Shown here: positions 1 to 64,000 of the stretch, in pieces
Layout of the letters: each line of letters opens with the position of its first letter
Position numbering within the stretch: position 1 is the first letter of the stretch
Assembly (NCBI GenBank): GCA_965219955.1
Contig: OZ244799.1
Span: 2,112,001-2,176,000, forward strand
Origin: a bacterium
Lineage (GTDB): Bacteria; UBA8248
Direction: 5' to 3'
DNA: 64,000 nucleotides
Notes under the pieces: model-generated
What the model was told of the DNA's origin: nothing
The model's input: only the letters and a program-made list of their open reading frames with translations
Database searches by the model: none
Translations under genes and position numbers: made by a program

Positions 1-328
1 GGTCGTTCACCGTGCTCTTGCGGCCCAGGGTCAGGCGGTTCTTCTCGTCCTGAATGTCGTGGAGCGCCTTCCAGAAGTGGACCCGCATGCCCTCGCTTCC
101 GAGGCCGGGGATTTTCCGGAAGATGAGCTTCACGTGGACGACGGGAATCCCGTGGCTTCTGGCGAAACCGAGGACTTCCTCCGCTGCGCTGATGACGCTC
201 TCGCAATCCTCGTCACTCGCCGGCATGGTGGCGACTTCGGGGTCCAGGTGCCCCCGGTGCATGTCGATGGTTACGATGGTGGTTTCCTTCGGATCGAGCG
301 ATATCATTTCCTTCAGCTGATCCGTCAT
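1..328 (-). CDS. Isochorismatase/cysteine hydrolase family protein (3' end runs off window)
   Basis: Manual translation from ATG 328: MTDQLKEMISLDPKETTIVTIDMHRGHLDP...ARSHGIPVVHV, matching the isochorismatase N-terminal 'lvIDmQ' and 'r..giPVvhv' pattern. Absent from the ORF track because it is truncated. Confidence 0.75.
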   Translation of the reverse strand, partial: MTDQLKEMISLDPKETTIVTIDMHRGHLDPEVATMPASDEDCESVISAAEEVLGFARSHGIPVVHVKLIFRKIPGLGSEGMRVHFWKALHDIQDEKNRLTLGRKSTVND

Positions 329-581
329 TTCCGAGCGATCGAGAATCTCTACTTGTTGCGCGCACATGGCTTCACCCCTCTTTGAGAAAAGATGGACAGG
401 TTCCTGTTGAATGCTCATAGCATAGTACATATCGCCGGGATTGAAAACGGGGGATTGGGGCGGACTTTCGGGGCAAGAACGCGCTCAGCTTGGTATCCCT
501 TACGTTCGGTAGTATCATCCTGAATCGGATGAGGAGCGTCACTCCACCCAAGATGGCACTGACTCGATTGGCTACGCAAGG

Positions 582-1730
582 ATGAGCGAAATGCTGAAGT
601 TCACCAAATTGCGCCTGAAGAACTGGAAGAACTTCAAGAACGTGGAAATCGACCTCCAAAACCGCATGTTCCTCGTCGGCCCCAACGCCTCGGGGAAATC
701 CAATCTCCTGGACGCTTTCCGCTTCCTGCGCGATCTCGCCTCATCAGGCGGCGGCTTCGAAGAGGCCGTAAATCGGCGAGGTGGAATGAACGCCATTCGC
801 TGCCTGGCGGCGCGAAAAAAACCGGACGTCGAGATCGGCGTCGAGCTTCAAGAAGTCGAAGGACATCGCTGGAAGTATGAACTCGCCTTCCACCAGGACA
901 ACCGACGCCGACCGCTGGTGCGCAAAGAACGTATTTGGCAAGACGACGAAGCGATCATTGACCGGCCAAACAAAGAAGATTGCAAAGATACTCAACGCCT
1001 GACGCAGACCTACCTCGAACAAGTGAATATGAATCAGCCGTTTCGAGATTTGGTTACTTTCTTTGCATCCATCCGCTACTTGCACATCGTGCCGCAAATC
1101 CTGCGCGAACCGGATCGGGCGCAAGGACACTCGAACGATCCTTTCGGCGGCGATTTCCTGGAGCAGATTGCGAATACGAGAAAACAGACCCAAAACGCAC
1201 GAATGAAAAGGATTCAGACTGCGCTTCGCGTGGCGGTGCCGCAACTCGAGGAGATTGAATTGACGCGCGATGAGCGCGGGACGCCCCATTTGCGCGGGAA
1301 ATACCGGCATTGGCGTCCTCACGGCGCATGGCAAAACGAGGAACAATTCTCGGACGGCACGCTGCGCCTGATCGGACTGCTCTGGGCGGCCCTGGAGACG
1401 GGCGGTCCGCTGCTGCTCGAGGAGCCGGAGTTGTCACTCCATCCGGAAATCGTGCGCATGCTTCCGCAAATGCTGGCGCGCGTTCAACGCCGCACCGGAA
1501 GGCAGATATTCATGAGCACGCATTCGCCGGAGTTGTTGCACGATGAGGGGATCGGTCTCGACGAGACGCTCCTGTTCCTTCCCAGGAAAGAAGGCACCGA
1601 GGTGGAACCCGCATCATGTGATGCCGATATCCCACACCTGTTGGAAAGCGGACTCCAACTCAATGATATCGTGCTCCCCAAGACGCGCCCTGCAAACGCT
1701 ACAGAGTTGTTCATGATCGCGGATGCGTGA
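582..1730 (+). CDS. ABC/SMC-type ATPase (AAA_21-like)
   Basis: Walker A GPNASGKSN, signature FSDGTLR, Walker B LLLEEPE, H-loop STHS; N-terminal 'LKNWKNF' typical of the SMC/RecF/OLD class. Confidence 0.9.
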   Translation: MSEMLKFTKLRLKNWKNFKNVEIDLQNRMFLVGPNASGKSNLLDAFRFLRDLASSGGGFEEAVNRRGGMNAIRCLAARKKPDVEIGVELQEVEGHRWKYELAFHQDNRRRPLVRKERIWQDDEAIIDRPNKEDCKDTQRLTQTYLEQVNMNQPFRDLVTFFASIRYLHIVPQILREPDRAQGHSNDPFGGDFLEQIANTRKQTQNARMKRIQTALRVAVPQLEEIELTRDERGTPHLRGKYRHWRPHGAWQNEEQFSDGTLRLIGLLWAALETGGPLLLEEPELSLHPEIVRMLPQMLARVQRRTGRQIFMSTHSPELLHDEGIGLDETLLFLPRKEGTEVEPASCDADIPHLLESGLQLNDIVLPKTRPANATELFMIADA

Positions 1731-2343
1731 AGCGTTGGCGGTTCCGGTAATCAAAGCCGCGGTTGAAGGAATCGTGGACGAAGCGGTCGTGAAAAAGCTC
1801 GTTGCGCACATCGGCGGTGCGACGAGCGGTATATACGGACGAAAAGGCAAACCTTTCCTGCGCACAAAGATCGGCGGCTACAACAACGATTCCCGGACAC
1901 GTCATACGCCATGGCTCGTGCTGGTCGATCTCGATAATGAAGCAGACTGCGCGCCTTCTATGCGCGACGGGTGGCTGCCCGACCCCGCAGATAATTTTTG
2001 CTTCCGAATCGCCGTCCGTGAGGTCGAGGCCTGGTTGATGGCGGACGCCGAAACTCTCTCTGGCTATCTAAGCGTGTCCATGAACCGGATACCCCGGATA
2101 CCCGAAAGCCTCGCTCAACCGAAGAACGAGATGGTCAATCTGGGACGCCGCTCACGCCGGAGGACTATTCGCGAGGATATGGCTCCTCGTCAGGAAAGCG
2201 GTCGCCGCGTGGGACCCGCCTATGCGTCGCGGCTCATCGAGTACGTCAATAACGAATGGCGCCCCGAAGTCGCCGCCAATCACTCGGACAGCCTGCGCCG
2301 GGCGATCATTTGCCTGAAGCGACTCGTGCAGACTACATCCTGA
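1723..2343 (+). CDS. DUF4276-like / TOPRIM-like protein coupled to the ATPase
   Basis: Overlaps the ATPase stop. Motifs VEGIVDE, LVDLD (DxD) and VREVEAWLMAD. Confidence 0.7.
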   Translation: MREALAVPVIKAAVEGIVDEAVVKKLVAHIGGATSGIYGRKGKPFLRTKIGGYNNDSRTRHTPWLVLVDLDNEADCAPSMRDGWLPDPADNFCFRIAVREVEAWLMADAETLSGYLSVSMNRIPRIPESLAQPKNEMVNLGRRSRRRTIREDMAPRQESGRRVGPAYASRLIEYVNNEWRPEVAANHSDSLRRAIICLKRLVQTTS

Positions 2344-2380
2344 TTCGGTTTTCCAAGCGGAATAAACCCGGTTTTTCACG

Positions 2381-2409
2381 AAAAAAGGCTCCCCGCGCGG
2401 GGGAGCCTT
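2381..2409 (-). terminator. Rho-independent terminator after sdhB
   Basis: AAGGCTCCCC-gcgcg-GGGGAGCCTT hairpin with A6 on + (U-tract on -), between convergent genes. Confidence 0.8.
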
Positions 2410-2434
2410 ATCACAACTGACTGACAAGTAAGGC

Positions 2435-3181
2435 TTATTCGCCTCTCACCGTCGCGCGGATGAACTCGCGGTTCATCTTGGCGATGTGGCTGATGCTGAT
2501 GTCCTTGGGGCACATGGCCTCGCACTCGGCGTGGTTGGTGCAGTTGCCGAAACCCTCTTCATCCATCCTGGCGACCATGCTGAGCACCCGCTGCCCCCGC
2601 TCGGGCACCCCTTGCGGCAGGTGCGCCAGATGGGAGACCTTCGCCGCGACGAAGAGCATGGCCGAGCCGTTCGGGCACGACGCCGCGCAGGCGCCGCAGC
2701 CGATGCAGGCGGCCGCGTCCATGGCCGCATCCGCGTCGGGCTTGGGAATGGGGACCGCGTTGCCGTCCGGCGCGCCGCCCGTGTTCGCGGAGATGAACCC
2801 GCCCGCCTGGATGATGCGGTCGAACGAGGTGCGATCCACCACCAAGTCCTTCAAGACCGGGAAGGCGCTCGCCCGCCAGGGCTCGACCGTGATGGTGTCG
2901 CCGTCGTTGAATTTTCTCATGTGGAGCTGGCAGGTGGTCGTTCCGGAGAAACCCCCGTGCGCTCTTCCGTTGATGACGAGCGAGCACGCGCCGCAGATTC
3001 CCTCGCGGCAATCGTGATCGAAGGCGATGGGTTCCTTGCCCTCCTCGATGAGACGCTCGTTCGTCACGTCGAGCATTTCCAGGAAAGACATGTCCGGGAT
3101 GATGCCGCTCACCTGATAGGTCTCCAGCGTTCCCGTAGACTGCCCGTCTTTTTGCCGCCATACCCTGAGGGTGAGGTCCAT
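2435..3181 (-). CDS. sdhB: Succinate dehydrogenase/fumarate reductase Fe-S subunit
   Basis: CREGICGAC [2Fe-2S] motif; [12 protein letters not shown] and [12 protein letters not shown] clusters; operon context. Confidence 0.95.
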
Positions 3182-5106
3182 TACTTGTAACTCCTCACGC
3201 TGAATTCAACTTCCTCGAATTCGAGATTTTCCTTGTGCAGTATCGGTCGTCCGCCGTTGCGCGGCGCCTCCCACGCGCTCACGTGGCTGAAATGCTCATC
3301 GTCACGAAGGGCTTCTCCCTCTTCGGTCTGATATTCCTCCCGGAAGTGTCCGCCGCAGGATTCCTCGCGCACGAGCGCGTCGTAGCACATGAGTTCCGCG
3401 AATTCGAGGAAATCGGCCACGCGCAGCGCCTTCTCCAGTTCGGGGTTCAGTTCGTCGCCGCCTCCGGGCACGGAGACGTTCTCCCAGAACTCCTCCTTCA
3501 GCGCGGGAATCAGGTCGAGCGCTTTCTTCAGGCTCTGGTCGGTGCGGGCCATTCCGCAGTAGTCCCAGCAAATCATGCCCAGTTCGCGGTGGAACGAGGT
3601 CACCGTGCGCTTGCCGTCGATGGAGAGAACCCTGTGGATTCTGTCCTTCACGTCGTCGGCGGCTTGCGTGAATTCCGAAGAATCAGCGGAATAATCGCCG
3701 GGCGTCAGGCTCGCGAGGTAGTTCCCCACCGTGTAGGGCGCGACGAAGTAGCCGTCGGCCAGCCCCTGCATGAGGGCGCTCGCACCCAGGCGGTTAGCAC
3801 CATGGTCCGAGAAATTCGACTCCCCCAGCACGAACAGGCCGGGGATGTTGCTCATGAGGTTGTAGTCGACCCACAGCCCGCCCATGGTGTAGTGGATGGC
3901 CGGGTAGATGCGCATGGGCACTTCGTAGGCGTTCTCGCCCGTTATCTTCTCGTACATGTCGAAGAGATTGCCGTAGCGCTGCTGCACCACGGGCAGGCTG
4001 AGGCGCTTGATGGCGTCCGTGAAATCGAGATAGACGCCCAGGCCCGTATCGCCCACGCCGCGCCCCTCGTCGCACGCCCTTTTCGCCGCGCGCGAGGCGA
4101 TGTCGCGAGGCGCGAGGTTCCCGAAGCTCGGGTACATGCGCTCTAAATAATAATCGCGCTCGTCCTCGGGAATCTGGGCGGGACCGCGCGGGTCGCCCTC
4201 TTTCGTCGGCACCCAGATGCGCCCGTCGTTTCTGAGCGATTCGGACATGAGCGTGAGCTTCGACTGGTGATCCCCCGAAACCGGGATGCAGGTGGGGTGG
4301 ATCTGCGTGTAGCAGGGGTTCGCGAAATAAGCGCCCTTCATGTACGCGCGTATCGAGGCGGTGACGTTGTTCCCCATGGCGTTCGTCGAGAGGTAGAACA
4401 CGGGGCCGTAACCGCCCGTCGCCATGATGACCACGTCCGCCGCGTGTTTCTCGATCTCCCCGGTCACGAGGTTTCTCGTGACGATGCCCTTCGCCTGCCC
4501 GTCGACCAGGACGACTTCGAGCATCTCGGTGCGCGAGTGCATCTTCACCGTGCCCGCCGCGACTTGGCGGCTCAGGGCCGCGTATACGCCCAGAAGAAGC
4601 TGCTGGCCCGTCTGGCCCCGGGCGTAGAAGGTTCTCGACACCTGCGCGCCGCCGAAGGAGCGGTTCGCGAGCTGCCCGCCGTATTCGCGCGCGAAGGGCA
4701 CGCCCATGGCGACGCACTGGTCGATGATGTTGGCGCTCACCTGCGCCAGGCGGTACACGTTCGACTCGCGGGAGCGGAAATCGCCCCCCTTGATGGTGTC
4801 GTAGAAGAGCCTGTAGGTGCTGTCGCCGTCGTTCTGGTAGTTCTTGGCGGCGTTGATCCCGCCCTGGGCCGCGATGGAGTGCGCCCGGCGGGGACTGTCC
4901 TGATAGCAGAAGCAATCCACGTTGTAGCCCAACTCGCCCAGCGTGGCCGCGGCGCCCCCTCCCGCCAGCCCCGAACCCACCACGATAATCTTGTAGCGGC
5001 GTCTGTTGGCCGGATTCACGAGCTTCATGTTGAAGCGGTGATTGTCCCACTTCTCCGCCAGGGGACCTGCGGGGACGTTTCCGTTCAGGCTGCCGTTCGT
5101 ATCCAT
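3181..5106 (-). CDS. sdhA: Succinate dehydrogenase/fumarate reductase flavoprotein subunit
   Basis: GSGLAG FAD motif, [13 protein letters not shown] covalent-FAD His, QIHPT, HYTMGG, HGANRLG. Confidence 0.95.
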
Positions 5107-5130
5107 ACCCTTCTCCTCACCAAGGGAGAA

Positions 5131-5808
5131 CTATTTCAACACACCCGCCAAGACGGCCAGCGGAATCGCCATGAAGCCGGCCGCGACGATCACGCCGCTC
5201 CAGGGGCCCAGCCGCTTGATCAAAGGGTTGTAAGAGGGATTGTTGATCCCCAGCGACTGGAACAGGCTCGTTACGCCGTGGCTCAGGTGAAGCCCCAGGA
5301 GAATCATCGAAACCAGATAAACGCCCGACACCGCGGTGTTCCCGAAGCCCAGAACCACCATCTTGTATACGTCGTGGCGGCCCTGCGCATCGTGCAACTG
5401 GGCGAACTCGGGATTCGTGGCGAACAGCGTGAAATGAAGCAGGTGGTAGGCGGCGAAAGCCAGCACCAGGAGGCCCGTCAACACGATGGAGCGGCCCGCA
5501 TAGGTGACCATCGTGGATTCGGAGACGGCGTAGGTCTGAGGCCGGGCCGCCTGATTCATGCGCCAGAGGCGCAGGGCCGAGCCGATGTGCACCAGGAACA
5601 CGACAAGAAGCCCTATGCGCGCCACCCACAGCAGTGCGCCCAGATCCTTGAGCCCCTTCGCGTAGGCGTTCGTCGCCTCGGGGCCTGCGAACATCAACAG
5701 GTTGCCGAGCATGTGGGCGATGATGAACAGGACCAGAAGAATGCCGGTGACGGCCATGGCGACTTTCGCGCCGATGGATGATTGCAGGACTTTCGCGAAC
5801 CTGCCCAT
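5131..5808 (-). CDS. sdhC: Succinate dehydrogenase cytochrome b subunit (single-anchor type)
   Basis: Five hydrophobic segments, heme His residues (AHMLGN, LVHI, YHLLHF, LHLSHG); first gene of sdhCAB; GGAG RBS. Confidence 0.9.
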   Translation of the reverse strand: MGRFAKVLQSSIGAKVAMAVTGILLVLFIIAHMLGNLLMFAGPEATNAYAKGLKDLGALLWVARIGLLVVFLVHIGSALRLWRMNQAARPQTYAVSESTMVTYAGRSIVLTGLLVLAFAAYHLLHFTLFATNPEFAQLHDAQGRHDVYKMVVLGFGNTAVSGVYLVSMILLGLHLSHGVTSLFQSLGINNPSYNPLIKRLGPWSGVIVAAGFMAIPLAVLAGVLK

Positions 5809-6017
5809 CAAATTGCTCCCCCAAAAGCAAAAAATCTCGAAATCGAGAGGGTTGATTCGTCTAATCGGGTGGCAATGTATAGTTTCGGGCGCAGGCGGTC
5901 AACCGCATTTCGGAAATTCCTCTTTTTTCATCAGACCCCGTTTCACCCCGTGGCTTATCGGCGTTTTTTGCGATATTTTAGGCTTGGAATTACTCCAAAT
6001 ATCCTGCAACCCACCCG

Positions 6018-7061
6018 ATGAGGGACCCTCAAATGCTGAACGGCGACGTCTTCGTTTTCGACAACGTGGTGCACATGTACGACCTCTCGGACGAGAACCT
6101 CGCCCGCCCGGACAGCGGACTCGATCGCCTCTGGCACCTGCGTATCGGCAAGGGAAGACGCCCCGCGGGCCAGGAGGACGTCTACGCGGGCGGAGACGCA
6201 ATCGGCGGGTTCGCCAGGAAATGGACCTGCGATGAGCTCGGCAGGCTGGTCTTCGAGGATTCCGGGACCGACATGGCGATGGCGCAGGCGGTCGTGCTCT
6301 ACGACGTCTACAAGGAGGGCTTCTCCCCCGTTCAGGCGCAATACGAATTCGCATGCGCGAACCCCGAGCGCGTCTTGTTCTGCGGCGGGGTGGACCCCAA
6401 GTATCCGAGCGTCGAGGGCGCGCTCGAAGAACTCGAACGCCAGGTGACGGAGATGGGCGCGCGCTCGATGAAGTTCTACAACGCCCACATCGACGGGAAC
6501 TCCTGGCGGTGCGACGACCCCGAACTCGCCTATCCGATATACGAGAAAGGGCGCGAGCTGGGGCTCAACGTGTTCCAGTACCACAAGGGCTTTCCCATCA
6601 CCCGAGCGCGGCTGGAGGATTTGACGCCGCTCGACATCCAGCAGGCGGCCATGGATTTCCCCGACCTCACCTTCGCCATCCACCACCTGGCGCTCCCCTA
6701 CTTCGAGGAGTGCGTCTACATCGCGGCGCGTTTCGAGAACGTCGTGCTCGTCCTCTCGGGCACGATGCACCTGCCTCTCGTCGCGCCCTGGCAGTTCAAG
6801 GAATACATGGGCAGGCTGCTCCGGGACGTGGGCTCGGAGCGAATCCTCTGGGGTTCGGAAGCGCCCCTTCTGGGCAATCCCCAGCCCATGATCGAGTGGT
6901 TCTGGGAGATGGAGATCGACGAGGAACTCCAGGAGCGCTACGGCTATCCCCCCATCACGGAGCAGGACAAGCGCAACATCCTGGGCGAGAACCAGGCGAG
7001 GCTCTTCGGGATCGACATGGAGACGAAGAAAAAAGAACTCGGCAGGGCCGGGGGTTGTTGA
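6018..7061 (+). CDS. Amidohydrolase_2 family protein
   Basis: DNVVH, YHKG, IHH, WGSE motifs and 'KRNILGENQARLFGI' tail. Alternative start 6033. Stop codon lies inside a repeat TIR. Confidence 0.85.
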   Translation: MRDPQMLNGDVFVFDNVVHMYDLSDENLARPDSGLDRLWHLRIGKGRRPAGQEDVYAGGDAIGGFARKWTCDELGRLVFEDSGTDMAMAQAVVLYDVYKEGFSPVQAQYEFACANPERVLFCGGVDPKYPSVEGALEELERQVTEMGARSMKFYNAHIDGNSWRCDDPELAYPIYEKGRELGLNVFQYHKGFPITRARLEDLTPLDIQQAAMDFPDLTFAIHHLALPYFEECVYIAARFENVVLVLSGTMHLPLVAPWQFKEYMGRLLRDVGSERILWGSEAPLLGNPQPMIEWFWEMEIDEELQERYGYPPITEQDKRNILGENQARLFGIDMETKKKELGRAGGC

Positions 7062-7440
7062 AAAAGTCCTGCTTCGCTTGAGATTGACCTTCGCTTTTGT
7101 TCGTCATTCCGGCGAAAGCCGGAATCCATTTTCGCCTTTGTCTTTGGCTTTTCGCCCAGCCGTCCTCTCTCCCGACCGGGGAAGATATGAACGCCGCCAT
7201 ATATATCCGCCTCATCCGTTCCGGATTCGGGAGCGGCGTTCCCTTCCGCGAGTCGGAGTCAAATGCGAAAACGAAAATCAAAAAAATGGATTCCGGCTTT
7301 CGCCGGAATGACGGTGGTTTTCCCGCATCGAGGAGACTTTTCAACGACCCCGACAAGGGGGGTAGGGGGGGTTGCTTTTATGGGATTTCCCTTTCAAGGG
7401 GGTTGCCATCACCCTCTCAGGGAGTTTTTCAACAGGCCCC
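7051..7440. mobile_element. TIR-bounded composite repeat cluster 1
   Basis: GGGGTTGTTGAAAAA at 7051; right-end TIRs at about 7338-7351 and 7425-7440; inverted pair of CGTCATTCCGGCGAAAGCCGGAATCCA (7102-7128 / 7287-7313); GACAAGGGGGGTAGGGGGG unit. Confidence 0.75.
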
Positions 7441-7584
7441 CAAAAGGCGGTCAGTCCAATCCTCCGGACCACCTCAGGGCGCCGTGTGCTCATCGCCGGA
7501 GGACGCCACATCGATACTGGCCAGGACCTGGCCGTTCTCGCCGTTGCCCGTTGCAAACCTTGCGCTCCAACCGAACCGGCGAGC

Positions 7585-7989
7585 TCAACCGCAATGGACC
7601 TGAACCACCCGCCCATCGGTGCCAACTTCGATGTTGAGCCGTTCAGTCCGGATATCCTTCGTAAGCGCGCGACGCATCCAAACCTGCCCGTCATCGCCGA
7701 CAACGACGTAAGTGATCCGGTTACCGACGATCCCGTATATCCGAAACGGCATCGGCACCACGCCGACCTTTTCGACAGGCTGCCCCATCATCGCCTTGAA
7801 CTCCGCCACTGCGCAAATGCGTCTTGTTGCAACCGCGGGCATGTCAGCCACAGATATCCCGTTCGTGCCGCTAGACGGGAAGGCGCTGCTCGTCGCTTCC
7901 GCCCAAGAGATCGAAATACACACGACCAAGGTCGCAAAACCGAGGACACATACGGCCAGGAGGAAAGTCCTTGAAAGAAGCTTCATCAT
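7585..7989 (-). CDS. Secreted protein with peptidase inhibitor I78-like C-terminus
   Basis: Hydrophobic N-terminal signal; C-terminus TKDIRTERLNIEVGTDGRVVQVHCG resembles the I78 T.D.R..RLN...D..G.V..V.CG pattern. Confidence 0.6.
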   Translation of the reverse strand: MMKLLSRTFLLAVCVLGFATLVVCISISWAEATSSAFPSSGTNGISVADMPAVATRRICAVAEFKAMMGQPVEKVGVVPMPFRIYGIVGNRITYVVVGDDGQVWMRRALTKDIRTERLNIEVGTDGRVVQVHCG

Positions 7990-8230
7990 GTTACCCCCTG
8001 TTTCAGAAATACAGCCTTGCCTGCCCCAAGGGCCACGGTGGACGACGGCCCTATGGCGACACGTCCGCTGAACCACCGACTCCTGCCTTCTTCAGTCTCA
8101 CCGAAAGCGTAGCGCAAGCGCCCCGGATGCACCACAGAGTCCATAATGGCGTACGTCAATGGGACAAACGAGTCTCCGGCATCCGGGGAACACGGCAGTA
8201 CTCCGAACAAGTAACGAGTAACCTCGATGC

Positions 8231-8397
8231 AACCTTGCCGCCAGGACCGACATCGCCAAAGTTGAGGCCGGCATGGAAGCCCTGCGACAGGAAACCAGAG
8301 CCGGTATCAAGGCGGTGTAGGCGGATATTCTGAAATGACTGTTCGGAGCGCTGATCACCCAAGGCGGCCTGATCGCAACCCTGGTCAAGCTGCCGCA
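8231..8397 (+). pseudogene. DUF1640/CCDC90-like coiled-coil gene remnant
   Basis: Reads NLAARTDIAKVEAGMEALRQETRAGIKAV*ADILK*LFGALITQGGLIATLVKL, with in-frame stops at 8318 (TAG) and 8336 (TGA where W is expected); 5' part missing. Confidence 0.65.
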
Positions 8398-8471
8398 GCG
8401 CCGCCCGTGCCAACGTGCCGTACATGGTGCGGTTTCCCCGGTGATTTTAGCTGAACAATTCCTCCCTCATC

Positions 8472-8847
8472 AGGGCTGTTGAAAAAGCTGGCGTACGTTA
8501 TCTCTGGCGCTCTCTCCTTCAAAGAGAGTTTCAAATCACTCCCCCCTTGAGGGGGAGTCGAAGAGCTAAGGGCGTAAGCCCGCAAGCGATTCGGTGGGGG
8601 GTATAATTTGGAATGGCGATAAAACGAGATTCACCCCCCACCGATTCAGCCTTCGCACAAACCGCTCGGCTTCATCGACTCCCCCTCAAGGGGGGAGTGG
8701 TTCTTCCTCTCTGGTAGGTTGTGCCCGACCCTCAAGGGGGGAGCAATTTTTTCTCTCATCCATTGGCAATGCTGTTCAAGAGCGATGTAAGCAGCCCTGC
8801 CCGTAGGGAGTGAGTTCCGAGCGGTAATGGCCTTTTTCAACAGCCCC
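8472..8847. mobile_element. TIR-bounded composite repeat cluster 2
   Basis: AGGGCTGTTGAAAAAG ... CTTTTTCAACAGCCCC; contains a ~160-bp CACTCCCCCCTTGAGGGGGAGTCGA...TCGACTCCCCCTCAAGGGGGGAGTG multi-hairpin unit. Confidence 0.8.
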
Positions 8848-8977
8848 GAGCCGGGCGGCGCGGCGGTCGATTTCACGGGGTTTCGGATTGACCCTCATCG
8901 TTTTCTGAGCGAGGATGAGCCGGACGAAAAAACTATTTTCAGATGCCTCCGGGCGAACAGGAAATGGAGGATTTTCC

Positions 8978-10108
8978 ATGCAACCACCCTATGACGGTGA
9001 AAAACTCGACCGCCTCATGCAGGACGCAGGGGTCGATCTCGTTCTGGCGAATACGCGGGAGAACGTGCGTTATCTGTGCGGCGGCTACTACTTCCACTTT
9101 CACGAGAGGTTCACGGCCTTGGGGCGCGGCCAGTACATGGCGCTGGCGGGCATTCCTCGCGGCGACGCCGGAAAATCGTTCCTGATCGGCGGCGGCGGGG
9201 AGATCGGCCAGGCGCAGGACCAGAACCTCTGGGTTCCCGAACTCATCCCCTCGGGCAGATATCCGGCGGAAGCCGCGGCGAACGCCGCGAACGCCATCTC
9301 GGCGCGCGGGCTGGGGAGCGGAACCATCGCCGTTGAGGGCAACTTCCTGCCCGCCGTCGCCAAGGATACGCTCTTGAGCGAACTGCCGAACGCGACCTTC
9401 GTCGAAGCGCTGCCGATTCTGGAGGAGCTTCGCGCCATCAAGACGCCCGAGGAGATCGATATCTACCGGCGCATCTCCCAGGCGGACGCGGAAGCCATTC
9501 GCGACGCTTTCGAGACCGCCAAGCCCGGCGCCACCACGCGCGATGTCGCCCACGCCGTGGAGCGGGGCATGACGGACAGGGGCCTCCACTTCCTGTGGGT
9601 CTTCGCCGCGGCGGGGCCGGGCATGCTGCGCGCCCCATCCGGGAAGGTGTGGGAAAAGGGCGAGGTGCTGCATCTGGACGCGGGCGGCTCCCAGTCCGAC
9701 TACCTGACCGACATCTGCCGCATGGGCGTGCGCGGCGAGCCCACGCCGCTTGCGGACGAGCTCTACAAGGCCTGTCTCGGCACGCAGGATCACGTGCGCG
9801 CCGAGATTCGCGCAGGCGCGGTGTGCGGCGACATCTACGAGAAGGGCACGGCGTATCTCAAGAACACCGAGCACGGGGAATACGGCAACTTCATCATCCA
9901 CGGCATCGGCATGGTCTCGCACGAGCAGCCCTATTTCGGCCCCGGCGTCGAGAGAGCGCTCGAAGAGGGCATGGTGGTGTCGATTGAGACCGACATCCGC
10001 CACCCCGAGGTGGGCTACGTGAAGGTGGAAGACGCCGTGGCGGTGACGGCGGACGGCTACGAGCCTCTGGGCGACCTGGGGCGTGAGGACTGGGTGGTCG
10101 TCGACTGA
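8978..10108 (+). CDS. M24 family (Xaa-Pro peptidase/creatinase-like) metallohydrolase
   Basis: LRAIKTPEEI linker; ligands D..D (LDAGG, LTDICR), HGIG, HE, SIE, VED; GGAGGA RBS before ATG 8978. Confidence 0.9.
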   Translation: MQPPYDGEKLDRLMQDAGVDLVLANTRENVRYLCGGYYFHFHERFTALGRGQYMALAGIPRGDAGKSFLIGGGGEIGQAQDQNLWVPELIPSGRYPAEAAANAANAISARGLGSGTIAVEGNFLPAVAKDTLLSELPNATFVEALPILEELRAIKTPEEIDIYRRISQADAEAIRDAFETAKPGATTRDVAHAVERGMTDRGLHFLWVFAAAGPGMLRAPSGKVWEKGEVLHLDAGGSQSDYLTDICRMGVRGEPTPLADELYKACLGTQDHVRAEIRAGAVCGDIYEKGTAYLKNTEHGEYGNFIIHGIGMVSHEQPYFGPGVERALEEGMVVSIETDIRHPEVGYVKVEDAVAVTADGYEPLGDLGREDWVVVD

Positions 10109-11244
10109 TGAAACCCACGTACGATGAGGAAAAACTCGCCCGCCTGATGGGAGAGGCGGGCGTCGACCTCATACTCGCGCACACGCCCCACAACATCCGC
10201 TACCTGACGGGCGGCTACTACTTCCATTTCCGCGAACGAGTACCGGCCATCGGGCCGAGCCAGTACCTCCCCTTCGTGGGGATTCCCCGCGATAACTCCG
10301 AAAAAGCCTTCCAGGTGGCCTGGCGCGTCGAGGCGTCGCCCCGAAACGAGGTGGACACCTGGATACCCGAGGTCATCTACACCAGGGCGCGGGGAACCGT
10401 AGGCGCCGCGGAAACGGCCGCCGAGGCGATCAGGAAACGCGGTCTCGCCGAGGGAACCATCGCCGTCGAACACGCCTTCATGCCGGTGGACGCGATGGAA
10501 GCGCTCCAAGGAGAACTCCATGGTGCTCGGTTCGTCGAGTCCCTCGGGGTTCTTGAGGAACTACGCGCCGTGAAGAGAGAGGATGAGCTTGCGATATTCC
10601 GGCGCGCCGCGAACGCGGATTCAGAAGCCATACAGGCGGGTTTTCAGGAGGGAGCGCGCGACGTAACGACCCGGCGGGTGGAGCAAAAAGTGGAGGAGGA
10701 AATGGTGCGGCGCGGCCTTCATTTCCACTACGCCTTCACGGCGGCGGGACCCGGCATGAGACGCGAGCCGTCCGATAAAATCTGGGAGAAAGGGGAAATC
10801 CTCCACATCGACGCGGGAGGCTCCGAGGCGGGCTACATGTCCGACATCTGCAGGATGGGGGTGCGGGGCGAACCCTCCGCTCTGGCCGAAGAGTTGCACA
10901 AGGCGTGCCTCCACGCGGTAGACGTTTGCCGAGGCGTCATCCGCGCCGGTGCGAGTTGCGCTTCGGTGCACGAGCGGGGACACCGGGCGTTCGCGGACAC
11001 CGGCTTCGCCGACATGGGGATTTTCGAGGTGCACGGCATCGGCATGGTGCAGCAGGAGTTGCCGCGCTTCGGCCCCGGGGTGGAGCGTAAGCTCGAGGCG
11101 GGCATGGTGGTATCCGTCGAATGCGACATCCGCCACGCGGAGGTCGGCCACGTGAAGATTGAAGACGCCGTCGCCGTCACCGAAGACGGCTGCGAGGGCC
11201 TGGGGGATCTGGGCAGGGATACCTGGGCCTGCATCGACTCATAA
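10108..11244 (+). CDS. M24 family metallohydrolase (tandem paralog)
   Basis: Same motif set (IDAGG, MSDICR, HGIG, SVE, IED); TGATG coupling to the previous gene; clearly homologous to it along its length. Confidence 0.9.
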   Translation: MKPTYDEEKLARLMGEAGVDLILAHTPHNIRYLTGGYYFHFRERVPAIGPSQYLPFVGIPRDNSEKAFQVAWRVEASPRNEVDTWIPEVIYTRARGTVGAAETAAEAIRKRGLAEGTIAVEHAFMPVDAMEALQGELHGARFVESLGVLEELRAVKREDELAIFRRAANADSEAIQAGFQEGARDVTTRRVEQKVEEEMVRRGLHFHYAFTAAGPGMRREPSDKIWEKGEILHIDAGGSEAGYMSDICRMGVRGEPSALAEELHKACLHAVDVCRGVIRAGASCASVHERGHRAFADTGFADMGIFEVHGIGMVQQELPRFGPGVERKLEAGMVVSVECDIRHAEVGHVKIEDAVAVTEDGCEGLGDLGRDTWACIDS

Positions 11245-11277
11245 GAATGGATTCATAACAGCGGAGGAGATTTTTTC

Positions 11278-11862
11278 ATGCCGAGACCATCGGGGGGCTT
11301 CACGCGGCTTCAACACGCCGCCGTCAAGGTGCACGACATCGAGGCGGCGAAGGATTTTTACGTGAACACGCTGGGCTTCACCATTTCCGAGATATTCGAG
11401 CCGGGCACGGTGGGCGATTTCCCCTTCGGGCTTTGCTTCATGCGGTGCACGGAGCTTCACCACGACATGAACCTCATCTTCTGGCCCGAGGGCGAAGGCC
11501 CCGCCCCGCCCGAGGAGCGCTCCTTCTTCTCCTTGCAGACGGGCCTGCACCACATCGCGTTCGAGGTGGAAGACCGCACGCAACTCGCGGAATGGGCGTC
11601 TTATCTGGAAGAGAAAGACATCGAAATTTTCTGGGGGCCCTCCATCCACAGCCCCACGCACCCCGAAGGGGACGGCTTCTGGGGCGAGAACCACGCGCTC
11701 TATATCGCGGACCCGTCGGGCAACTGCATCGAGATATTTTGCGACATGGCTGTGATGGACCCCTACACGAACCGGGTGAACGAGGACTGGTTCCGGGACC
11801 GCCTCTCCCGGGACGGCCACCCGCGCGACGCGGCGGCGCCGCCGGAAGCCTGGAAGGCGTGA
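11278..11862 (+). CDS. VOC family (glyoxalase/extradiol dioxygenase-like) protein
   Basis: LQHAAVKV..D...A..FY...LG, HHD, GLHHIAFEV, YIADPSGNCIE. Confidence 0.85.
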   Translation: MPRPSGGFTRLQHAAVKVHDIEAAKDFYVNTLGFTISEIFEPGTVGDFPFGLCFMRCTELHHDMNLIFWPEGEGPAPPEERSFFSLQTGLHHIAFEVEDRTQLAEWASYLEEKDIEIFWGPSIHSPTHPEGDGFWGENHALYIADPSGNCIEIFCDMAVMDPYTNRVNEDWFRDRLSRDGHPRDAAAPPEAWKA

Positions 11863-11978
11863 GCAGCCGCCGAAGGTCAAACGCGACCGGGAAAGGAGCG
11901 TTCGTATCGAAGGGCGCTCATGGGTACGCGAACCGTCCCTGCGAACTCATTCTTCCATTCGTCAAGGGACGCATATAT

Positions 11979-12325
11979 CGGGTTGTTGAAAAAGCCCCCT
12001 GACAAGAGGGGTCGTGGGGTTCTGACGAGGGGGCGGCAATATCTCCTCCTCACCCTGAGTAGCGGCGAAGCCGCGTATCGAAGGGCAAACGCGATTGATG
12101 AATGAGCGTTTGCTCTCGCCACGGCGTGAGTTCCTCGCCCCTCGATACAAACGCTCCTTTCTCAGTCGCGTTTTACCTTCGGAGCCTACTCGGGATGAGG
12201 TATTTTGGCGTCCCTCGCCCTTCCCCGGCTCGAACCAAACCGCATACCCCCCGACGAAGGGATGCCCCCCCGACAAGGGGGGTTGGGGGTTCCCACCCCG
12301 ACGAGGGGACTTTCCAACAAGCCCT
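11979..12325. mobile_element. TIR-bounded composite repeat cluster 3
   Basis: GGTTGTTGAAAAAG ... CTTTCCAACAAGCCC; TATCG on both flanks (11976-11980, 12326-12330); cargo includes CTCACCCTGAGTAGCGGCGAAGCCGCGTATCGAAGGG and CCCC-GACAA-GGGG units. Confidence 0.75.
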
Positions 12326-12350
12326 TATCGGTTGCGCCTGACCCGGCAAT

Positions 12351-12582
12351 TGCCCGCATTTGCCGTCATGGGACTCGTGGAGAACTCATGTAGAATGGCC
12401 AAGCGGCCAGGCGCGTTCGCCGAATCCGAATTTCCATAAAATTCGATAAAATTGGATAAATTCACGATGTTTTTCGATAAATAAACGGTAAATTGTTTTA
12501 TCGGGAAATGGCGCAGCCGGGTCGCGGCGCACGGGAATACTGCCACGGTCCGCGAGCGGTTCGATGACGGCAAATGCGGGCA
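12351..12582. repeat. 19-bp perfect inverted repeat enclosing a phased GATAAA core
   Basis: TGCCCGCATTTGCCGTCAT (12351-12369) and its exact reverse complement (12564-12582). Core 12440-12488 matches the reverse complement of 26927-26975 at 41/49 nt. Confidence 0.8.
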
Positions 12583-12786
12583 GATGCGCGCGCGAAAACC
12601 GGTCCTGACGGCCGGATTCCGCCGCGACCCGCGCTGCGCTCGATGACGGCGAATGCGCGGACCAGCGGAGATGAAATTCCCTCGGGCGCGCTTTGCATGG
12701 ACGCGAGGGCCTGATGGAACGAGGGTTTTCCCGGGAGGATCGGATATCGCGCGTTGCTTTAATAACAGGGTATAAGTAATTGATAT

Positions 12787-13683
12787 TTAATTCATTTTTC
12801 TCACGCGAGGCGCATTGATGGAGCTCAGCAGGGCGTGCACCGCGGCGTTAAGCGGCGTGGGGATTCCGCGCCTGCCGCCGATGCGAACGACCGCCCCCGT
12901 CATGACGTCCGCCTCGATGGGGCGTCCGGCGCGCCTGTCGACGAGCATGGAAGTCGTTGCCTCGGGGTCGGCATCCCGCAAGCGCTCGATGGTGCGCTCG
13001 GCGACGTCATCCGCCAATTCCGCGCCCTCCGCTCTCCCCACGGCGGCGCATTCGCGCACGAGCCCGCGGCAGAGTTCGGCGACGTCGGGCTCGTGCAGCA
13101 CCCCCCTGCCCTTGTCGGTCAGCGCGGTGGCGGGGCCCGCGCCGATGTTGTTGCACAACTTCGCCCAAGAGGCTGTTTTGAAATCGGTTGTCGGCTTCAC
13201 CGGAACATCCGTGCCCTCATAAAGGGACGCAAGGAACCGCGCACCCCGGCCTTCTTCGGGCACGAGCTGGGCGCCCCCCTGCTGCGCCACGTGACCGGGA
13301 GCCAGCCTGTCCGCCGGACAATTCACCACGACGGGAACGACCTCCGCCCCCCGGGCGTACGGCTCCACCCGCTCCCTGTGCTCCACGCCGTTCTGCAACA
13401 CGGCGACGATGGTATCCTCACCAACGAGAGCCTCCAGCCAAGATGCGACATCGGGCACCTGATGCCCCTTCACCGCCAGGAGAACGCAGTCCACGGGCCC
13501 TGCCTCGGAGGGGGAGGCGGCGCACTTCACCGGTGATTCGATGACGGCGTCGGGCGTTTCCACCACGAGTCTGTCGATGGGCTTTCGCACGCACAGCGTC
13601 ACGTCGTGCCTGCCCGATCGGCATAACCGCACCCCGAACACGCCCCCGATGGCGCCAGCCCCCAACACAGCTACATTGCTCAT
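12787..13683 (-). CDS. Ketopantoate reductase (ApbA/PanE) family oxidoreductase
   Basis: VLGAGAIG, LAVK, LQNG, WAKL..N, TSMLVD...GRPIEAD motifs. Confidence 0.9.
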   Translation of the reverse strand: MSNVAVLGAGAIGGVFGVRLCRSGRHDVTLCVRKPIDRLVVETPDAVIESPVKCAASPSEAGPVDCVLLAVKGHQVPDVASWLEALVGEDTIVAVLQNGVEHRERVEPYARGAEVVPVVVNCPADRLAPGHVAQQGGAQLVPEEGRGARFLASLYEGTDVPVKPTTDFKTASWAKLCNNIGAGPATALTDKGRGVLHEPDVAELCRGLVRECAAVGRAEGAELADDVAERTIERLRDADPEATTSMLVDRRAGRPIEADVMTGAVVRIGGRRGIPTPLNAAVHALLSSINAPRVRKMN

Positions 13684-13702
13684 CAACCACGCTCCCGGAA
13701 AT

Positions 13703-14644
13703 TCATGCCGGAATCCGGCGGCCCCTCCATGACGCCACGGATTCCAGGACGCAAACGACACCGGCCAGAGAATCCCAGCCCGAGCTATGTCCTATCTTGT
13801 CCAACTCACGCAAAGCGGAACGCAAGCGCGCCTCATCCGCTATCCCCAGCGCCGAAATCGTCTCATGCAGGGCTTCAGTTCCCTGGCCTCCGGCCGCGCA
13901 CTCCATATGCGCGCGACTGATTTTATTCGTCCGCTCTTCAGCCCGTTTCAAGACATCACCGGACACTTTTTCCAAAATGCCCATAAAACCCTGCGCGCGC
14001 AACGCTATCATCACACCGCACCAAAAATCATCTCCCGACGGCGTGAGCCCCGGGCCGAGGCCAACGAGCCTGCGGGCAATGGCAGGAAATTCGAGGTTTT
14101 CCCCTTGATCCAGAGAGTGCGACAACCAAAGCCGGAAGTCCGAGATTCCCTTCCAGGAGACTGTTTGAAACGCGTCCTCATTCGAGATTTCCTCGCCGCC
14201 CACAACCTGCGCGATGAGCGGGGCCAGACCCTCCCGGGGCCCCGTTTCGGCTATCCACTGAACGAGAACCGGGAGATTTTCCAGAAAAAACTCCAAATCC
14301 CAGCCGTCAGGCAGCGGCTCCGGTTCCCACGCCACCGGGCGGGATATATCGATTTTCATCCGGGGGCCAAGTTGCATCCAGCCATCCCGGATTTTGGCGG
14401 GGCTTCCCGGTTCTACGATTTGCGTGAAATCCACGTCGTCCGAGAATTCACAAAGCGCATTCAAGGGTCCCGGCCCGATACCCTTATCGCCTATGCACGC
14501 GACCCGCCCGAATGTATTTTCCACATACAAACTTCTACGAAACACACCGATGATTGTCGCCTCACCCGGTGAGGTGAAGAATTTTTTAGCGAACGCGCCT
14601 GCAAGAACCACTCGGAGTGTATTTGGCATAAAAAAGACCTGCAT
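13703..14644 (-). CDS. DUF2877 (YahE/YlbF-like) protein
   Basis: GLGPGLTPSGDD and IGHSSGWD motifs. Confidence 0.85.
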   Translation of the reverse strand: MQVFFMPNTLRVVLAGAFAKKFFTSPGEATIIGVFRRSLYVENTFGRVACIGDKGIGPGPLNALCEFSDDVDFTQIVEPGSPAKIRDGWMQLGPRMKIDISRPVAWEPEPLPDGWDLEFFLENLPVLVQWIAETGPREGLAPLIAQVVGGEEISNEDAFQTVSWKGISDFRLWLSHSLDQGENLEFPAIARRLVGLGPGLTPSGDDFWCGVMIALRAQGFMGILEKVSGDVLKRAEERTNKISRAHMECAAGGQGTEALHETISALGIADEARLRSALRELDKIGHSSGWDSLAGVVCVLESVASWRGRRIPA

Positions 14645-14672
14645 TATGAAGCGATTGTTTCAGCCTGGAAAG

Positions 14673-14706
14673 AAAATCCCCCCACCCACACAAGGGTGAG
14701 GGGTTT
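14673..14706 (-). terminator. Probable terminator hairpin
   Basis: AAATCCCCCCACCC-acacaa-GGGTGAGGGGTTT with A-run on the + side, just after the stop of the 113-aa gene. Confidence 0.55.
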
Positions 14707-14723
14707 GTTCGCATATGCAATTT

Positions 14724-15065
14724 TCATCCACACCCAGGACCCCTGGTCTCACTCGCCGCAACCCCGGATGGCACAAGCGTACCTGCAAAGTTCGGGTCCG
14801 CCTGTTGTTTTTCAACCAGTTCGCCTAATTGCGACAGCAGCATCTCGCGTTTCATCAATCCCAAACGGTATATGCCCATCGGATTTATAAGCTTCATATA
14901 GTAATGGTTTCCAGCGTCATATTCCGTAGAGCACGCAGAAGGTTTTTGGGCGATGGAAAGAGGCCCCCCAAATACATCTGCAAATCGGGACAGGATTTCC
15001 TCATGATGTAAATCCGCCGGTATTTCGGGAAATCTGACCAAGAGTTCCTGGATAGTCATCGTCAC
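14724..15065 (-). CDS. Hypothetical protein (113 aa)
   Basis: AGGAG RBS, natural composition, same strand as neighbours; ends GPGCG. Confidence 0.7.
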   Translation of the reverse strand: MTMTIQELLVRFPEIPADLHHEEILSRFADVFGGPLSIAQKPSACSTEYDAGNHYYMKLINPMGIYRLGLMKREMLLSQLGELVEKQQADPNFAGTLVPSGVAASETRGPGCG

Positions 15066-15192
15066 AACTCCTTTATCAGTTGATCATTCAAACGCAACAA
15101 CCCACTCATTTTAGCAGATATCGAACAGCCCGGCTCCCTGCATTCTGATGCTGCGACACTAAAACGAGCAAATCTCAAGAACAGCACAAGGA

Positions 15193-17166
15193 TTACATTT
15201 CCCGGATAAAGCGCGCAGCATAACTTCTTACATCTTTCCCGTTCAGAACATGGAATCGACGTATGCGGGCGATCGTTTCCCCAGAAAATCGACCAATAGG
15301 TATGTGAATCAGATGCTTCTTATACAACCGCGCAATCTGCCGCCAGCGTGTATTTGGAGGGTGCGGACTCACCAGGGCGATGAATCGCTCTTTCGAATGA
15401 AAACATGCCCCTGCAATCAATCGCTCCTCCAGTGTCTGTGTGTAGTGAAAGTGCGAATCCCGCCAGACATCCTCGATGTACCTGGGAGGAAAAACAAAAA
15501 ATGCCCCGCCATACTGAGATTCCGCGACCCCCGGCCCCACCAGGTTGTTCTCAAACGGAGTCGCATACATGCAAAGAGTTGATTCTTCATCATGTTCCGC
15601 ATACCACATCGTTCGCCAGGAGTACTTTCCGGCATCGGCGGGCGTGTCGAACAAAAAAACGACGACCTCCAGGTTCCCTCGCGCAGGGGGAATTTCTTTT
15701 ACATAAAGGTCGCCCGTATGCCAGTTGCGAAGCGTTTCCCTGATGTCCAGCCCATCTTTTATCGACGTCGTGAATTTCTCGGTACGCGCCAAATCCTCTC
15801 CCAACAACGCCTTGGCTTGCTCGCGCACATGGGTATGAAAACTCTCTATCGCATCATCTTCCGGCGGCCAGGAACACATGCCGAAAGGATTCCACCTCTG
15901 GGCCCAATTCTTACTTTCAAACGGGGTGGGCTTGGGCTTGAGGGAAATACTCCTCCAGGTGACGGCTGAACCGCCCAACCGAGACTTCATCGTTCCGACA
16001 TCTCCACCGGGGAATGCCGCACGGCCCACACCCATATGGACAAGAGCATCTTCATTCGATGAAGTTTTTTCTGGCTGATACGGATATTTCCTTGCAGTCT
16101 CAAGCAAAGAGAGGGCAAAAGCATCTCCTGCGGTTTGCTTTGCCGCCAGGGCGAGGGTGAACAAATCCGGCGTCAATCTCCTTCCCTGAAGCGTCAGGTT
16201 CCGGACATATTGCAAGAAAATCTGGAGTCTTTGAGGCGTTACCCAGTTTTGCACGGGCCGATGTTCCTGGAGCCATGCCGTTCTCGCCTCCACGAGGAGT
16301 TCCTTGACGCCGTCGATAGAAAGATTGGAGTCCCCCAGGAATTCTTCACGTTTTTTTTCGTATAAATACGTCAGATAGGGAAACTCCCCCAAGAGGAAAG
16401 CCAGAGTATCCTCCGATACTCCATACTTTCGGGGCGGGTTAAGAGACGCGCCTTCATGCGACTCGAATAATTCCTTATCACCGGACGGCCCTTCTCGGCA
16501 CGCCGAGCGAACCCAGGGCCAATCCATCGCGGAACATACGAAAACGATGCGCTTATACCTGGCCTCGAGTTCCAGTAAGGCGTCGGCCATCCAGCGGATT
16601 CTCGCAGCACGCTGTGTCGAGGGAGAAGGCTTTGGAGCTACCGTCAAAAGAGTGGCTGCAAAAGCCTCCATCGGTACTTTTTTCAGCGCGTACGGATCCG
16701 GCAGCGCATGAACATCCTGATGGAAACGCTCCACTTCCATATCCACAAAAACCCTGGGAATACGCTCTCCCATCGCGACTCTCAAAGCGGAAATCACGGG
16801 TTGGCAAGGGTCGATGGGCACATAATTACAAGAAGACAAATTGGATTCATCCGCCAACGAATCTTCTTGAGCTCCAAAATCATCTTCCGCCTCGGGGTAA
16901 GCATCCCATGGCTCATCAAACCCTGCTTCATCACTTCCGGGATATGATGGCGTATCCTCATTCATCGATACGATGGAGACATATGGGAGGTCATCCACGC
17001 CTGCTTCTACTTCGTGCTGAAATGACGGAGGCAGGGGAATCGCAATACAATCGGGCTCAAGTCGCAAAATCCTGTCGCGCACTTCGACGGCAAAGTCCCC
17101 CGATCCGTGGATGACAGGAAGTACGCTGGTGCGATCGGTGATATTCAGGAAACCTCGCGCCACCAT
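15193..17166 (-). CDS. Conserved hypothetical partner of the MoxR-type ATPase (657 aa)
   Basis: Long ORF 3 bp downstream of the ATPase. N-terminal LPVIHG...P (TraB/TIKI-like look); DGLDIRETLRNW motif; no clear DxSxS MIDAS. Confidence 0.8.
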   Translation of the reverse strand: MVARGFLNITDRTSVLPVIHGSGDFAVEVRDRILRLEPDCIAIPLPPSFQHEVEAGVDDLPYVSIVSMNEDTPSYPGSDEAGFDEPWDAYPEAEDDFGAQEDSLADESNLSSCNYVPIDPCQPVISALRVAMGERIPRVFVDMEVERFHQDVHALPDPYALKKVPMEAFAATLLTVAPKPSPSTQRAARIRWMADALLELEARYKRIVFVCSAMDWPWVRSACREGPSGDKELFESHEGASLNPPRKYGVSEDTLAFLLGEFPYLTYLYEKKREEFLGDSNLSIDGVKELLVEARTAWLQEHRPVQNWVTPQRLQIFLQYVRNLTLQGRRLTPDLFTLALAAKQTAGDAFALSLLETARKYPYQPEKTSSNEDALVHMGVGRAAFPGGDVGTMKSRLGGSAVTWRSISLKPKPTPFESKNWAQRWNPFGMCSWPPEDDAIESFHTHVREQAKALLGEDLARTEKFTTSIKDGLDIRETLRNWHTGDLYVKEIPPARGNLEVVVFLFDTPADAGKYSWRTMWYAEHDEESTLCMYATPFENNLVGPGVAESQYGGAFFVFPPRYIEDVWRDSHFHYTQTLEERLIAGACFHSKERFIALVSPHPPNTRWRQIARLYKKHLIHIPIGRFSGETIARIRRFHVLNGKDVRSYAARFIREM

Positions 17167-17169
17167 GAA

Positions 17170-18144
17170 TCAATCGTCTCGGCCGGGGTGCAAGGGGCTA
17201 TCGCCTCCAAAGAAAATATCGCCGAAATCAAGTGGAGGAGGCTCATCGCCGAGAGCCTGTCGTCTTCTGTGCGCAAGACTTTTCAAGTCCAAGGCATCAT
17301 CTCCCAACACCTTGGTGAGCGACTCTCTCCATGCTTCGTCTTGAGAGAGTGGGTGCTCCGGGTCCTGCGCGAGACGTTTCAGGGCGAATTGAAGGATGTG
17401 GATTCCATCCCGAGGGGAATATTCAAGGTCCAGAGCATGGGCTTCCTGCAAAAACTGCACCGTCAAGGCCAACATCTCATTGGGGGCAAACGGCAAGTGA
17501 TATTTCAGAATGGCCAGTTCATCTTTCTTGTTCGGGAATTCAAGCGCGAGGGTCGGCTGGAGTCTCGACAGGATGTAATCGGGCACCTCGTATGTCGAGG
17601 CATCTTCATTCATCGTCACACAACAGCGAAAATCCGGGTGCGCCTTTACCGTAATCCCCGCAACGATAGACTCCACATAACGGCGGTGATCGAGCAACGG
17701 AGCCAGCGAGGCCCAACTCTTCTCGCTCATCCGGTTGCCCTCATCGAGCACACAGACGCCTCCCCGTATCATGGCCGTAACGAGAGGGGATGCGTGATAG
17801 GCGATTTTCCCTGATTCCGCCAAAACGGGCGTGATCAAGAGATCTTCCGGGCGGGTATCGGAGGTGCACTGATAAATAAACAGTTCCTGGCCTCGTTCCC
17901 GCGCCGCCGCCATCGCCAGCGTGGTTTTCCCGATCCCCGGGGAACCAACAATTCTCGGAGAAAGAGAAAAGTCTTCTTCCGCAACCACCATCCAGCAGGC
18001 CTGAAGCTGGCGAAGCACTTCTATCTGGCCGATCCACTCCTGGTCGGAAACGGTGTGCCTGCCCAGATGCAGGGATACGCCTTCGATTTCCACTACTCTC
18101 ACTTCTGACTCTTCATTGCCTGATGTTTTATCGTGCAAAATCAA
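17170..18144 (-). CDS. MoxR/CbbQ-like AAA+ ATPase
   Basis: GSPGIGKTT Walker A, VLDEGNR Walker B, TMN sensor, YSPRD. Confidence 0.9.
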
Positions 18145-18208
18145 CTCCTCATTTCAAAATTCGCATCAAACGGTCTTGGCATCCCACCCTTGCATCCGGG
18201 GCATGCTA

Positions 18209-18955
18209 CTAATCCGTAAAATATCCCCCGTTTACATCCAGGGCTTCTCCGGTGATATGCGCAGCTTCCTCACTTGCAAGAAACAAAGTGGGCGGCACCA
18301 ATTCCGCAGCCGTCGCGAACCTCCCCATCGGGTGTTTCTCCAGCGCTCTTTTGTACAATTCCGGCCCAAACTCTCGCATCAATGGCCCGTCAATCGGCCC
18401 GGGGACCAAACAGTTTACTGTCACTCTGGTTTTCGCCAGTTCGCGGGCAAGGTTGAACGTCATGGCCAAAATACCACCTTTTGAAGCGCCATAAGTGAGA
18501 TTATGGCCCAGTCCCCCCGATTTTCCGGCCCCCGAACCAAACAGGATGATTCGCCCCGCCGGAGAATCCTTGAGTGCGGGCATCGCGCCTTTGATGCAAA
18601 AATAAGGCGCCAGGAGATTCACGTTCAGAGCGCGCCTCCAATCAGATTCACCAAGCGAGAGCGGGTCTTTCACCAACATGTTCGCCGCCGTGTGAACGAA
18701 GATGTCACATCCACCAAGCCATGCAATCGCTTCTTTGCTCATGGCATTTAATTCATCAAAATTTTCCATATTGCAATGTATCTTCTTCAGCATCTCCTCG
18801 GAACCTTTGATGTGACGCAGTTTTTCTGAACTTCGACCCGTTGCGACAAGCTTTGCGCCTGTACCCAGAAATCCTTGAACGAGCGCTTTTCCCACATCTC
18901 CCGTGGCGCCGGTCAGGAGCACTTTTTTGCCATGAAAATCAAAACGAAGCGTCAT
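18209..18955 (-). CDS. SDR family oxidoreductase (FabG-like)
   Basis: TGATGDVG, YGASK catalytic motif, ITGEALDVNGG. Confidence 0.9.
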   Translation of the reverse strand: MTLRFDFHGKKVLLTGATGDVGKALVQGFLGTGAKLVATGRSSEKLRHIKGSEEMLKKIHCNMENFDELNAMSKEAIAWLGGCDIFVHTAANMLVKDPLSLGESDWRRALNVNLLAPYFCIKGAMPALKDSPAGRIILFGSGAGKSGGLGHNLTYGASKGGILAMTFNLARELAKTRVTVNCLVPGPIDGPLMREFGPELYKRALEKHPMGRFATAAELVPPTLFLASEEAAHITGEALDVNGGYFTD

Positions 18956-19108
18956 CCTGTTTCTCCCAAAACAAGCGCATAACTTTCAACCAGCCCCTTC
19001 CCCTGATATATATCGAATAAGATACAATATCGACTAAAGGATAGCATTTTTGATAAAGGATTATCTTTTCGTCGCTTAGCATGCGAAACGACACCGTGGA
19101 GAACACCC

Positions 19109-20374
19109 ATGAATTTGCTTGACGAACTAAAACTCCGCGGTTTGGTCCATGATCACACAGACCAGACGCAAATGATGAGCGCATTACGAAAAGACGCGAT
19201 AAGCCTTTATTGCGGTTTTGACCCCACAGCCGACAGTTTGCACGTTGGAAATTTGATTCCCATAACGGGACTCATGCGCTTTCAACGCGCAGGACACCGG
19301 CCGATTGCCCTCATGGGCGGCGGAACCGGGATGATAGGAGACCCTTCGGGAAAATCAGAAGAAAGAAACCTCCTAAGCGCAGAAATTCTAGATCACAACC
19401 TCAAGGGAATCAGGACTCAATTCGAAAGGTTCCTGGATTTTGATGCGGGCTCAAACTCTGCGCGTATGATGAACAACGCGGAATGGCTGAACGAGATCCG
19501 TCTCATCGATTTTTTCCGCGACGTAGGCAAACATTTTCCTATTGGTTATATGATGGCGAAAGAATCTGTGAAGTCACGTATCGCCGATGCAGGAATATCG
19601 TACACCGAGTTCAGCTACATGGCGCTTCAGGCCTATGATTTTCTCCACCTGTTCGAAAAAGAGAATTGCACCTTGCAGATTGGCGGTTCCGATCAGTGGG
19701 GCAACATCACAGCAGGAATCGAGCTTATTCGGCGCGTCCATGGAAAACCCGCTTTGGGCATGACTTTTCCCCTCATTACGACTTCCGACGGCAGGAAATT
19801 CGGGAAAACTGAAGAGGGAAACATCTGGCTGGACCCGAAGCGAACCACTCCATACCGATTCTCGCAATACTGGATTCAGACGGACGACAGGGATGTCGGC
19901 AGGTTTTTAAGATACTTCACCTTCTTACCCGTTGATGAGATTGACGAAATTGAGAAAGAGCATCTCAAGTCCCCGGAGAAACGAGCAGGACAACGTTTCC
20001 TCGCTAAGGAATTGACGACATTCGTACATGGTTCTGCCGCAGCGCGCAGCGCGGAGCGCGCCGCCAAAATTCTTTTTGGGGCTCGACTCGATGACATCGA
20101 GGAAAATGATTTGCTCTCGCTGGTGGAGGAAATACCGATAACCCGAAAATCGGGAGCGCCGCCGTATCCGCTGATCGATCTTCTGGTGGAAACCGGACTT
20201 TGTAAATCGAAATCCCTGGCTCGAAAAGACCTGAAGGGCGGCGGCATCTATGCAAACAATCATCCCGTCAGCGCCGAGACGAGCACGCTGTCGGACGATG
20301 ATATTTTGTTCGGTCAATACATCCTGCTTCGGAAGGGAAAAAAGAACTATCATCTGTTAGAATTTGAAAGATAA
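19109..20374 (+). CDS. tyrS: Tyrosine--tRNA ligase
   Basis: YCGFDPTADSLHVGN (HIGH), QIGGSDQWGNI, KFGKT (KMSKS), C-terminal S4 domain RKGKK. Confidence 0.97.
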   Translation: MNLLDELKLRGLVHDHTDQTQMMSALRKDAISLYCGFDPTADSLHVGNLIPITGLMRFQRAGHRPIALMGGGTGMIGDPSGKSEERNLLSAEILDHNLKGIRTQFERFLDFDAGSNSARMMNNAEWLNEIRLIDFFRDVGKHFPIGYMMAKESVKSRIADAGISYTEFSYMALQAYDFLHLFEKENCTLQIGGSDQWGNITAGIELIRRVHGKPALGMTFPLITTSDGRKFGKTEEGNIWLDPKRTTPYRFSQYWIQTDDRDVGRFLRYFTFLPVDEIDEIEKEHLKSPEKRAGQRFLAKELTTFVHGSAAARSAERAAKILFGARLDDIEENDLLSLVEEIPITRKSGAPPYPLIDLLVETGLCKSKSLARKDLKGGGIYANNHPVSAETSTLSDDDILFGQYILLRKGKKNYHLLEFER

Positions 20375-20516
20375 GCGAATATGGAAACCATCATTGGTCG
20401 CATTCTGGTGCAGGGGTTGAGCAAATCCTCCTGGAAATTCCGAGACATCTACAGATGGCGAAAATGAACTTGCGAATCAGACGACGCTTCAGCGAAGCCG
20501 AAGCAACCATTCAAAC

Positions 20517-21794
20517 ATGAACGAACGAAGAAGCGCTGCCCAGGTCGATTATCATGACCTGCCTCCCGAGTTTCACCAGTGGAAATGGCGTATTCTCATC
20601 GCTTTCTGCGTTTTCTACGCCTTCAACTATCTGGGCAGATTCAACTTCAGTCTGGTGCAATACGCGGTCATCCAGGATCTGGGCATCACGCGAGTCGATA
20701 CCGGGTGGATCAATTCATGGATGTTTTGGGGCTTCGCTTTCGGTGATTTGGTTTTCGGGCGAATCGCCGAAAAAATAGGCTACAAAAACACCATACTCTT
20801 CGCCGCCATTGCTACATCTCTGTTCAACTTCATCGCGAGTTTCGGGAATTCGATTACCACGCTCGCCATCCCCTGGGCGATGGTCGGTTTTGTGAACGCG
20901 GCCACATGGGGGCCCGGACTCGGCCTGGTCGCGCAATGGTGGCCCAGACGCGAGCGGGGGCAGGCGATTGGGCTCGTGGGAACGGCCGCCGGTATAGCGC
21001 TCCTCATCGTCTGGGCAGTCGTCCCCTGGACGGCTGCGCAATATGGCTGGCGAGTTGCGATTCGCTACCCTCCTTTGATCATCGCCGTTTTGGGAATCAT
21101 TTTTTATTTCATCGCCAAAGACAAACCCTCTGAACTAGACCTCCCTGAGTATATAGAGTCAGACCACGTATCCCGAGAAGCAGAAACGGCAGGCAGCGAG
21201 AGTGAACATGGACTGAAGGCGTATCTTCACTTGATGACCAATCTGCGCTTCTTTTTGGCGTGCCACGTAAAAGGACTGGACAACGTGGTTCGTTATGGTG
21301 TCGTCTCATGGGCGCCTTTGTATTACGCTCAGGTGGGTGGATTCAACCTGAAAGAGATGGGATTGCTGACCTTCGCTTATCCGTTAGGGTATTTGTTCGG
21401 ACCCATCTTCGGCGGAATCATTTCCGACCGATTCTTCAAGAGCAATCGGTCTATCGTCATCATACTCGCCGCCGTTCTAAGCGCCGCCGCGATGATGGGA
21501 ATCGCCTATGCGCCCGCCGATAACATTCCCCTCGCCGTTATTTTGCTCATTGTCGGTGGGTTTTGCGTCAACATGTCCACTGTGCAGGCGCTGGGGGTAG
21601 ACCTGGCCGGCAGGCGGCTGGCGGGAACAGCGGCGGGCGTGCTGGATGCCCATGGGTATATTTACGGCGCGTTGCAAGCCATATTCTTTGGATGGCTGTC
21701 TCTGGCGATTTCTAATGGATGGTTCTGGGTGTTCGCAACCATGGCGGCCAGCAGACTCATTGCGGTACTGCTCGTCTGGAGGGTGCGGGCGTAA
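20517..21794 (+). CDS. MFS transporter (GlpT/UhpC-like)
   Basis: About 12 TM segments; YLGRFNFS, WWPRRERG, GIISDRFF, GTAAG motifs. Confidence 0.85.
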   Translation: MNERRSAAQVDYHDLPPEFHQWKWRILIAFCVFYAFNYLGRFNFSLVQYAVIQDLGITRVDTGWINSWMFWGFAFGDLVFGRIAEKIGYKNTILFAAIATSLFNFIASFGNSITTLAIPWAMVGFVNAATWGPGLGLVAQWWPRRERGQAIGLVGTAAGIALLIVWAVVPWTAAQYGWRVAIRYPPLIIAVLGIIFYFIAKDKPSELDLPEYIESDHVSREAETAGSESEHGLKAYLHLMTNLRFFLACHVKGLDNVVRYGVVSWAPLYYAQVGGFNLKEMGLLTFAYPLGYLFGPIFGGIISDRFFKSNRSIVIILAAVLSAAAMMGIAYAPADNIPLAVILLIVGGFCVNMSTVQALGVDLAGRRLAGTAAGVLDAHGYIYGALQAIFFGWLSLAISNGWFWVFATMAASRLIAVLLVWRVRA

Positions 21795-21848
21795 AACAGG
21801 TTATTTTCCTCACAAAAGTTGAGAGGTTTGCTTTTTCAAGCTTAACCA

Positions 21849-23246
21849 TCATTTCTCAATAGCCCGTCTCAAGCCTTTCAATATTTCCAACCGAATCCCG
21901 TTTTCATCATTTGTAAATTTTTGCTCGAGAAATGAAAGCAGGTGTTGAACCCAAATTGCCCGGTCCTCTTGTGACATCACCAAATACAAGGACGTCCCGA
22001 AACGCCATTCCTTGTCCGAGCCACGAACGATGACATCGAGTCGAAAGTCGTCCTGCCTCGCAAGAAACATCGCCGTTAAAAGATCCCGCCCATTCTCCAA
22101 ATCAAAGGGAAATGATTTTTTCGTTCCAACTCCGAATCGAAGATTCAAACCCAACTTCGTCGAATCGGCCCATTCCGGGGAATCAAAAACGACCGAAAGC
22201 AATTCAGGGGAGGCGGAAGCATCAACGCCAACCACGATATAAGTTTCACCACCTACCGTGAACCTCGCCGATGAGAGAAGGCTGCCCTCTTGATGTTTTT
22301 CGCTTAAAAATTCTATTAACCAATCGGGCAATCTCTCCCGTCCGGGATAAGCCGTGGGCGTTTGGCCTTCATTCAACAATTGGAGTTTGTTTGCCCAAGC
22401 GAGCAAAGAAACCAGCAATGGCGGCGTGGGACGCAGGATTTCCGACTCCCAAGGCGTCATACCGGCCATGACCCCATCAAGACTCCCTATCAATCCAGCC
22501 TGCAAATTCCGCCACGTCGTTTTTTGTTCAATGTCCCCTCCAGATTCAATCGAAATTCTCAGCCCCTCTATCGCCACCAACCGACTAACCAATCCGGACA
22601 AATGGTGATTTTCCTCCATCACTCCATACATTTTCCGGGCTTCGGCAACATTTTCAGCCAAAACATTATCATCAAGCCGTGAGTCCAGATTCACCGGCAG
22701 AGGAAGCAAACCGGTATTCGGGTCGCTGGAGCGTCTCCAAAGGCCGCGAGCGCCTTCTAAAGCAGCTCTCGCGGCCTGCTCCGTACGAATCTCCCAGACA
22801 CCGGAAAGTTCTTCTCGTATGGCGCCTTCACCGACCCCCTCGTCGAACATGTGCGCCAACCGCCGGAGCAACAAACTGAAAAACGCCGATTGCGCCTTCG
22901 CCATGGAGGACAATTTTCCGCGCCTCGACGTGAGGGCCGTCAACGCCAGATACAGGGTGCCGACCTCCGGCTTCATGCCCTGAGCGCCATACAGCGCCGT
23001 CAGCTTCTCCATGCGCTGAAGGACAAACCCCAACTCCTCACCGGCCAACAGCTTCAAATGGATAAAAGAGATCGGAAGGACCTGCTCAGGCAGGATGGGT
23101 TCCGCCTGGGGAGAAAAAAGCGTTTGGGTGAAATTTTGCCTGATTTGCTCGCCTACATCCCCGAAATTCTCACGCAGGTAACGCTCACAAGACGACTCCC
23201 ACCAATCGCAAAACAAGCTTAGCGGCGCGGTTGGAGACACCCTCAT
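21849..23246 (-). CDS. Hypothetical protein (465 aa)
   Basis: Long ORF coupled (ATGA overlap) to the upstream small gene; no motif recognised. Confidence 0.7.
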   Translation of the reverse strand: MRVSPTAPLSLFCDWWESSCERYLRENFGDVGEQIRQNFTQTLFSPQAEPILPEQVLPISFIHLKLLAGEELGFVLQRMEKLTALYGAQGMKPEVGTLYLALTALTSRRGKLSSMAKAQSAFFSLLLRRLAHMFDEGVGEGAIREELSGVWEIRTEQAARAALEGARGLWRRSSDPNTGLLPLPVNLDSRLDDNVLAENVAEARKMYGVMEENHHLSGLVSRLVAIEGLRISIESGGDIEQKTTWRNLQAGLIGSLDGVMAGMTPWESEILRPTPPLLVSLLAWANKLQLLNEGQTPTAYPGRERLPDWLIEFLSEKHQEGSLLSSARFTVGGETYIVVGVDASASPELLSVVFDSPEWADSTKLGLNLRFGVGTKKSFPFDLENGRDLLTAMFLARQDDFRLDVIVRGSDKEWRFGTSLYLVMSQEDRAIWVQHLLSFLEQKFTNDENGIRLEILKGLRRAIEK

Positions 23247-23464
23247 TCGCTCTCGGACATGGGTGATTGATTGTGCTCACCTATTGAGGCCGCAGTCGCA
23301 CGTGCCTTCTTCTGGAGCAAACGTCCGAGAGAAAACAAAATGACCGCGGAACCCAATATGACGAGTTGGATGGCATAGGCCGAAGGATTCGAAATGCCTA
23401 TGAGCAAGGCGACCCCGCAATCCACCATCGCGAGAATCTGAAGAGCGCGCCCCAGGCCAAACAT
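23243..23464 (-). CDS. Small two-TM membrane protein
   Basis: TGATG overlap with the aspC stop; two hydrophobic stretches. Confidence 0.6.
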   Translation of the reverse strand: MFGLGRALQILAMVDCGVALLIGISNPSAYAIQLVILGSAVILFSLGRLLQKKARATAASIGEHNQSPMSESE

Positions 23465-24660
23465 CAGCCAAGTTGTCCCACGGCCGCTCTGATTCGTTCG
23501 ATTCCTTCTTTTACGTTCTCCAGGGAGGTCGCGTAGGAGAAACGCACGTAATTATCATTGCCGAAACCGGCGCCGGGCACGCCGGCGCAGTGGGCGTGTT
23601 CGAGGAGGTACAACCCCACATCCATTGAATTTTTCAATACTCCATCCGGCCCCTGACGCCCGAAAATATCACTCACCCGGGGAAAGGCGTAAAACGCGCC
23701 CTTGGGGTTCACGACGCTCAGCCCGTCGATCGAGTTCAGTCCCTCGACGATCGCCTTCCTTCTCGCGTCGTATTGCGCCAGCCATTCGCCCAGGAACTCA
23801 TGAGAGCCCCTGAGAGCCGCAACGCCTCCGTATTGGGCGAAGGAGGTGGCGTTGCTCGTGCTCTGGCCCTGCAGCGTGTCCATGGCTTCGATGATTTCAG
23901 AGCTCCCGAGCGTATAGCCCAGGCGCCAGCCCGTCATCGCGTACGTTTTCGAGAACCCGTCCAGAACGAGGGTGCGCGCCTTCATTTCGGGGGAGAAGCC
24001 GGCGATCGAAAAATGTTCCTCGCCGTCATAGGTGATTTTCCCGTAAATCTCATCGGACATGACCATCGCGCCGGTGGACAACACCACTTCGGCAATCGCT
24101 TCCAGCTCCTCGCGGCTGTACACGCAGCCCGAAGGGTTGCACGGGCTGTTGATCACCACGATTTTCGTTCGCTCATTCACGGCTTCGCGCAACTGCTCGG
24201 CCGTCATCTTGTGGCCGTTTTCCTCGCTCGTCTGAACCAGTACCGGTTTCGCCCCGGTCAGGGTGGCGACGGGCTCATAGGCCACCCAGATGGGTGCGGG
24301 GATGACGACCTCATCGCCCTCCTCGACGAGGACGTGCAAGGCGTTGAAGACCGATTGCTTCCCGCCCACGGTAACTATCGCTTCCGTTTTCGGGTCATAC
24401 CGGAGACCTTTGTGCTCCTCGGCCCAATCGCAAATCGCCTCCCGCAGGGAGGGTATGCCCCGAACCGCCGTGTATTTCGTGGCGCCGTCCCGCAGACCCT
24501 GAATGGCTCCTTCCTTGATGTGTTCGGGGGTATCGAAATCGGGCTCTCCCGCAGCGAACGAGATGACGTCGACACCCTGCGCCTTCATTTCCGACGCTTT
24601 CGTATTCATCGCCAGCGTGGGAATGGGAGGCAACTTGCTCATTCGGGATGCAAAACGCAT
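23464..24660 (-). CDS. aspC: PLP-dependent class I aminotransferase (aspartate aminotransferase)
   Basis: GEPDF, NSPCNPSG, SDEIY, FSKTYAMTGWRLG (PLP Lys), GAFY, VRFSYA. Confidence 0.9.
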   Translation of the reverse strand: MRFASRMSKLPPIPTLAMNTKASEMKAQGVDVISFAAGEPDFDTPEHIKEGAIQGLRDGATKYTAVRGIPSLREAICDWAEEHKGLRYDPKTEAIVTVGGKQSVFNALHVLVEEGDEVVIPAPIWVAYEPVATLTGAKPVLVQTSEENGHKMTAEQLREAVNERTKIVVINSPCNPSGCVYSREELEAIAEVVLSTGAMVMSDEIYGKITYDGEEHFSIAGFSPEMKARTLVLDGFSKTYAMTGWRLGYTLGSSEIIEAMDTLQGQSTSNATSFAQYGGVAALRGSHEFLGEWLAQYDARRKAIVEGLNSIDGLSVVNPKGAFYAFPRVSDIFGRQGPDGVLKNSMDVGLYLLEHAHCAGVPGAGFGNDNYVRFSYATSLENVKEGIERIRAAVGQLG

Positions 24661-24687
24661 GAGAAACTCCAGGGTTAGAAAATGGAA

Positions 24688-25173
24688 TCAGCTGCGGAGG
24701 CGCTCGCCGAGCGCCTCTCGCACGGAGGCGGAAACGTGATCGCTCACGTCTCCGCCGAGTGAGGCGACTTCCTTCACGAGGCTGGAACTGAGGAAACTGT
24801 ACTGTTCGCTGGGCATGAGGAAAATCGTTTCGATCTCCTCGTTCAGCCTTCTGTTCATGAGCGTCATCTGCATTTCATAATCAAAATCGCTCACGGCGCG
24901 AAGGCCGCGAATGATGGCCTGGGCATTCACATTCACGGCGAATTCCACGAGCAGTTCACGCTCGAAGCTCGTGACTTCGAGCTGGTTCGACTCCCTGAAT
25001 TCTTCCAGAAAGAAACTCTTGCGCTCCTCGAAGCTGAACAAGGGCGCTTTCGAGGGGTGAGCGGAAATGGCCACGGTAACCTTTGAGAAAAGCCTCTGGC
25101 TCCTGCGAACGACGTCGAAATGCCCTTTCGTCGGCGGATCGAAAGTACCCGGATATACCGCATGACTTTCCAT
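24688..25173 (-). CDS. coaD: Phosphopantetheine adenylyltransferase
   Basis: YPGTFDPPTKGH, RGLRAVSDFDYE, SSSLVKE. Confidence 0.97.
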   Translation of the reverse strand: MESHAVYPGTFDPPTKGHFDVVRRSQRLFSKVTVAISAHPSKAPLFSFEERKSFFLEEFRESNQLEVTSFERELLVEFAVNVNAQAIIRGLRAVSDFDYEMQMTLMNRRLNEEIETIFLMPSEQYSFLSSSLVKEVASLGGDVSDHVSASVREALGERLRS

Positions 25174-25366
25174 GAAAACAAACCTCATCTGGAGCGAAAG
25201 GGGCTTATCCCCGTGCGAAATCCGCGTTAAAACTAGTCCTTTGGATATCTCGTGTCAACTTGAAGGTCGTGAAACCGCTGCGAGGAGAACCAGGCGGGGC
25301 CTGCGCTCCATTTCGCCCGGCAGATCCCCGAATTCCGGCCCCGTTGACAAGACCCGAGGAGAGAGG

Positions 25367-25607
25367 AATCACTCCCCCCTTGAGGAGGCTGTTGAAAAAG
25401 CCCGTTTTAGTGCGTGCGGTATTGGGGATTACGCGTCGGTCATCCTTCCTGCCGTGCAAGCGGCCACAAAACTTCATCCTGAGTAGGCGCGTAAGCGCCG
25501 TATCGAAGGATGGGAGGCGGCTCCTAACGTGCGAGAGGGCATCCTTCGATACGCCGCCTTCGGCGGCTACTCAGGATGAGGCGGGGAGAGGCTTTTTCAA
25601 CAATCCC
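25367..25607. mobile_element. TIR-bounded composite repeat cluster 4
   Basis: Half of the CACTCCCCCCTTGA palindrome fused to GAGGCTGTTGAAAAAG; inverted CATCCTGAGTAG..GTATCGAAGG pair; CTTTTTCAACAATCCC. Confidence 0.75.
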
Positions 25608-25676
25608 ATTCCGCAGGAAATTGCGAATTTTTTCATCCAGCCGGGAGCCGGCTTCCCGCATCCGATACGGAACGCC

Positions 25677-26237
25677 TTACGGCTTCAGGACTTCCCGCAC
25701 CATGTGGCTGATTTCGGGGAGGATGATCTTTTCCATTCCCGTGCGGCAGGCGTTCCCCGAGCCGGGCAGCGTCATGATGATGGTGTCCCGGCAAGTTCCA
25801 GCCGTTGCGCGGGTGAGCATGGCGGCCGTGCCGATGTCCTCGAAACTCACGTGCCGGAACAACTCGCCGAAGCCGGGCATTTCCTTCTCCAGGATGGAGA
25901 CGACGACGTCGTACGTCGTATCCCGCTTGGTGATGCCCGTTCCCCCGTTCGAAATCACCACCTGGATGTCGGGATTCGCGCACGCCTCGAGCAGGGCTTC
26001 GCGAATCTGGGCAGGTTCATCCTTCACGATGCGGTAAAACGACACCTTGTGGCCCATGTCGCTCAGCATGTTCATGAGCAGTTTCCCGCTCGTGTCGCTC
26101 TCTTCCGTCCGCGTGTCGCTCACCGTGAGCACGCCGCACGTGACGGCGTCCGGTCCCTCGGCGCGGTGGTCTTCAAAAGTTTTCAGATCGGCCGCCTGCT
26201 CGACTTCCCGGCGGGATGGACCCTCGCCCTGGTTCAT
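25677..26237 (-). CDS. moaB: MogA/MoaB molybdenum cofactor biosynthesis protein
   Basis: LTVSDTR...DTSG, NGGTGI.KRD.T, PGFGELFR, LPGS. Confidence 0.9.
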   Translation of the reverse strand: MNQGEGPSRREVEQAADLKTFEDHRAEGPDAVTCGVLTVSDTRTEESDTSGKLLMNMLSDMGHKVSFYRIVKDEPAQIREALLEACANPDIQVVISNGGTGITKRDTTYDVVVSILEKEMPGFGELFRHVSFEDIGTAAMLTRATAGTCRDTIIMTLPGSGNACRTGMEKIILPEISHMVREVLKP

Positions 26238-26414
26238 TCTTCTCTCCTGCTTTTCGGATTTCAGCGATATTCGTTTTTCTGCGCTCACGCCCGAGAACAA
26301 AAGAACCGGAGAACGAATTCTCCGGCTCTTCGAGGCTTGCGAAACGATACATCAAGAAGGCACGCCGGGAGTTCGCTTCCATCCTCCGGCAGGCTCGCCG
26401 CGCGCCCTCGGAAT

Positions 26415-26693
26415 TTATTTCATCATTTTCTTCTTGAAGCCCTTGGCCATCATGCACGAATCGAAATTGCTCTGCGCATAAGACGATGCGGAACTGGTCG
26501 CTTCGGGACCGCCCTTGGCTTTCGCATCGAATATGAACTCTTCCTTCATCGCGCAATTTTTAAGGTCTTTCACCGCCTGGTCCATCTTCACGCCCACGCC
26601 GCGCTTAAACCAGACGTTGTGCTCGGGCGTCGAGCACCCAGCAACCACGAAAACCACTCCAGCCGCAAGAAAGATACCAGCCATTTTTCGCAT
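26415..26693 (-). CDS. Small lipoprotein
   Basis: MRKMAGIFLAAGVVFVVAGC lipobox; C...CMMAKGF tail. Confidence 0.75.
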   Translation of the reverse strand: MRKMAGIFLAAGVVFVVAGCSTPEHNVWFKRGVGVKMDQAVKDLKNCAMKEEFIFDAKAKGGPEATSSASSYAQSNFDSCMMAKGFKKKMMK

Positions 26694-26926
26694 GAGTCGG
26701 ATTCTCCCCCTAAAATCAATGCCTCGCTCGTCTTCTGAACACCGCGAGATCAAAAACACTCTTCAATCAAGACAAATCGAAATTTACCATTCTATTTCTT
26801 CATCGTCCAATGCAAAATACTCTAGCACTTCACCCGGTCAATATCGAGTGCTTCCGGCGGCGGTCCGGAGCCGCGAAATACGGCTGTTTCCATTAAAAAT
26901 TTCAATAGATAACGGATATTTTTGCC

Positions 26927-27052
26927 CCGTCAATTTATCGAAAAACCCCCTGAATTTATCTGATTTTATCGAAATTCCTTTTCTCCGGGCGCAACGACGC
27001 GCCTCGCCATCATACACGCCCGCGCCCTGAGCGGCGCAATCGCAAATGCGGG
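26927..27052 (-). promoter_or_regulatory. Second copy of the phased-GATAAA element with TGTATGAT -10-like box
   Basis: On the - strand: CCCGCATTTGC, then TGTATGATGG, then ATTTCGATAAAATCAGATAAATTCA...TTTTTCGATAAA; same order as 12353-12488. Confidence 0.55.
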
Positions 27053-27081
27053 GAAATGCGGGGCGAACCCGACTGCGAGAA

Positions 27082-27414
27082 AGGGTTGTCGACAAAGTCC
27101 CCTTTTCAAGGGGCAGGGGGACACCCCTCTCGACCGGAAAACCACCCTCCCTACCCCCCTTGACGGGGGATAAAAACAAAAAAGGCCCCCTGAAGCACTG
27201 GGGGTACAATGGTTTTGTAGGGACAGGCCTCCGTGCCTGTCCTGACAAAGGACAACCACGGAGGGCAGGACAGGCACGGAGGCCTGTCCCTACGATGAAC
27301 AATTCGATGATCGGGATTCCCCGCCTCGTCGGGGAGCATCGCCTTTACCTTCCTGACAAGGGGGTAGGGGGGGTTGCCTTTATCTCGTCAGGAGGGGGCT
27401 TTTCCAACAACCCC
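27082..27414. mobile_element. TIR-bounded composite repeat cluster 5
   Basis: AGGGTTGTCGACAAAG ... CTTTTCCAACAACCCC; GTAG-type REP doublet at 27217-27293; CCCTACCCCCCTTGAC / CTGACAAGGGGGTAGGG pair. Confidence 0.7.
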
Positions 27415-27552
27415 TGCAGGGACCGTTCGCGAACGGCCCTTTAACTCGAGCAGCCCCTCCTTCCTCGGTCGGGGCTGACCCCCAATCCCGCGCGAATATG
27501 CTATAAACAATGAAAACGCGACAAATCGCAGCCTGAAAAGGAGAAGAAAGAC

Positions 27553-28359
27553 GTGTCGAACTCGGATCTGGCGGGAAGCTGGGCGCTCATCCTGGGAGCG
27601 AGCAGCGGCTTTGGAGAGGCGAACGCGCTCAAGCTCTCGAGCCTGGGCGTGAACATTCTGGGCGTCCACCTCGACAGAAAGGCCACGCTGCCCAACGTCG
27701 AGCGCATTCGGGAGCAGATCAGGACGAACGGCGCGGAATCGCTTTATTTCAACGTGAACGCGGCGGGCCACGAGGAGCGCGAGGGCGTTCTGGATCAGAT
27801 AGGGGAGCACCTGGGCGGGAACGCGGAGGGCGCGGTGCGCATCCTGCTGCACAGCCTGGCCTTCGGCACGCTCAAGCCCTATATCGCCGAGGAGGAGAAA
27901 GACGCCATCAGCCCCAGGCAGCTCGAGATGACGCTCGACGTCATGGCGAACAGCCTCGTCTACTGGAGCCAGGCGCTCGTGCGGCGCGGCCTCATGGGCT
28001 TCGGGGGCCGCATCTACGCCATGACGAGCGCGGGCGGGCACCGCATCTGGAAGACCTACGGCGCCGTGTCGGCGGCCAAGGCCGCGCTGGAGAGCCACAT
28101 CCGCCAGCTCGCCGTCGAACTCGCGCCCTTGGGCATCACGGCGAACAGCATCCAGGCCGGCGTCACGGACACGCCCGCCCTTCGCAAGATCCCCGGAAAC
28201 GCCGAGATGATCGAGGGTACGAAGAAAATCAACCCGCACGGGGAACTGACGACGCCGCAGAAAGTGGCCGACGCCATCGCGACGCTCGCCGCCTCCGGCA
28301 CGCAGTGGATGACGGGAGACCTGATCCGCGTCGACGGAGGCGAAGACATCGCGGGTTGA
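27553..28359 (+). CDS. SDR oxidoreductase, FabL-like enoyl-ACP reductase
   Basis: LGASSGFG, YGAVSAAKAALE, GVTDTPAL, GDLIRVDGG. Confidence 0.8.
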   Translation: MSNSDLAGSWALILGASSGFGEANALKLSSLGVNILGVHLDRKATLPNVERIREQIRTNGAESLYFNVNAAGHEEREGVLDQIGEHLGGNAEGAVRILLHSLAFGTLKPYIAEEEKDAISPRQLEMTLDVMANSLVYWSQALVRRGLMGFGGRIYAMTSAGGHRIWKTYGAVSAAKAALESHIRQLAVELAPLGITANSIQAGVTDTPALRKIPGNAEMIEGTKKINPHGELTTPQKVADAIATLAASGTQWMTGDLIRVDGGEDIAG

Positions 28360-28518
28360 GGCGGGGGTTTTTCAGAGACGGAGAACGATCCGGGAAAACC
28401 CGCTATGGCGCGTGACGGAAAGAATTCGTGCGTTCGTCCAAGCACTCGCCTGTTCCCGGCCGGACACGCCTTACGCCGCGCATCGGGATAGACTCCCCTC
28501 TTTTTCCCTGAGATCCGC

Positions 28519-29271
28519 ATGAGCGACACAGAAATCGCCATCGTCGTCTGCGTCCTCTTTTTCGGGGGATTCGTGAAGGGGTCCATCGGCTTCGGCACGC
28601 CGCTGGTGGCCGCCCCGCTCCTCGCGCTCTTCATCGCCCCCAAAGAAATCGTCACCCTGCTCGCGCTCCCGCTCCTCATCTCCAATTTCACCGACACCTA
28701 CCGCCTCCGCTCCGAATGGCGCGCCATCCGGGAGATCTGGTTCTATCTCCTGTGCGCCATGGCGTTCATGCCGGTCGGGGTGTGGTTCCTGGGGTTCGGA
28801 GACCCCGATTTCATCCGTCTGATGATGGGCGTCATGGCCTATATCTACCTGCTCGTGGAGAGCCGCCTGGGTTTCTTCAAGGAACTGGGCGCGGGCTTTC
28901 AGAGAGTCGTGGGCGCCCTCATGGGGGCGACGCTGGGATTCGTCTACGGGACGACAACCATCAGCGGCGCCATCAACATCATCTACTTCAGCATGCTCAG
29001 GCTGGCGAAAAACCCGTTCATCTTCCTGATGAACGCATTCAACTCGACGGGCATGTGCGTCATCATCCTGAGTCTCTACCTGCAGGGCTTTTATACGAAA
29101 CCGCGATTCACGAACGCGCTTCTGGCAATCATCCCCGTCTACGTCGGGTACTGGGCGGGCATCCGCGTTCGTGAGCGCATCGACCAGGCGCTTTTCTTCA
29201 AGCTCATCCGTATCGCCCTGTTCCTCATCGCCACGAGCCTCGTGATCAAGTTCATCATGGGGAAGATGTGA
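28519..29271 (+). CDS. TauE/SafE sulfite-exporter family membrane protein
   Basis: GGFVKGSIGFG...P repeat motif; about 8 TM segments. Confidence 0.85.
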   Translation: MSDTEIAIVVCVLFFGGFVKGSIGFGTPLVAAPLLALFIAPKEIVTLLALPLLISNFTDTYRLRSEWRAIREIWFYLLCAMAFMPVGVWFLGFGDPDFIRLMMGVMAYIYLLVESRLGFFKELGAGFQRVVGALMGATLGFVYGTTTISGAINIIYFSMLRLAKNPFIFLMNAFNSTGMCVIILSLYLQGFYTKPRFTNALLAIIPVYVGYWAGIRVRERIDQALFFKLIRIALFLIATSLVIKFIMGKM

Positions 29272-29802
29272 GGGGCTGTTGAAGAAGCCCGATGCGGCTC
29301 AATCCTCTGCCTTGTCCTGCGCAGCCCGCCGCTCCGCCTCACCCTGAGTAGCGGCGAAGCCGCGTATCGAAGGGCGCTCCCCTTCGACAGGCTTTTGATG
29401 CGCCCGGGTCCTCCCTCGATACGGCGCGCAAGCGCGCCTACTCGGGATGAGGGTTTGGGGCGCTTTCTCGGGATGAGGGCGTCAAGCGTTCTACAAAGCC
29501 CGATGCCGCGCGGTGGGTCAATCCCGACCGGCGGCCCCTACCCATCCCCCTCGAATGGCGACCGTAGGGACAGGTCGCGACCTGTCCCTACGAGACGGTG
29601 CGGTTTTGTTCGTCATTCCGGCCTTGAGCCGGAATCCATTTGGTTTTGCCTTTGTTTTTTATTTTCTGATCGATTCGCGCCAATGACGAGGAGATGAAAA
29701 GCCGTAGTATTATCATTCTGCTTGAAAATGGATTCCGGCTTTCGCCGGAATGACGGCAATCCCGTCATGGCAGGGGTTTTTCAACAACCCCGACAAGGGG
29801 GG
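29272..29802. mobile_element. TIR-bounded composite repeat cluster 6
   Basis: GGGGCTGTTGAAGAAG starts immediately after the TGA stop; contains a CCTGAGTAG pair, the 28-bp palindrome at 29564-29591 and a CGTCATTCCGGC pair; GTTTTTCAACAACCCC. Confidence 0.8.
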
Positions 29803-29894
29803 AAATGCAATGTCCCCTGCGGTCGAGTCATGTATGCGATTTCTCCCAAAATCCATTTCCCGAACAGTTGCCGCCCGATTTTCTCAACAAACAA

Positions 29895-29924
29895 AACCCC
29901 GCCCGGGCGGACCCGGACGGGGTT
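29895..29924 (-). terminator. Probable terminator after the amidohydrolase
   Basis: AACCCCGCCCGGG-cgga-CCCGGACGGGGTT hairpin with A-rich + flank. Confidence 0.6.
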
Positions 29925-29955
29925 AGATGCTATCGGCGAGAGGCCGGGCTACCGG

Positions 29956-31110
29956 CTAGCTGCCGTTCTTCGCCATGATGGCGCGGGTGATGTCGCCCTC
30001 GGGCGTCTTCCCCTCCGGCGCGCCGTTCATGCCGGGGAATTTCAGGTGGTTCTTCACCGGGTCGATGCCCGCCAGCCTCGCGAGCGTGCCGCCCAGGAAG
30101 TCCGCCTTGTCCTGTTTCGTGATGGCGGGGTATCCCCACTTCTCCTGCAGTTCCTCGTCGATTTCGAGCTTCAGGACCGCCTCGACCGACTGATACGGAT
30201 CCGAAGCGGGCCAGTCGCTGCCCCAGACGAAACGGCCGGGGCCGACGATCTGCAGCGTCGTGCCGACCATGTGGGCGAACCGGTGCGGGGCGCGCATGAG
30301 CCAGGGCAGCAGAATCGAGTAGCTCACGTATACGTTCGGGTGCTTCCACATCAGCATGACGAGGTCTTCCCAATAGGGATAGCCGCCGTGATAGGCGACG
30401 ATCTTGAGGTCCGGGAAGTCGGACGCCACCTCGTCCAGCAGAATCGGCAGGGTGTAGCGCGTGGGACCCAGCCGGATGGTGATGCCGGTGTGGAAGAAGG
30501 CGACGATGCCCTTGTCCTGGCACATCTCGTAGGCGGGCCAGAGCCTGCGGTCGTTGATGGGGCAGTCTTCGGGCTGATAGAACTTGGTGAACTTGAAGTT
30601 GTAGTTGTCGTGGAGGTATTCCATCTCCCAGAGGAAATCCTTGGTCTTGCGCTTCGAGAACGGCCCCACGTTCGAGACGCCGATGACGCGGTCGGGGTAT
30701 TTCTCGATGGCGTCGATGACGTGCTGGTTCGTGGAGAACGGCGCGCTGTCGCCCGCCGTGTCGATGAACGACTCGCGCATCAGGGCTATCTGGTCCACGC
30801 CCGAGCGGTCCATGTCGGCGATGATCTTGTCGATGTGCCAGTCCATGCCCGGGTGCATGGCCGACTGCCTGTTGTTCCTGTGGTCGATCCACTGCCACTG
30901 GTTGCACATCTTGTGCGCGTACTCGAAGGTTTTGGTCCCTTCGAAATACTTGATGTAGCGCCGGTAATCCTCGGGCATCACGTGGACTTCGCAGTCGATG
31001 GTGTAATAGTCGTTCGCGTCCTCGCCCGTCTCGGGATTGGACGGCAAGGGCATCTTGGTGTCCCACGAGGGGGGCACGAATTCGGCCTGCGCGGTTCCGT
31101 CTGTGCTCAT
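29956..31110 (-). CDS. Amidohydrolase_2 family protein
   Basis: IDCEVH, FFHTG, FPDLKIVAYHGGYP, WGSDWP. Confidence 0.9.
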   Translation of the reverse strand: MSTDGTAQAEFVPPSWDTKMPLPSNPETGEDANDYYTIDCEVHVMPEDYRRYIKYFEGTKTFEYAHKMCNQWQWIDHRNNRQSAMHPGMDWHIDKIIADMDRSGVDQIALMRESFIDTAGDSAPFSTNQHVIDAIEKYPDRVIGVSNVGPFSKRKTKDFLWEMEYLHDNYNFKFTKFYQPEDCPINDRRLWPAYEMCQDKGIVAFFHTGITIRLGPTRYTLPILLDEVASDFPDLKIVAYHGGYPYWEDLVMLMWKHPNVYVSYSILLPWLMRAPHRFAHMVGTTLQIVGPGRFVWGSDWPASDPYQSVEAVLKLEIDEELQEKWGYPAITKQDKADFLGGTLARLAGIDPVKNHLKFPGMNGAPEGKTPEGDITRAIMAKNGS

Positions 31111-31271
31111 ACTCTCATACCTCCAGAAGGTTCGGATTATGGAAGCGACGGCGTCGCTTTCCGCTCTATGATGACAAACGCCATTTGCCCAGAAACAAAA
31201 GAAGCCCTATGTTAGTTTGCACGAGAAATCATGTAAAGCAGCCCCCGTTCGAAAACCAGGAAGAGGCGGCG

Positions 31272-33554
31272 ATGTCCGAAGCTACGAGAAAATCCTATAC
31301 GATCTGCTCCCCCCACTGCGGGAACAACCCCTGCAGTTTCGAGGTGGAATCGAGCGGCGATAATATCTCCTCGTTCCGGGCGAACCCCAGAATGCGCATC
31401 AAGCCCTGCATCAAGGGGTTCCAGCTGCCGGACAGGTACCATCATCCCGACAGGCTTCTCTACCCGATGAAGCGCGTGGGTGCTAAGGGCTCCGGGCCGG
31501 GCGGCGCGAACCGCTTCGAGCGCATAAGCTGGGACGAGGCGCTCGAACTCGTCGCCGGTGGGCTCGAGGCCGCCAAGGCGAAGGGCGGGAACGAGTCCGT
31601 GATGATGTACCACTACTCCGCCCAGCACACCCTGCCCGGCGGACGCGACGCCGAACCCGCCACCATCATGCGGCTTTTGAACATGTGGGGCGGCGCGGTG
31701 CAGCCCTACATGCGCGGCAGCCTCTGCTGGAAGGCCTTCCTCGGCGCGAGCGAAGACGTGTTCGGCCACTGGCAGGTGAGCAACAAGCCGACCGATGACT
31801 GCGAGTGGATCGTCCTGTGGGGCAACAACCCGGTGGAGACGGGATACCGCGGCCTGCTCCAATCCTTACAGAGCGCCAGGAGAAACGGGACGCGCTTCAT
31901 CGTGGTGGACCCTTTCCGCACGCGGACGGCGGAGCGATTCGGCGAGGTCCACGTGCCGATCCGCCCCTCGACGGACACGGCGCTCGCGCTAGCCGTGCTC
32001 CGCCTCACCCTCGCAGAGGGCGCGCTCGATGAAGCCTTCATGCGCGAGAGGACCAACGCCGCGTTCCTCGTGGACGCGGACACCGCCAGGTTCGTTACGG
32101 ACCCGGGCGGCGCGCCGCTCGTCTGGGATGAAGACTCCGCCTCGGCCAGGCCGTTCGCCGCATGCGCGAAACCGGCCCTGACCGGGACGTATCAGGTGAA
32201 CGGCGTCGGGTGCAGGCCCGCGCTCGATTATCTGAGAGACGCCGCCGAACCCTGGACGCCCGAGCGCGCGGCGCGCGAATGCGGCGTCTCGGCAGAGCAC
32301 GTGCGCGCCATCGCGCGAGCGATGCGGAACGGGAAAGTCATCGTCTATTACGGGTCCTACCAGCGCACCGTGCACGGGGAGCAGGCCGTCCGCGCGCTGC
32401 ACATCCTGAACCTCATGGCGGGCGCCTCGAAAGGCGTTTTGCGCCACGGGGCGCAAGGAGCGGGTTTTGACTCCAAGACGGCGCACGGAACCGGCCTCGC
32501 CGAAGTGATGGCCGACCGCTGGGCCGTCCCCAATCCGGTCAAGCGCACCATCCCGACCGGCCGGATCGGCGAAGCCATCCTGAACCCCGACTCCTACGGC
32601 GGCCCCGTGCACGCCGCGCTCGTGATGTGGGGCAACCCGGTCGGGCAGGCGGGCAACGCGCACAAGACCGAGCGCGCCCTGCGTTCTCTCGATTTCTGCG
32701 CGGTGGCGGACATCTTCATGACGCCGACGGCGAAATGCGCGGACGTCGTTCTCCCCGCCTCCACCTGGCTCGAGCGCTGCGCGGTCACCGGGGGAATGGA
32801 GGTGGGCAGCACCTTCTATCACCTCGCCCGCGAACTCAAGCCCAGGCACACCCTGCTCTATTCGACGGGCGCCATGCCGCCGCGCGGGGAGTCGCTCGAC
32901 GATTTCGAGATCGTCTGCCGCCTGGCCGGGAAGATGGGCTACGGCGCGCACTTCCCGTGGAAATCATCGAGGGAATGGATCGAAGAACTCCTTGCGGCCG
33001 CGCAGGCGGACGCGCGCTTCCCCTGGTTTCAGGACGTGACGATCGAGAAACTCGAAGCCGAAGGCCAGGTCACCCTCGAAATCCCCGACGCCGCGCCGCA
33101 CTGGGATCTCGCCACCCCGCACGGGCGCGCGCAGGTCTATTTCGAGGATATCGAAAAACCGGTTCCCACGCATTTTCCGCCGGAAGAGTATGCGGCCGAC
33201 AACGGGGCGGACTACCCGCTTCAACTCTTGACGCCGAAGACCTATTTCCGCGCGAGTTCGACCTTCAACAACGCGAGAAAGCTCTTGCGCCACGGCTGGA
33301 ACGTCGCCACCCTGAACCCGGCGGACGCCGCCGCGAGGGGCATCGAGAACGGCGACAGCGTGCGTCTTAAAAACGACTATGGAGAATCCGCCTTCGAGGC
33401 CAGGGTGAGCGAGAGCATCCGGCCCGGCGTCGTGCACGTTCCTGCGGGCGGATTGCCCGAGGACGGCGCGGCCAACCAGCTCACCGGCGACGCCTTGTCC
33501 GAATACGAGAACGCCACGTTCAACAGCTACCGCGTGGAGGTGGAGAAAAGCTGA
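31272..33554 (+). CDS. Molybdopterin (DMSO-reductase superfamily) oxidoreductase
   Basis: Cx3Cx4Cx24C N-terminus, DRLLYPMKR, ISWDEA, WGNNP, VDPFRT.TA, ADVVLPA, NPADAAARGI; no Tat signal. Confidence 0.9.
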   Translation: MSEATRKSYTICSPHCGNNPCSFEVESSGDNISSFRANPRMRIKPCIKGFQLPDRYHHPDRLLYPMKRVGAKGSGPGGANRFERISWDEALELVAGGLEAAKAKGGNESVMMYHYSAQHTLPGGRDAEPATIMRLLNMWGGAVQPYMRGSLCWKAFLGASEDVFGHWQVSNKPTDDCEWIVLWGNNPVETGYRGLLQSLQSARRNGTRFIVVDPFRTRTAERFGEVHVPIRPSTDTALALAVLRLTLAEGALDEAFMRERTNAAFLVDADTARFVTDPGGAPLVWDEDSASARPFAACAKPALTGTYQVNGVGCRPALDYLRDAAEPWTPERAARECGVSAEHVRAIARAMRNGKVIVYYGSYQRTVHGEQAVRALHILNLMAGASKGVLRHGAQGAGFDSKTAHGTGLAEVMADRWAVPNPVKRTIPTGRIGEAILNPDSYGGPVHAALVMWGNPVGQAGNAHKTERALRSLDFCAVADIFMTPTAKCADVVLPASTWLERCAVTGGMEVGSTFYHLARELKPRHTLLYSTGAMPPRGESLDDFEIVCRLAGKMGYGAHFPWKSSREWIEELLAAAQADARFPWFQDVTIEKLEAEGQVTLEIPDAAPHWDLATPHGRAQVYFEDIEKPVPTHFPPEEYAADNGADYPLQLLTPKTYFRASSTFNNARKLLRHGWNVATLNPADAAARGIENGDSVRLKNDYGESAFEARVSESIRPGVVHVPAGGLPEDGAANQLTGDALSEYENATFNSYRVEVEKS

Positions 33555-33629
33555 ACGGACGGGCGCGTTTCAATTCGTCTCGCAAGCACCATGTCTTTCC
33601 GCGATGGTTCCTGAAAAATCACGTTTCCC

Positions 33630-33978
33630 GTAGGGGCGGACCTAAGTGTCCGCCCCAATGTATTCGACGCTCAAATTTGCGCGTTGCAATGGTCGACATC
33701 TATGAAAATCGGGCGGACACTTAGGTCCGCCCCTACGAATGAGCAATCGCTCCCTCATCAGCCCGTAGGGACAGGTCGCGACCTGTCCCTACCAACCGCC
33801 TTGTGTCGTCATTCCGGCAATCAATGCCGACCGAGGAGGGAGGGATTGCCGGAATCCAGAGCCGATGAGAGTGCATAACAGGCGGCGGTTCATTGCCTCT
33901 CGCACGGGTCAGGCATAACGGCAAAAAATGAAGGGCGAAAGACAAATTCCCTGGATTCCGGCATTCGCCGGAATGACG
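33630..33978. repeat. REP cluster 7 (REPIN-like doublet, palindrome and CGTC pair; no clear TIR)
   Basis: GTAGGGGCGGACCTAAGTGTCCGCCC ... GGGCGGACACTTAGGTCCGCCCCTAC (33630-33736); 28-bp palindrome at 33765-33792; CGTCATTCCGGC / GCCGGAATGACG pair. Confidence 0.85.
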
Positions 33979-34002
33979 GGCAAGAAGATACCCAAGATAT
34001 CC

Positions 34003-34827
34003 CTACCTCCACTCCCACCCCTTGTGCTTGAGGAGCACCACCTCGGTGGGGCGCGGCAGCGTCCGGCGGCTGAAGACGTAGGTGTCGCTTTCGAGTCTCT
34101 TGACGCGCCTGAAAGCGCCGAGAAATACGTTCAGCTCCTCGAGCGAGCGGACGTCCATCGGAACCGCGACGTTGGGGCCCAATCTGTGGACGAAATCCGC
34201 CATGACTCTCGGGTTCATGGCGCCCGGGTCCGAGATGATCGCCAGGGCCACGTGAATCTTCCCCAGCCTTCTCAGCTGCTCGGGGTTCATGGGCGATCCC
34301 AGATCCCCCAGGTGGGCGATGCAGAGTCCGCCCGTCTCGAACAGAAAAGAAGAAGCCTTCGATTCGCCCGCGTCGAAATCATCACTACCCGTGCCCTGCA
34401 CGATGGGCACGTTGCGGATGCGCACGTCCCCTACCCGGTAATCCACCTCGTTCCATCGCTCCCCGTAGCCGAGCACGCCCCGCAAGACGACGGGGTTTCC
34501 ACCCAGCACCTCGACGGAACTGTGGTTCATCGCCGCCTCGCTCGTGGTGGCGACGTGGGGGCTGGTCCTGGGGATGGGATAGCCCCGGTGCGGCGAGAAC
34601 GGATCGGTCACGACCCGGATTCCCTCAGGGGAAATGATGCGGAAAAAAGCGTGGCCGAACCACTGGATGCTGATCCGGCGCGGGGCTTTCGCTACATGGA
34701 CGTAAGATACGGGAACTGCCTTCCTGAAGGGCATGTGGCGCACCAGGCCGGGCGAGCACTTGGCGAACGCGACGGCCGGCGCAGCCAGATGGCAAACGAG
34801 AAAAGCGAGGCAAAGCGCTTTTTTCAT
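34003..34827 (-). CDS. Secreted MBL-fold (beta-lactamase B_3-like) protein with degenerate metal motif
   Basis: Signal peptide; IQWFGHAFFRI, VTDPF, IAHLGDLG, PNVAVPM; HxHxDH replaced by EAAMNH. Confidence 0.8.
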   Translation of the reverse strand: MKKALCLAFLVCHLAAPAVAFAKCSPGLVRHMPFRKAVPVSYVHVAKAPRRISIQWFGHAFFRIISPEGIRVVTDPFSPHRGYPIPRTSPHVATTSEAAMNHSSVEVLGGNPVVLRGVLGYGERWNEVDYRVGDVRIRNVPIVQGTGSDDFDAGESKASSFLFETGGLCIAHLGDLGSPMNPEQLRRLGKIHVALAIISDPGAMNPRVMADFVHRLGPNVAVPMDVRSLEELNVFLGAFRRVKRLESDTYVFSRRTLPRPTEVVLLKHKGWEWR

Positions 34828-34981
34828 CCCTCCTCCCTCCAATCGGCGTTAAATGGATGAGAGAAATACTATCCTTTAATCAAGAGCGTGAGAAGCGATG
34901 CGCCCTCGCCGGGGCGACGGTTCGATAAAGCATAGGCGGCGGACAGGGGGGAGCGCCACAATCCGGGGGTTTCGCTTTGCA

Positions 34982-35070
34982 CGTCATTCCGGCGGTGAGC
35001 AATCGCAACCGGGGATGGCTTTTTCAGCAACTCCACAGGGCTTCCCCCACAAGTTTTTCAAACAGCCCCC
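34982..35070. repeat. Degenerate repeat cluster 8
   Basis: CGTCATTCCGGC unit and two right-TIR-like motifs (TTTTCAGCAACTCC, TTTTTCAAACAGCCCC). Confidence 0.5.
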
Positions 35071-35139
35071 TTTATGACAGGATGAGGCAATTCTCGAACA
35101 TCCGGTTGCCGGCATTCGCTCATACGGAAAGGAATCCCC

Positions 35140-35832
35140 ATGCCCATCATCGATCTGAGTCTCGCCCACTACGACGAAATGGACCCCGTGGCGGCCGCCG
35201 TGGGCAAGATGATGAACGCCGAAACCTCCGTGCGGCGCAAGTTCTTCCCGCCCAAAAAAGAACCCGACGTCGTGTTCGTCGACAGCTGGCTCTCCATATT
35301 CGCCCACGCGGGCACGCACCTCGATTGCCCGCGCCACATTTACCGCTGGGGCAAGACGACGGACGAGGTGCCGCTCGACCGCTTCATGGGGCCGGCGTGT
35401 CTGCTCGATTTCTCATCCAAGGGGGCGGATGAGGCCATCTCCGCCGAGGATTTGGAAGCGCACGCAGGCCTCGTCCAGGAAAACGACATCGTGCTTCTGC
35501 GCACCGATTTCACGGACAAGTTCTGGGGTTCGGACGCTTATTTGAGAAACTCGCCCTTCTTGACCGGCGACGGTGCGCGGTGGCTCGTGGACAAGGAGGT
35601 GAAGGCCGCCGGCTTCGATTTTCTCCAGGAAGAGGAGGTGAAGAAGATTCCCGAGAACGTGCCCGAGAACTACGCCGTCCACCGGACGCTGCTGGGGAAC
35701 GGGATCATCCAGATCGAGCACATGACGAACCTCTCGGCCATACCGCAGGAGCGCTTCCAGGTTATCGCGCTGCCGCTCAAGATGCCGGGGATCGAAGGCT
35801 CCCCCTGCCGGGCCGTCGCCGTCGTGGACTAG
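35140..35832 (+). CDS. Cyclase family (kynurenine formamidase KynB-like) protein
   Basis: HAGTHLDCPRH (HxGTHxDxPxH), VH..LL..GI..IE, ALPLK...EGSPCRAVA. Confidence 0.92.
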   Translation: MPIIDLSLAHYDEMDPVAAAVGKMMNAETSVRRKFFPPKKEPDVVFVDSWLSIFAHAGTHLDCPRHIYRWGKTTDEVPLDRFMGPACLLDFSSKGADEAISAEDLEAHAGLVQENDIVLLRTDFTDKFWGSDAYLRNSPFLTGDGARWLVDKEVKAAGFDFLQEEEVKKIPENVPENYAVHRTLLGNGIIQIEHMTNLSAIPQERFQVIALPLKMPGIEGSPCRAVAVVD

Positions 35833-35870
35833 GTACTCGATTTTTCGGGACCTGGAAACGAAACTCTCGA

Positions 35871-36038
35871 TCAAGTTTGCATCTTTTGTCCAGCGAGAAA
35901 GCCTTCGATAATACCCTCGAGGCGCGATATTCTGGAACCCAGAGATGCTTCGAGGGATGATATACGCCCATCAAGTCTGTATATGTAGGCAAGTATTGCG
36001 ATTCCGAAAAAGGCGATTTCGATCATTTCAACGGTCAT
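35871..36038 (-). CDS. Small TM plus coiled-coil protein (55 aa)
   Basis: AAGGAG RBS; MTVEMIEIAFFGIAILAYIYRLDGRISSLE...RISRLEG; AT-rich upstream region with TATAAT on the - strand near 36110. Confidence 0.6.
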   Translation of the reverse strand: MTVEMIEIAFFGIAILAYIYRLDGRISSLEASLGSRISRLEGIIEGFLAGQKMQT

Positions 36039-36196
36039 TTTCCACGCACTCCTTATGGACTCAGTTTTAGGTTTGGGTCCTCTGGAACGCTCGTACAACA
36101 TAACTTTATTATATTGGAGTTAGAATTTCAAACAGAAGGCTAAACGAAGCCCAGGGAAATCCTCACGCCCACGCTTTTCACCCGATGGAGAAACCG

Positions 36197-36847
36197 ATGG
36201 AAGACGCTCTCGAATTCTTCTCCCGCGCGCCGACGACGGCTATCGCGGACGCCTCGATATTTCTGGGCCTCGACCTCATCATGAAAGACGTCGGCCCGCT
36301 CACGCCCTTCACGGAGGAGCGCGTCGCCGCACCCGCGGCCACCATGCGCTTCGAGCCCGTCCAAGGCGAGGTGAACCCCGCCCGCGTGAGCCTCTACGGG
36401 ACGCACGAGGAGATGGAGCCGGGCAGGTTCGTCGTGCTCGCGACCGAAGCGAGCGACATGGCCGTTCTGGGGGCCAACGGGGCGCGCGTCATCCACCGGC
36501 GGGGCGCGGCGGGCGTCGTCACGGACGGGCGCGCGCGCGACGTTCTGGAAATCAGGGAACTGGGGCTTCCCGTGTGGTGCCGCGGACCAAGGCCCCTGCC
36601 CTACTCGAAGCGCCTCGTCGCGGCGGAGCGCGACGTTCCCGTCACCTGCTGCGGGGTGCGGGTGGCGCCCGGAGACATCGTCGTGGCCGATGCGGACGGC
36701 GTGGCCGTGGTGCCGAAGGATGAAACCGAAAGGGTGCGCGAGCGAACCCGAATCGTCATGGAAATCGAGGAGGAATTCACCCGACGGTTCGACGCGGGCG
36801 AATCGGGAACAGAACTCGTGAAGATGATGCGCAGAAAATGGGAGTGA
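36197..36847 (+). CDS. RraA/HMG-CHA aldolase family protein
   Basis: TTAIADA, GVVTDGRARD, GVRVAPGDIVVADADGVAVVP. Confidence 0.9.
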   Translation: MEDALEFFSRAPTTAIADASIFLGLDLIMKDVGPLTPFTEERVAAPAATMRFEPVQGEVNPARVSLYGTHEEMEPGRFVVLATEASDMAVLGANGARVIHRRGAAGVVTDGRARDVLEIRELGLPVWCRGPRPLPYSKRLVAAERDVPVTCCGVRVAPGDIVVADADGVAVVPKDETERVRERTRIVMEIEEEFTRRFDAGESGTELVKMMRRKWE

Positions 36848-37010
36848 AGATTACCGTGTTCAAACCATTACATTTATTTTGTTCCATCGCGCCCCTGGCC
36901 TTGTTATATTCTCACGACACGCGAGCGCATATTGCGGGCGAACCGCAGGCGCCGAATCGAGCGGAAACCGCACGGTCCCGCCGCAACCATCACGAGGACT
37001 CGAACAGAAA

Positions 37011-37295
37011 ATGAACGACCACAAGCCTTTGGAAGAAGATTTGAAGCTGGTAAGATACAGAAGCAGCTACTGGATCGTGCTCGAACCCGAAGGAATTCCG
37101 CTCGTCGAATTCGCCGCCAGACACCACGATACGCTCGGAGAACCGCTCTACCAGTGGATGAAAATTCATTTATCACGCGAAGCCATCATGCGCTTCCATG
37201 AATCCGGCAAATTCGACTGGGGAAGATTCAAGGACTTCATGGAATCCAAGGGGTGGGACATCAGCCGGAACGAACCCGGCATCATCAACGCCTGA
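37011..37295 (+). CDS. Hypothetical protein (94 aa)
   Basis: GAGGA RBS-like sequence upstream; natural composition; co-oriented with neighbours. Confidence 0.55.
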   Translation: MNDHKPLEEDLKLVRYRSSYWIVLEPEGIPLVEFAARHHDTLGEPLYQWMKIHLSREAIMRFHESGKFDWGRFKDFMESKGWDISRNEPGIINA

Positions 37296-37367
37296 GCAGA
37301 AGCCGCCGAAAGAGAAAATCCATTGCCATACCAGCGCCGCCAGAATTAAGTCCAGGGAGAAATTCGC

Positions 37368-37958
37368 ATGATTAAAGTTTTGTTGACTCTCGCCTTGTTG
37401 TTGCCCGCCCTCACCGCGGAGGCGAGTGAGAACGCATCGTCGCACCACTCCAAATACGCCGGCCAGCAGAGCCGGGAGATCAAGAGCCTCTCGGCGGAAG
37501 ACATCGCCGAGCTCAAGCGCGGCGGCGGCTGGGGGCTGGCCAAGGCGGCGGAGTTGAACGGCGTGCCCGGGCCAATCCATCTTATGGAGATGAAGGACGA
37601 AATCGGTCTCAACGAGAGCCAGCGCTCGGCCATCACCGCCATATACGAGCGAATGAAGAGCCGGGCCATCCATCACGGCGAACGCCTGATCGATCTGGAG
37701 CGGCGACTCGAGAGCGATTTCCGCAACCGCACCATCACCGACGCGCTGCTGCGCGCTTCCTTGAGCGCCATCGCCGAAACGAAAAAGGAACTGCGCTACG
37801 TCCATCTGGCGGCGCACATCGAAACACTCAAAATTCTCGCGGAGAAACAGATCAGAACCTACAATGCGCTCAGGGGCTATACCAGTAATGACCCCTGCGC
37901 CAACGTCCCCAAGGGCCACAACGCGGAAATGTGGCGCAAGCACAACAACTGCGAATGA
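37368..37958 (+). CDS. Periplasmic helical protein (Spy/CpxP/heavy-metal-sensor-like)
   Basis: Signal peptide; YAGQQSREIKSLS...GWGLAKAAELNGVPGP.H, HLAAH, L..KQ...YN.LRGY. Confidence 0.7.
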   Translation: MIKVLLTLALLLPALTAEASENASSHHSKYAGQQSREIKSLSAEDIAELKRGGGWGLAKAAELNGVPGPIHLMEMKDEIGLNESQRSAITAIYERMKSRAIHHGERLIDLERRLESDFRNRTITDALLRASLSAIAETKKELRYVHLAAHIETLKILAEKQIRTYNALRGYTSNDPCANVPKGHNAEMWRKHNNCE

Positions 37959-38407
37959 TGACGAACCAGAGCGAGAGGCTCATCACGCTCAAGAGCAGGC
38001 TGGACGAGCGTGAACTCCACATCCTGAACATCGAACTCGACCGCCGCCGGAAATCGACGGGCGTCACGTTCGCGCTCTGGTTTTTTCTGAGTTGGCTGGG
38101 GCTGCACAAGTTCTATCTCGGCAGAATCGCGACGGGCGTCGTCTACGTCGTCGCCCCGTGGGTCCTGATCCTCGTCTTCATCTTCGGCTTCGTCATGGCG
38201 GAATCGAACCCCGAGGCGGGCGGCGCGACCGCCGTAGTGAGCGGACTCGCCTTGATCGCTTATGGCCTATGGTGGGTCGTGGATCTGTTCACGATCCCGA
38301 GGCAGGTGAACGCCTACAACGAGAACCTGGAACTGGAGATCATCGCCTCTTTGAACGCGAGAAAACAGCGGCCGGGCCTGTCGCCGAACCCCACGCGGCC
38401 GGAATAA
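37955..38407 (+). CDS. TM2 domain membrane protein
   Basis: KSTGVTFALWFFLSWLGLHKFYLG and WWVVDLFTIP motifs. Confidence 0.85.
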   Translation: MMTNQSERLITLKSRLDERELHILNIELDRRRKSTGVTFALWFFLSWLGLHKFYLGRIATGVVYVVAPWVLILVFIFGFVMAESNPEAGGATAVVSGLALIAYGLWWVVDLFTIPRQVNAYNENLELEIIASLNARKQRPGLSPNPTRPE

Positions 38408-38432
38408 GGCCCCCTCGATATTCGTTTTTCGT

Positions 38433-38862
38433 CGTCATTCCGGCGAAAGCCGGAATCCATTTGCGGGTGCGGGTGAATGAACCGCGGCGTTTCATCCCCC
38501 GCTGATAGGGACTGTTGAAAAAGTCTTGTCAGGGGACACTGTCTTTAACTGGAAGGCCGCTTTCGCGCGAACCCCAGACCTCCCTCTTTGAAAGCAACCC
38601 CCCCTACCCCCCCTTGTCAGGGGTCAAAACCGACCGAAGAGGGAGGTTTTGCAAGACGATGTGTTTCTCGTCAATGGCTTATGCAAACGCTCGTTCATCA
38701 CTCGCGTTTGACCCCTGACAAGGGGGGTAGGGGGGGTTGCTTTTATTCCCTGAGGAGGGAGACATTTTCAACAGCTCCCAAGGGGAGGGAGTGATTTAGA
38801 AACCCGACCGAAAAGCGAGGGGACACTCCCCGCCCTCCTTAAAGGAGTTTTTCAACAACCTC
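38433..38862. mobile_element. TIR-bounded composite repeat cluster 9
   Basis: CGTC palindrome, GGGACTGTTGAAAAAG, inverted AAAGCAACCCCCCCTACCCCCCTTGTCAGGGGTCAAA pair, two right TIRs (38765-38778, 38847-38862). Confidence 0.8.
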
Positions 38863-38961
38863 TCATCGGTCGGGATTGACACCGGGACGCCAGGAATGGG
38901 AGATACATGCGTCCGGACGGCGCGCACCGAGTATCACATGATCGTCATCAAACCCCGGTGG

Positions 38962-40563
38962 TCACTTCCGCGCGTATTTCTTCCCGAGATTCTCCTCCCA
39001 GGTGAGGTAGCCCTCCATCGCGCTGCGCCCGATGTCATAAGGCTTGAGCTGCACGTCTTTGGGCAGTTCATCCAGCCCCTCACGCCCGGTTTCGAGAGGA
39101 AACCCGGCCTCCCGCCAGGCCGCCTTTCCACCTTCGAGATAGCCCGCCCTGCGGTAGCCGAGTCTTTGGAGAGCGAGCGCGCTCAGGGCGGATTTGCGCC
39201 CGTCCTCACAAACGCACATCACCCGCGCTCTCTTGTTCACCGCCCGCTCGGGCGCCTCCTCTTCCAGCCGGCCCCTGGACACCCAGACGGACCCCGGCAG
39301 ATGGCCCCTCTCATAGGAGGAACTCAAATCCACGTCCAGAACCGCGCCGAACCTCTGCCTCCTGGCGCTTGCCTCCCCCGCCGAATAGGCGCGCGCCTGC
39401 GCCCGCGCTTTTTCCAGGAGGAGCACATCGCCCGCCCCCGCCGGACTCTCTCCCGAAGCGGCCTCGCTGGGCTTCTCAAGCGCTCCGCCGGCCTCACACC
39501 ACGCCGCGAGTCCGCCGCGTAGCACGCTCACGTCGAGCCCCATCTGGCGAAGCCAGTAGGCCGCCATGACGCCGCGCGCGTTCTTGTCGCAATAGGCGAC
39601 GATTTTCCCCGTGCGCACCGCGATCACCTCGTCGGTGCGCTGCGCCGCCTGTCCGCCGGGGATGGAAATGGCCCCCGGTATGTGGCCTTCCGAGAACTCG
39701 GGCGCGAGGCGCACGTCGAGCACGTAGAGCGTGCTGGCGCCTGCTTGCGCCTGAAGGGCTCGAAGTTCCTCGACCGAGACGAAGGGAATCCCCTCTTCTT
39801 CGGCCACCTGCGCGCCGAGCACCTCCCCGTGGGCGCGGCTTTGTTCTGAGGGAGCGGGAATCTCGCTCGGTTTCCCCTCATCGAGCTGCAAGCCTTCGAG
39901 CATGATGCCCATGCCGCCGTTTTTGAGAGCGCGCGCGTGCGTGACGCCCAGCCGGTGAAGCGCCTGCGTGCCGATGATGCTGCGGGTGCGGCCGGCGCAG
40001 TTGATGATGAGAGGCGTTTCCCTGTCCTGGTCCAGATCCCACGCGTGGAGGATGAGTTCGCCTCCCGGCAGGCTCCGCCCGGTGGGGACGCAGAAACGCT
40101 CGAACTCCACCTCCGTCCTCGTGTCGAAGATGCGCGGCGGCGTGTCGCTCTCGATCAGGTCGAAAAGTTCCCGGGCCGTGATCTCGGGCACCTCGTTTTC
40201 CACGTGAATCCGCTCGCCGAAGTCCTTGCTCGGCACGTTCGTACCCGAAGCCGTGGGGAAGCCCTCGGCCTCCCATCCGCCCAGGCCGCCCTCGAGCACC
40301 GAGACGTCCGTATAGCCGCACTCTTCGAGAAGCGCCGCGACGAGCTCCGCCCTCGACCCGCCCTCATCCATGCACACAACGGGCGTCGCCTTCACGGGCA
40401 CGAGACGCTCGGCCAGGAATTCCACCGCGCCGCGCGGGGCGTTCGTCGTCATGAAGATCTGCTTTTCGTGAAATTCCATCGGGTCGCGCACGTCGAGCAC
40501 CGCGTGTGCGCTGGAACTTTCCATCAATTCCTTGAGTTCAACCGGCGATATTCTTTTCACCAT
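38962..40563 (-). CDS. Multi-rhodanese-domain sulfurtransferase
   Basis: Four rhodanese repeats (LDVR, L.GG...W); NVPSKDFGE; active-site-like NCAGRTRS in domain 2. Confidence 0.9.
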   Translation of the reverse strand: MVKRISPVELKELMESSSAHAVLDVRDPMEFHEKQIFMTTNAPRGAVEFLAERLVPVKATPVVCMDEGGSRAELVAALLEECGYTDVSVLEGGLGGWEAEGFPTASGTNVPSKDFGERIHVENEVPEITARELFDLIESDTPPRIFDTRTEVEFERFCVPTGRSLPGGELILHAWDLDQDRETPLIINCAGRTRSIIGTQALHRLGVTHARALKNGGMGIMLEGLQLDEGKPSEIPAPSEQSRAHGEVLGAQVAEEEGIPFVSVEELRALQAQAGASTLYVLDVRLAPEFSEGHIPGAISIPGGQAAQRTDEVIAVRTGKIVAYCDKNARGVMAAYWLRQMGLDVSVLRGGLAAWCEAGGALEKPSEAASGESPAGAGDVLLLEKARAQARAYSAGEASARRQRFGAVLDVDLSSSYERGHLPGSVWVSRGRLEEEAPERAVNKRARVMCVCEDGRKSALSALALQRLGYRRAGYLEGGKAAWREAGFPLETGREGLDELPKDVQLKPYDIGRSAMEGYLTWEENLGKKYARK

Positions 40564-40599
40564 GTCTGCGAGTCCTTCCAATGTGTATGAGCCATACGC

Positions 40600-41496
40600 C
40601 TAGCGGGAGGGAATGCCCGCCATGCGCCTGAATACCTCGATGATGGCCGACGTGTCCGCGTCGGCGAGGCCGCCATGCTCGGCGGCCTGCAGCACCTGCT
40701 GGTGCACGGAGCTGAGCAGCATGGGGGAGCCGAGCTTCTGGCCCTGCTCCAGCATGAGCCGCACGTCCTTGTGGTGCTGCTTGATGCGCGAGAGGGGATT
40801 ACCGTAATCCGCGTGAATCATCCGGGGGCCGCGCTGGTCCATGGCCTTGCTGTAGGCCGCGCTGTCCTTGAGCACTTCGAGCAGGCGCTCCATCTCCAGG
40901 TCCGACTTCATGCCCAGAACGAGGCCTTCGGAGAGCGCCAGGCGCGTCAGGCCCAGCACGAGGTTGATGACGAGCTTCGTCCGCGCGCCCGCCCCGTTCG
41001 GCCCCATGTGGTGGATGGAGCGGGCGAACGTCGCCAGAATCGGCTCCCCCTTCTCGAAATCGCTCTCCTCGCCCCCGACGACGGAGACGATCTGCCCGTC
41101 GAGCACCTGGTTGCGCGAACCGCTCAGGCTCGCATCGAGAAAGCCGATGTTCCTGGCGCGGAGGTCTGCCCCGAGTTTTTGGGAATCATCGGGGCTCGCC
41201 GTCGAGGTGTCGATGACGATGAGGCCGTCCCGCGCCACGCTTGCGATGCCGCCCTCACCCAGGCAGCTTTCGCGGACGACGTGGCTGTAGAGCAGCGAGA
41301 TGATGACGAACTGCGCGTCCTCCGCCGCTTCCGCCGCCGAGCTTGTCGGAGTACCTCCGTTTTCGGCGAGCGCATCGAGCCTGCTCCCGTCGATGTCGAA
41401 CCCGCGCACGCGGTGGCCCGCTTCCATCAATTTTTGGCTCATGGCCGTTCCCATGAGGCCGAGTCCTACGATTCCGATGTTCACGCTATCCGTCAT
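40600..41496 (-). CDS. 3-hydroxyisobutyrate dehydrogenase family oxidoreductase
   Basis: GIVGLGLMG, DTST, FLDASLSG, GAG..TKLVIN, HKDV. Confidence 0.9.
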   Translation of the reverse strand: MTDSVNIGIVGLGLMGTAMSQKLMEAGHRVRGFDIDGSRLDALAENGGTPTSSAAEAAEDAQFVIISLLYSHVVRESCLGEGGIASVARDGLIVIDTSTASPDDSQKLGADLRARNIGFLDASLSGSRNQVLDGQIVSVVGGEESDFEKGEPILATFARSIHHMGPNGAGARTKLVINLVLGLTRLALSEGLVLGMKSDLEMERLLEVLKDSAAYSKAMDQRGPRMIHADYGNPLSRIKQHHKDVRLMLEQGQKLGSPMLLSSVHQQVLQAAEHGGLADADTSAIIEVFRRMAGIPSR

Positions 41497-41530
41497 TTCA
41501 CGTCTCCAAACATACGAAGCCATCCCCCCG

Positions 41531-41702
41531 AGGGCCGTTGAAAAACCCCATCAAGAAGGTCCATCAAAAACCCCCTCAAGGGGAGGGAATCCCTATCATC
41601 GAATTGTTCACCGTAGGGACAGGCCTCCGTGCCTGTCCTAACGCAGGACAACCACGGAGGGTTGTCCCTACAAAACCATCACGAAGGTTTTTCAACATCC
41701 CC
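41531..41702. mobile_element. TIR-bounded composite repeat cluster 10
   Basis: GGGCCGTTGAAAAAC ... GTTTTTCAACATCCCC; GTAG REP doublet inside; CATCCCCCCGAG direct repeat at 41521-41532 and 41696-41707. Confidence 0.8.
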
Positions 41703-41720
41703 CCGAGAAAAGTATGAAAA

Positions 41721-42833
41721 TCAGAATTTGGGTCGTCCCTCGGGAGCGTACCCCGTCATCTCGACAAAGCCCACCCCCGTGAGCTTTTTTTCGCCCGAAA
41801 CGCCTTCGGCGAATACGCCTCCTTCCCAATAGGTGATGCCCGTACTTCCCTTCGATTCAATCTCCTGCGCGCGGGCGTATGGCTCAACCCGCAACCGAAG
41901 GCCGTGCGCCGGAACCTCGACCTCCCACCCCATGGGATAGACGGCGCCGCTCCGCTCGCTCTTCCAGCTACCCGTGCCCTGGAAGCGGAAATCACCGAGG
42001 CGCAGATGCGCCGCGCGGCCATCCGCCTCCACCAGCGTGCCGCTGCTCGTGGGCTCCACGCCCCCGTCTTTTCGTCTCATGAGATATAACATCAAATCGC
42101 GTCCGTCGGACAACTGGAGGCTCAGCCAGTCCCACCCCACCTGATCCTTCGTCAACTGGTTCGAGCCGAACTCATGGTCCATCCACGCCGTTCCCCGAAC
42201 ATCGAGCCGCCTCCCTTCGATTTCGAGAGCACCCGACGCGAGAAGCCGCGTGTAGGAATAATAGTGAGAGGCGCGCCCCGGACCCGGCGCCTTCCGGCTC
42301 ACCCCGTCCTCGCCGTGAATCACGAGGGGCTTCCCGGGCTTAAGTTCCAGGCCCAGTTTCATCTCGGGCGTCGCCGCGCTGATGCGAATCGAGAATAAAC
42401 CTTCCCCGCCCTCGCTCTCGGCGCTCCAGTCGCGCAGCCAGACCTTGAAATTCTCCTCCGAGGCGCCCGCCTGCTCGAGTTCTCCCCGGCTGATTCGCTC
42501 GGAAAACCAGTGCTTTCCGCGCTTCGCGTCCAGGACCGAGAAATGCCCGAAATAAAGGTTCCTGAGCGCCCAGCGGCTCTTCGATTTTGGCGGCGCTCCC
42601 GGTCGAAGCCCCGCCCTGAAAAACGTGAGCATGAACGGGTATCTTTCGCCTTCTGAATCCCGCAGGTTGCCCGAGAAATACCACCACTCCGTACGGAACG
42701 CCTCGTGCGCGCCGTGATCGCGGGGGAACTCGTAGCGATAGCCGGGAAGCGCCTGCCGCCAACTCGCAGGATGCGCGGGCGCAGCGCCCAGGATGAAGAG
42801 GGCGGCCAGAAGGGATGGAAAAAGTTTCTTCAT
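41721..42833 (-). CDS. AttH/CrtC-like lipocalin-domain secreted protein
   Basis: Signal peptide; FPRDHGAH..FRTEWWY, ASHYYS, WMDHEF, GWDW, YWEG, GFVEMTGY. Confidence 0.9.
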   Translation of the reverse strand: MKKLFPSLLAALFILGAAPAHPASWRQALPGYRYEFPRDHGAHEAFRTEWWYFSGNLRDSEGERYPFMLTFFRAGLRPGAPPKSKSRWALRNLYFGHFSVLDAKRGKHWFSERISRGELEQAGASEENFKVWLRDWSAESEGGEGLFSIRISAATPEMKLGLELKPGKPLVIHGEDGVSRKAPGPGRASHYYSYTRLLASGALEIEGRRLDVRGTAWMDHEFGSNQLTKDQVGWDWLSLQLSDGRDLMLYLMRRKDGGVEPTSSGTLVEADGRAAHLRLGDFRFQGTGSWKSERSGAVYPMGWEVEVPAHGLRLRVEPYARAQEIESKGSTGITYWEGGVFAEGVSGEKKLTGVGFVEMTGYAPEGRPKF

Positions 42834-45424
42834 TCCCCGCTCAATGCCTCCCGAATGGGAATTCTCGCGGCGGCTCTCGCGGGGAGCCAGCCTGCCGCCA
42901 GCGAGGCGAGCACCACGACGAGAAGATAGACCGCCATCGCCTTCCAGGTGAAGATATACTGGATCGTCCAGCCGAAACTGAGCTTGTTGACGACGAAGAT
43001 CAGGATGGCCGCCAGACACACGCCCGCCGCAAGGCCGACCAAAACCGAGAGCGCGCCCAGAATGACCGCCTCCCCCATGATGGCGCTGATGATTCCCTTG
43101 CGGTTCAGGCCCATGGCGCGCAGCGCGCCGATTTCGTGCACGCGCTCCAGGATGTTCGAACTCAGGCCCGTGGCCACGCTGAGCAGAGCCACCGCGACGG
43201 CGATGAACTCCAGCGCATACGTGATGGCGAACGTCTGGTCGAAGATGTTCGATACGCGCTTTTTGAGGCCCGCGTTCGAGATCAGCACCATGGTGGGGTC
43301 GAGAACTCCTTCGAGCGATTTGCGAACCTCTTCCGGGCGCGCGTTTTCCGTGAGATAAATCGCCAGGGCGCTCAAGCGATCGTCCCCCCAGTGTTTTTTC
43401 AGGAATTCGCGATCCACCACGACGAACCCGCCGTCGGTGGTGTAGTCGTAATACACGCCCGCGACGCGCACCGCGACCTCGCCCCCCGGAGCCGGGAGGC
43501 GCAGGAGGTCCCCTTTCTTCACGCCGTAGAGGTTCGAGAACGTCTCGGTGATTATCGCCTCGCCGCGCTCCCTCGCCCGCGTGATCGTTTCTTTCGAGTC
43601 GCCCTCCAGGAACAGCCGCCTGCCCCTCTCGGCCTCGATGAGAAAATCACCGCCCGCCAGCGTGATGCGCTCTCCGCGCCAGGGCAGGCGAACGGCCCTG
43701 AAGCCACCGACCGCCGCGACGCCCGAAACGCCGCCGATAGCCTGAATCGCGTCTTCTGAAACGCTCGCCTTCGACCCCTTGATGAAGCGCGACGCGGGCG
43801 CGGCGTAGAAGTCGGCTCTCAGCGTCTGCCGCGTCCAGATTTCCACCGTGGCGCGGAAGCTCTCGATCATGATGATGAGGCTCACCAGCATGGCCACGGC
43901 GATGGCCAGCGAAGACAGCGTGACCGCGTTTCGATGCGGGTGCCTGCCCAGGCCGTGCGCGGCGAGCCAGGCGTTCACGGCGCCGCCCGGAAGCCGCCGG
44001 ATGATGATCGAACCCAGCAAGACGACCGGCAGACTCGCGAGCGCGGTGGCCAGAATGACCGCCGCAGCCGATAGATAGCCGGGCCAGGGCGTCCCCTGCG
44101 CCAGGGCTCGCAAGTTCAGCCCGTAGGCGATGAGGGCGGCTACCGAAGCGCTTGCGGCGTAAGCGGCGATGGCCGCAGGCCGCACCTCCACTTTTCCGCG
44201 CGCCTCCACGGCGCCCTGGCGGGGACTCTGACGCGAGGCGACGATTGCAGGATAAATCCCCGAAACGAGGGAAACGCCCAGCCCCATGCCGAATCCCCAA
44301 AACAGCTCTCGTGGTCCAAAGAGAACGTGGCGCACCTCCAGAAACGCGTAGAGATTGCGTATCGTCTGGGAGATGAACGAGAGAGCGCCCTGGGCCATGA
44401 ACACCCCCATCGCAACGCCAAGGCACGAACCGGCCAGGCCGATGCAAAGCGCCTCCGCGCCGTAAAGGCAGACGATTCCTCTCGACGTCATGCCCAGTGA
44501 GCGCAGGGTGGCGATTTCACCCCTGCGCCGCAAGACCGAAGCCGACATCGTGTTGTAGATCAGAAAACAGCCCACCAGGAGTGAGATGACGCTCAGCACC
44601 GTGAGATTGAGCTGGAACGACGCAAGCATTTTCTCCACGTCGCGTCCGCGCCGCGCGGGCCGCTCGACAATCGCGCCGGACGGGAGGATGCGCTGGATTT
44701 TTTCGCGGATCGATTCGATTTCGCCATCATCCTCCAGAATCAGATCGATCCTGTCCAGACGGCCGAAACGCTCGAACACCTCTTGCGCCACGCCGATGTC
44801 CATGATGATCAGGCGGCCGTCCATCGACTTCGCCATGCCTTCGGGCTTCAGGACGCCACGGACGCGAAAGCGCATCCGACGCGCGGCCTCGATCTCGACG
44901 AAATCGCCAACGCCCGCGCCCAGCGCATCCGCCACCCCTCGGGCGATGAACAGACCCTGCGGGTCGGCGATGCGCGAAAGAATTTCCTCGCGCGAGTATT
45001 TGTTCTCAAACGAATAGCCCCTGAAATCGTTATCCCCCAGCAGGTCGAGTCCCAGCGCCAGCGCGGCGCGTCCTTGAGCCGGGGCGCCGCGCCGCCACCT
45101 GTCTCCTGTGCCGTCCGCCTTCCGCACCCAGACGTGCCGCTGCATGACGGGCGCCGCTCTTCTCACTTCCTTCATGTCGCGGAGTCTCAAGATGAGATTT
45201 TCATCCACGCCCAGACCGCCCGCGGAGACTTCGAGTTGCGTCTTGCCGGAAATGGCAACCAAACTGTTTTCAAACGCCCGGGTGGACGTCTCGTTCGCCA
45301 TCTTGACGGCGATGAACACGGCGACGCCCAGGGCCACGCCCACGAGCGTGAGAGCCAGGCGAAACGGCTCTTCCTTGAGGCGCCGCCAGGCGAGAAGGCG
45401 CAAGAGGGAAAAGGTGAGGCTCAT
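42830..45424 (-). CDS. FtsX-like ABC transporter permease (AttF/AttG type)
   Basis: Two FtsX/MacB-type repeats (GVALGVAV, RRGEIATLRSLG, IFDQTFAIT, SFGWTI). Confidence 0.9.
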   Translation of the reverse strand: MSLTFSLLRLLAWRRLKEEPFRLALTLVGVALGVAVFIAVKMANETSTRAFENSLVAISGKTQLEVSAGGLGVDENLILRLRDMKEVRRAAPVMQRHVWVRKADGTGDRWRRGAPAQGRAALALGLDLLGDNDFRGYSFENKYSREEILSRIADPQGLFIARGVADALGAGVGDFVEIEAARRMRFRVRGVLKPEGMAKSMDGRLIIMDIGVAQEVFERFGRLDRIDLILEDDGEIESIREKIQRILPSGAIVERPARRGRDVEKMLASFQLNLTVLSVISLLVGCFLIYNTMSASVLRRRGEIATLRSLGMTSRGIVCLYGAEALCIGLAGSCLGVAMGVFMAQGALSFISQTIRNLYAFLEVRHVLFGPRELFWGFGMGLGVSLVSGIYPAIVASRQSPRQGAVEARGKVEVRPAAIAAYAASASVAALIAYGLNLRALAQGTPWPGYLSAAAVILATALASLPVVLLGSIIIRRLPGGAVNAWLAAHGLGRHPHRNAVTLSSLAIAVAMLVSLIIMIESFRATVEIWTRQTLRADFYAAPASRFIKGSKASVSEDAIQAIGGVSGVAAVGGFRAVRLPWRGERITLAGGDFLIEAERGRRLFLEGDSKETITRARERGEAIITETFSNLYGVKKGDLLRLPAPGGEVAVRVAGVYYDYTTDGGFVVVDREFLKKHWGDDRLSALAIYLTENARPEEVRKSLEGVLDPTMVLISNAGLKKRVSNIFDQTFAITYALEFIAVAVALLSVATGLSSNILERVHEIGALRAMGLNRKGIISAIMGEAVILGALSVLVGLAAGVCLAAILIFVVNKLSFGWTIQYIFTWKAMAVYLLVVVLASLAAGWLPARAAARIPIREALSGE

Positions 45425-45439
45425 CAGCCCGCCGCCTCC

Positions 45440-46237
45440 GTGGTTGTTGAAAAACCCTTTCTCGCCCGGAATTGGCCCCCACCGCCGCGGCTGCGGACTT
45501 CACTCTTGAACAGCATGGCCGACAAACGAGAGAGGAAAGAATCACTCCCCCCTTGAAGGGGGTTGTTGAAAAAGTCCGATAAAGGAGGGTTGGCGGTTGT
45601 AGGGACAACCCTCCGTGGTTGTCCTTCGTCAGGACAGGCACGGAGGCCTGTCCCTACGGCAAACAATTCGATGATCGGGATTCCCTCCCCTCGATGGGGT
45701 TTCCGATGAACCTTCTTGAGGGGCTTTTTCAACAACCCCTGAAGGGGGTGTTGAAAAATTCCCGATTGAATGGTTTGGCGTAGGGGAGCACCTGTGTGTG
45801 CTCCCGTTTTCCGTGTTCTCGTCCGGGCGAGTTGGCGGACACGCAGGTCCGCCCCTACGTCACTCATCCCGAGCAACCCGCCACTCCGCCTCACCCTGAG
45901 TAGCGGCCCCTCGACTTCGCCCGGGGCAGGCTCCGCCGTTCCCCGACATCCCTCACCCTGGGTAGCGGTCCCTCGACTCCGCTCGGGGCAAGCTCCGCCT
46001 CCCCCACCTTCCTCATCCTGAGTAACCGCCGAAGGCGGTGTATCGAAGGATGCCTTCTCGCTCGCCGGGAGGCGCCTCCCATCCTTCGATACGGCGCTCG
46101 CGCGCCTACTCAGGATGAGGGTTTGGGGTCGTCCGGTGAGAGATTGCAAAAACCACGTTTTCCCGCAGGCGGACACGACACATGAGAGAGGACGTGGTCC
46201 AGCGCAGGGAGCGCTTATGGTCTTTTTCAACAACCAT
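45440..46237. mobile_element. Nested TIR-bounded element (798 bp) with 5-bp TSD CCTCC, inserted in the ABC ATPase 3' end
   Basis: 14-bp perfect TIR TGGTTGTTGAAAAA; CCTCC at 45435-45439 and 46238-46242; inner element 45559-45739 flanked by TGAAG/TGAAG. Confidence 0.9.
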
Positions 46238-46910
46238 CCTCCAGGCGGCCATCAACCATTCCGACCCTCCGGGTGGCGTAGCGCAAGGGCATCCGGTCGT
46301 GCGTGGCCATGATGATCGTGAAACCGTCTTCCCGGTGGAGTTCGGAAACGAGTTCCAGGACGTTTTGCGAGTTCTCGGTATCGAGGTTGCCCGTCGGTTC
46401 ATCGGCCAGGATGAGGCGGGGCTTGTGGATGACGGCGCGCGCGACGGCCACGCGCTGCATCTCGCCGCCCGAGAGCTGCCTCGGGAAACTGCGCATCCGG
46501 TTCGCCAGCCCGACGCGCGCCAGGGCGTTCTCGGCCATCTCCTTGATTTCGGACCGCTTCCGGCCCTGAAGCAGGAGCGGCAGGGCGACGTTCTCATACG
46601 CGGTCATCGTCGGCATGAGATGAAAGAACTGATGGATGAAGCCCACCTCTTTCCGGCGGATTTCGCTCAAGCCCTCATCGCTCAGGCGCGATATTTCGCG
46701 CCCGTCCAGAAAAACCTCGCCGCTCGATGGGGCGTCGACCGCGCCCATCAGGTGCAGAAACGTGCTCTTGCCCGAACCGCTGGGGCCCGAAACCGTGATA
46801 AACTCACCCTGCTCCGCCCGGAAGCTGACGTCCCTGAGCGCGTGGATGATCGCGTCGCCCGCGACGTAGGTTCTGGACACTTCTTTCAATTCGACCAGGG
46901 GGTGGGGCAT
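46227..46910 (-). CDS. LolD/MacB-type ABC transporter ATP-binding protein
   Basis: GPSGSGKST, LSGGEMQR, ADEPTGNLD, ATHD; last codons replaced by TIR sequence. Confidence 0.93.
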   Translation of the reverse strand: MPHPLVELKEVSRTYVAGDAIIHALRDVSFRAEQGEFITVSGPSGSGKSTFLHLMGAVDAPSSGEVFLDGREISRLSDEGLSEIRRKEVGFIHQFFHLMPTMTAYENVALPLLLQGRKRSEIKEMAENALARVGLANRMRSFPRQLSGGEMQRVAVARAVIHKPRLILADEPTGNLDTENSQNVLELVSELHREDGFTIIMATHDRMPLRYATRRVGMVDGRLEDGC

Positions 46911-46931
46911 ACCGTTTCTCCAAACGAACAC

Positions 46932-47354
46932 ATGGGAACATCAAGGAGTCTTCACTTGTTCGAATCGCTGCCCGCCGTTTTCCTCATCACCAAAGACTAT
47001 GAGGCGTCGTGTCGTTTTTATACCGAAACGCTGGGTCTGAAAGAAGCGAGCCGGGCGAAAGACCACGTGCGCTATGACCTGGGAGGAACCTCGCTCGTCA
47101 TCCACGCGCCGATTCCCGATGAGGAGATGCGGAAGTGGAATCTCGAACCCCTCCGGGAGCCCCGCGGCTCTGGCGTCGTCGTCACGCTCACGCCCGAGGA
47201 CGTGGATCGCGCCCATGACGCGCTCATCGAAAAGGGCGCGGAGGTCATATTCCCTCCCCGCGACGCCCCCTGGGGCGTGCGCATGTTCATGCTGAAAGAC
47301 CCGAACGGGTTTCTGATCGAGGTCAGCAAACCCCTTCCAGGCGGGGATTGTTGA
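46932..47354 (+). CDS. VOC/glyoxalase family protein
   Basis: D...S.RFY...LG, DVDRAHDAL...G, PWGVR.F...DPNG..IE; stop lies inside a TIR. Confidence 0.85.
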   Translation: MGTSRSLHLFESLPAVFLITKDYEASCRFYTETLGLKEASRAKDHVRYDLGGTSLVIHAPIPDEEMRKWNLEPLREPRGSGVVVTLTPEDVDRAHDALIEKGAEVIFPPRDAPWGVRMFMLKDPNGFLIEVSKPLPGGDC

Positions 47355-48111
47355 AGAAGCCCTCGTCAAGGGAGTACCCCCCCACCCCCCTTTTCGGGAC
47401 TGGTGAAAAAGCCCTTTATGCGTCCCCTGGAAACCGCCGACGCCCCTTTCCTCACCCTGAGTAGCCGCCGAAGGCGGCGTATCGAAGGGCGCGGTGAGTC
47501 GAACGCCTCGCGCCGGGCGAGAGGGCATCCTTCGATACGGCGCTTGCGCGCCTACTCAGGATGAGGCGGTGTGGTTTTGTTCGTCATTCCGGCGAAAGCC
47601 GGAATCCATTTTCGCCTTTGCCTTTTCGCCTCCTCGTTCGGCCGTCTTTACTTCCGGGCGAGGCGGATCGGAATCGAACACAAAAACGAAAGGCGAATTC
47701 TCTGGATTCCCGCATCCGGATACCGGCCAACAACGAGGTCGTGGCACCCTGCCCGGTGAAAAGTCAAAATGGATTCCGGCTTTCGCCGGAATGACGGCGG
47801 GGCGTGACCGTAGGGACAGGTCGCGACCTGTCCCTACAGAACCACCGCGCCAGTCCGTAATCACTCCCCCCTTGAGGGTCTGGCTTCCCGAGGGGAAAGC
47901 CAGACGAAGAGCTAAGGGCGTAAGCCCGAAAGCGATTCGGTGGGGGGGATAATCCGGAATGGCGATAAAACGCGATTCACCCCCCACCGATTCAGCCTTC
48001 GCACAAACCGCTCGGCTTCATCGACTCCCCCTCAAGGGGGGAGTGATTTTTCTCTCTCGTCGGTCGGTTGCATACGACAAATCCAGAGTTCCGGGCTTTT
48101 CCAACAACCCC
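47344..48111. mobile_element. TIR-bounded composite repeat cluster 12 (all five cargo families)
   Basis: GGGATTGTTGAAGAAG ... CTTTTCCAACAACCCC; CCTGAGTAG pair, CGTC pair (47582/47770), 28-bp palindrome at 47810, CACTCCCCCCTTGA unit nearly identical to that in cluster 2. Confidence 0.85.
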
Positions 48112-48119
48112 CAACCGGC

Positions 48120-48989
48120 TCAGGACAGGCCTTCGAACACCGACCTCTCCTCGCCTCGCACTTCCGTCTGCGATTGGGCGCAAACGAAGGTTTCCTCGTT
48201 GTAGAGCCACCGCCCCGTCATGCGGACGAACCACCAGAAGAAATTCCCGTTGATCTGGCTCTTGTGCGCGGTGAGCGCGCGCCATTTGCGGCGAAGGTAT
48301 CTGCGGATGTTCACGCGGGTGGTGATGAGTTCATCCGGCGTCCCGTACTTGTCCTCCCGGAAATCGGGATCGTCGAGCGGCGTTTTCTGTCCGAAAAGCT
48401 TCATCCAGCGCCAGGCGCGCAGCATCTTCGTGCGCGACCAGGCGGTGTGGTAGAACTTGGGAACGCGCCAGGCCTCTCGTCCGCTTTCAGGAAATCGGGA
48501 GGAGTCCGCGGCCGCCTCCAGCGCCTCGGTGGTGACCTTGTTGGCCATTAGATGATCGGGGTGGCCGTACCCGCCCTGCTCGTTGTAGGTGACGACCACG
48601 TCGGGGCGATAACGGCGTATGTAGCCCACTATCCTGCCGACGACTTCCTCCTCATCGGCGTTCTTGAATGCTTTAACATGTCCGTTCCCCTCCCATCCGT
48701 CCATGCCCGAATCGCGATAGCCCAGGGCGTGAACCTCGGAAACCTGCAGAATCCGCGCCGCGCGTTCGAGTTCTTCGATTCTGATCTCCCCGAGCCTGTT
48801 CTGGTCCGCCTCGGAGTCGGGGTCGAGTTTTTCGCCGAGATGCTCCATCTTGCCCATCTCGCCGTTGGTGCAGGTGATGAGTATGACGCGGTGGCCTTCG
48901 CGCGCGCTCCTGAGGATCAGGCCGCCCGTGCTGCTGCACTCATCGTCGGGGTGCGCATGGACAAGCATTAACGTGAAGGTTTTGGACAT
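48120..48989 (-). CDS. PIG-L family deacetylase (MshB/Mca-like)
   Basis: VHAHPDDE, TNGEMG, LGYRDSGM, GGYGHPDH, AHKSQI. Confidence 0.9.
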   Translation of the reverse strand: MSKTFTLMLVHAHPDDECSSTGGLILRSAREGHRVILITCTNGEMGKMEHLGEKLDPDSEADQNRLGEIRIEELERAARILQVSEVHALGYRDSGMDGWEGNGHVKAFKNADEEEVVGRIVGYIRRYRPDVVVTYNEQGGYGHPDHLMANKVTTEALEAAADSSRFPESGREAWRVPKFYHTAWSRTKMLRAWRWMKLFGQKTPLDDPDFREDKYGTPDELITTRVNIRRYLRRKWRALTAHKSQINGNFFWWFVRMTGRWLYNEETFVCAQSQTEVRGEERSVFEGLS

Positions 48990-49060
48990 GGGTTCCGGAC
49001 GCCCGGAGGCGCGAGAAAGGCCGCCGGAACGAAGCCCGGCGGCCCTTGGAGGCGACAAAA

Positions 49061-50083
49061 CTAGTGGTGTTCCCAGGTGTCTCCCGAATTCAAGAGCGCG
49101 TCGATATCGCCCTCGCCTTTCGCCTGGGCCTCGGCGACTTGATCCACCATCAAGCCCTCGAACGGCGGACGCTCCACCTTCCTCAGAACGCCCAGGGGCA
49201 CGGGGCCGCCCTCGAGTTCGACCCGGCTCAGGATATGGGCGTAGCCGCCCGCCTCGTCGTCCACGCGGTGGACGGTCACGTCGGGGGAATCGGCCTCGAC
49301 GATGCGGACCTTGTAATCATCGAGGGAAATGCCCTTTCGATCATCCTCAGGGCCGTAGACGAGGGGCCGGCCGTCTTCGAGATAAACCACGTTCTGCTCT
49401 TTCATGCCTTTCTCGGTGAATTCGTGCCACGCGCCGTCGTTGAACACGATGCAGTTCTGCAGCACCTCGAGCAGGGACGTTCCCTCGTGGTTCGCCATCT
49501 CCTCGAACATCGAGGCCATGTGCTTCTGATCCCTGTCCGTCGTGCGGGCGACGAAGCTGCACTCCGCCCCCAGGGCCAGCGTCAGCGGGTGGAGCGGGTA
49601 GTCCACCGAGCCGATGGGCGTGGACTTCGTGCGCGAGCCCAGGAGCGAGGTCGGTGAATACTGGCCCTTGGTCAATCCGTACACGCGGTTGTTGAAGAGG
49701 ATGATCTTGACGCCCACGTTGCGGCGCATGGAGTGGATCAGGTGGTTTCCGCCGATGCTCAGCGCGTCGCCGTCACCGCTGATGACCCAGACGGAGAGGT
49801 CCGGGTTGCTCACCTTGACGCCGGTGGCGAACGCAGGCGCCCGCCCGTGAATGGTGTGGAAACCGAACGTGTCCATGTAGTAGGGGAAGCGCGCAGCGCA
49901 GCCGATGCCGGATACGAAAACGAACTTCTCGCGCGGAATCTCGAGCGTCGGCAAGACTTTTTGCATCTGCGCCAGAATCGCGTAGTCTCCGCAACCCGGG
50001 CACCAGCGCACGACCTGGTCGGACTGAAAATCCTTGCGGGTGAGGCCCAAACCCCCGCCGTTCTTGGTTGTCGTCGTAGACAT
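49061..50083 (-). CDS. korB: 2-oxoacid:ferredoxin oxidoreductase beta subunit
   Basis: WCPGCGD, SGIGC, HTIHGRA, GDGD..SIGGNH, NN.VYGLTKGQYSPT. Confidence 0.93.
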   Translation of the reverse strand: MSTTTTKNGGGLGLTRKDFQSDQVVRWCPGCGDYAILAQMQKVLPTLEIPREKFVFVSGIGCAARFPYYMDTFGFHTIHGRAPAFATGVKVSNPDLSVWVISGDGDALSIGGNHLIHSMRRNVGVKIILFNNRVYGLTKGQYSPTSLLGSRTKSTPIGSVDYPLHPLTLALGAECSFVARTTDRDQKHMASMFEEMANHEGTSLLEVLQNCIVFNDGAWHEFTEKGMKEQNVVYLEDGRPLVYGPEDDRKGISLDDYKVRIVEADSPDVTVHRVDDEAGGYAHILSRVELEGGPVPLGVLRKVERPPFEGLMVDQVAEAQAKGEGDIDALLNSGDTWEHH

Positions 50084-51940
50084 TTAGAGTAACTCCTCAA
50101 TCTTGGTAATCAGTTCGCCGACCTTGAAGGGCTTGCCCTGAATTTTGTTGAAGCTGATCGTGTCGATCAGATACTGGTAGCGGAGCATCTTGGAGAGCTG
50201 CCCGAGGTTCAACTCGGGGACGAGGATTTTTTCGAAATTGCCGAGTACTTCTTCGAGGTTCGCCGGGAAGGGGTTGAGATGCCTCAGGTGAACCTGCGAT
50301 ACGGAGGCGCCGCGGGCCTGCAAGGCCTCGATCGCCGCCGTGATGGCGCCGAAGGTTCCACCCCAGCCGATGACGAGGACCTTGCCGCTCTCCTCGCCGA
50401 TGACCTTCGCGGGCGGGATGTCCTTCGCGATGCCTGCGATCTTCGCGTCGCGCGTACGCACCATGAACTCGTGGTTCTCGGGTTCGTAGTTGACGTTGCC
50501 GGTCTGGTCTTCCTTCTCGATTCCGCCGATCCTGTGCTCGAGCCCGGGCGTTCCGGGGATCGCCCACGGGCGGGCCATCGTTTCCGGGTCGCGAAGATAG
50601 GGCAGGAACCCTTCCGGGTCCGTGCGGAAGGTCACCGGCATCTCGGGAATATCCGCCGCCTTGGGCAGCAGCCAGGGTTCGGACCCGTTGGCCAGGTAGC
50701 CGTCGCTCAGGATCACGACGGGCGTCATGTATTTCACCGCCAGGCGGCTCGCCTCTATCGCCGTCCAGAAGCAGTCCCCCGGCGTGGCCGCCGCCACGAC
50801 CGGCAGCGGGCTTTCGCTGTTGCGCCCGAACATCACCTGAAGCAGGTCGGCCTGCTCGGTCTTCGTGGGAAGGCCCGTGCTGGGGCCGCCGCGCTGGATG
50901 TTGGCGATGACCATGGGAAGCTCCGTCATCACGCCCAGGCCCATGGCTTCGGCCTTGAGGGCGATGCCGGGGCCGCTCGAACACGTCACGCCTAGCGAGC
51001 CGGTGAACGAAGCGCCGAGGGCCGCGGAGACGGCGGCGATCTCGTCTTCCGCCTGGAAGGTTTGCACGCCGAAATTCTTGTGGCGGGAGAGTTCGTGGAG
51101 AACGTCGCTGGCCGGCGTAATCGGATAGGCGCCCCAGAAGAGGTTGATCCCCATCTTCTTCGTCGCCGCGATGAAGCCGTAGGCCAGGGCGACGTTGCCC
51201 GAGATGTTCCTGTACTTGCCGGCCGGATAGGTGGCCTCGCGCACGATGTAGTTGCTGGTGAATACCTCGGTGTTCTCGCCGAAGAAATAACCCGCCTCGA
51301 GCGCGCGCGTGTTGGCCTGCACGAACTCGGGTCGTTTTCCGAATTTCTCCTCGATCCACTCCCTGGTCGGCTCCAGCGGGCGCGAGTACATCCAGTACAT
51401 GAGCCCCAGCGCGAAGAAGTTCTTGCACCGATCCGCCAGGTTGGACTGAAGCTCCATGTCTTCGAGGGCCTGGCGCGTCATGGAGGTGATCTTCACCTCG
51501 TGGACGTCATAGTTGCCCTTGAACTCCTCATCCTCGAGCGGGTTGGACTCATAGCCGGCCTTGGCCAGGTTCTTCGGGCCGAAGTTGTCCACGTTGGCGA
51601 TGATGATGCCGCCGCTCTTCAAATCGCCGATGCTCGTCTTGAGCGCGGCGGGGTTCATCGCCACCAGCACGTCCACGGCGTCGCCCGGGGTATGGATGTC
51701 CCTGCTCGAGAAATTGATCTGGAACCCGCTCACTCCGGCCAGCGTCCCGACCGGGGCGCGAATCTCGGCGGGAAAGTCGGGGAACGTGCTCAGATCGTTC
51801 CCGGCGACGGCCGCCGCGTTCGTGAACCTGTCCCCGGTGAGCTGCATCCCGTCGCCGGAGTCGCCGGCGAAGCGAATCGCCACCGTTTCGAGTTCAACAA
51901 GCTGCTTCTCAGCCCCGTTTTTACCTGAAGACTCAGCCAT
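50084..51940 (-). CDS. korA: 2-oxoacid:ferredoxin oxidoreductase alpha subunit (gamma-fused)
   Basis: AGDSGDG, AEIR, YPITPAS, QAEDE, SGPG, QRGGPSTGLPTK, ELNLGQL. Confidence 0.93.
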   Translation of the reverse strand: MAESSGKNGAEKQLVELETVAIRFAGDSGDGMQLTGDRFTNAAAVAGNDLSTFPDFPAEIRAPVGTLAGVSGFQINFSSRDIHTPGDAVDVLVAMNPAALKTSIGDLKSGGIIIANVDNFGPKNLAKAGYESNPLEDEEFKGNYDVHEVKITSMTRQALEDMELQSNLADRCKNFFALGLMYWMYSRPLEPTREWIEEKFGKRPEFVQANTRALEAGYFFGENTEVFTSNYIVREATYPAGKYRNISGNVALAYGFIAATKKMGINLFWGAYPITPASDVLHELSRHKNFGVQTFQAEDEIAAVSAALGASFTGSLGVTCSSGPGIALKAEAMGLGVMTELPMVIANIQRGGPSTGLPTKTEQADLLQVMFGRNSESPLPVVAAATPGDCFWTAIEASRLAVKYMTPVVILSDGYLANGSEPWLLPKAADIPEMPVTFRTDPEGFLPYLRDPETMARPWAIPGTPGLEHRIGGIEKEDQTGNVNYEPENHEFMVRTRDAKIAGIAKDIPPAKVIGEESGKVLVIGWGGTFGAITAAIEALQARGASVSQVHLRHLNPFPANLEEVLGNFEKILVPELNLGQLSKMLRYQYLIDTISFNKIQGKPFKVGELITKIEELL

Positions 51941-52158
51941 TGGTTTGAATGTCCTTTAATTGGATGTATCTGGTTAAGGGTAATACGTGGAGGGTTTTAT
52001 TCACTGAGAAATACCATATGTCATGCATGTCTTTTTTTGGCATGTCCATTTGAGTCCGAGTGGCGATTCATACATCAACCAGCCGAGCGCGAATTATGCG
52101 GAAATCCATTAAAGCCGTCAACGCAAAGTCAACCTTTTTTTCAAAAAAATCAAATACA

Positions 52159-52740
52159 TCAGCCCGCACGAGAGCCGTCGAGGCCCAGGTCCTCGGCCGC
52201 CCCCTGCATGGCCTCCAGCGTGAAGGCGACGTGCTCCTCCAGGGGCACCCCGAGCTCGGAGGCTCCAAGCTCCACGTCCGCCCGGTTCACGCCCTTGGCG
52301 AAATTCCTGTCCTTCCACTTTTTCCGTATGCTTCGCGGCTTCACCTGCCGGATGTCCTTCGCCGGATTCACCAGGGCGACGGCGGTGATGAGGCCCACCA
52401 GCTCATCCACGGCGAAGAGCGCCTGGGCGAGGCGCGTCTCCCGGGGGACGTTCAGGTACTGCGCGTGTCCCAGAATGGCCTGAATCATCTCCTCGGGGTA
52501 GCCCGCCTCGCGCAGCACCGCGCAGCCGGTCTCGGGGTGTTCCTCGGGCGAGGGATGCTTTTCGTAATCCATGTCGTGCAGAAGCCCTGTAACGCCCCAA
52601 AGCGCCTCGTCCTCTCCGTATTTTTTCGCATAGGCGCAAAGGGCGGCCTCCACCGCCCGGGCGTGCGCTCTGAGACCCGGGCTTTTGGTCCACTCGAATA
52701 AAAGCGCCTCGGCGCTTGCGCGACTCAGGTCCACGCTCAA
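52159..52740 (-). CDS. HD/HDIG domain protein
   Basis: LRAH..AVE, GLLHDMDYE, H...G, FAKGVNR; GAGGAG RBS before TTG 52740. Confidence 0.88.
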   Translation of the reverse strand: MSVDLSRASAEALLFEWTKSPGLRAHARAVEAALCAYAKKYGEDEALWGVTGLLHDMDYEKHPSPEEHPETGCAVLREAGYPEEMIQAILGHAQYLNVPRETRLAQALFAVDELVGLITAVALVNPAKDIRQVKPRSIRKKWKDRNFAKGVNRADVELGASELGVPLEEHVAFTLEAMQGAAEDLGLDGSRAG

Positions 52741-52932
52741 CTTTTTCTCCTCAAAATAACGAGCCGGATGACAAATCAAACTTCAGTGGTGTCCTTCAAC
52801 CTTGCGCTTCGGCCCGCATCTGTCAAGGCGCGCAGCCTCGCTTGATGCGCTTGGGTTGTGATACATATTCCCCCCGAGATATTTTCCAACAAAATTCCGT
52901 GCAGCGAAAGAAATTTTTTCAGGGAGAAAAAC

Positions 52933-54165
52933 ATGCTCTACAACAGGGAACGCGCGCTGGAACTGATGCGGGAACACGACGTGGCGGCCATGATCGGCAC
53001 GACGCTCGAGAACGTCACCTACCTGACGGGCCACATCGGCTGGGCGCAGCGGGTCTACCGCGCGCGCAAAAGCTACGGCGTCATCACCAGCGACCCGGCC
53101 GCCGGCACCGACCTCATCATGAACCGCGCGGACAACACCTACTACGCCGCCTACGGCGGACACGCGGAGAACGTCTACGTCTGGGGCGGGCAGGCGAACC
53201 ACATCGAACCGGAGGGCTACGAGCCGCATGACGACGAGATGAGGCGCTACCGCGAACTCCACGCCAGCGGAGCCAGGCACGCCACCCTCCTGGACGGCCT
53301 CCTCGCCGCGCTTAAGGACCGGGGCATCACCTCCGGCAGAATCGCCCTGGACGAGGAGGGCTGCCCGGACAGCCTGTTCGAGACTCTGAAAGAAAAACTC
53401 CCCGATTGTGAATTCATCCCCGGCTCGGGCCTGTTTCTGATGACGCGGCTCGTCAAGACGGCGGACGAGCTCGACCGCCTGCGCGAGGCGGCCCAGGTGA
53501 ACGAAGACGCCATCGGAAAAGTCTTTGACTTCCTGCACGAAGGCGTGAGCGAGCGCGAGGTGGCCGAGGTCTGGCGCCAGGAGGTGGCCCGGCCCGGCGG
53601 CATGTGGCACTGGTTCCACTTCAACTCGGGCCCGAGGGGCGTCTTCATCTTCCCGCCCACGGACAGAAAGCTCGAAAAGGGCGACGGCTTCATGTTCGAC
53701 GCGGGGCTTTTTCACAAGAACTACAACGCCGACACGGGAAGCTGCGGCTCCATCGGCGAGCCGAGCGCGCGCGTGCAGCGCGAGTGGAAGGGAATCGACG
53801 AGGGGTTCCACGAGTGCCTGGAGGTCATCAAGGCGGGCTGCACGGGCAACCAGATATACCAGGCGCTCGTGAAGGGGATACAGTCGCGGTTTCCTGAGTT
53901 CGACGCCCCGTTCGCCGGGCACACCATCGGCCTGGAAGCCAGGGAGTTCCCCTTCATCCTGGGGCCGGAATCCAAGCACAATCAGCCGTTCTATCCGACG
54001 ACTTCGGAGATTCCCCTGCCCGTCGATTCGGTGATCAACATCGAGGCGCCCATCGGCACGTTCGGCCTGGGCGGCTACCAGATCGAATACTCGGTCGTCG
54101 TGAAGGAAAACGGCTGGGAGATGCTCATCCCGCAGGACAGGAGCTTCCGCGTCATCGACAAGTGA
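52933..54165 (+). CDS. M24 family metallohydrolase
   Basis: ENVTYLTG, RLVKTADEL, FDAG...Y.AD, GHTIG, NIE, QIE. Confidence 0.88.
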   Translation: MLYNRERALELMREHDVAAMIGTTLENVTYLTGHIGWAQRVYRARKSYGVITSDPAAGTDLIMNRADNTYYAAYGGHAENVYVWGGQANHIEPEGYEPHDDEMRRYRELHASGARHATLLDGLLAALKDRGITSGRIALDEEGCPDSLFETLKEKLPDCEFIPGSGLFLMTRLVKTADELDRLREAAQVNEDAIGKVFDFLHEGVSEREVAEVWRQEVARPGGMWHWFHFNSGPRGVFIFPPTDRKLEKGDGFMFDAGLFHKNYNADTGSCGSIGEPSARVQREWKGIDEGFHECLEVIKAGCTGNQIYQALVKGIQSRFPEFDAPFAGHTIGLEAREFPFILGPESKHNQPFYPTTSEIPLPVDSVINIEAPIGTFGLGGYQIEYSVVVKENGWEMLIPQDRSFRVIDK

Positions 54166-54189
54166 TTTAAGTGGTACAGGTTTCGTAGC

Positions 54190-54950
54190 CTATCGGGCGG
54201 ACACATGGGTCCCCGGACAGGCCACTGTTCCTGTCCGGCTACACCTTTCCGCGTATCGAAGTGAACCTGTAGGGGTTATTCAAAAACCTCTCTCCGCCTC
54301 ATCCTGAGTAGCGGCGAAGCCGCGTATCGAAGGATGCCCTCTCGCCCGGCGCGAGGCGTTCGACTCCCCGCGCCCTTCGATACGCCGCCTTCGGCGGCTA
54401 CTCAGGGTGAGGAAATAGGCGTTGGCGGTTTGCGGGGGTCACAAGCGGGACTTTTTCAACGGCCCCGGTAGGGGCGGTTCGCGAACCGCCCCTACGATCG
54501 AGGTCAGAATTGCCGGAATGACGACCACAGGCATAACCGCCCGTTTTGGAACAACGTAATTCATTCCTGAATGACTGGGTGTTGTGTAAGGACAGGCCCC
54601 CATGCCTGTCCTGAATGTATCCATCCTGAAAAGGACAACCACGGGGGGTTATCCCTACCCTACTCAAGAAGTTGTGTAGGGTCAGACATATATGTCTGAC
54701 ATATCATGCGGCCCTGCCTTTTCGCCTTCACAACGCGGGTCGCATGATATGTGTGGGGCAGCCCCAAGGAGGGGCTGCCACCTACACCCCTTTACTTCCG
54801 TGGTTGAGTGATCACGAAATGAGAAGGGGAGCAGACAAAGAACGATTAACGGCCTTTTGTAGGGACAGGTCGCGACCTGTCCCTACGGAACCCCCTCCCC
54901 TGTTGGATCCACTCGCCACATCACGGAACCAGGATTTTTTCTACAACTCC
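54190..54950. repeat. Composite repeat cluster 13 (inner TIR element at about 54272-54466)
   Basis: CCTGAGTAG inverted pair inside TIR-like ends, with GTAGGGG on both flanks; GTAGGGGCGGTTCGCGAACCGCCCCTAC; GTAGGGTCAGACATATATGTCTGAC; 28-bp palindrome at 54859. Confidence 0.8.
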
Positions 54951-55040
54951 GATAAGCCAACTATTCCTGCTCGTTGACCCAAAGAGAAAAATAAGGTGAG
55001 ATAGGCAAGTCGCCACAATTCTCTATTCTGGAGAACGCCG

Positions 55041-56267
55041 ATGCCCCATCATACCGACTTCATTCCGAGACGCGATTTTATCCGCAAAAGCGCCTTCGCC
55101 GGCCTGGGCGCGGGACTCCTGCCCTTCGCGCGCGCCGCGGAATCAGCGCAGAACCGGGTGCGCCGCTACGTCCCCCTGGGCAAGACGGACATCAAAATGT
55201 CGGACATCTCGTTCGGCAGCAGCCGGCTCGGCTCCGATGAAGAGGACCTCGTCCTCCACGCCCTCGACTTAGGCGTCAACTATTTCGACACCGCCGAGAG
55301 CTACTCCTGGGGGGAATCGGAGACCACGATAGGCCGCGCGCTCAAGGGCAAGCGCGACAAGGTCTACATCGCCTCCAAAACGCACGCGGGACCGAGCGAC
55401 AAAAAAGAGTCGATGATGCGTTCTTTAGAGCAGAGCCTCCAGAAACTCCAGACCGACTACGTGGACGTCTACTTCAACCACGCGGTGAACGACGTGGAAA
55501 GGATGAGCAACCCCGAGTGGAGCGAGTTCGTCGCGCTCGCGAAAAAACAGGGGAAAATCCGCTACTCCGGCATGTCGGGTCATGCGGGCAACCTGATCCA
55601 GTGCCTCGATTACTGCACCGAGAACAGCGTCGTGGACGTGTATCTCATCGCCTACAACTTCGGGCAGGACCCGGCGTTTTACCAGCGCTTCACGCGCGGG
55701 TTCGACTTCATCGCCAGATTCCCGAAGCTGCCCCTGGCGCTTGCGCGGGCGAAGGCCAAGGGCATCGGCGTCATCGCCATGAAGACGCTCATGGGCGCGC
55801 GGCTGAACGACATGCGGCCATATGAAAAAGGAGGCGCCACGTTCTCCCAAGCCGCCTTCCGCTGGGTGCTCTCGAACCCGAACGTGGACTCCCTCATCAT
55901 CTCTATGACGAGCCAGGACAACATCACCGAGTTCGTGGGCGCTTCGGGCTGGAAGAAGATATCGCGCCGCGAGGTGCCGATTCTCAAGAAATACGCGCGG
56001 CTGAACGGAACCTCCTACTGCCGCCATGCGTGCAACGACTGCGCGGGTGCGTGCCCGGAGAACGTACCCATCGCGGACGTGCTTCGCACCCGCATGTACG
56101 CGACGGATTACGAGGACGTGCGATTCGCCAAGGCCGAGTACTCGATGCTGGGCGCGGGCGCATCGGCGTGCCTCACCTGCAGCCACCAGAGCTGCGCGGG
56201 CGCGTGCACGCACGGGCTGCCCATCGAGAAGATGACCGCGCCGACCCACGAACTGCTCACGGTATAG
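55041..56267 (+). CDS. Tat-signal aldo/keto reductase with C-terminal Fe-S motif
   Basis: RRDFIRK twin-arginine; LGVNYFDTAESY, IASK, LQTDYVD; CRHACNDCAGACP and CLTC...C...C. Confidence 0.88.
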   Translation: MPHHTDFIPRRDFIRKSAFAGLGAGLLPFARAAESAQNRVRRYVPLGKTDIKMSDISFGSSRLGSDEEDLVLHALDLGVNYFDTAESYSWGESETTIGRALKGKRDKVYIASKTHAGPSDKKESMMRSLEQSLQKLQTDYVDVYFNHAVNDVERMSNPEWSEFVALAKKQGKIRYSGMSGHAGNLIQCLDYCTENSVVDVYLIAYNFGQDPAFYQRFTRGFDFIARFPKLPLALARAKAKGIGVIAMKTLMGARLNDMRPYEKGGATFSQAAFRWVLSNPNVDSLIISMTSQDNITEFVGASGWKKISRREVPILKKYARLNGTSYCRHACNDCAGACPENVPIADVLRTRMYATDYEDVRFAKAEYSMLGAGASACLTCSHQSCAGACTHGLPIEKMTAPTHELLTV

Positions 56268-56316
56268 GCCGGAGACCTCAGTCGGATCGCGTTAGACGAC
56301 CAAGACCCCTCTGCGC

Positions 56317-57255
56317 ATGGCTGCCTTATCAGTTCACGGGAGACGCCCCATCGACATCGCCATCACGGGCGCGAACGGCGCCGTCGGCAAAGCGCTCATC
56401 GAACGCCTGGGCGGGAATCCGGTCAACGGATCTCCCCGCCTGCGCGCGCTCGTCCGCGACCTGGGCCGGAGCGCGAACCTGCGCGGTCTCCCCGCCGAAC
56501 TGGTGGAAGTGGACTACGACGACGCGGAAAGCCTCTCTCGCGCCGTGGAGGGCGCGGACTGCGTGGCGCATCTGGCGGGTTCGCTGGTCCCGAGAGCGGG
56601 CGATTCCCTGCTCGGGGCGAACCTGCTCACCACGAAGAACGTCGCCGAGGCGAGCCGCGCGCAAGGGGTGAAGTCCTTCGTTTATTTGAGTTTTCCGGGC
56701 GCGGACGCACGCTCTGAAAACGAATACCTGCGGACGAAAGGCCGGGCCGAGGATGTGATCGATGAGAATTTCGCCTCGGGCGCGATATTCCGCGTGCCGA
56801 TGATCCTGGGGGCCGACACCCCCGCGATGAACCAGATAAAACGCCTGCTCAATTCCTCGGTGGTCCCCCTCGTGGCGGGCGGGTCTGTGCGGATACAGCC
56901 GGTATACCTGGGCGACGTCATCGGCGCGATAGAATGGGCGATTCTTCATCCCGAAGCGCCGCTTGCGCGAATGAACCTCGTGGGGCCGGACACTCTCTTC
57001 TACCGTGATCTGCTCATGCGCGCAGGTCTTAGGCTCGGGAAACAGCCGAGAATCCTGACGATCCCGAGGGGACTGGGCAGGGCCGCGTCGAGCATCATCG
57101 GCAGGCTCTCCCCCTCCTCCCCCATGAGCCGGACGGTATTCGATATTATATTCTACGAGCATCTGTGCAGCGATGAGGAAGCCGGAAGCGCCGCGCCCAT
57201 CGCCCGTACCGGCATAGATGAGATTCTGAACCTCTCGCTGCCGCACCAGGAATAG
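56317..57255 (+). CDS. NAD(P)-dependent epimerase/NDUFA9-like SDR
   Basis: ITGANGAVG, HLAG, YLRTK..AE, IQPVY..DV. Confidence 0.85.
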   Translation: MAALSVHGRRPIDIAITGANGAVGKALIERLGGNPVNGSPRLRALVRDLGRSANLRGLPAELVEVDYDDAESLSRAVEGADCVAHLAGSLVPRAGDSLLGANLLTTKNVAEASRAQGVKSFVYLSFPGADARSENEYLRTKGRAEDVIDENFASGAIFRVPMILGADTPAMNQIKRLLNSSVVPLVAGGSVRIQPVYLGDVIGAIEWAILHPEAPLARMNLVGPDTLFYRDLLMRAGLRLGKQPRILTIPRGLGRAASSIIGRLSPSSPMSRTVFDIIFYEHLCSDEEAGSAAPIARTGIDEILNLSLPHQE

Positions 57256-57281
57256 CCGCTTCGTCTTCAAGGAGTTTCGTT

Positions 57282-58223
57282 TTGGAGCAAAACCAGGATA
57301 CGCATCAATCGAGCAAAGCCGGTCGACTCATCCCCATCGCCCTCACGGTCGTGATCTTCGCCGTCATCTTCTGGCGGATTCCGTTCGGCGAGTTCGTCCT
57401 CGCCGTATCGAAGGCGAGGCTGGCACCCTTTCTCGTGCTGATGGGGTGCTTTTCGATCTGCTTTTTCCTGATGGACACCTTCGTCCTGAGCCGGATGATC
57501 CGCTGGTTCCACGGCCCCCTGACGTTCCCGACGCTGCTGCCCGTGCGCGCCGTCACCTACGTCGTCTCCATCATCAACACGCAACTCGCCCAGGTGGCGC
57601 TGGCGCTCTATTTTCACCGCAGGTTCCAGACCCCGCTCGCCGAGATCACGAGCACGGTCGCCATGCTCATCCTGCTCGAAGTCACGAACCTGATCTCCTT
57701 CGCCACGGTCGGCCTCATCGCCTTCCCGGGCGGCGCGCCGCTCTTTCTGTTCGCCCTGCCCGCCGGGCTGGCCTGCTTCTGGCTGCTCATCACCCGGGTG
57801 GCGCGGGGGGGACTGGGCGTGGTCGGCGCGAAAATCGGCGGCCACACCCTCCTCAACACCTTCCGGGCCGTTAAATTCAAACAGGGCGTCACCGTCCTCG
57901 CGCTCAAGGGCTCCGTATTCCTGCTCTCCCTGTTCGTCCACAAATACGCCCTGACGCTCTTCGGGATGGACATACCGCTGCTGCAGCTTCTCACGTTCCT
58001 CCCGCTCGTCTTCATGATCGGGGCGCTCCCGGTGACGGTCGCGCACCTGGGCACTTCGCAGGCCGCATGGATATTCTTCTTCAGCGACTACGCGGCGGAA
58101 GCGGATCTCCTCGCCTACAGCCTCGTCTCCCACCTCACCTTCATGCTGGCGAACGGGACCATCGGCTTGCTGTTCATGCCGAAGGCGTATTCGGACCTGT
58201 TCGGGAAGAAGCGCGCCGCCTGA
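57282..58223 (+). CDS. Lysylphosphatidylglycerol synthase TM (flippase-like) membrane protein
   Basis: Multiple TM segments; LPVTVAHLGT.QAA motif. Confidence 0.75.
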   Translation: MEQNQDTHQSSKAGRLIPIALTVVIFAVIFWRIPFGEFVLAVSKARLAPFLVLMGCFSICFFLMDTFVLSRMIRWFHGPLTFPTLLPVRAVTYVVSIINTQLAQVALALYFHRRFQTPLAEITSTVAMLILLEVTNLISFATVGLIAFPGGAPLFLFALPAGLACFWLLITRVARGGLGVVGAKIGGHTLLNTFRAVKFKQGVTVLALKGSVFLLSLFVHKYALTLFGMDIPLLQLLTFLPLVFMIGALPVTVAHLGTSQAAWIFFFSDYAAEADLLAYSLVSHLTFMLANGTIGLLFMPKAYSDLFGKKRAA

Positions 58224-58226
58224 AGG

Positions 58227-58681
58227 GGGGTTGTTGGGAAAGCCGATTTCGGGAGCGAGCGCACAAGCACCCCAACCTCCTCATCCTGAGTAGGCGCTTC
58301 AGCGCCGTATCGAAGGAGGGGAAAGAACATCCCTCGGCGGATGCGGGGTCTCGCCCTTCGATACGCGGCTTCGCCGCTACTCAGGGTGAGGTCGATATGG
58401 TAGTTGCGGGTTTCGGCCTTTAACAGCATTGTCAACCGACGAGAGAGGAAACACCACTCCCCCTTTGAGGGCCATTTGCAACCGATTAGAGGAAGAATCA
58501 CTCCCCCCTTGAGGGGGAGTCGATGAGCTAAGGGCGCAAGCCCGCAAGCGAATCGGTGGGGGGACATGCCACAGAAAAAGCTCCCCCCACCGAATCGGCC
58601 TTCGCAAAAAACGCTCGGCCTCTTCGACTCCCCCTCAAGGGGGGAGTGATTCCTCTCTCCTCGGACTTTTTCAACAGCCCC
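58227..58681. mobile_element. TIR-bounded composite repeat cluster 14
   Basis: GGGGTTGTTGGGAAAG ... CTTTTTCAACAGCCCC filling the gap between two convergent stops; CCTGAAGG/CCTAAAGG flanks; CCTGAGTAG pair and CACTCCCCCCTTGA unit. Confidence 0.85.
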
Positions 58682-58682
58682 C

Positions 58683-59315
58683 CTAAAGGCTTCTTTGAGG
58701 CGAGCGCGCGTTCCGGATGAGCAGGTACAGGGCGTAGAGAAATACCAGGCGGCCGAGCCAGGGCAGGACGGGCGCAAGCCATTCCCACGATAAACCCGCC
58801 TCGCAGACGATGACGCCCACCAGGGCGTAGAACAAGACCCCCGCCCATTTTCCCGCCGCATCCTCGGGCAGGGACTCATCCGTACTCCCGGCCCCACTCC
58901 GGCAGCGCCACAGGAACTGCGCACCCAGCGCCAGGACGCCCAGGGCGGCCCAGGGGCCGACGCGCCCCGCCCAGGCGGCGGCTGAGAGCGCCGCCGCGTT
59001 GAAGGCGACGTCCGAGATGGCGTCCACCTGCCCCCAGAAATAACTCCTGGCATTTGCGCGCCTCGCCAGCGGGCCGTCCACCAGGTCGCTCAGGACCGCG
59101 TAGACGTAGACGGCGACGAGCAAGACCCGCCACCCCGGGTCGGGCGTGGAACCGATGCGCAGCAACGCCCAGACGAAGGGGGGAATCGCCAGAATCCGCG
59201 CGAGCGTGAGGCCCCTCGCCAGATACGCGAGCTTGTGGTTGATCGATCCCTCCCCACCCACCTGTCTTCCTCCCCGGCGGCCAAGCGCGCCGAAAACGTG
59301 AAAAATTCCGATCAC
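58683..59315 (-). CDS. CDP-alcohol phosphatidyltransferase family protein (start uncertain)
   Basis: LTLARI, SDLVDGPLARR...S.FWG.VDAISD (DG..AR...G...D...D). Confidence 0.85.
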   Translation of the reverse strand: MIGIFHVFGALGRRGGRQVGGEGSINHKLAYLARGLTLARILAIPPFVWALLRIGSTPDPGWRVLLVAVYVYAVLSDLVDGPLARRANARSYFWGQVDAISDVAFNAAALSAAAWAGRVGPWAALGVLALGAQFLWRCRSGAGSTDESLPEDAAGKWAGVLFYALVGVIVCEAGLSWEWLAPVLPWLGRLVFLYALYLLIRNARSPQRSL

Positions 59316-59379
59316 TCTGCCTCAATCGGAGCCGCGGAAAAAGCCTCCTCGCCGGGGCGTCGCCTTTGTCCTCTGATGA

Positions 59380-59844
59380 GGGGTTGTTGAAAAAGCCTGT
59401 TTCGGGATCGGCGGCAAGGAGGTTCACGCGGCGCAGACGTGATGGTTTTGTAGCAGGACAACCCAAAAGGGTTGTCCTGGCCTCCGTGCCTGTCCTGCTC
59501 TTCATGGTTCTCCTTCGTCAGGACAGGCACGGAGGCCTGTCCCTACAGCGAACAATCTCGAAGGTCGGACAGGGCTTTTTCAACAAGCCCCTCAAGGGGG
59601 AGTGATTCCCAAGTGACAAGGATTCCGTAGGGGCGGTCCCCTCCGGCCGCCCGCATCGGGCACGCGATCCCCGTGGTTGCGCTTTATGAGGACAGGCACG
59701 GGGGCCTGTCCCTACGGGACATCCTTCGCCGTCATGCCGGCGAGTCCTCCCGCCTTGGTCGGCGCAGAACCGCCCTCCATCGAGATTCACCTCGACGAAT
59801 CATTGAAACGCCACCTGTAGGGACAGGTCGCGACCTGTCCCTAC
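59380..59844. mobile_element. Composite repeat cluster 15
   Basis: GGGGTTGTTGAAAAAG ... CTTTTTCAACAAGCCC fused to TCAAGGGGGAGTG; GTAG REP doublets; 28-bp palindrome at 59817. Confidence 0.8.
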
Positions 59845-59996
59845 CACGGAATACGGCAAACCCGACAGGAGGAGGCTTATTACCCCCCAAGGCCTTTTCC
59901 TCCATCCTCAATTGACACGCCCGCCGCAAAGTTCTAGCTTTGGACTACCAAAACCACGTTATGAGAAACGCGCATCATCTCAAGTGAGGAATCTTC

Positions 59997-61517
59997 ATGC
60001 CCAAGTACGCTATGGCGATCGACCTGGAATCCTGCATCGGATGCCACGCCTGCACGATCGCCTGTAAATCCGAACACGACATTCCCATCGGCGTCTGGCG
60101 ATGCTGGGTGAAGGAAGTCGAAAAAGGCAGCTTCCCGAGCACGAGGCGGGAATTCCTGCCCGTCCTGTGCAACCAGTGCGACGACGCGCCGTGCCAGAAC
60201 ATCTGCCCGACGAAGGCGCTCTTCCGGCGCAAGGACGGCATCGTGGACCTGGACCCGGACTGGTGCATCGGGTGCAAGTCCTGCATCGCGGCGTGTCCCT
60301 ACGATCAGCTCTTCATCGATCCCAACACGATGACGGCGGAGAAATGCAACTTCTGCGCGAACCGCCTGGAAGCGAACTTGGAGCCCGCCTGCGTGGTGGT
60401 CTGCCCCACGCAGTGCCGCGTGTTCGGCGACGTGGAGGACGCGGATTCGAAGATATCGAAACTCACCACGCAGCGCCCCTACCACGTGAGAAAGCCCGAG
60501 TACAACACGGCGCCCAACATCTACTATCTCGAGGGCAGCCGCCAGCTCCTGGACCCCACCGAGGCGGGACAGTCGGGCATCTACAAGCAGGGCGAGATGG
60601 ACATGGAGCGGGAAGACGTCGTGCCCGAGTGGGAGAACAAGCCCGGCGAGAGCCGCACCGTCTACGACACCTTCCACGAGGTTCCCTGGGAAACGAAGAT
60701 CATCACTTATCTCTTGACCAAGGGCGCGAGCACGGGCCTTCTGGTCATCAGCCTGTTTCTGTGGATGTTCGGCTTCAAAAGCTCGCTGTTCTCATTCTGG
60801 ATGCCCGCGCTGAGCGGGATTCTCCTGGCCGCCACAGGGTTCGTGCTCATCACCGACCTCAAGCGGCCCGAGCGGTTCTACTACATCATGCTGCGCTCGA
60901 ACTGGGGAAGCTGGATGGCGTGGGGCACGTGGTTCATCGCGCTGGACGGCGTATTCACCCTCCTCTGGGTGCTCGGCGCCATGTTCGGCGCGGAAGGCTT
61001 CATGAACCTCATCCTGTGGCCCACCATCGTCATGGGCGCCCTCGCCTCGATATACACGGGCTTTTTCTTCGCTCAGGCCTCGGCGCGCGATTTGTGGAAA
61101 GGAAGCGAGAACACCCTCGACATCGGCGTGCAATCGGGTATCAAGGGCGCGGCGGTCCTGCTGCTCTTCGCCACGCTGTTCCCGATAGCGGATCAGGCGT
61201 CTGCCCTGAACGTCCTGGGCGGGCTGCTCGCCGTTCTCGTCCTCCTGCACCTGAGCATCCTGGTGTTCTCGATCCTCGTGCACCGCTTCGGCTCCGTGGC
61301 GCATGAGCGGGCGATCCACCTGCTGACGAAAGGCCCGTTCAAGAACGATTTCTGGGGTGGGGCCGTCATCGTGGGATGCGTACTGCCCCTGCTTCTTCTC
61401 TGGGCGGGTGGTTTCGGCGGTTTCGGCGCGGTGCTGGCCGGCATCATGGCCATGGCGGGCGCGTATCTTTGGGACAAAATCTGGGTGAAGGCCGGACAGG
61501 CCGTTCCCCTTTCGTAA
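59997..61517 (+). CDS. 4Fe-4S dicluster (NrfC/PsrB-like) fused to NrfD/PsrC membrane anchor
   Basis: CIGCHACTIAC, CNQCDDAPC..ICP, CIGCKSC..ACPY, KCNFC...PACVVVCP, then W...I..YL, DLKRPERF, SWMAWG and about 8 TM segments. Confidence 0.92.
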   Translation: MPKYAMAIDLESCIGCHACTIACKSEHDIPIGVWRCWVKEVEKGSFPSTRREFLPVLCNQCDDAPCQNICPTKALFRRKDGIVDLDPDWCIGCKSCIAACPYDQLFIDPNTMTAEKCNFCANRLEANLEPACVVVCPTQCRVFGDVEDADSKISKLTTQRPYHVRKPEYNTAPNIYYLEGSRQLLDPTEAGQSGIYKQGEMDMEREDVVPEWENKPGESRTVYDTFHEVPWETKIITYLLTKGASTGLLVISLFLWMFGFKSSLFSFWMPALSGILLAATGFVLITDLKRPERFYYIMLRSNWGSWMAWGTWFIALDGVFTLLWVLGAMFGAEGFMNLILWPTIVMGALASIYTGFFFAQASARDLWKGSENTLDIGVQSGIKGAAVLLLFATLFPIADQASALNVLGGLLAVLVLLHLSILVFSILVHRFGSVAHERAIHLLTKGPFKNDFWGGAVIVGCVLPLLLLWAGGFGGFGAVLAGIMAMAGAYLWDKIWVKAGQAVPLS

Positions 61518-61535
61518 TCCGGGAGTTTCAAGAAC

Positions 61536-64000
61536 ATGAGCACAAGTCATCTTCAAGTCGGCAAGGGCGCGCGCGACGTCGCCTCGCTGGGCCGCCCCGA
61601 CCTGCTGGCCAAGGCGCCGCCGGCGGCGCCTGCGGGCCAACTCAACTACACGAACACGAACGGCGCCCTCACCTCCTACCCCAGCCCGGACCAATGGGAC
61701 AACTGGACGGAATACGAGAGCACCAAATGGCCGCAGAAGGTGGCGAGAAACTACGCCCTGGTCCCGACACTCTGCTTCAACTGCGAGGCGGGGTGCGGCC
61801 TTCTGGCCTACGTCGACAAGGACGACATGAAGATCAGGAAAATCGAGGGGAACCCCCTCCACCCCGCATCGCGCGGGCGCAACTGCGCGAAGGGCTGGGT
61901 GACGCTGAACCAGGTCTACGACCCCGACCGCATCTTCTATCCGCTCAAGCGGGTGGGCGAGCGCGGCGAGGGCAAGTGGGAGCGCGTAAGCTGGGACGAG
62001 GCGTTAGACGACATTGCCGGGCGCATTAGAGAGGCGATTCTGGCGGAGCGGCGAAACGGCGTCATCTACCACGTGGGACGCCCCGGCGAGGACGGCTACA
62101 TGTTCAAGACGCTCGCCGGCTGGGGCGTGGACGGCCACAACAGCCACACGAACGTGTGCAGCTCCTCCGCCCGCATCGGCCAGTTCCTCTGGAACGGGTC
62201 GGACAGGCCCTCGCCCGACTTCACCAACGCCGACGCGATTTTGCTGATCAGCAGCCATCTGGATACGGGCCACTACTACAACCCCTCGGCCCAGCGCATC
62301 ATCGAGGCGCAGACGAGCGGGGCGAAACTCATCGTGATCGACCCCAGGCTCTCCAACACGGCGGCGAAGGCCGACTACTGGCTGCCCGCCTACAGCGGCA
62401 CCGAGTCTGCGATCCTGCTCGCCATCGCGCGCTACCTGCTCGATACCGGGCAGTTCGACGCGCAGTTCGTCGAGGAGTGGATGAACTGGACCGAATACAT
62501 GCGGACCGTCCACCCCGATGAGGAGGCGAGCTTCGGGAACTTCGTCGAGAAGCTGAAAGAGGAATACGCGGAGTTCACCTTCGAGTACGCGGCGGAGGAG
62601 ACGGGCGTTTCCGCCGACTTGATCGCCGAGGTCGCACAGGTCGTCGCCCGCGCCGGAAGCCGCCTCTGCGTCCACGTCTGGCGCGCCGCCGCCACCGGCA
62701 ACCTGCACGGCTGGCAGGTTTCGCGCTGCCTGCACTTCCTGCCCTCGCTGACGGGCGCGGTGGGCACGGTGGGCGGAACCCACCTGGCGAGCACGCACAA
62801 GTTCGTGCCCAAACACCCCAACCCCGCGCCGGGACCGAAAGACTGGAACGAGCTTCTCTTCCCCCGGGAATACCCCCTCGCGTTTTTCGAGATGAGCTTC
62901 CTGATGCCCCATCTCATGAAGGACAAGGGCCACAGCGTCGACGTCTACTTCACGCGGGTCTACAACCCGGTGTGGACGAACCCCGACGGCTTCATGTGGG
63001 TGGACATGCTCAAGGACCACGACAAGATAGGCTGCCACGTGGCGCTCACCCCCACCTGGAGCGAGACGGCGTGGTTCGCGGACTACATCCTGCCGATGGG
63101 GAACGCGACGGAGCGCCACGACAACCAGAGCCAGGAGACGCACCCCACGAAATGGGTGGGCTTCCGCCAGCCCGTCCTCAGGGCGCTGCGCGAGAAGATG
63201 GGCGAGACCTTCGAGAGCTCGCGCGAGACGAACCCCGGCGAGGTGTGGGAGGAAGACGAGCTCCACATCGAGCTCTCCTGGCGCATCGACCCGGACGGCT
63301 CGCTCGGCATCCGGCAGTACTTCGAAAGCCCCTACAGGCCGGGCGAGAAGATCACGGTGAACGAATACTACCAGTGGATGTTCGAGAACGGCGTTCCGGG
63401 CCTGCCCGAGGCCGCCGAGAAGGAAGGCCTGACGCCGCTGGAATACATGCGCAAATACGGCGTCTTCGCCGTGCAGGAAAACGTGTACGAACCCCACATG
63501 CACGAACTCCCGGACGAAGCCATGCACGACGCCCACGTGGACGAGGCGACGGGCTCGGTCTGGAAAGACGGCGCGCTCATCGGCAACATGAGCAAGGGCA
63601 GGCCGAGAGAGGGCTTCCACACGCCGTCCAAGAAACTCGAGTTCTACAGCCCGACCATGGCCGCCTGGGACTGGGGCGATGAGGCCATCCCAAAATACAT
63701 GAAGACCCACGTCTACTGGCGCGATATGGAACGAGAGAACAACGAGTTCGACCTGCTGCCGAACTATCGCCTCGCCACCCTCATCCACACGCGCTCGGCC
63801 GTGAAGTGGCTTTATGAGATCACCCACAACAACCCGCTCTGGCTCCACACCGACGACGCCAAGCGCCTGGGGCTTGCCACGGGCGACCTGGCGAAAGTCG
63901 AGACTGCGATAGGCCATTTCGTGACGAGATGCTGGGTGACGGAGGGCCTGAGGCCGGGCATCGTCGCCATGGCGCACCACCTGGGCCGCTGGCGGCTGAG
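61536..64000 (+). CDS. Molybdopterin oxidoreductase catalytic subunit (PsrA/ArrA-like clade; runs off window)
   Basis: Manual translation from ATG 61536: CFNCEAGCG...GNPLHPASRGRNCAKG, DPDRIFYPLKR, SWDEA, HTNVCSSS, DPRLSNTA, FADYILP; no RR signal. Confidence 0.9.
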   Translation, partial: MSTSHLQVGKGARDVASLGRPDLLAKAPPAAPAGQLNYTNTNGALTSYPSPDQWDNWTEYESTKWPQKVARNYALVPTLCFNCEAGCGLLAYVDKDDMKIRKIEGNPLHPASRGRNCAKGWVTLNQVYDPDRIFYPLKRVGERGEGKWERVSWDEALDDIAGRIREAILAERRNGVIYHVGRPGEDGYMFKTLAGWGVDGHNSHTNVCSSSARIGQFLWNGSDRPSPDFTNADAILLISSHLDTGHYYNPSAQRIIEAQTSGAKLIVIDPRLSNTAAKADYWLPAYSGTESAILLAIARYLLDTGQFDAQFVEEWMNWTEYMRTVHPDEEASFGNFVEKLKEEYAEFTFEYAAEETGVSADLIAEVAQVVARAGSRLCVHVWRAAATGNLHGWQVSRCLHFLPSLTGAVGTVGGTHLASTHKFVPKHPNPAPGPKDWNELLFPREYPLAFFEMSFLMPHLMKDKGHSVDVYFTRVYNPVWTNPDGFMWVDMLKDHDKIGCHVALTPTWSETAWFADYILPMGNATERHDNQSQETHPTKWVGFRQPVLRALREKMGETFESSRETNPGEVWEEDELHIELSWRIDPDGSLGIRQYFESPYRPGEKITVNEYYQWMFENGVPGLPEAAEKEGLTPLEYMRKYGVFAVQENVYEPHMHELPDEAMHDAHVDEATGSVWKDGALIGNMSKGRPREGFHTPSKKLEFYSPTMAAWDWGDEAIPKYMKTHVYWRDMERENNEFDLLPNYRLATLIHTRSAVKWLYEITHNNPLWLHTDDAKRLGLATGDLAKVETAIGHFVTRCWVTEGLRPGIVAMAHHLGRWRL

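Follow-up and report, generated by a model that had tools for sequence, protein, structure and literature searches.

The window, the whole 64-kb stretch of DNA analysed here, carries clusters of short repeats packed tight against gene ends, in convergent, divergent and co-directional contexts alike. As the sequence-only reading had noticed, these clusters typically open and close with a pair of inverted repeats (TIRs). The repeat GGGGYTGTTGAAAAA is present in 34 copies with two mismatches or fewer (7 of them exact), whereas shuffled windows average 0.26 copies with at most 3, none of 100 shuffles reaching 34. In 11 of the 12 clusters with at least two copies the first is on the + strand and the last on the - strand, the sole exception being 35034-/35069-. 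Three copies are solitary (5938-, 11979+ and 27414-); read by eye, 11979+ is partnered by a TIR with three mismatches ending at 12325, and 27414- by a degenerate TIR near 27084. Thirteen TIR-bounded spans together cover 5,624 bp, or 8.8% of the window; self-BLAST finds 6,894 bp to be repeated, of which 2,236 bp belong to a paralogous gene pair. Tandem TIR ends occur at 47344/47396, 7351/7439 and 38778/38862, and the TGA within the TIR serves as the stop codon of three open reading frames. A Pfam scan of 50 + 141 ORFs detected no transposase or RAYT domain in the window, bearing out what had been said of transposases before, and the clusters matched no Rfam family.

Interior modules and layout of the clusters

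Five kinds of interior module had been described, and all are present in the window. M1 (CGTCATTCCGGCGAAAGCCGGAATCCA; seven matches, with pairs at 7102/7287 and 47582/47770) is a CGTC-tagged REP that forms head-to-head dimers. M2 comprises palindromes of the form CTCAYCCTGAGTAG ... GTATCGAAGG, which contain GTAG; its 16 first-half matches resolve into seven palindromic units. There are 22 GTAG-tagged REP hairpins, doublets included. M4 (seven matches; pairs 8537/8677, 47862/48023 and 58499/58626) and M5 (six matches; pairs 11996/12267 and 38601/38712) are hairpins of G/C runs. The features are as follows, with no strand assigned except where one is given and with L numbers denoting loci fetched from other sequence records.

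7051..7351: TIR element of 301 bp with a head-to-head CGTC REP dimer (M1 at 7102-7128 and 7287-7313); its left TIR gives a TGA stop (7059-7061) to ORF 6018-7061, and both ends belong to end families common to L025
7352..7439: right-end fragment of an M5-type TIR element (TIR- at 7425-7439; end family also in L001 and L079); one arm of the M5 hairpin 7347-7369 is the CCCC of the 7351 TIR
8472..8847: TIR element of 376 bp with an M4 hairpin pair (8537-8559, 8677-8699); M4 core 93-94% identical to L053 and L118
11979..12325: M5 pair (11996, 12267) around an M2 palindrome (12049-12199), in a TIR element whose right TIR has three mismatches
25385..25607: TIR element of 223 bp with one M2 palindrome; TIR-closed DNA fold, z = -6.35; an M4 half hairpin (CACTCCCCCCTTGAG) directly precedes the left TIR; end family common to L022, L057, L059 and 54272
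27084..27414: element whose left TIR is degenerate, with M5 hairpins and, at 27221-27289, a GTAG REP doublet
29272..29791: composite TIR element with an M2 palindrome, a GTAG REP (29563-29592) and a CGTC dimer (29609-29755); after the right TIR comes GACAAGGGGGG, a hairpin loop and arm, and L045 1702-2016, an element flanked by a TSD, shows 88% identity to 29572-29757
33560..34000: TIR-less cluster of a GTAG REP doublet, a single REP and a CGTC-like pair
34985..35069, - strand: two degenerate TIRs in the same orientation (35020-35034, 35055-35069) and a decayed CGTC half
38433..38862: solo CGTC REP (38433-38459) and TIR element 38508-38778 with an M5 pair; an additional right end (TIR- 38848-38862) makes the right ends tandem
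41531..41702: TIR element of 172 bp with a GTAG REP doublet, filling a 197-bp intergenic gap
45440..46237: nest between two ABC-transporter genes, outer-pair TSD CCTCC, fold z = -9.66; the inner element 45559-45739 (REP doublet, TSD TGAAG) lies within an M4-type hairpin loop and abuts the TIR of the next element (palindrome 45725-45758); 45744-46237 holds one REP and M2 units, and TIR 46223-46237 gives the stop codon to ORF 46227-46931(-)
47344..48111: composite of tandem left TIRs (47344, 47396), M2, CGTC dimer, GTAG REP, M4 pair and right TIR; the left part fits an M2-type end family and the right part an IS-right-end/M4 family; the TIR at 47344 gives the stop codon to ORF 46182-47354
54272..54950: M2 element 54272-54466 with GTAG REPs beyond it; TIR- 54936-54950 adds one more right end, and the subterminal region there shows homology to the right end of the IS
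58227..58681: composite TIR element with an M2 palindrome and an M4 pair; orthologous region partly in L030
59380..59846: TIR element 59380-59590 with REP doublets and a left subterminal region that shows homology to the left end of the IS; beyond the TIR pair come an M4 half hairpin and more REPs

The modules differ in their attachment to the TIRs. Within the window, all 29 matches of M2, M4 and M5 fall inside TIR spans and none outside, and these modules may be the elements' own cores and not foreign cargo. CGTC and GTAG REPs, at least, also have a life of their own outside TIR elements, as the TIR-less cluster at 33560-34000 demonstrates; 7 of the 22 GTAG REPs and 2 of the 7 CGTC REPs lie outside TIR spans. 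Of the M2-, M4- and M5-type matches listed in the fetched loci, about half lie outside any recognisable TIR pair. Folded in full, elements form long hairpins that the TIRs close, as in the two folds above. The module sits off-centre in M2-type elements, with spacers of about 12 bp on one side and 40-73 bp on the other.

Origin of the ends

The suggestion that the ends derive from an IS1182-type DDE element, and that an autonomous insertion sequence with these TIRs might be found, led outside the window. A nucleotide scan for TIR-bearing relatives returned at least 124 stretches, lone exact 16-mer matches being expected by chance in many records. One of them, L014, encodes a 430-residue protein with the Pfam domains DUF772, DDE_Tnp_1_6 and DDE_Tnp_1, which scores 308.5 bits (cut-off 270) on NCBIfam model NF033551, the IS1182 family transposase. 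Perfect 19-nt inverted repeats, GGGTCTGTTGAAAAACCCC, bound this ORF in an element of 1365 bp. In L102, from a record titled Nitrospinota bacterium, and in L115, a homologous transposase N-terminus lies directly inside an exact TIR. The L014 transposase shares 54% amino acid identity, over 86% of the query, with annotated IS1182-family elements of rhizobial plasmids, which end in GGGGCTGTTGAAGAA and GGGGTCGTTGAAAAAG and are flanked by 5-bp TSDs (TACGT, CGCGT). Homology to the short elements extends beyond the TIR, since about 55-60 bp inside both of their ends aligns with the left and right ends of the IS, stopping on the right near the transposase start codon. Given an autonomous copy with the same TIR, this two-end homology, and a 5-bp TSD like that of the relatives, we conclude on grounds of homology that the window TIR represents the terminus of a DDE insertion sequence of the IS1182 family.

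Insertion sites, cargo and mobility

Two of the duplications reported earlier are exact TSDs: CCTCC around 45440-46237 and TGAAG around 45559-45739. Two others, CCGAG (41533-41702) and TATCG (11981-12325), require the left end to be set 2 nt shorter than the right, the former being recovered also by a scan that allows boundary shifts. About 9 of the 13 spans show no TSD, in keeping with the earlier remark on several clusters. Among the matches listed, an exact 5-bp TSD flanks 9 of 54 non-redundant innermost TIR pairs (0.31 with shuffled partners) and a 4-bp TSD flanks 3 (0.28), while 39 have none. When boundary shifts of 0-2 nt are allowed, a 5-bp TSD flanks 12 of 52 elements listed, whereas 500 control shuffles average 0.79 and never exceed 4; an excess over shuffled flanks had been named beforehand as a test of mobility. 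Flank stems of at least 6 bp are found for five elements among those listed, all of them among the 12 with a TSD, compared with a control rate of about 3/54.

Several TSDs prove to be the loop of a hairpin. The target of 45559-45739 reads CCCCCC-TTGAAG-GGGGG and that of L046 3427-3619 CCCCC-TGACAA-GGGGGG; the elements of L076 and L083 are inserted in a GTAG REP loop, and that of L069 in a hairpin with a 7-bp stem. The elements themselves insert into hairpin loops, including those of GTAG REPs and of M4/M5 hairpins, a relation that the sequence-only reading missed, and this largely explains their nesting. By analogy, the hairpin-loop TSDs match the stem-loop targeting published for IS1272, for which the excerpts of Wan et al. 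(2017; PMC5678879) describe three outcomes: duplication of the loop, duplication of the stem-loop, or replacement of the stem-loop without a TSD. Pairs lacking a TSD fit such replacement, and could equally be copies that are old, have decayed or were never transposed. In line with self-targeting, the two TIRs are only 4-5 nt apart at four of 22 TIR-/TIR+ junctions listed, from the window and three different loci.

Cargo-bearing units are themselves flanked by TSDs: L045 1702-2016 (CGTC dimer and REP, TSD CTCCA), L045 3047-3193 (a single M4 hairpin, TSD AAAAC), L046 3427-3619 (GTAG REPs, TSD GACAA) and, likewise with GTAG REPs, 45559-45739. Among the matches listed, 29 end families, many of them spanning several genomes, share TIR, subterminal region and module in register and account for 99 of 225 TIR ends; near-identical units recur at unrelated loci and in other genomes. 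Since cargo units are TSD-flanked and the joints between ends and cargo are found again from genome to genome, the cargo moves along with the element, and the proposal that the TIR element is a vehicle for palindromes stands for at least some units. That these palindromes are normally spread by other enzymes is an established point for the GTAG REPs alone. Empty sites in relatives, also looked for, were not seen: among the matches listed the only orthologous locus, L030, is likewise filled. The left TIR junction of 59380 has its match there; the right ends do not correspond in position, and what lies between differs and runs in the opposite orientation.

We propose, with a probability of about 0.8, that the clusters are palindrome-carrying MITEs of one IS1182 subgroup that insert into hairpins and are mobilised in trans. 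A simple element would consist of the TIR (15-19 bp, GGGGYTGTTGAAAAAG) and some 55-60 bp from each IS end, with one or more palindromic modules (CGTC REP dimer, GTAG REP or doublet, M2, M4/M5) in place of the transposase gene. To judge from how the sequences relate, such units would be moved whole by an IS1182 transposase whose gene lies elsewhere in the genome. The stagger would be 5 bp and the favoured target a DNA hairpin, at its loop or its foot, as published for IS1272. REPs, M4/M5 hairpins, and resident GGGG ends paired with an upstream C-run could all provide such hairpins. New copies would then land inside or beside old ones, giving rise to nests, closely spaced head-to-head junctions, tandem ends and composites, and insertions into clusters would mostly leave no clean TSD. 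More speculatively, neighbours might fuse after loss of the unstable inner TIR palindrome, or one element might replace another at the same site.

How did the palindromes come to lie within IS1182-type ends? Possibly, though we hold this only tentatively, IS1182-derived MITEs came first and served as landing pads into which modules were later inserted, for example at an extruded central hairpin loop, the REPs being moved by a RAYT-type enzyme and the others by other enzymes. This concerns only cargo entry and is compatible with the main explanation. The REPs found outside TIR spans in the window and the module matches, about half, outside recognisable TIR pairs in fetched loci speak for it, as does the minimal element L045 3047-3193, whose lone hairpin is at the centre. 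One IS-derived right end, moreover, joins either an M4 hairpin or a GTAG REP, the joints lying within a few bases of one another, which suggests repeated entry at one spot. Against this, subterminal regions join their modules in the same register at different loci and in different genomes and cargo units have TSDs, implying amplification after cargo entry; in the window M2, M4 and M5 keep strictly to TIR spans, the module is non-central in M2-type elements, and neither the window nor the 48 locus ORFs scanned yielded a RAYT (Y1 transposase).

It is much less probable, indeed highly unlikely, that the clusters are immobile palindromes under selection, such as terminators, mRNA stabilisers or protein-binding sites, with the TIR as a shared functional motif. 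Their position against gene ends, the three ORFs that stop at the TIR TGA, the left TIR of 59380 kept in L030 and the majority of TIR pairs without a TSD would suit that view. It does not account for homology of the TIR and about 60 bp per end to a transposase-bearing IS, the excess of TSDs, near-identical units at unrelated loci and in other genomes, the indifference to gene orientation, the lack of any Rfam match, or the completely different interior at the orthologous site in L030. Tn3 transposons have GGGG-initiated ends of roughly 38 nt and make 5-bp duplications, and the ends here also begin GGGG, with a TSD of 5 bp where present, but descent of the elements as miniature Tn3-family derivatives is barely credible because the stretch that all ends have in common reaches only about 16-19 nt inward and the sole transposases found inside such ends, among the matches listed, are of the IS1182 family.

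Comparison with known systems

Enterobacterial BIMEs and the Neisseria dRS3 mosaics are, like the clusters here, intergenic mixtures of REP-type palindromes and other short motifs; to our knowledge, IS-derived inverted repeats with TSDs have not been described at their borders. REP-targeting insertion sequences, comparable to the elements of L076 and L083 in a GTAG REP loop, have reportedly been treated by Tobes and Pareja (2006) and in papers on ISPpu9, which is said to be of the IS110 family, with IS1397 as another example; those reports are said to concern full-length ISs and not REP-carrying IS1182 MITEs.

The IS1272/IS1182 family, as presented in the excerpts of Wan et al. (2017; PMC5678879), is the closest in behaviour: a DDE family with TIRs of about 16 bp and stem-loop targeting, whose TSD is often absent, with one end tandemly duplicated and insertions just downstream of genes. 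IS1272 is a staphylococcal element, and is likened to the window elements here by that description and not by end sequence. The window elements differ in being 90-800 bp long, without a transposase and with palindromic repeats, relatives with this TIR have 5-bp TSDs, and the density, 13 spans in 64 kb, is far higher. The IS1182-related MITEs of Methanosarcina acetivorans, also compared by description, are likewise short and non-autonomous (160-169 bp, direct repeat of 4 or 0 bp); in contrast to those of the window, they are archaeal, number 7-14 copies, and are mentioned without REP-type cargo in the excerpts of Kamoun et al. (2013; PMC3852290).

For M1, the nearest counterpart is the CGTC-1 family, which includes Neisseria dRS3. 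M1 fits its definition, with a CGTC head, an 8-bp stem starting AT, a 4-nt loop, a CCA tail and head-to-head dimers (excerpts of Di Nocera et al. 2013; PMC3733652). According to the same excerpts, all CGTC-1 dimers of Halothiobacillus neapolitanus lie inside a palindrome, GGGaaGCTT-GAAAaACC ... GGTaTTTCgAAGC-gCCC, which is never found without REPs. The layout is the same as that of the M1 elements, and the palindrome arm, judged by eye, shares GGG....TTGAAAAA.CC with the window TIR. In those excerpts the palindrome is tied to no IS and the CGTC REPs are said to have no transposase dedicated to them (PMC3733652). Since IS1182 elements, their MITEs, stem-loop targeting and REP dimers within palindromes have all been published, to call the window clusters an undescribed system, as the sequence-only reading did, is too strong. 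The components are all known, and it is their combination that appears to be undescribed in the literature searched.

Ends, spans and setting of the elements

The terminal inverted repeat (TIR) motif GGGGYTGTTGAAAAA occurs in 34 copies in the window at two mismatches or fewer, seven of them exact, compared with a mean of 0.26 and a maximum of 3 in dinucleotide-preserving shuffles. Where a cluster holds at least two TIR copies, an opening (+) copy comes first and a closing (-) copy last in 11 cases out of 12, the sole exception being 35034-/35069-; the TIR-bracketed clusters claimed by the sequence-only reading are thus borne out. The 13 TIR-bounded spans sum to 5,624 bp (8.8% of the window), the elements measure 91-798 bp, and whole elements fold into hairpins closed by their own TIRs (z = -9.66 and -6.35). 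The window genes are ordinary chromosomal ones, for succinate dehydrogenase, 2-oxoacid:ferredoxin oxidoreductase, M24 peptidases, amidohydrolases and molybdopterin oxidoreductases and, as had been claimed, no transposase was found by a Pfam scan of the 50 + 141 (=191) window ORFs, nor any Y1 (RAYT) domain. The whole window gave no Rfam match at gathering score and no hit in a tRNA/tmRNA scan.

The TGA at TIR positions 9-11 is the stop codon of three Pfam-supported ORFs:

7059-7061: stop of ORF 6018-7061, amidohydrolase
47352-47354: stop of ORF 46182-47354, glyoxalase-like
46227-46229: stop of ORF 46227-46931 (-), ABC ATPase

The insertions have therefore replaced the original 3' ends of those genes. 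An 800-bp nest separates two ABC-transporter genes and, with about 9% of the window, three element-supplied stops and this nest to consider, annotation and assembly must account for the elements.

No TIR copy occurs in 12325-25385. This zone takes in a stretch of lower G+C, ~14000-24000 (0.50-0.55 vs 0.60-0.65 elsewhere), which may be DNA acquired more recently; it holds an AAA_5 ATPase beside a 657-aa protein without Pfam or PADLOC match, and also an SDR, tyrS, an MFS transporter and a 465-aa protein without match. Other features were also recorded:

582-2343 (+): adjacent AAA_21 ATPase (382 aa) and DUF4276 protein (206 aa), matching the PADLOC candidate defence pair HEC-01A (E = 2.7e-160) and HEC-01B (E = 4.3e-63)
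8915-10108, 10108-11244 and 52858-54165: creatinase/M24-peptidase paralogues, two of them adjacent; these two explain a 2.2-kb self-BLAST match outside the repeat system
12436-12588 and 26927-26976: A+T-rich stretch with repeated TTTATCGAAAA-like words (self-BLAST), 79% identical to positions 1356-1507 of locus L045 from another genome (OY843592.1); it resembles none of the palindromic modules and may represent an array of regulatory or binding sites
L047 2323-4014 (-), in OY843592.1: phage-integrase-family gene (563 aa) directly adjoining a dense group of TIR elements

An IS1182-family parent

What kind of transposase could act on such ends? A 16-mer scan of a species-representative genome collection returned at least 124 stretches, a sample rather than a census and one in which the source genome does not figure, and of 48 ORFs situated immediately inside TIR copies of these loci one encodes a transposase. 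This is the 430-aa product of L014 2128-3420, with the Pfam domains DUF772, DDE_Tnp_1_6 and DDE_Tnp_1, which scores 308.5 bits on NCBIfam NF033551, 'IS1182 family transposase' (cut-off 270). The insertion sequence around it measures 1365 bp and has the ends GGGTCTGTTGAAAAACCCC, its inverted repeats being perfect over 19/19 nt. A homologous transposase N-terminus lies directly inside an exact TIR at two further loci, L115 and L102, the latter from a record titled Nitrospinota bacterium. A search for an autonomous element with these TIRs has thus succeeded in other genomes, and the DDE/IS1182 vehicle proposed from the sequence is borne out.

Annotated IS1182-family elements on Sinorhizobium and Bradyrhizobium plasmids encode a protein 54% identical over 86% of the query; their ends are GGGGCTGTTGAAGAA and GGGGTCGTTGAAAAAG, and their target-site duplications (TSDs) are of 5 bp, TACGT and CGCGT. 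Homology to both IS ends extends ~55-60 bp past the TIR in short elements (in the window, for example, at 59380+, 48111- and 54950-), reaching about the transposase start codon at the right end and ~58 bp at the left. Since the short elements share both IS ends beyond the TIR, they are deletion derivatives of this IS. With matching TIRs, subterminal homology, small size, no transposase and a 5-bp TSD, they appear to be IS1182-family-derived MITEs, that is, short derivatives lacking a transposase. A BLAST search of element 7051-7351 against the plasmid collection gave no match.

Two other origins were considered. Tn3-type miniature elements have long (~38-bp) ends and a Tn3-family transposase partner; a Tn3 derivation is rejected here, since the common end similarity stops at 16-19 nt and the partners found belong to the IS1182 family. 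The ends likewise do not fit the motif GGGGWSAS given in PMC3733652 for TIR-associated tyrosine transposase elements.

Among the matches listed, several kinds of record hold elements of 91-258 bp with this TIR around unrelated interiors, most of them palindromic, and several of these elements are flanked by a 5-bp TSD:

Records holding short elements
Bacteroidales or Bacteroidia
Planctomycetes or Planctomycetales
Smithella
Alphaproteobacteria
Candidatus Porisulfidus
Oxydemutatoraceae
two 'uncultured bacterium' records

Genomes with multiple matches include OY843592.1, CAYTSP01, JAPPHK01 and JAJEJD01. Single 16-mer matches in many other records are at chance level for a collection of this size.

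The two annotated rhizobial IS1182 elements, L125 445-1941 and L126 441-1953, appear at corresponding sites. Their left flanks (CTGGCAGCGCTGT...) are near-identical and directly follow the palindrome CAGCGCTG, and the flanking gene annotated in L125 encodes an IS256-like transposase, that in L126 an unnamed transposase. The shared site hints at sequence- or structure-specific targeting.

Palindromic cargo

All five interior modules described by the sequence-only reading were found in the window, as pairs or palindromes.

Modules in the window
M1, CGTC-tagged REP: 7 copies
M2, GTAG-containing palindrome: 16 first-half copies, 7 palindromic units
M4, G/C-run hairpin: 7 copies
M5, G/C-run hairpin: 6 copies
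GTAG-tagged REP hairpins: 22
GTAG REP GTAGGGACAGGTCGCGACCTGTCCCTAC: 33765, 54859, 59817
GTAG REP doublets: 27221/27268, 41617/41646, 45584/45632

M1 has the form CGTC-ATTCCGGC-GAAA-GCCGGAAT-CCA and forms head-to-head pairs at 7102/7287 and 47582/47770. The CGTC-1 REPs, as defined in PMC3733652, have a CGTC head, an 8-bp stem starting with AT, a 4-nt loop and a CCA tail, and mostly form head-to-head dimers; M1 fits this definition, that of a family which according to the same paper takes in Neisseria dRS3 and has no known transposase. GTAG tags are present in both the REPs and M2, and the GTAG modules have the character of REPs, namely 20-40 bp GTAG-tagged palindromes, often in inverted doublets. 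Among the 191 window ORFs and 48 locus ORFs there was no RAYT (Y1/HUH) gene, and hence none flanked by REPs.

How closely is this cargo bound to the TIRs? Within the window all copies of M2, M4 and M5 (29/29) lie inside TIR spans, as do 5/7 of M1 and 15/22 of the GTAG REP hairpins. M2, M4 and M5 may thus be cores of particular MITE subfamilies. REPs and CGTC repeats, being found outside TIR spans, also exist alone (e.g. 33560-34000). Of the module matches in the loci, about half lie outside a recognisable TIR pair, partly because partner TIRs are degenerate.

Several cargo-bearing units are bounded by a TSD. L045 1702-2016 (TSD CTCCA), 88% identical to window 29572-29757, has a REP as well as a CGTC dimer as its cargo; L045 3047-3193 (TSD AAAAC) has one central M4 hairpin; and L046 3427-3619 and window 45559-45739, both TSD-flanked, carry GTAG REPs. 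In addition, 99 of 225 TIR ends fall into 29 families in which TIR, subterminal region and module are in register, many of them common to the window and several other genomes. These TSD-flanked units and in-register end families show that a unit and its cargo move as a whole. The same IS-derived right end also leads, within a few bases, into an M4 hairpin in some cases and a GTAG REP in others, which points to repeated exchange at one junction.

The M4 hairpin itself was considered as a product of the IS sequence around the transposase start codon, an origin dropped because the alignment places M4 further inside. A core of ~165 bp between two M4 hairpins recurs at 8534-8699, 47902-48067 and 58493-58666, and also in L053 and L118; it has no Rfam match and is 91-94% conserved when the window copies are compared with records of another genome, a level that matches the coding flank shared with locus L030.

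Hairpin targets, composites and known systems

The window and the loci together give 54 non-redundant innermost TIR pairs. An exact 5-bp TSD flanks nine of these and a 4-bp TSD three (0.31 and 0.28 expected from shuffled partners). With a boundary shift of 0-2 nt allowed, a 5-bp TSD is found in 12/52 (control mean 0.79, maximum 4 in 500 shuffles). Most elements have no TSD. Four had been claimed for the window, of which CCTCC and TGAAG are exact and CCGAG and TATCG hold only if the left end is taken as 2 nt shorter than the right; the remaining spans there have none.

The outer flanks form a stem of at least 6 bp in five elements, all of them TSD-bearing, with the TSD within the loop:

window 45559-45739: CCCCCC-TTGAAG-GGGGG
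L046 3427-3619: CCCCC-TGACAA-GGGGGG
L069: hairpin with 7-bp stem
L076 and L083: loop of a GTAG REP

Across all 54 pairs flank complementarity does not differ from the shuffled control; the TSD-bearing subset alone stands out. Judged by reading, about 8 of the 34 window TIR copies directly follow a C-run and loop (e.g. CACTCCCCCCTTGAG), the GGGG of the TIR completing the hairpin. The earlier interpretation is borne out in part: it was right in its DDE/IS1182 vehicle, the landing-pad role that it named as an alternative may also apply, and it overlooked this insertion of elements into hairpins. Tandem ends occur in the window at 47344/47396, 7351/7439 and 38778/38862, and in 4 of 22 TIR-/TIR+ junctions no more than 4-5 nt separate the two ends. 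These four come from the window and from three different loci, and one of them (45725-45758) is a perfect palindrome with a 15-bp stem. New copies landing beside a resident end would leave just such a pattern.

Composites also occur: in 47344-48111 the left end belongs to the family of M2 elements and the right end to that of M4 elements, with a CGTC dimer and a REP in the middle. Such a composite could arise if two neighbouring elements joined head to head, their inner TIRs forming a long perfect palindrome like that at 45725-45758, which would then be lost or replaced.

An orthologous site bears on exchange. Window 59883-61574, a coding flank, is 94% identical over 1,693 bp to L030, from a record titled Nitrospinota bacterium, and the window organism is therefore a close relative of the L030 organism. 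The left TIR of 59380-59590 lies at the same junction in L030. The window element has the IS-left-end family and REP doublets; that of L030, in opposite orientation, has the IS-right-end family next to the junction and an M4 pair inside. Among the matches listed, the single orthologous locus that could serve as an empty-site check is thus filled too, and when the loci were compared with one another by BLAST in search of more such pairs, only overlapping stretches of the same contig came up. The site reflects either two independent hits on one hairpin or the replacement of one element by another. Since stem-loops are the target of these transposases and may be replaced by them, a resident element could give way to an incoming one, and cargo would be swapped in the manner of a cassette while the ends stay fixed; the 59380-59590/L030 pair looks like such an exchange. 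That IS1182-type transposases are a general vehicle for transposase-less CGTC REPs and G/C-run hairpins in many phyla, with cassette-like exchange of cargo, is a tentative proposal to which we give roughly one chance in four.

The findings as a whole suggest how mosaic palindrome clusters could grow between bacterial genes, by a concrete and testable mechanism: a DDE transposase that seeks hairpins would act on short derivatives which bring hairpins of their own. They also point to a possible answer to a question that PMC3733652 leaves standing, namely what moves the CGTC-tagged REPs, for which no transposase is known.

Literature searches on IS1182 MITEs and on sponge-symbiont and Nitrospinota repeats found neither a description of these elements nor any link of the MITEs of one IS1182 subgroup with several REP families and hairpin nesting at this density; among the papers listed for the motif strings, none had a bearing on them by title or abstract. 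Every ingredient is already in print: stem-loop targeting by IS1182 elements, IS1182 MITEs, REP superfamilies and REP-targeting ISs. IS1182-related MITEs are known from Methanosarcina (PMC3852290), the GTAG and CGTC superfamilies are described (PMC3733652) and ISs that target REPs are reported (PMC1525189). IS1272, of the IS1182 family, targets inverted-repeat structures, inserts just downstream of genes and has one end tandemly duplicated, and its target may be replaced without a TSD, or the loop or whole stem-loop duplicated (PMC5678879); the window elements resemble it in their stem-loop targets, frequently missing TSDs and tandem ends. Finally, the CGTC-1 dimers of Halothiobacillus neapolitanus always lie inside a palindrome, GGGaaGCTT-GAAAaACC ..., according to PMC3733652, and the arm of that palindrome, judged by eye, resembles the TIR described here.
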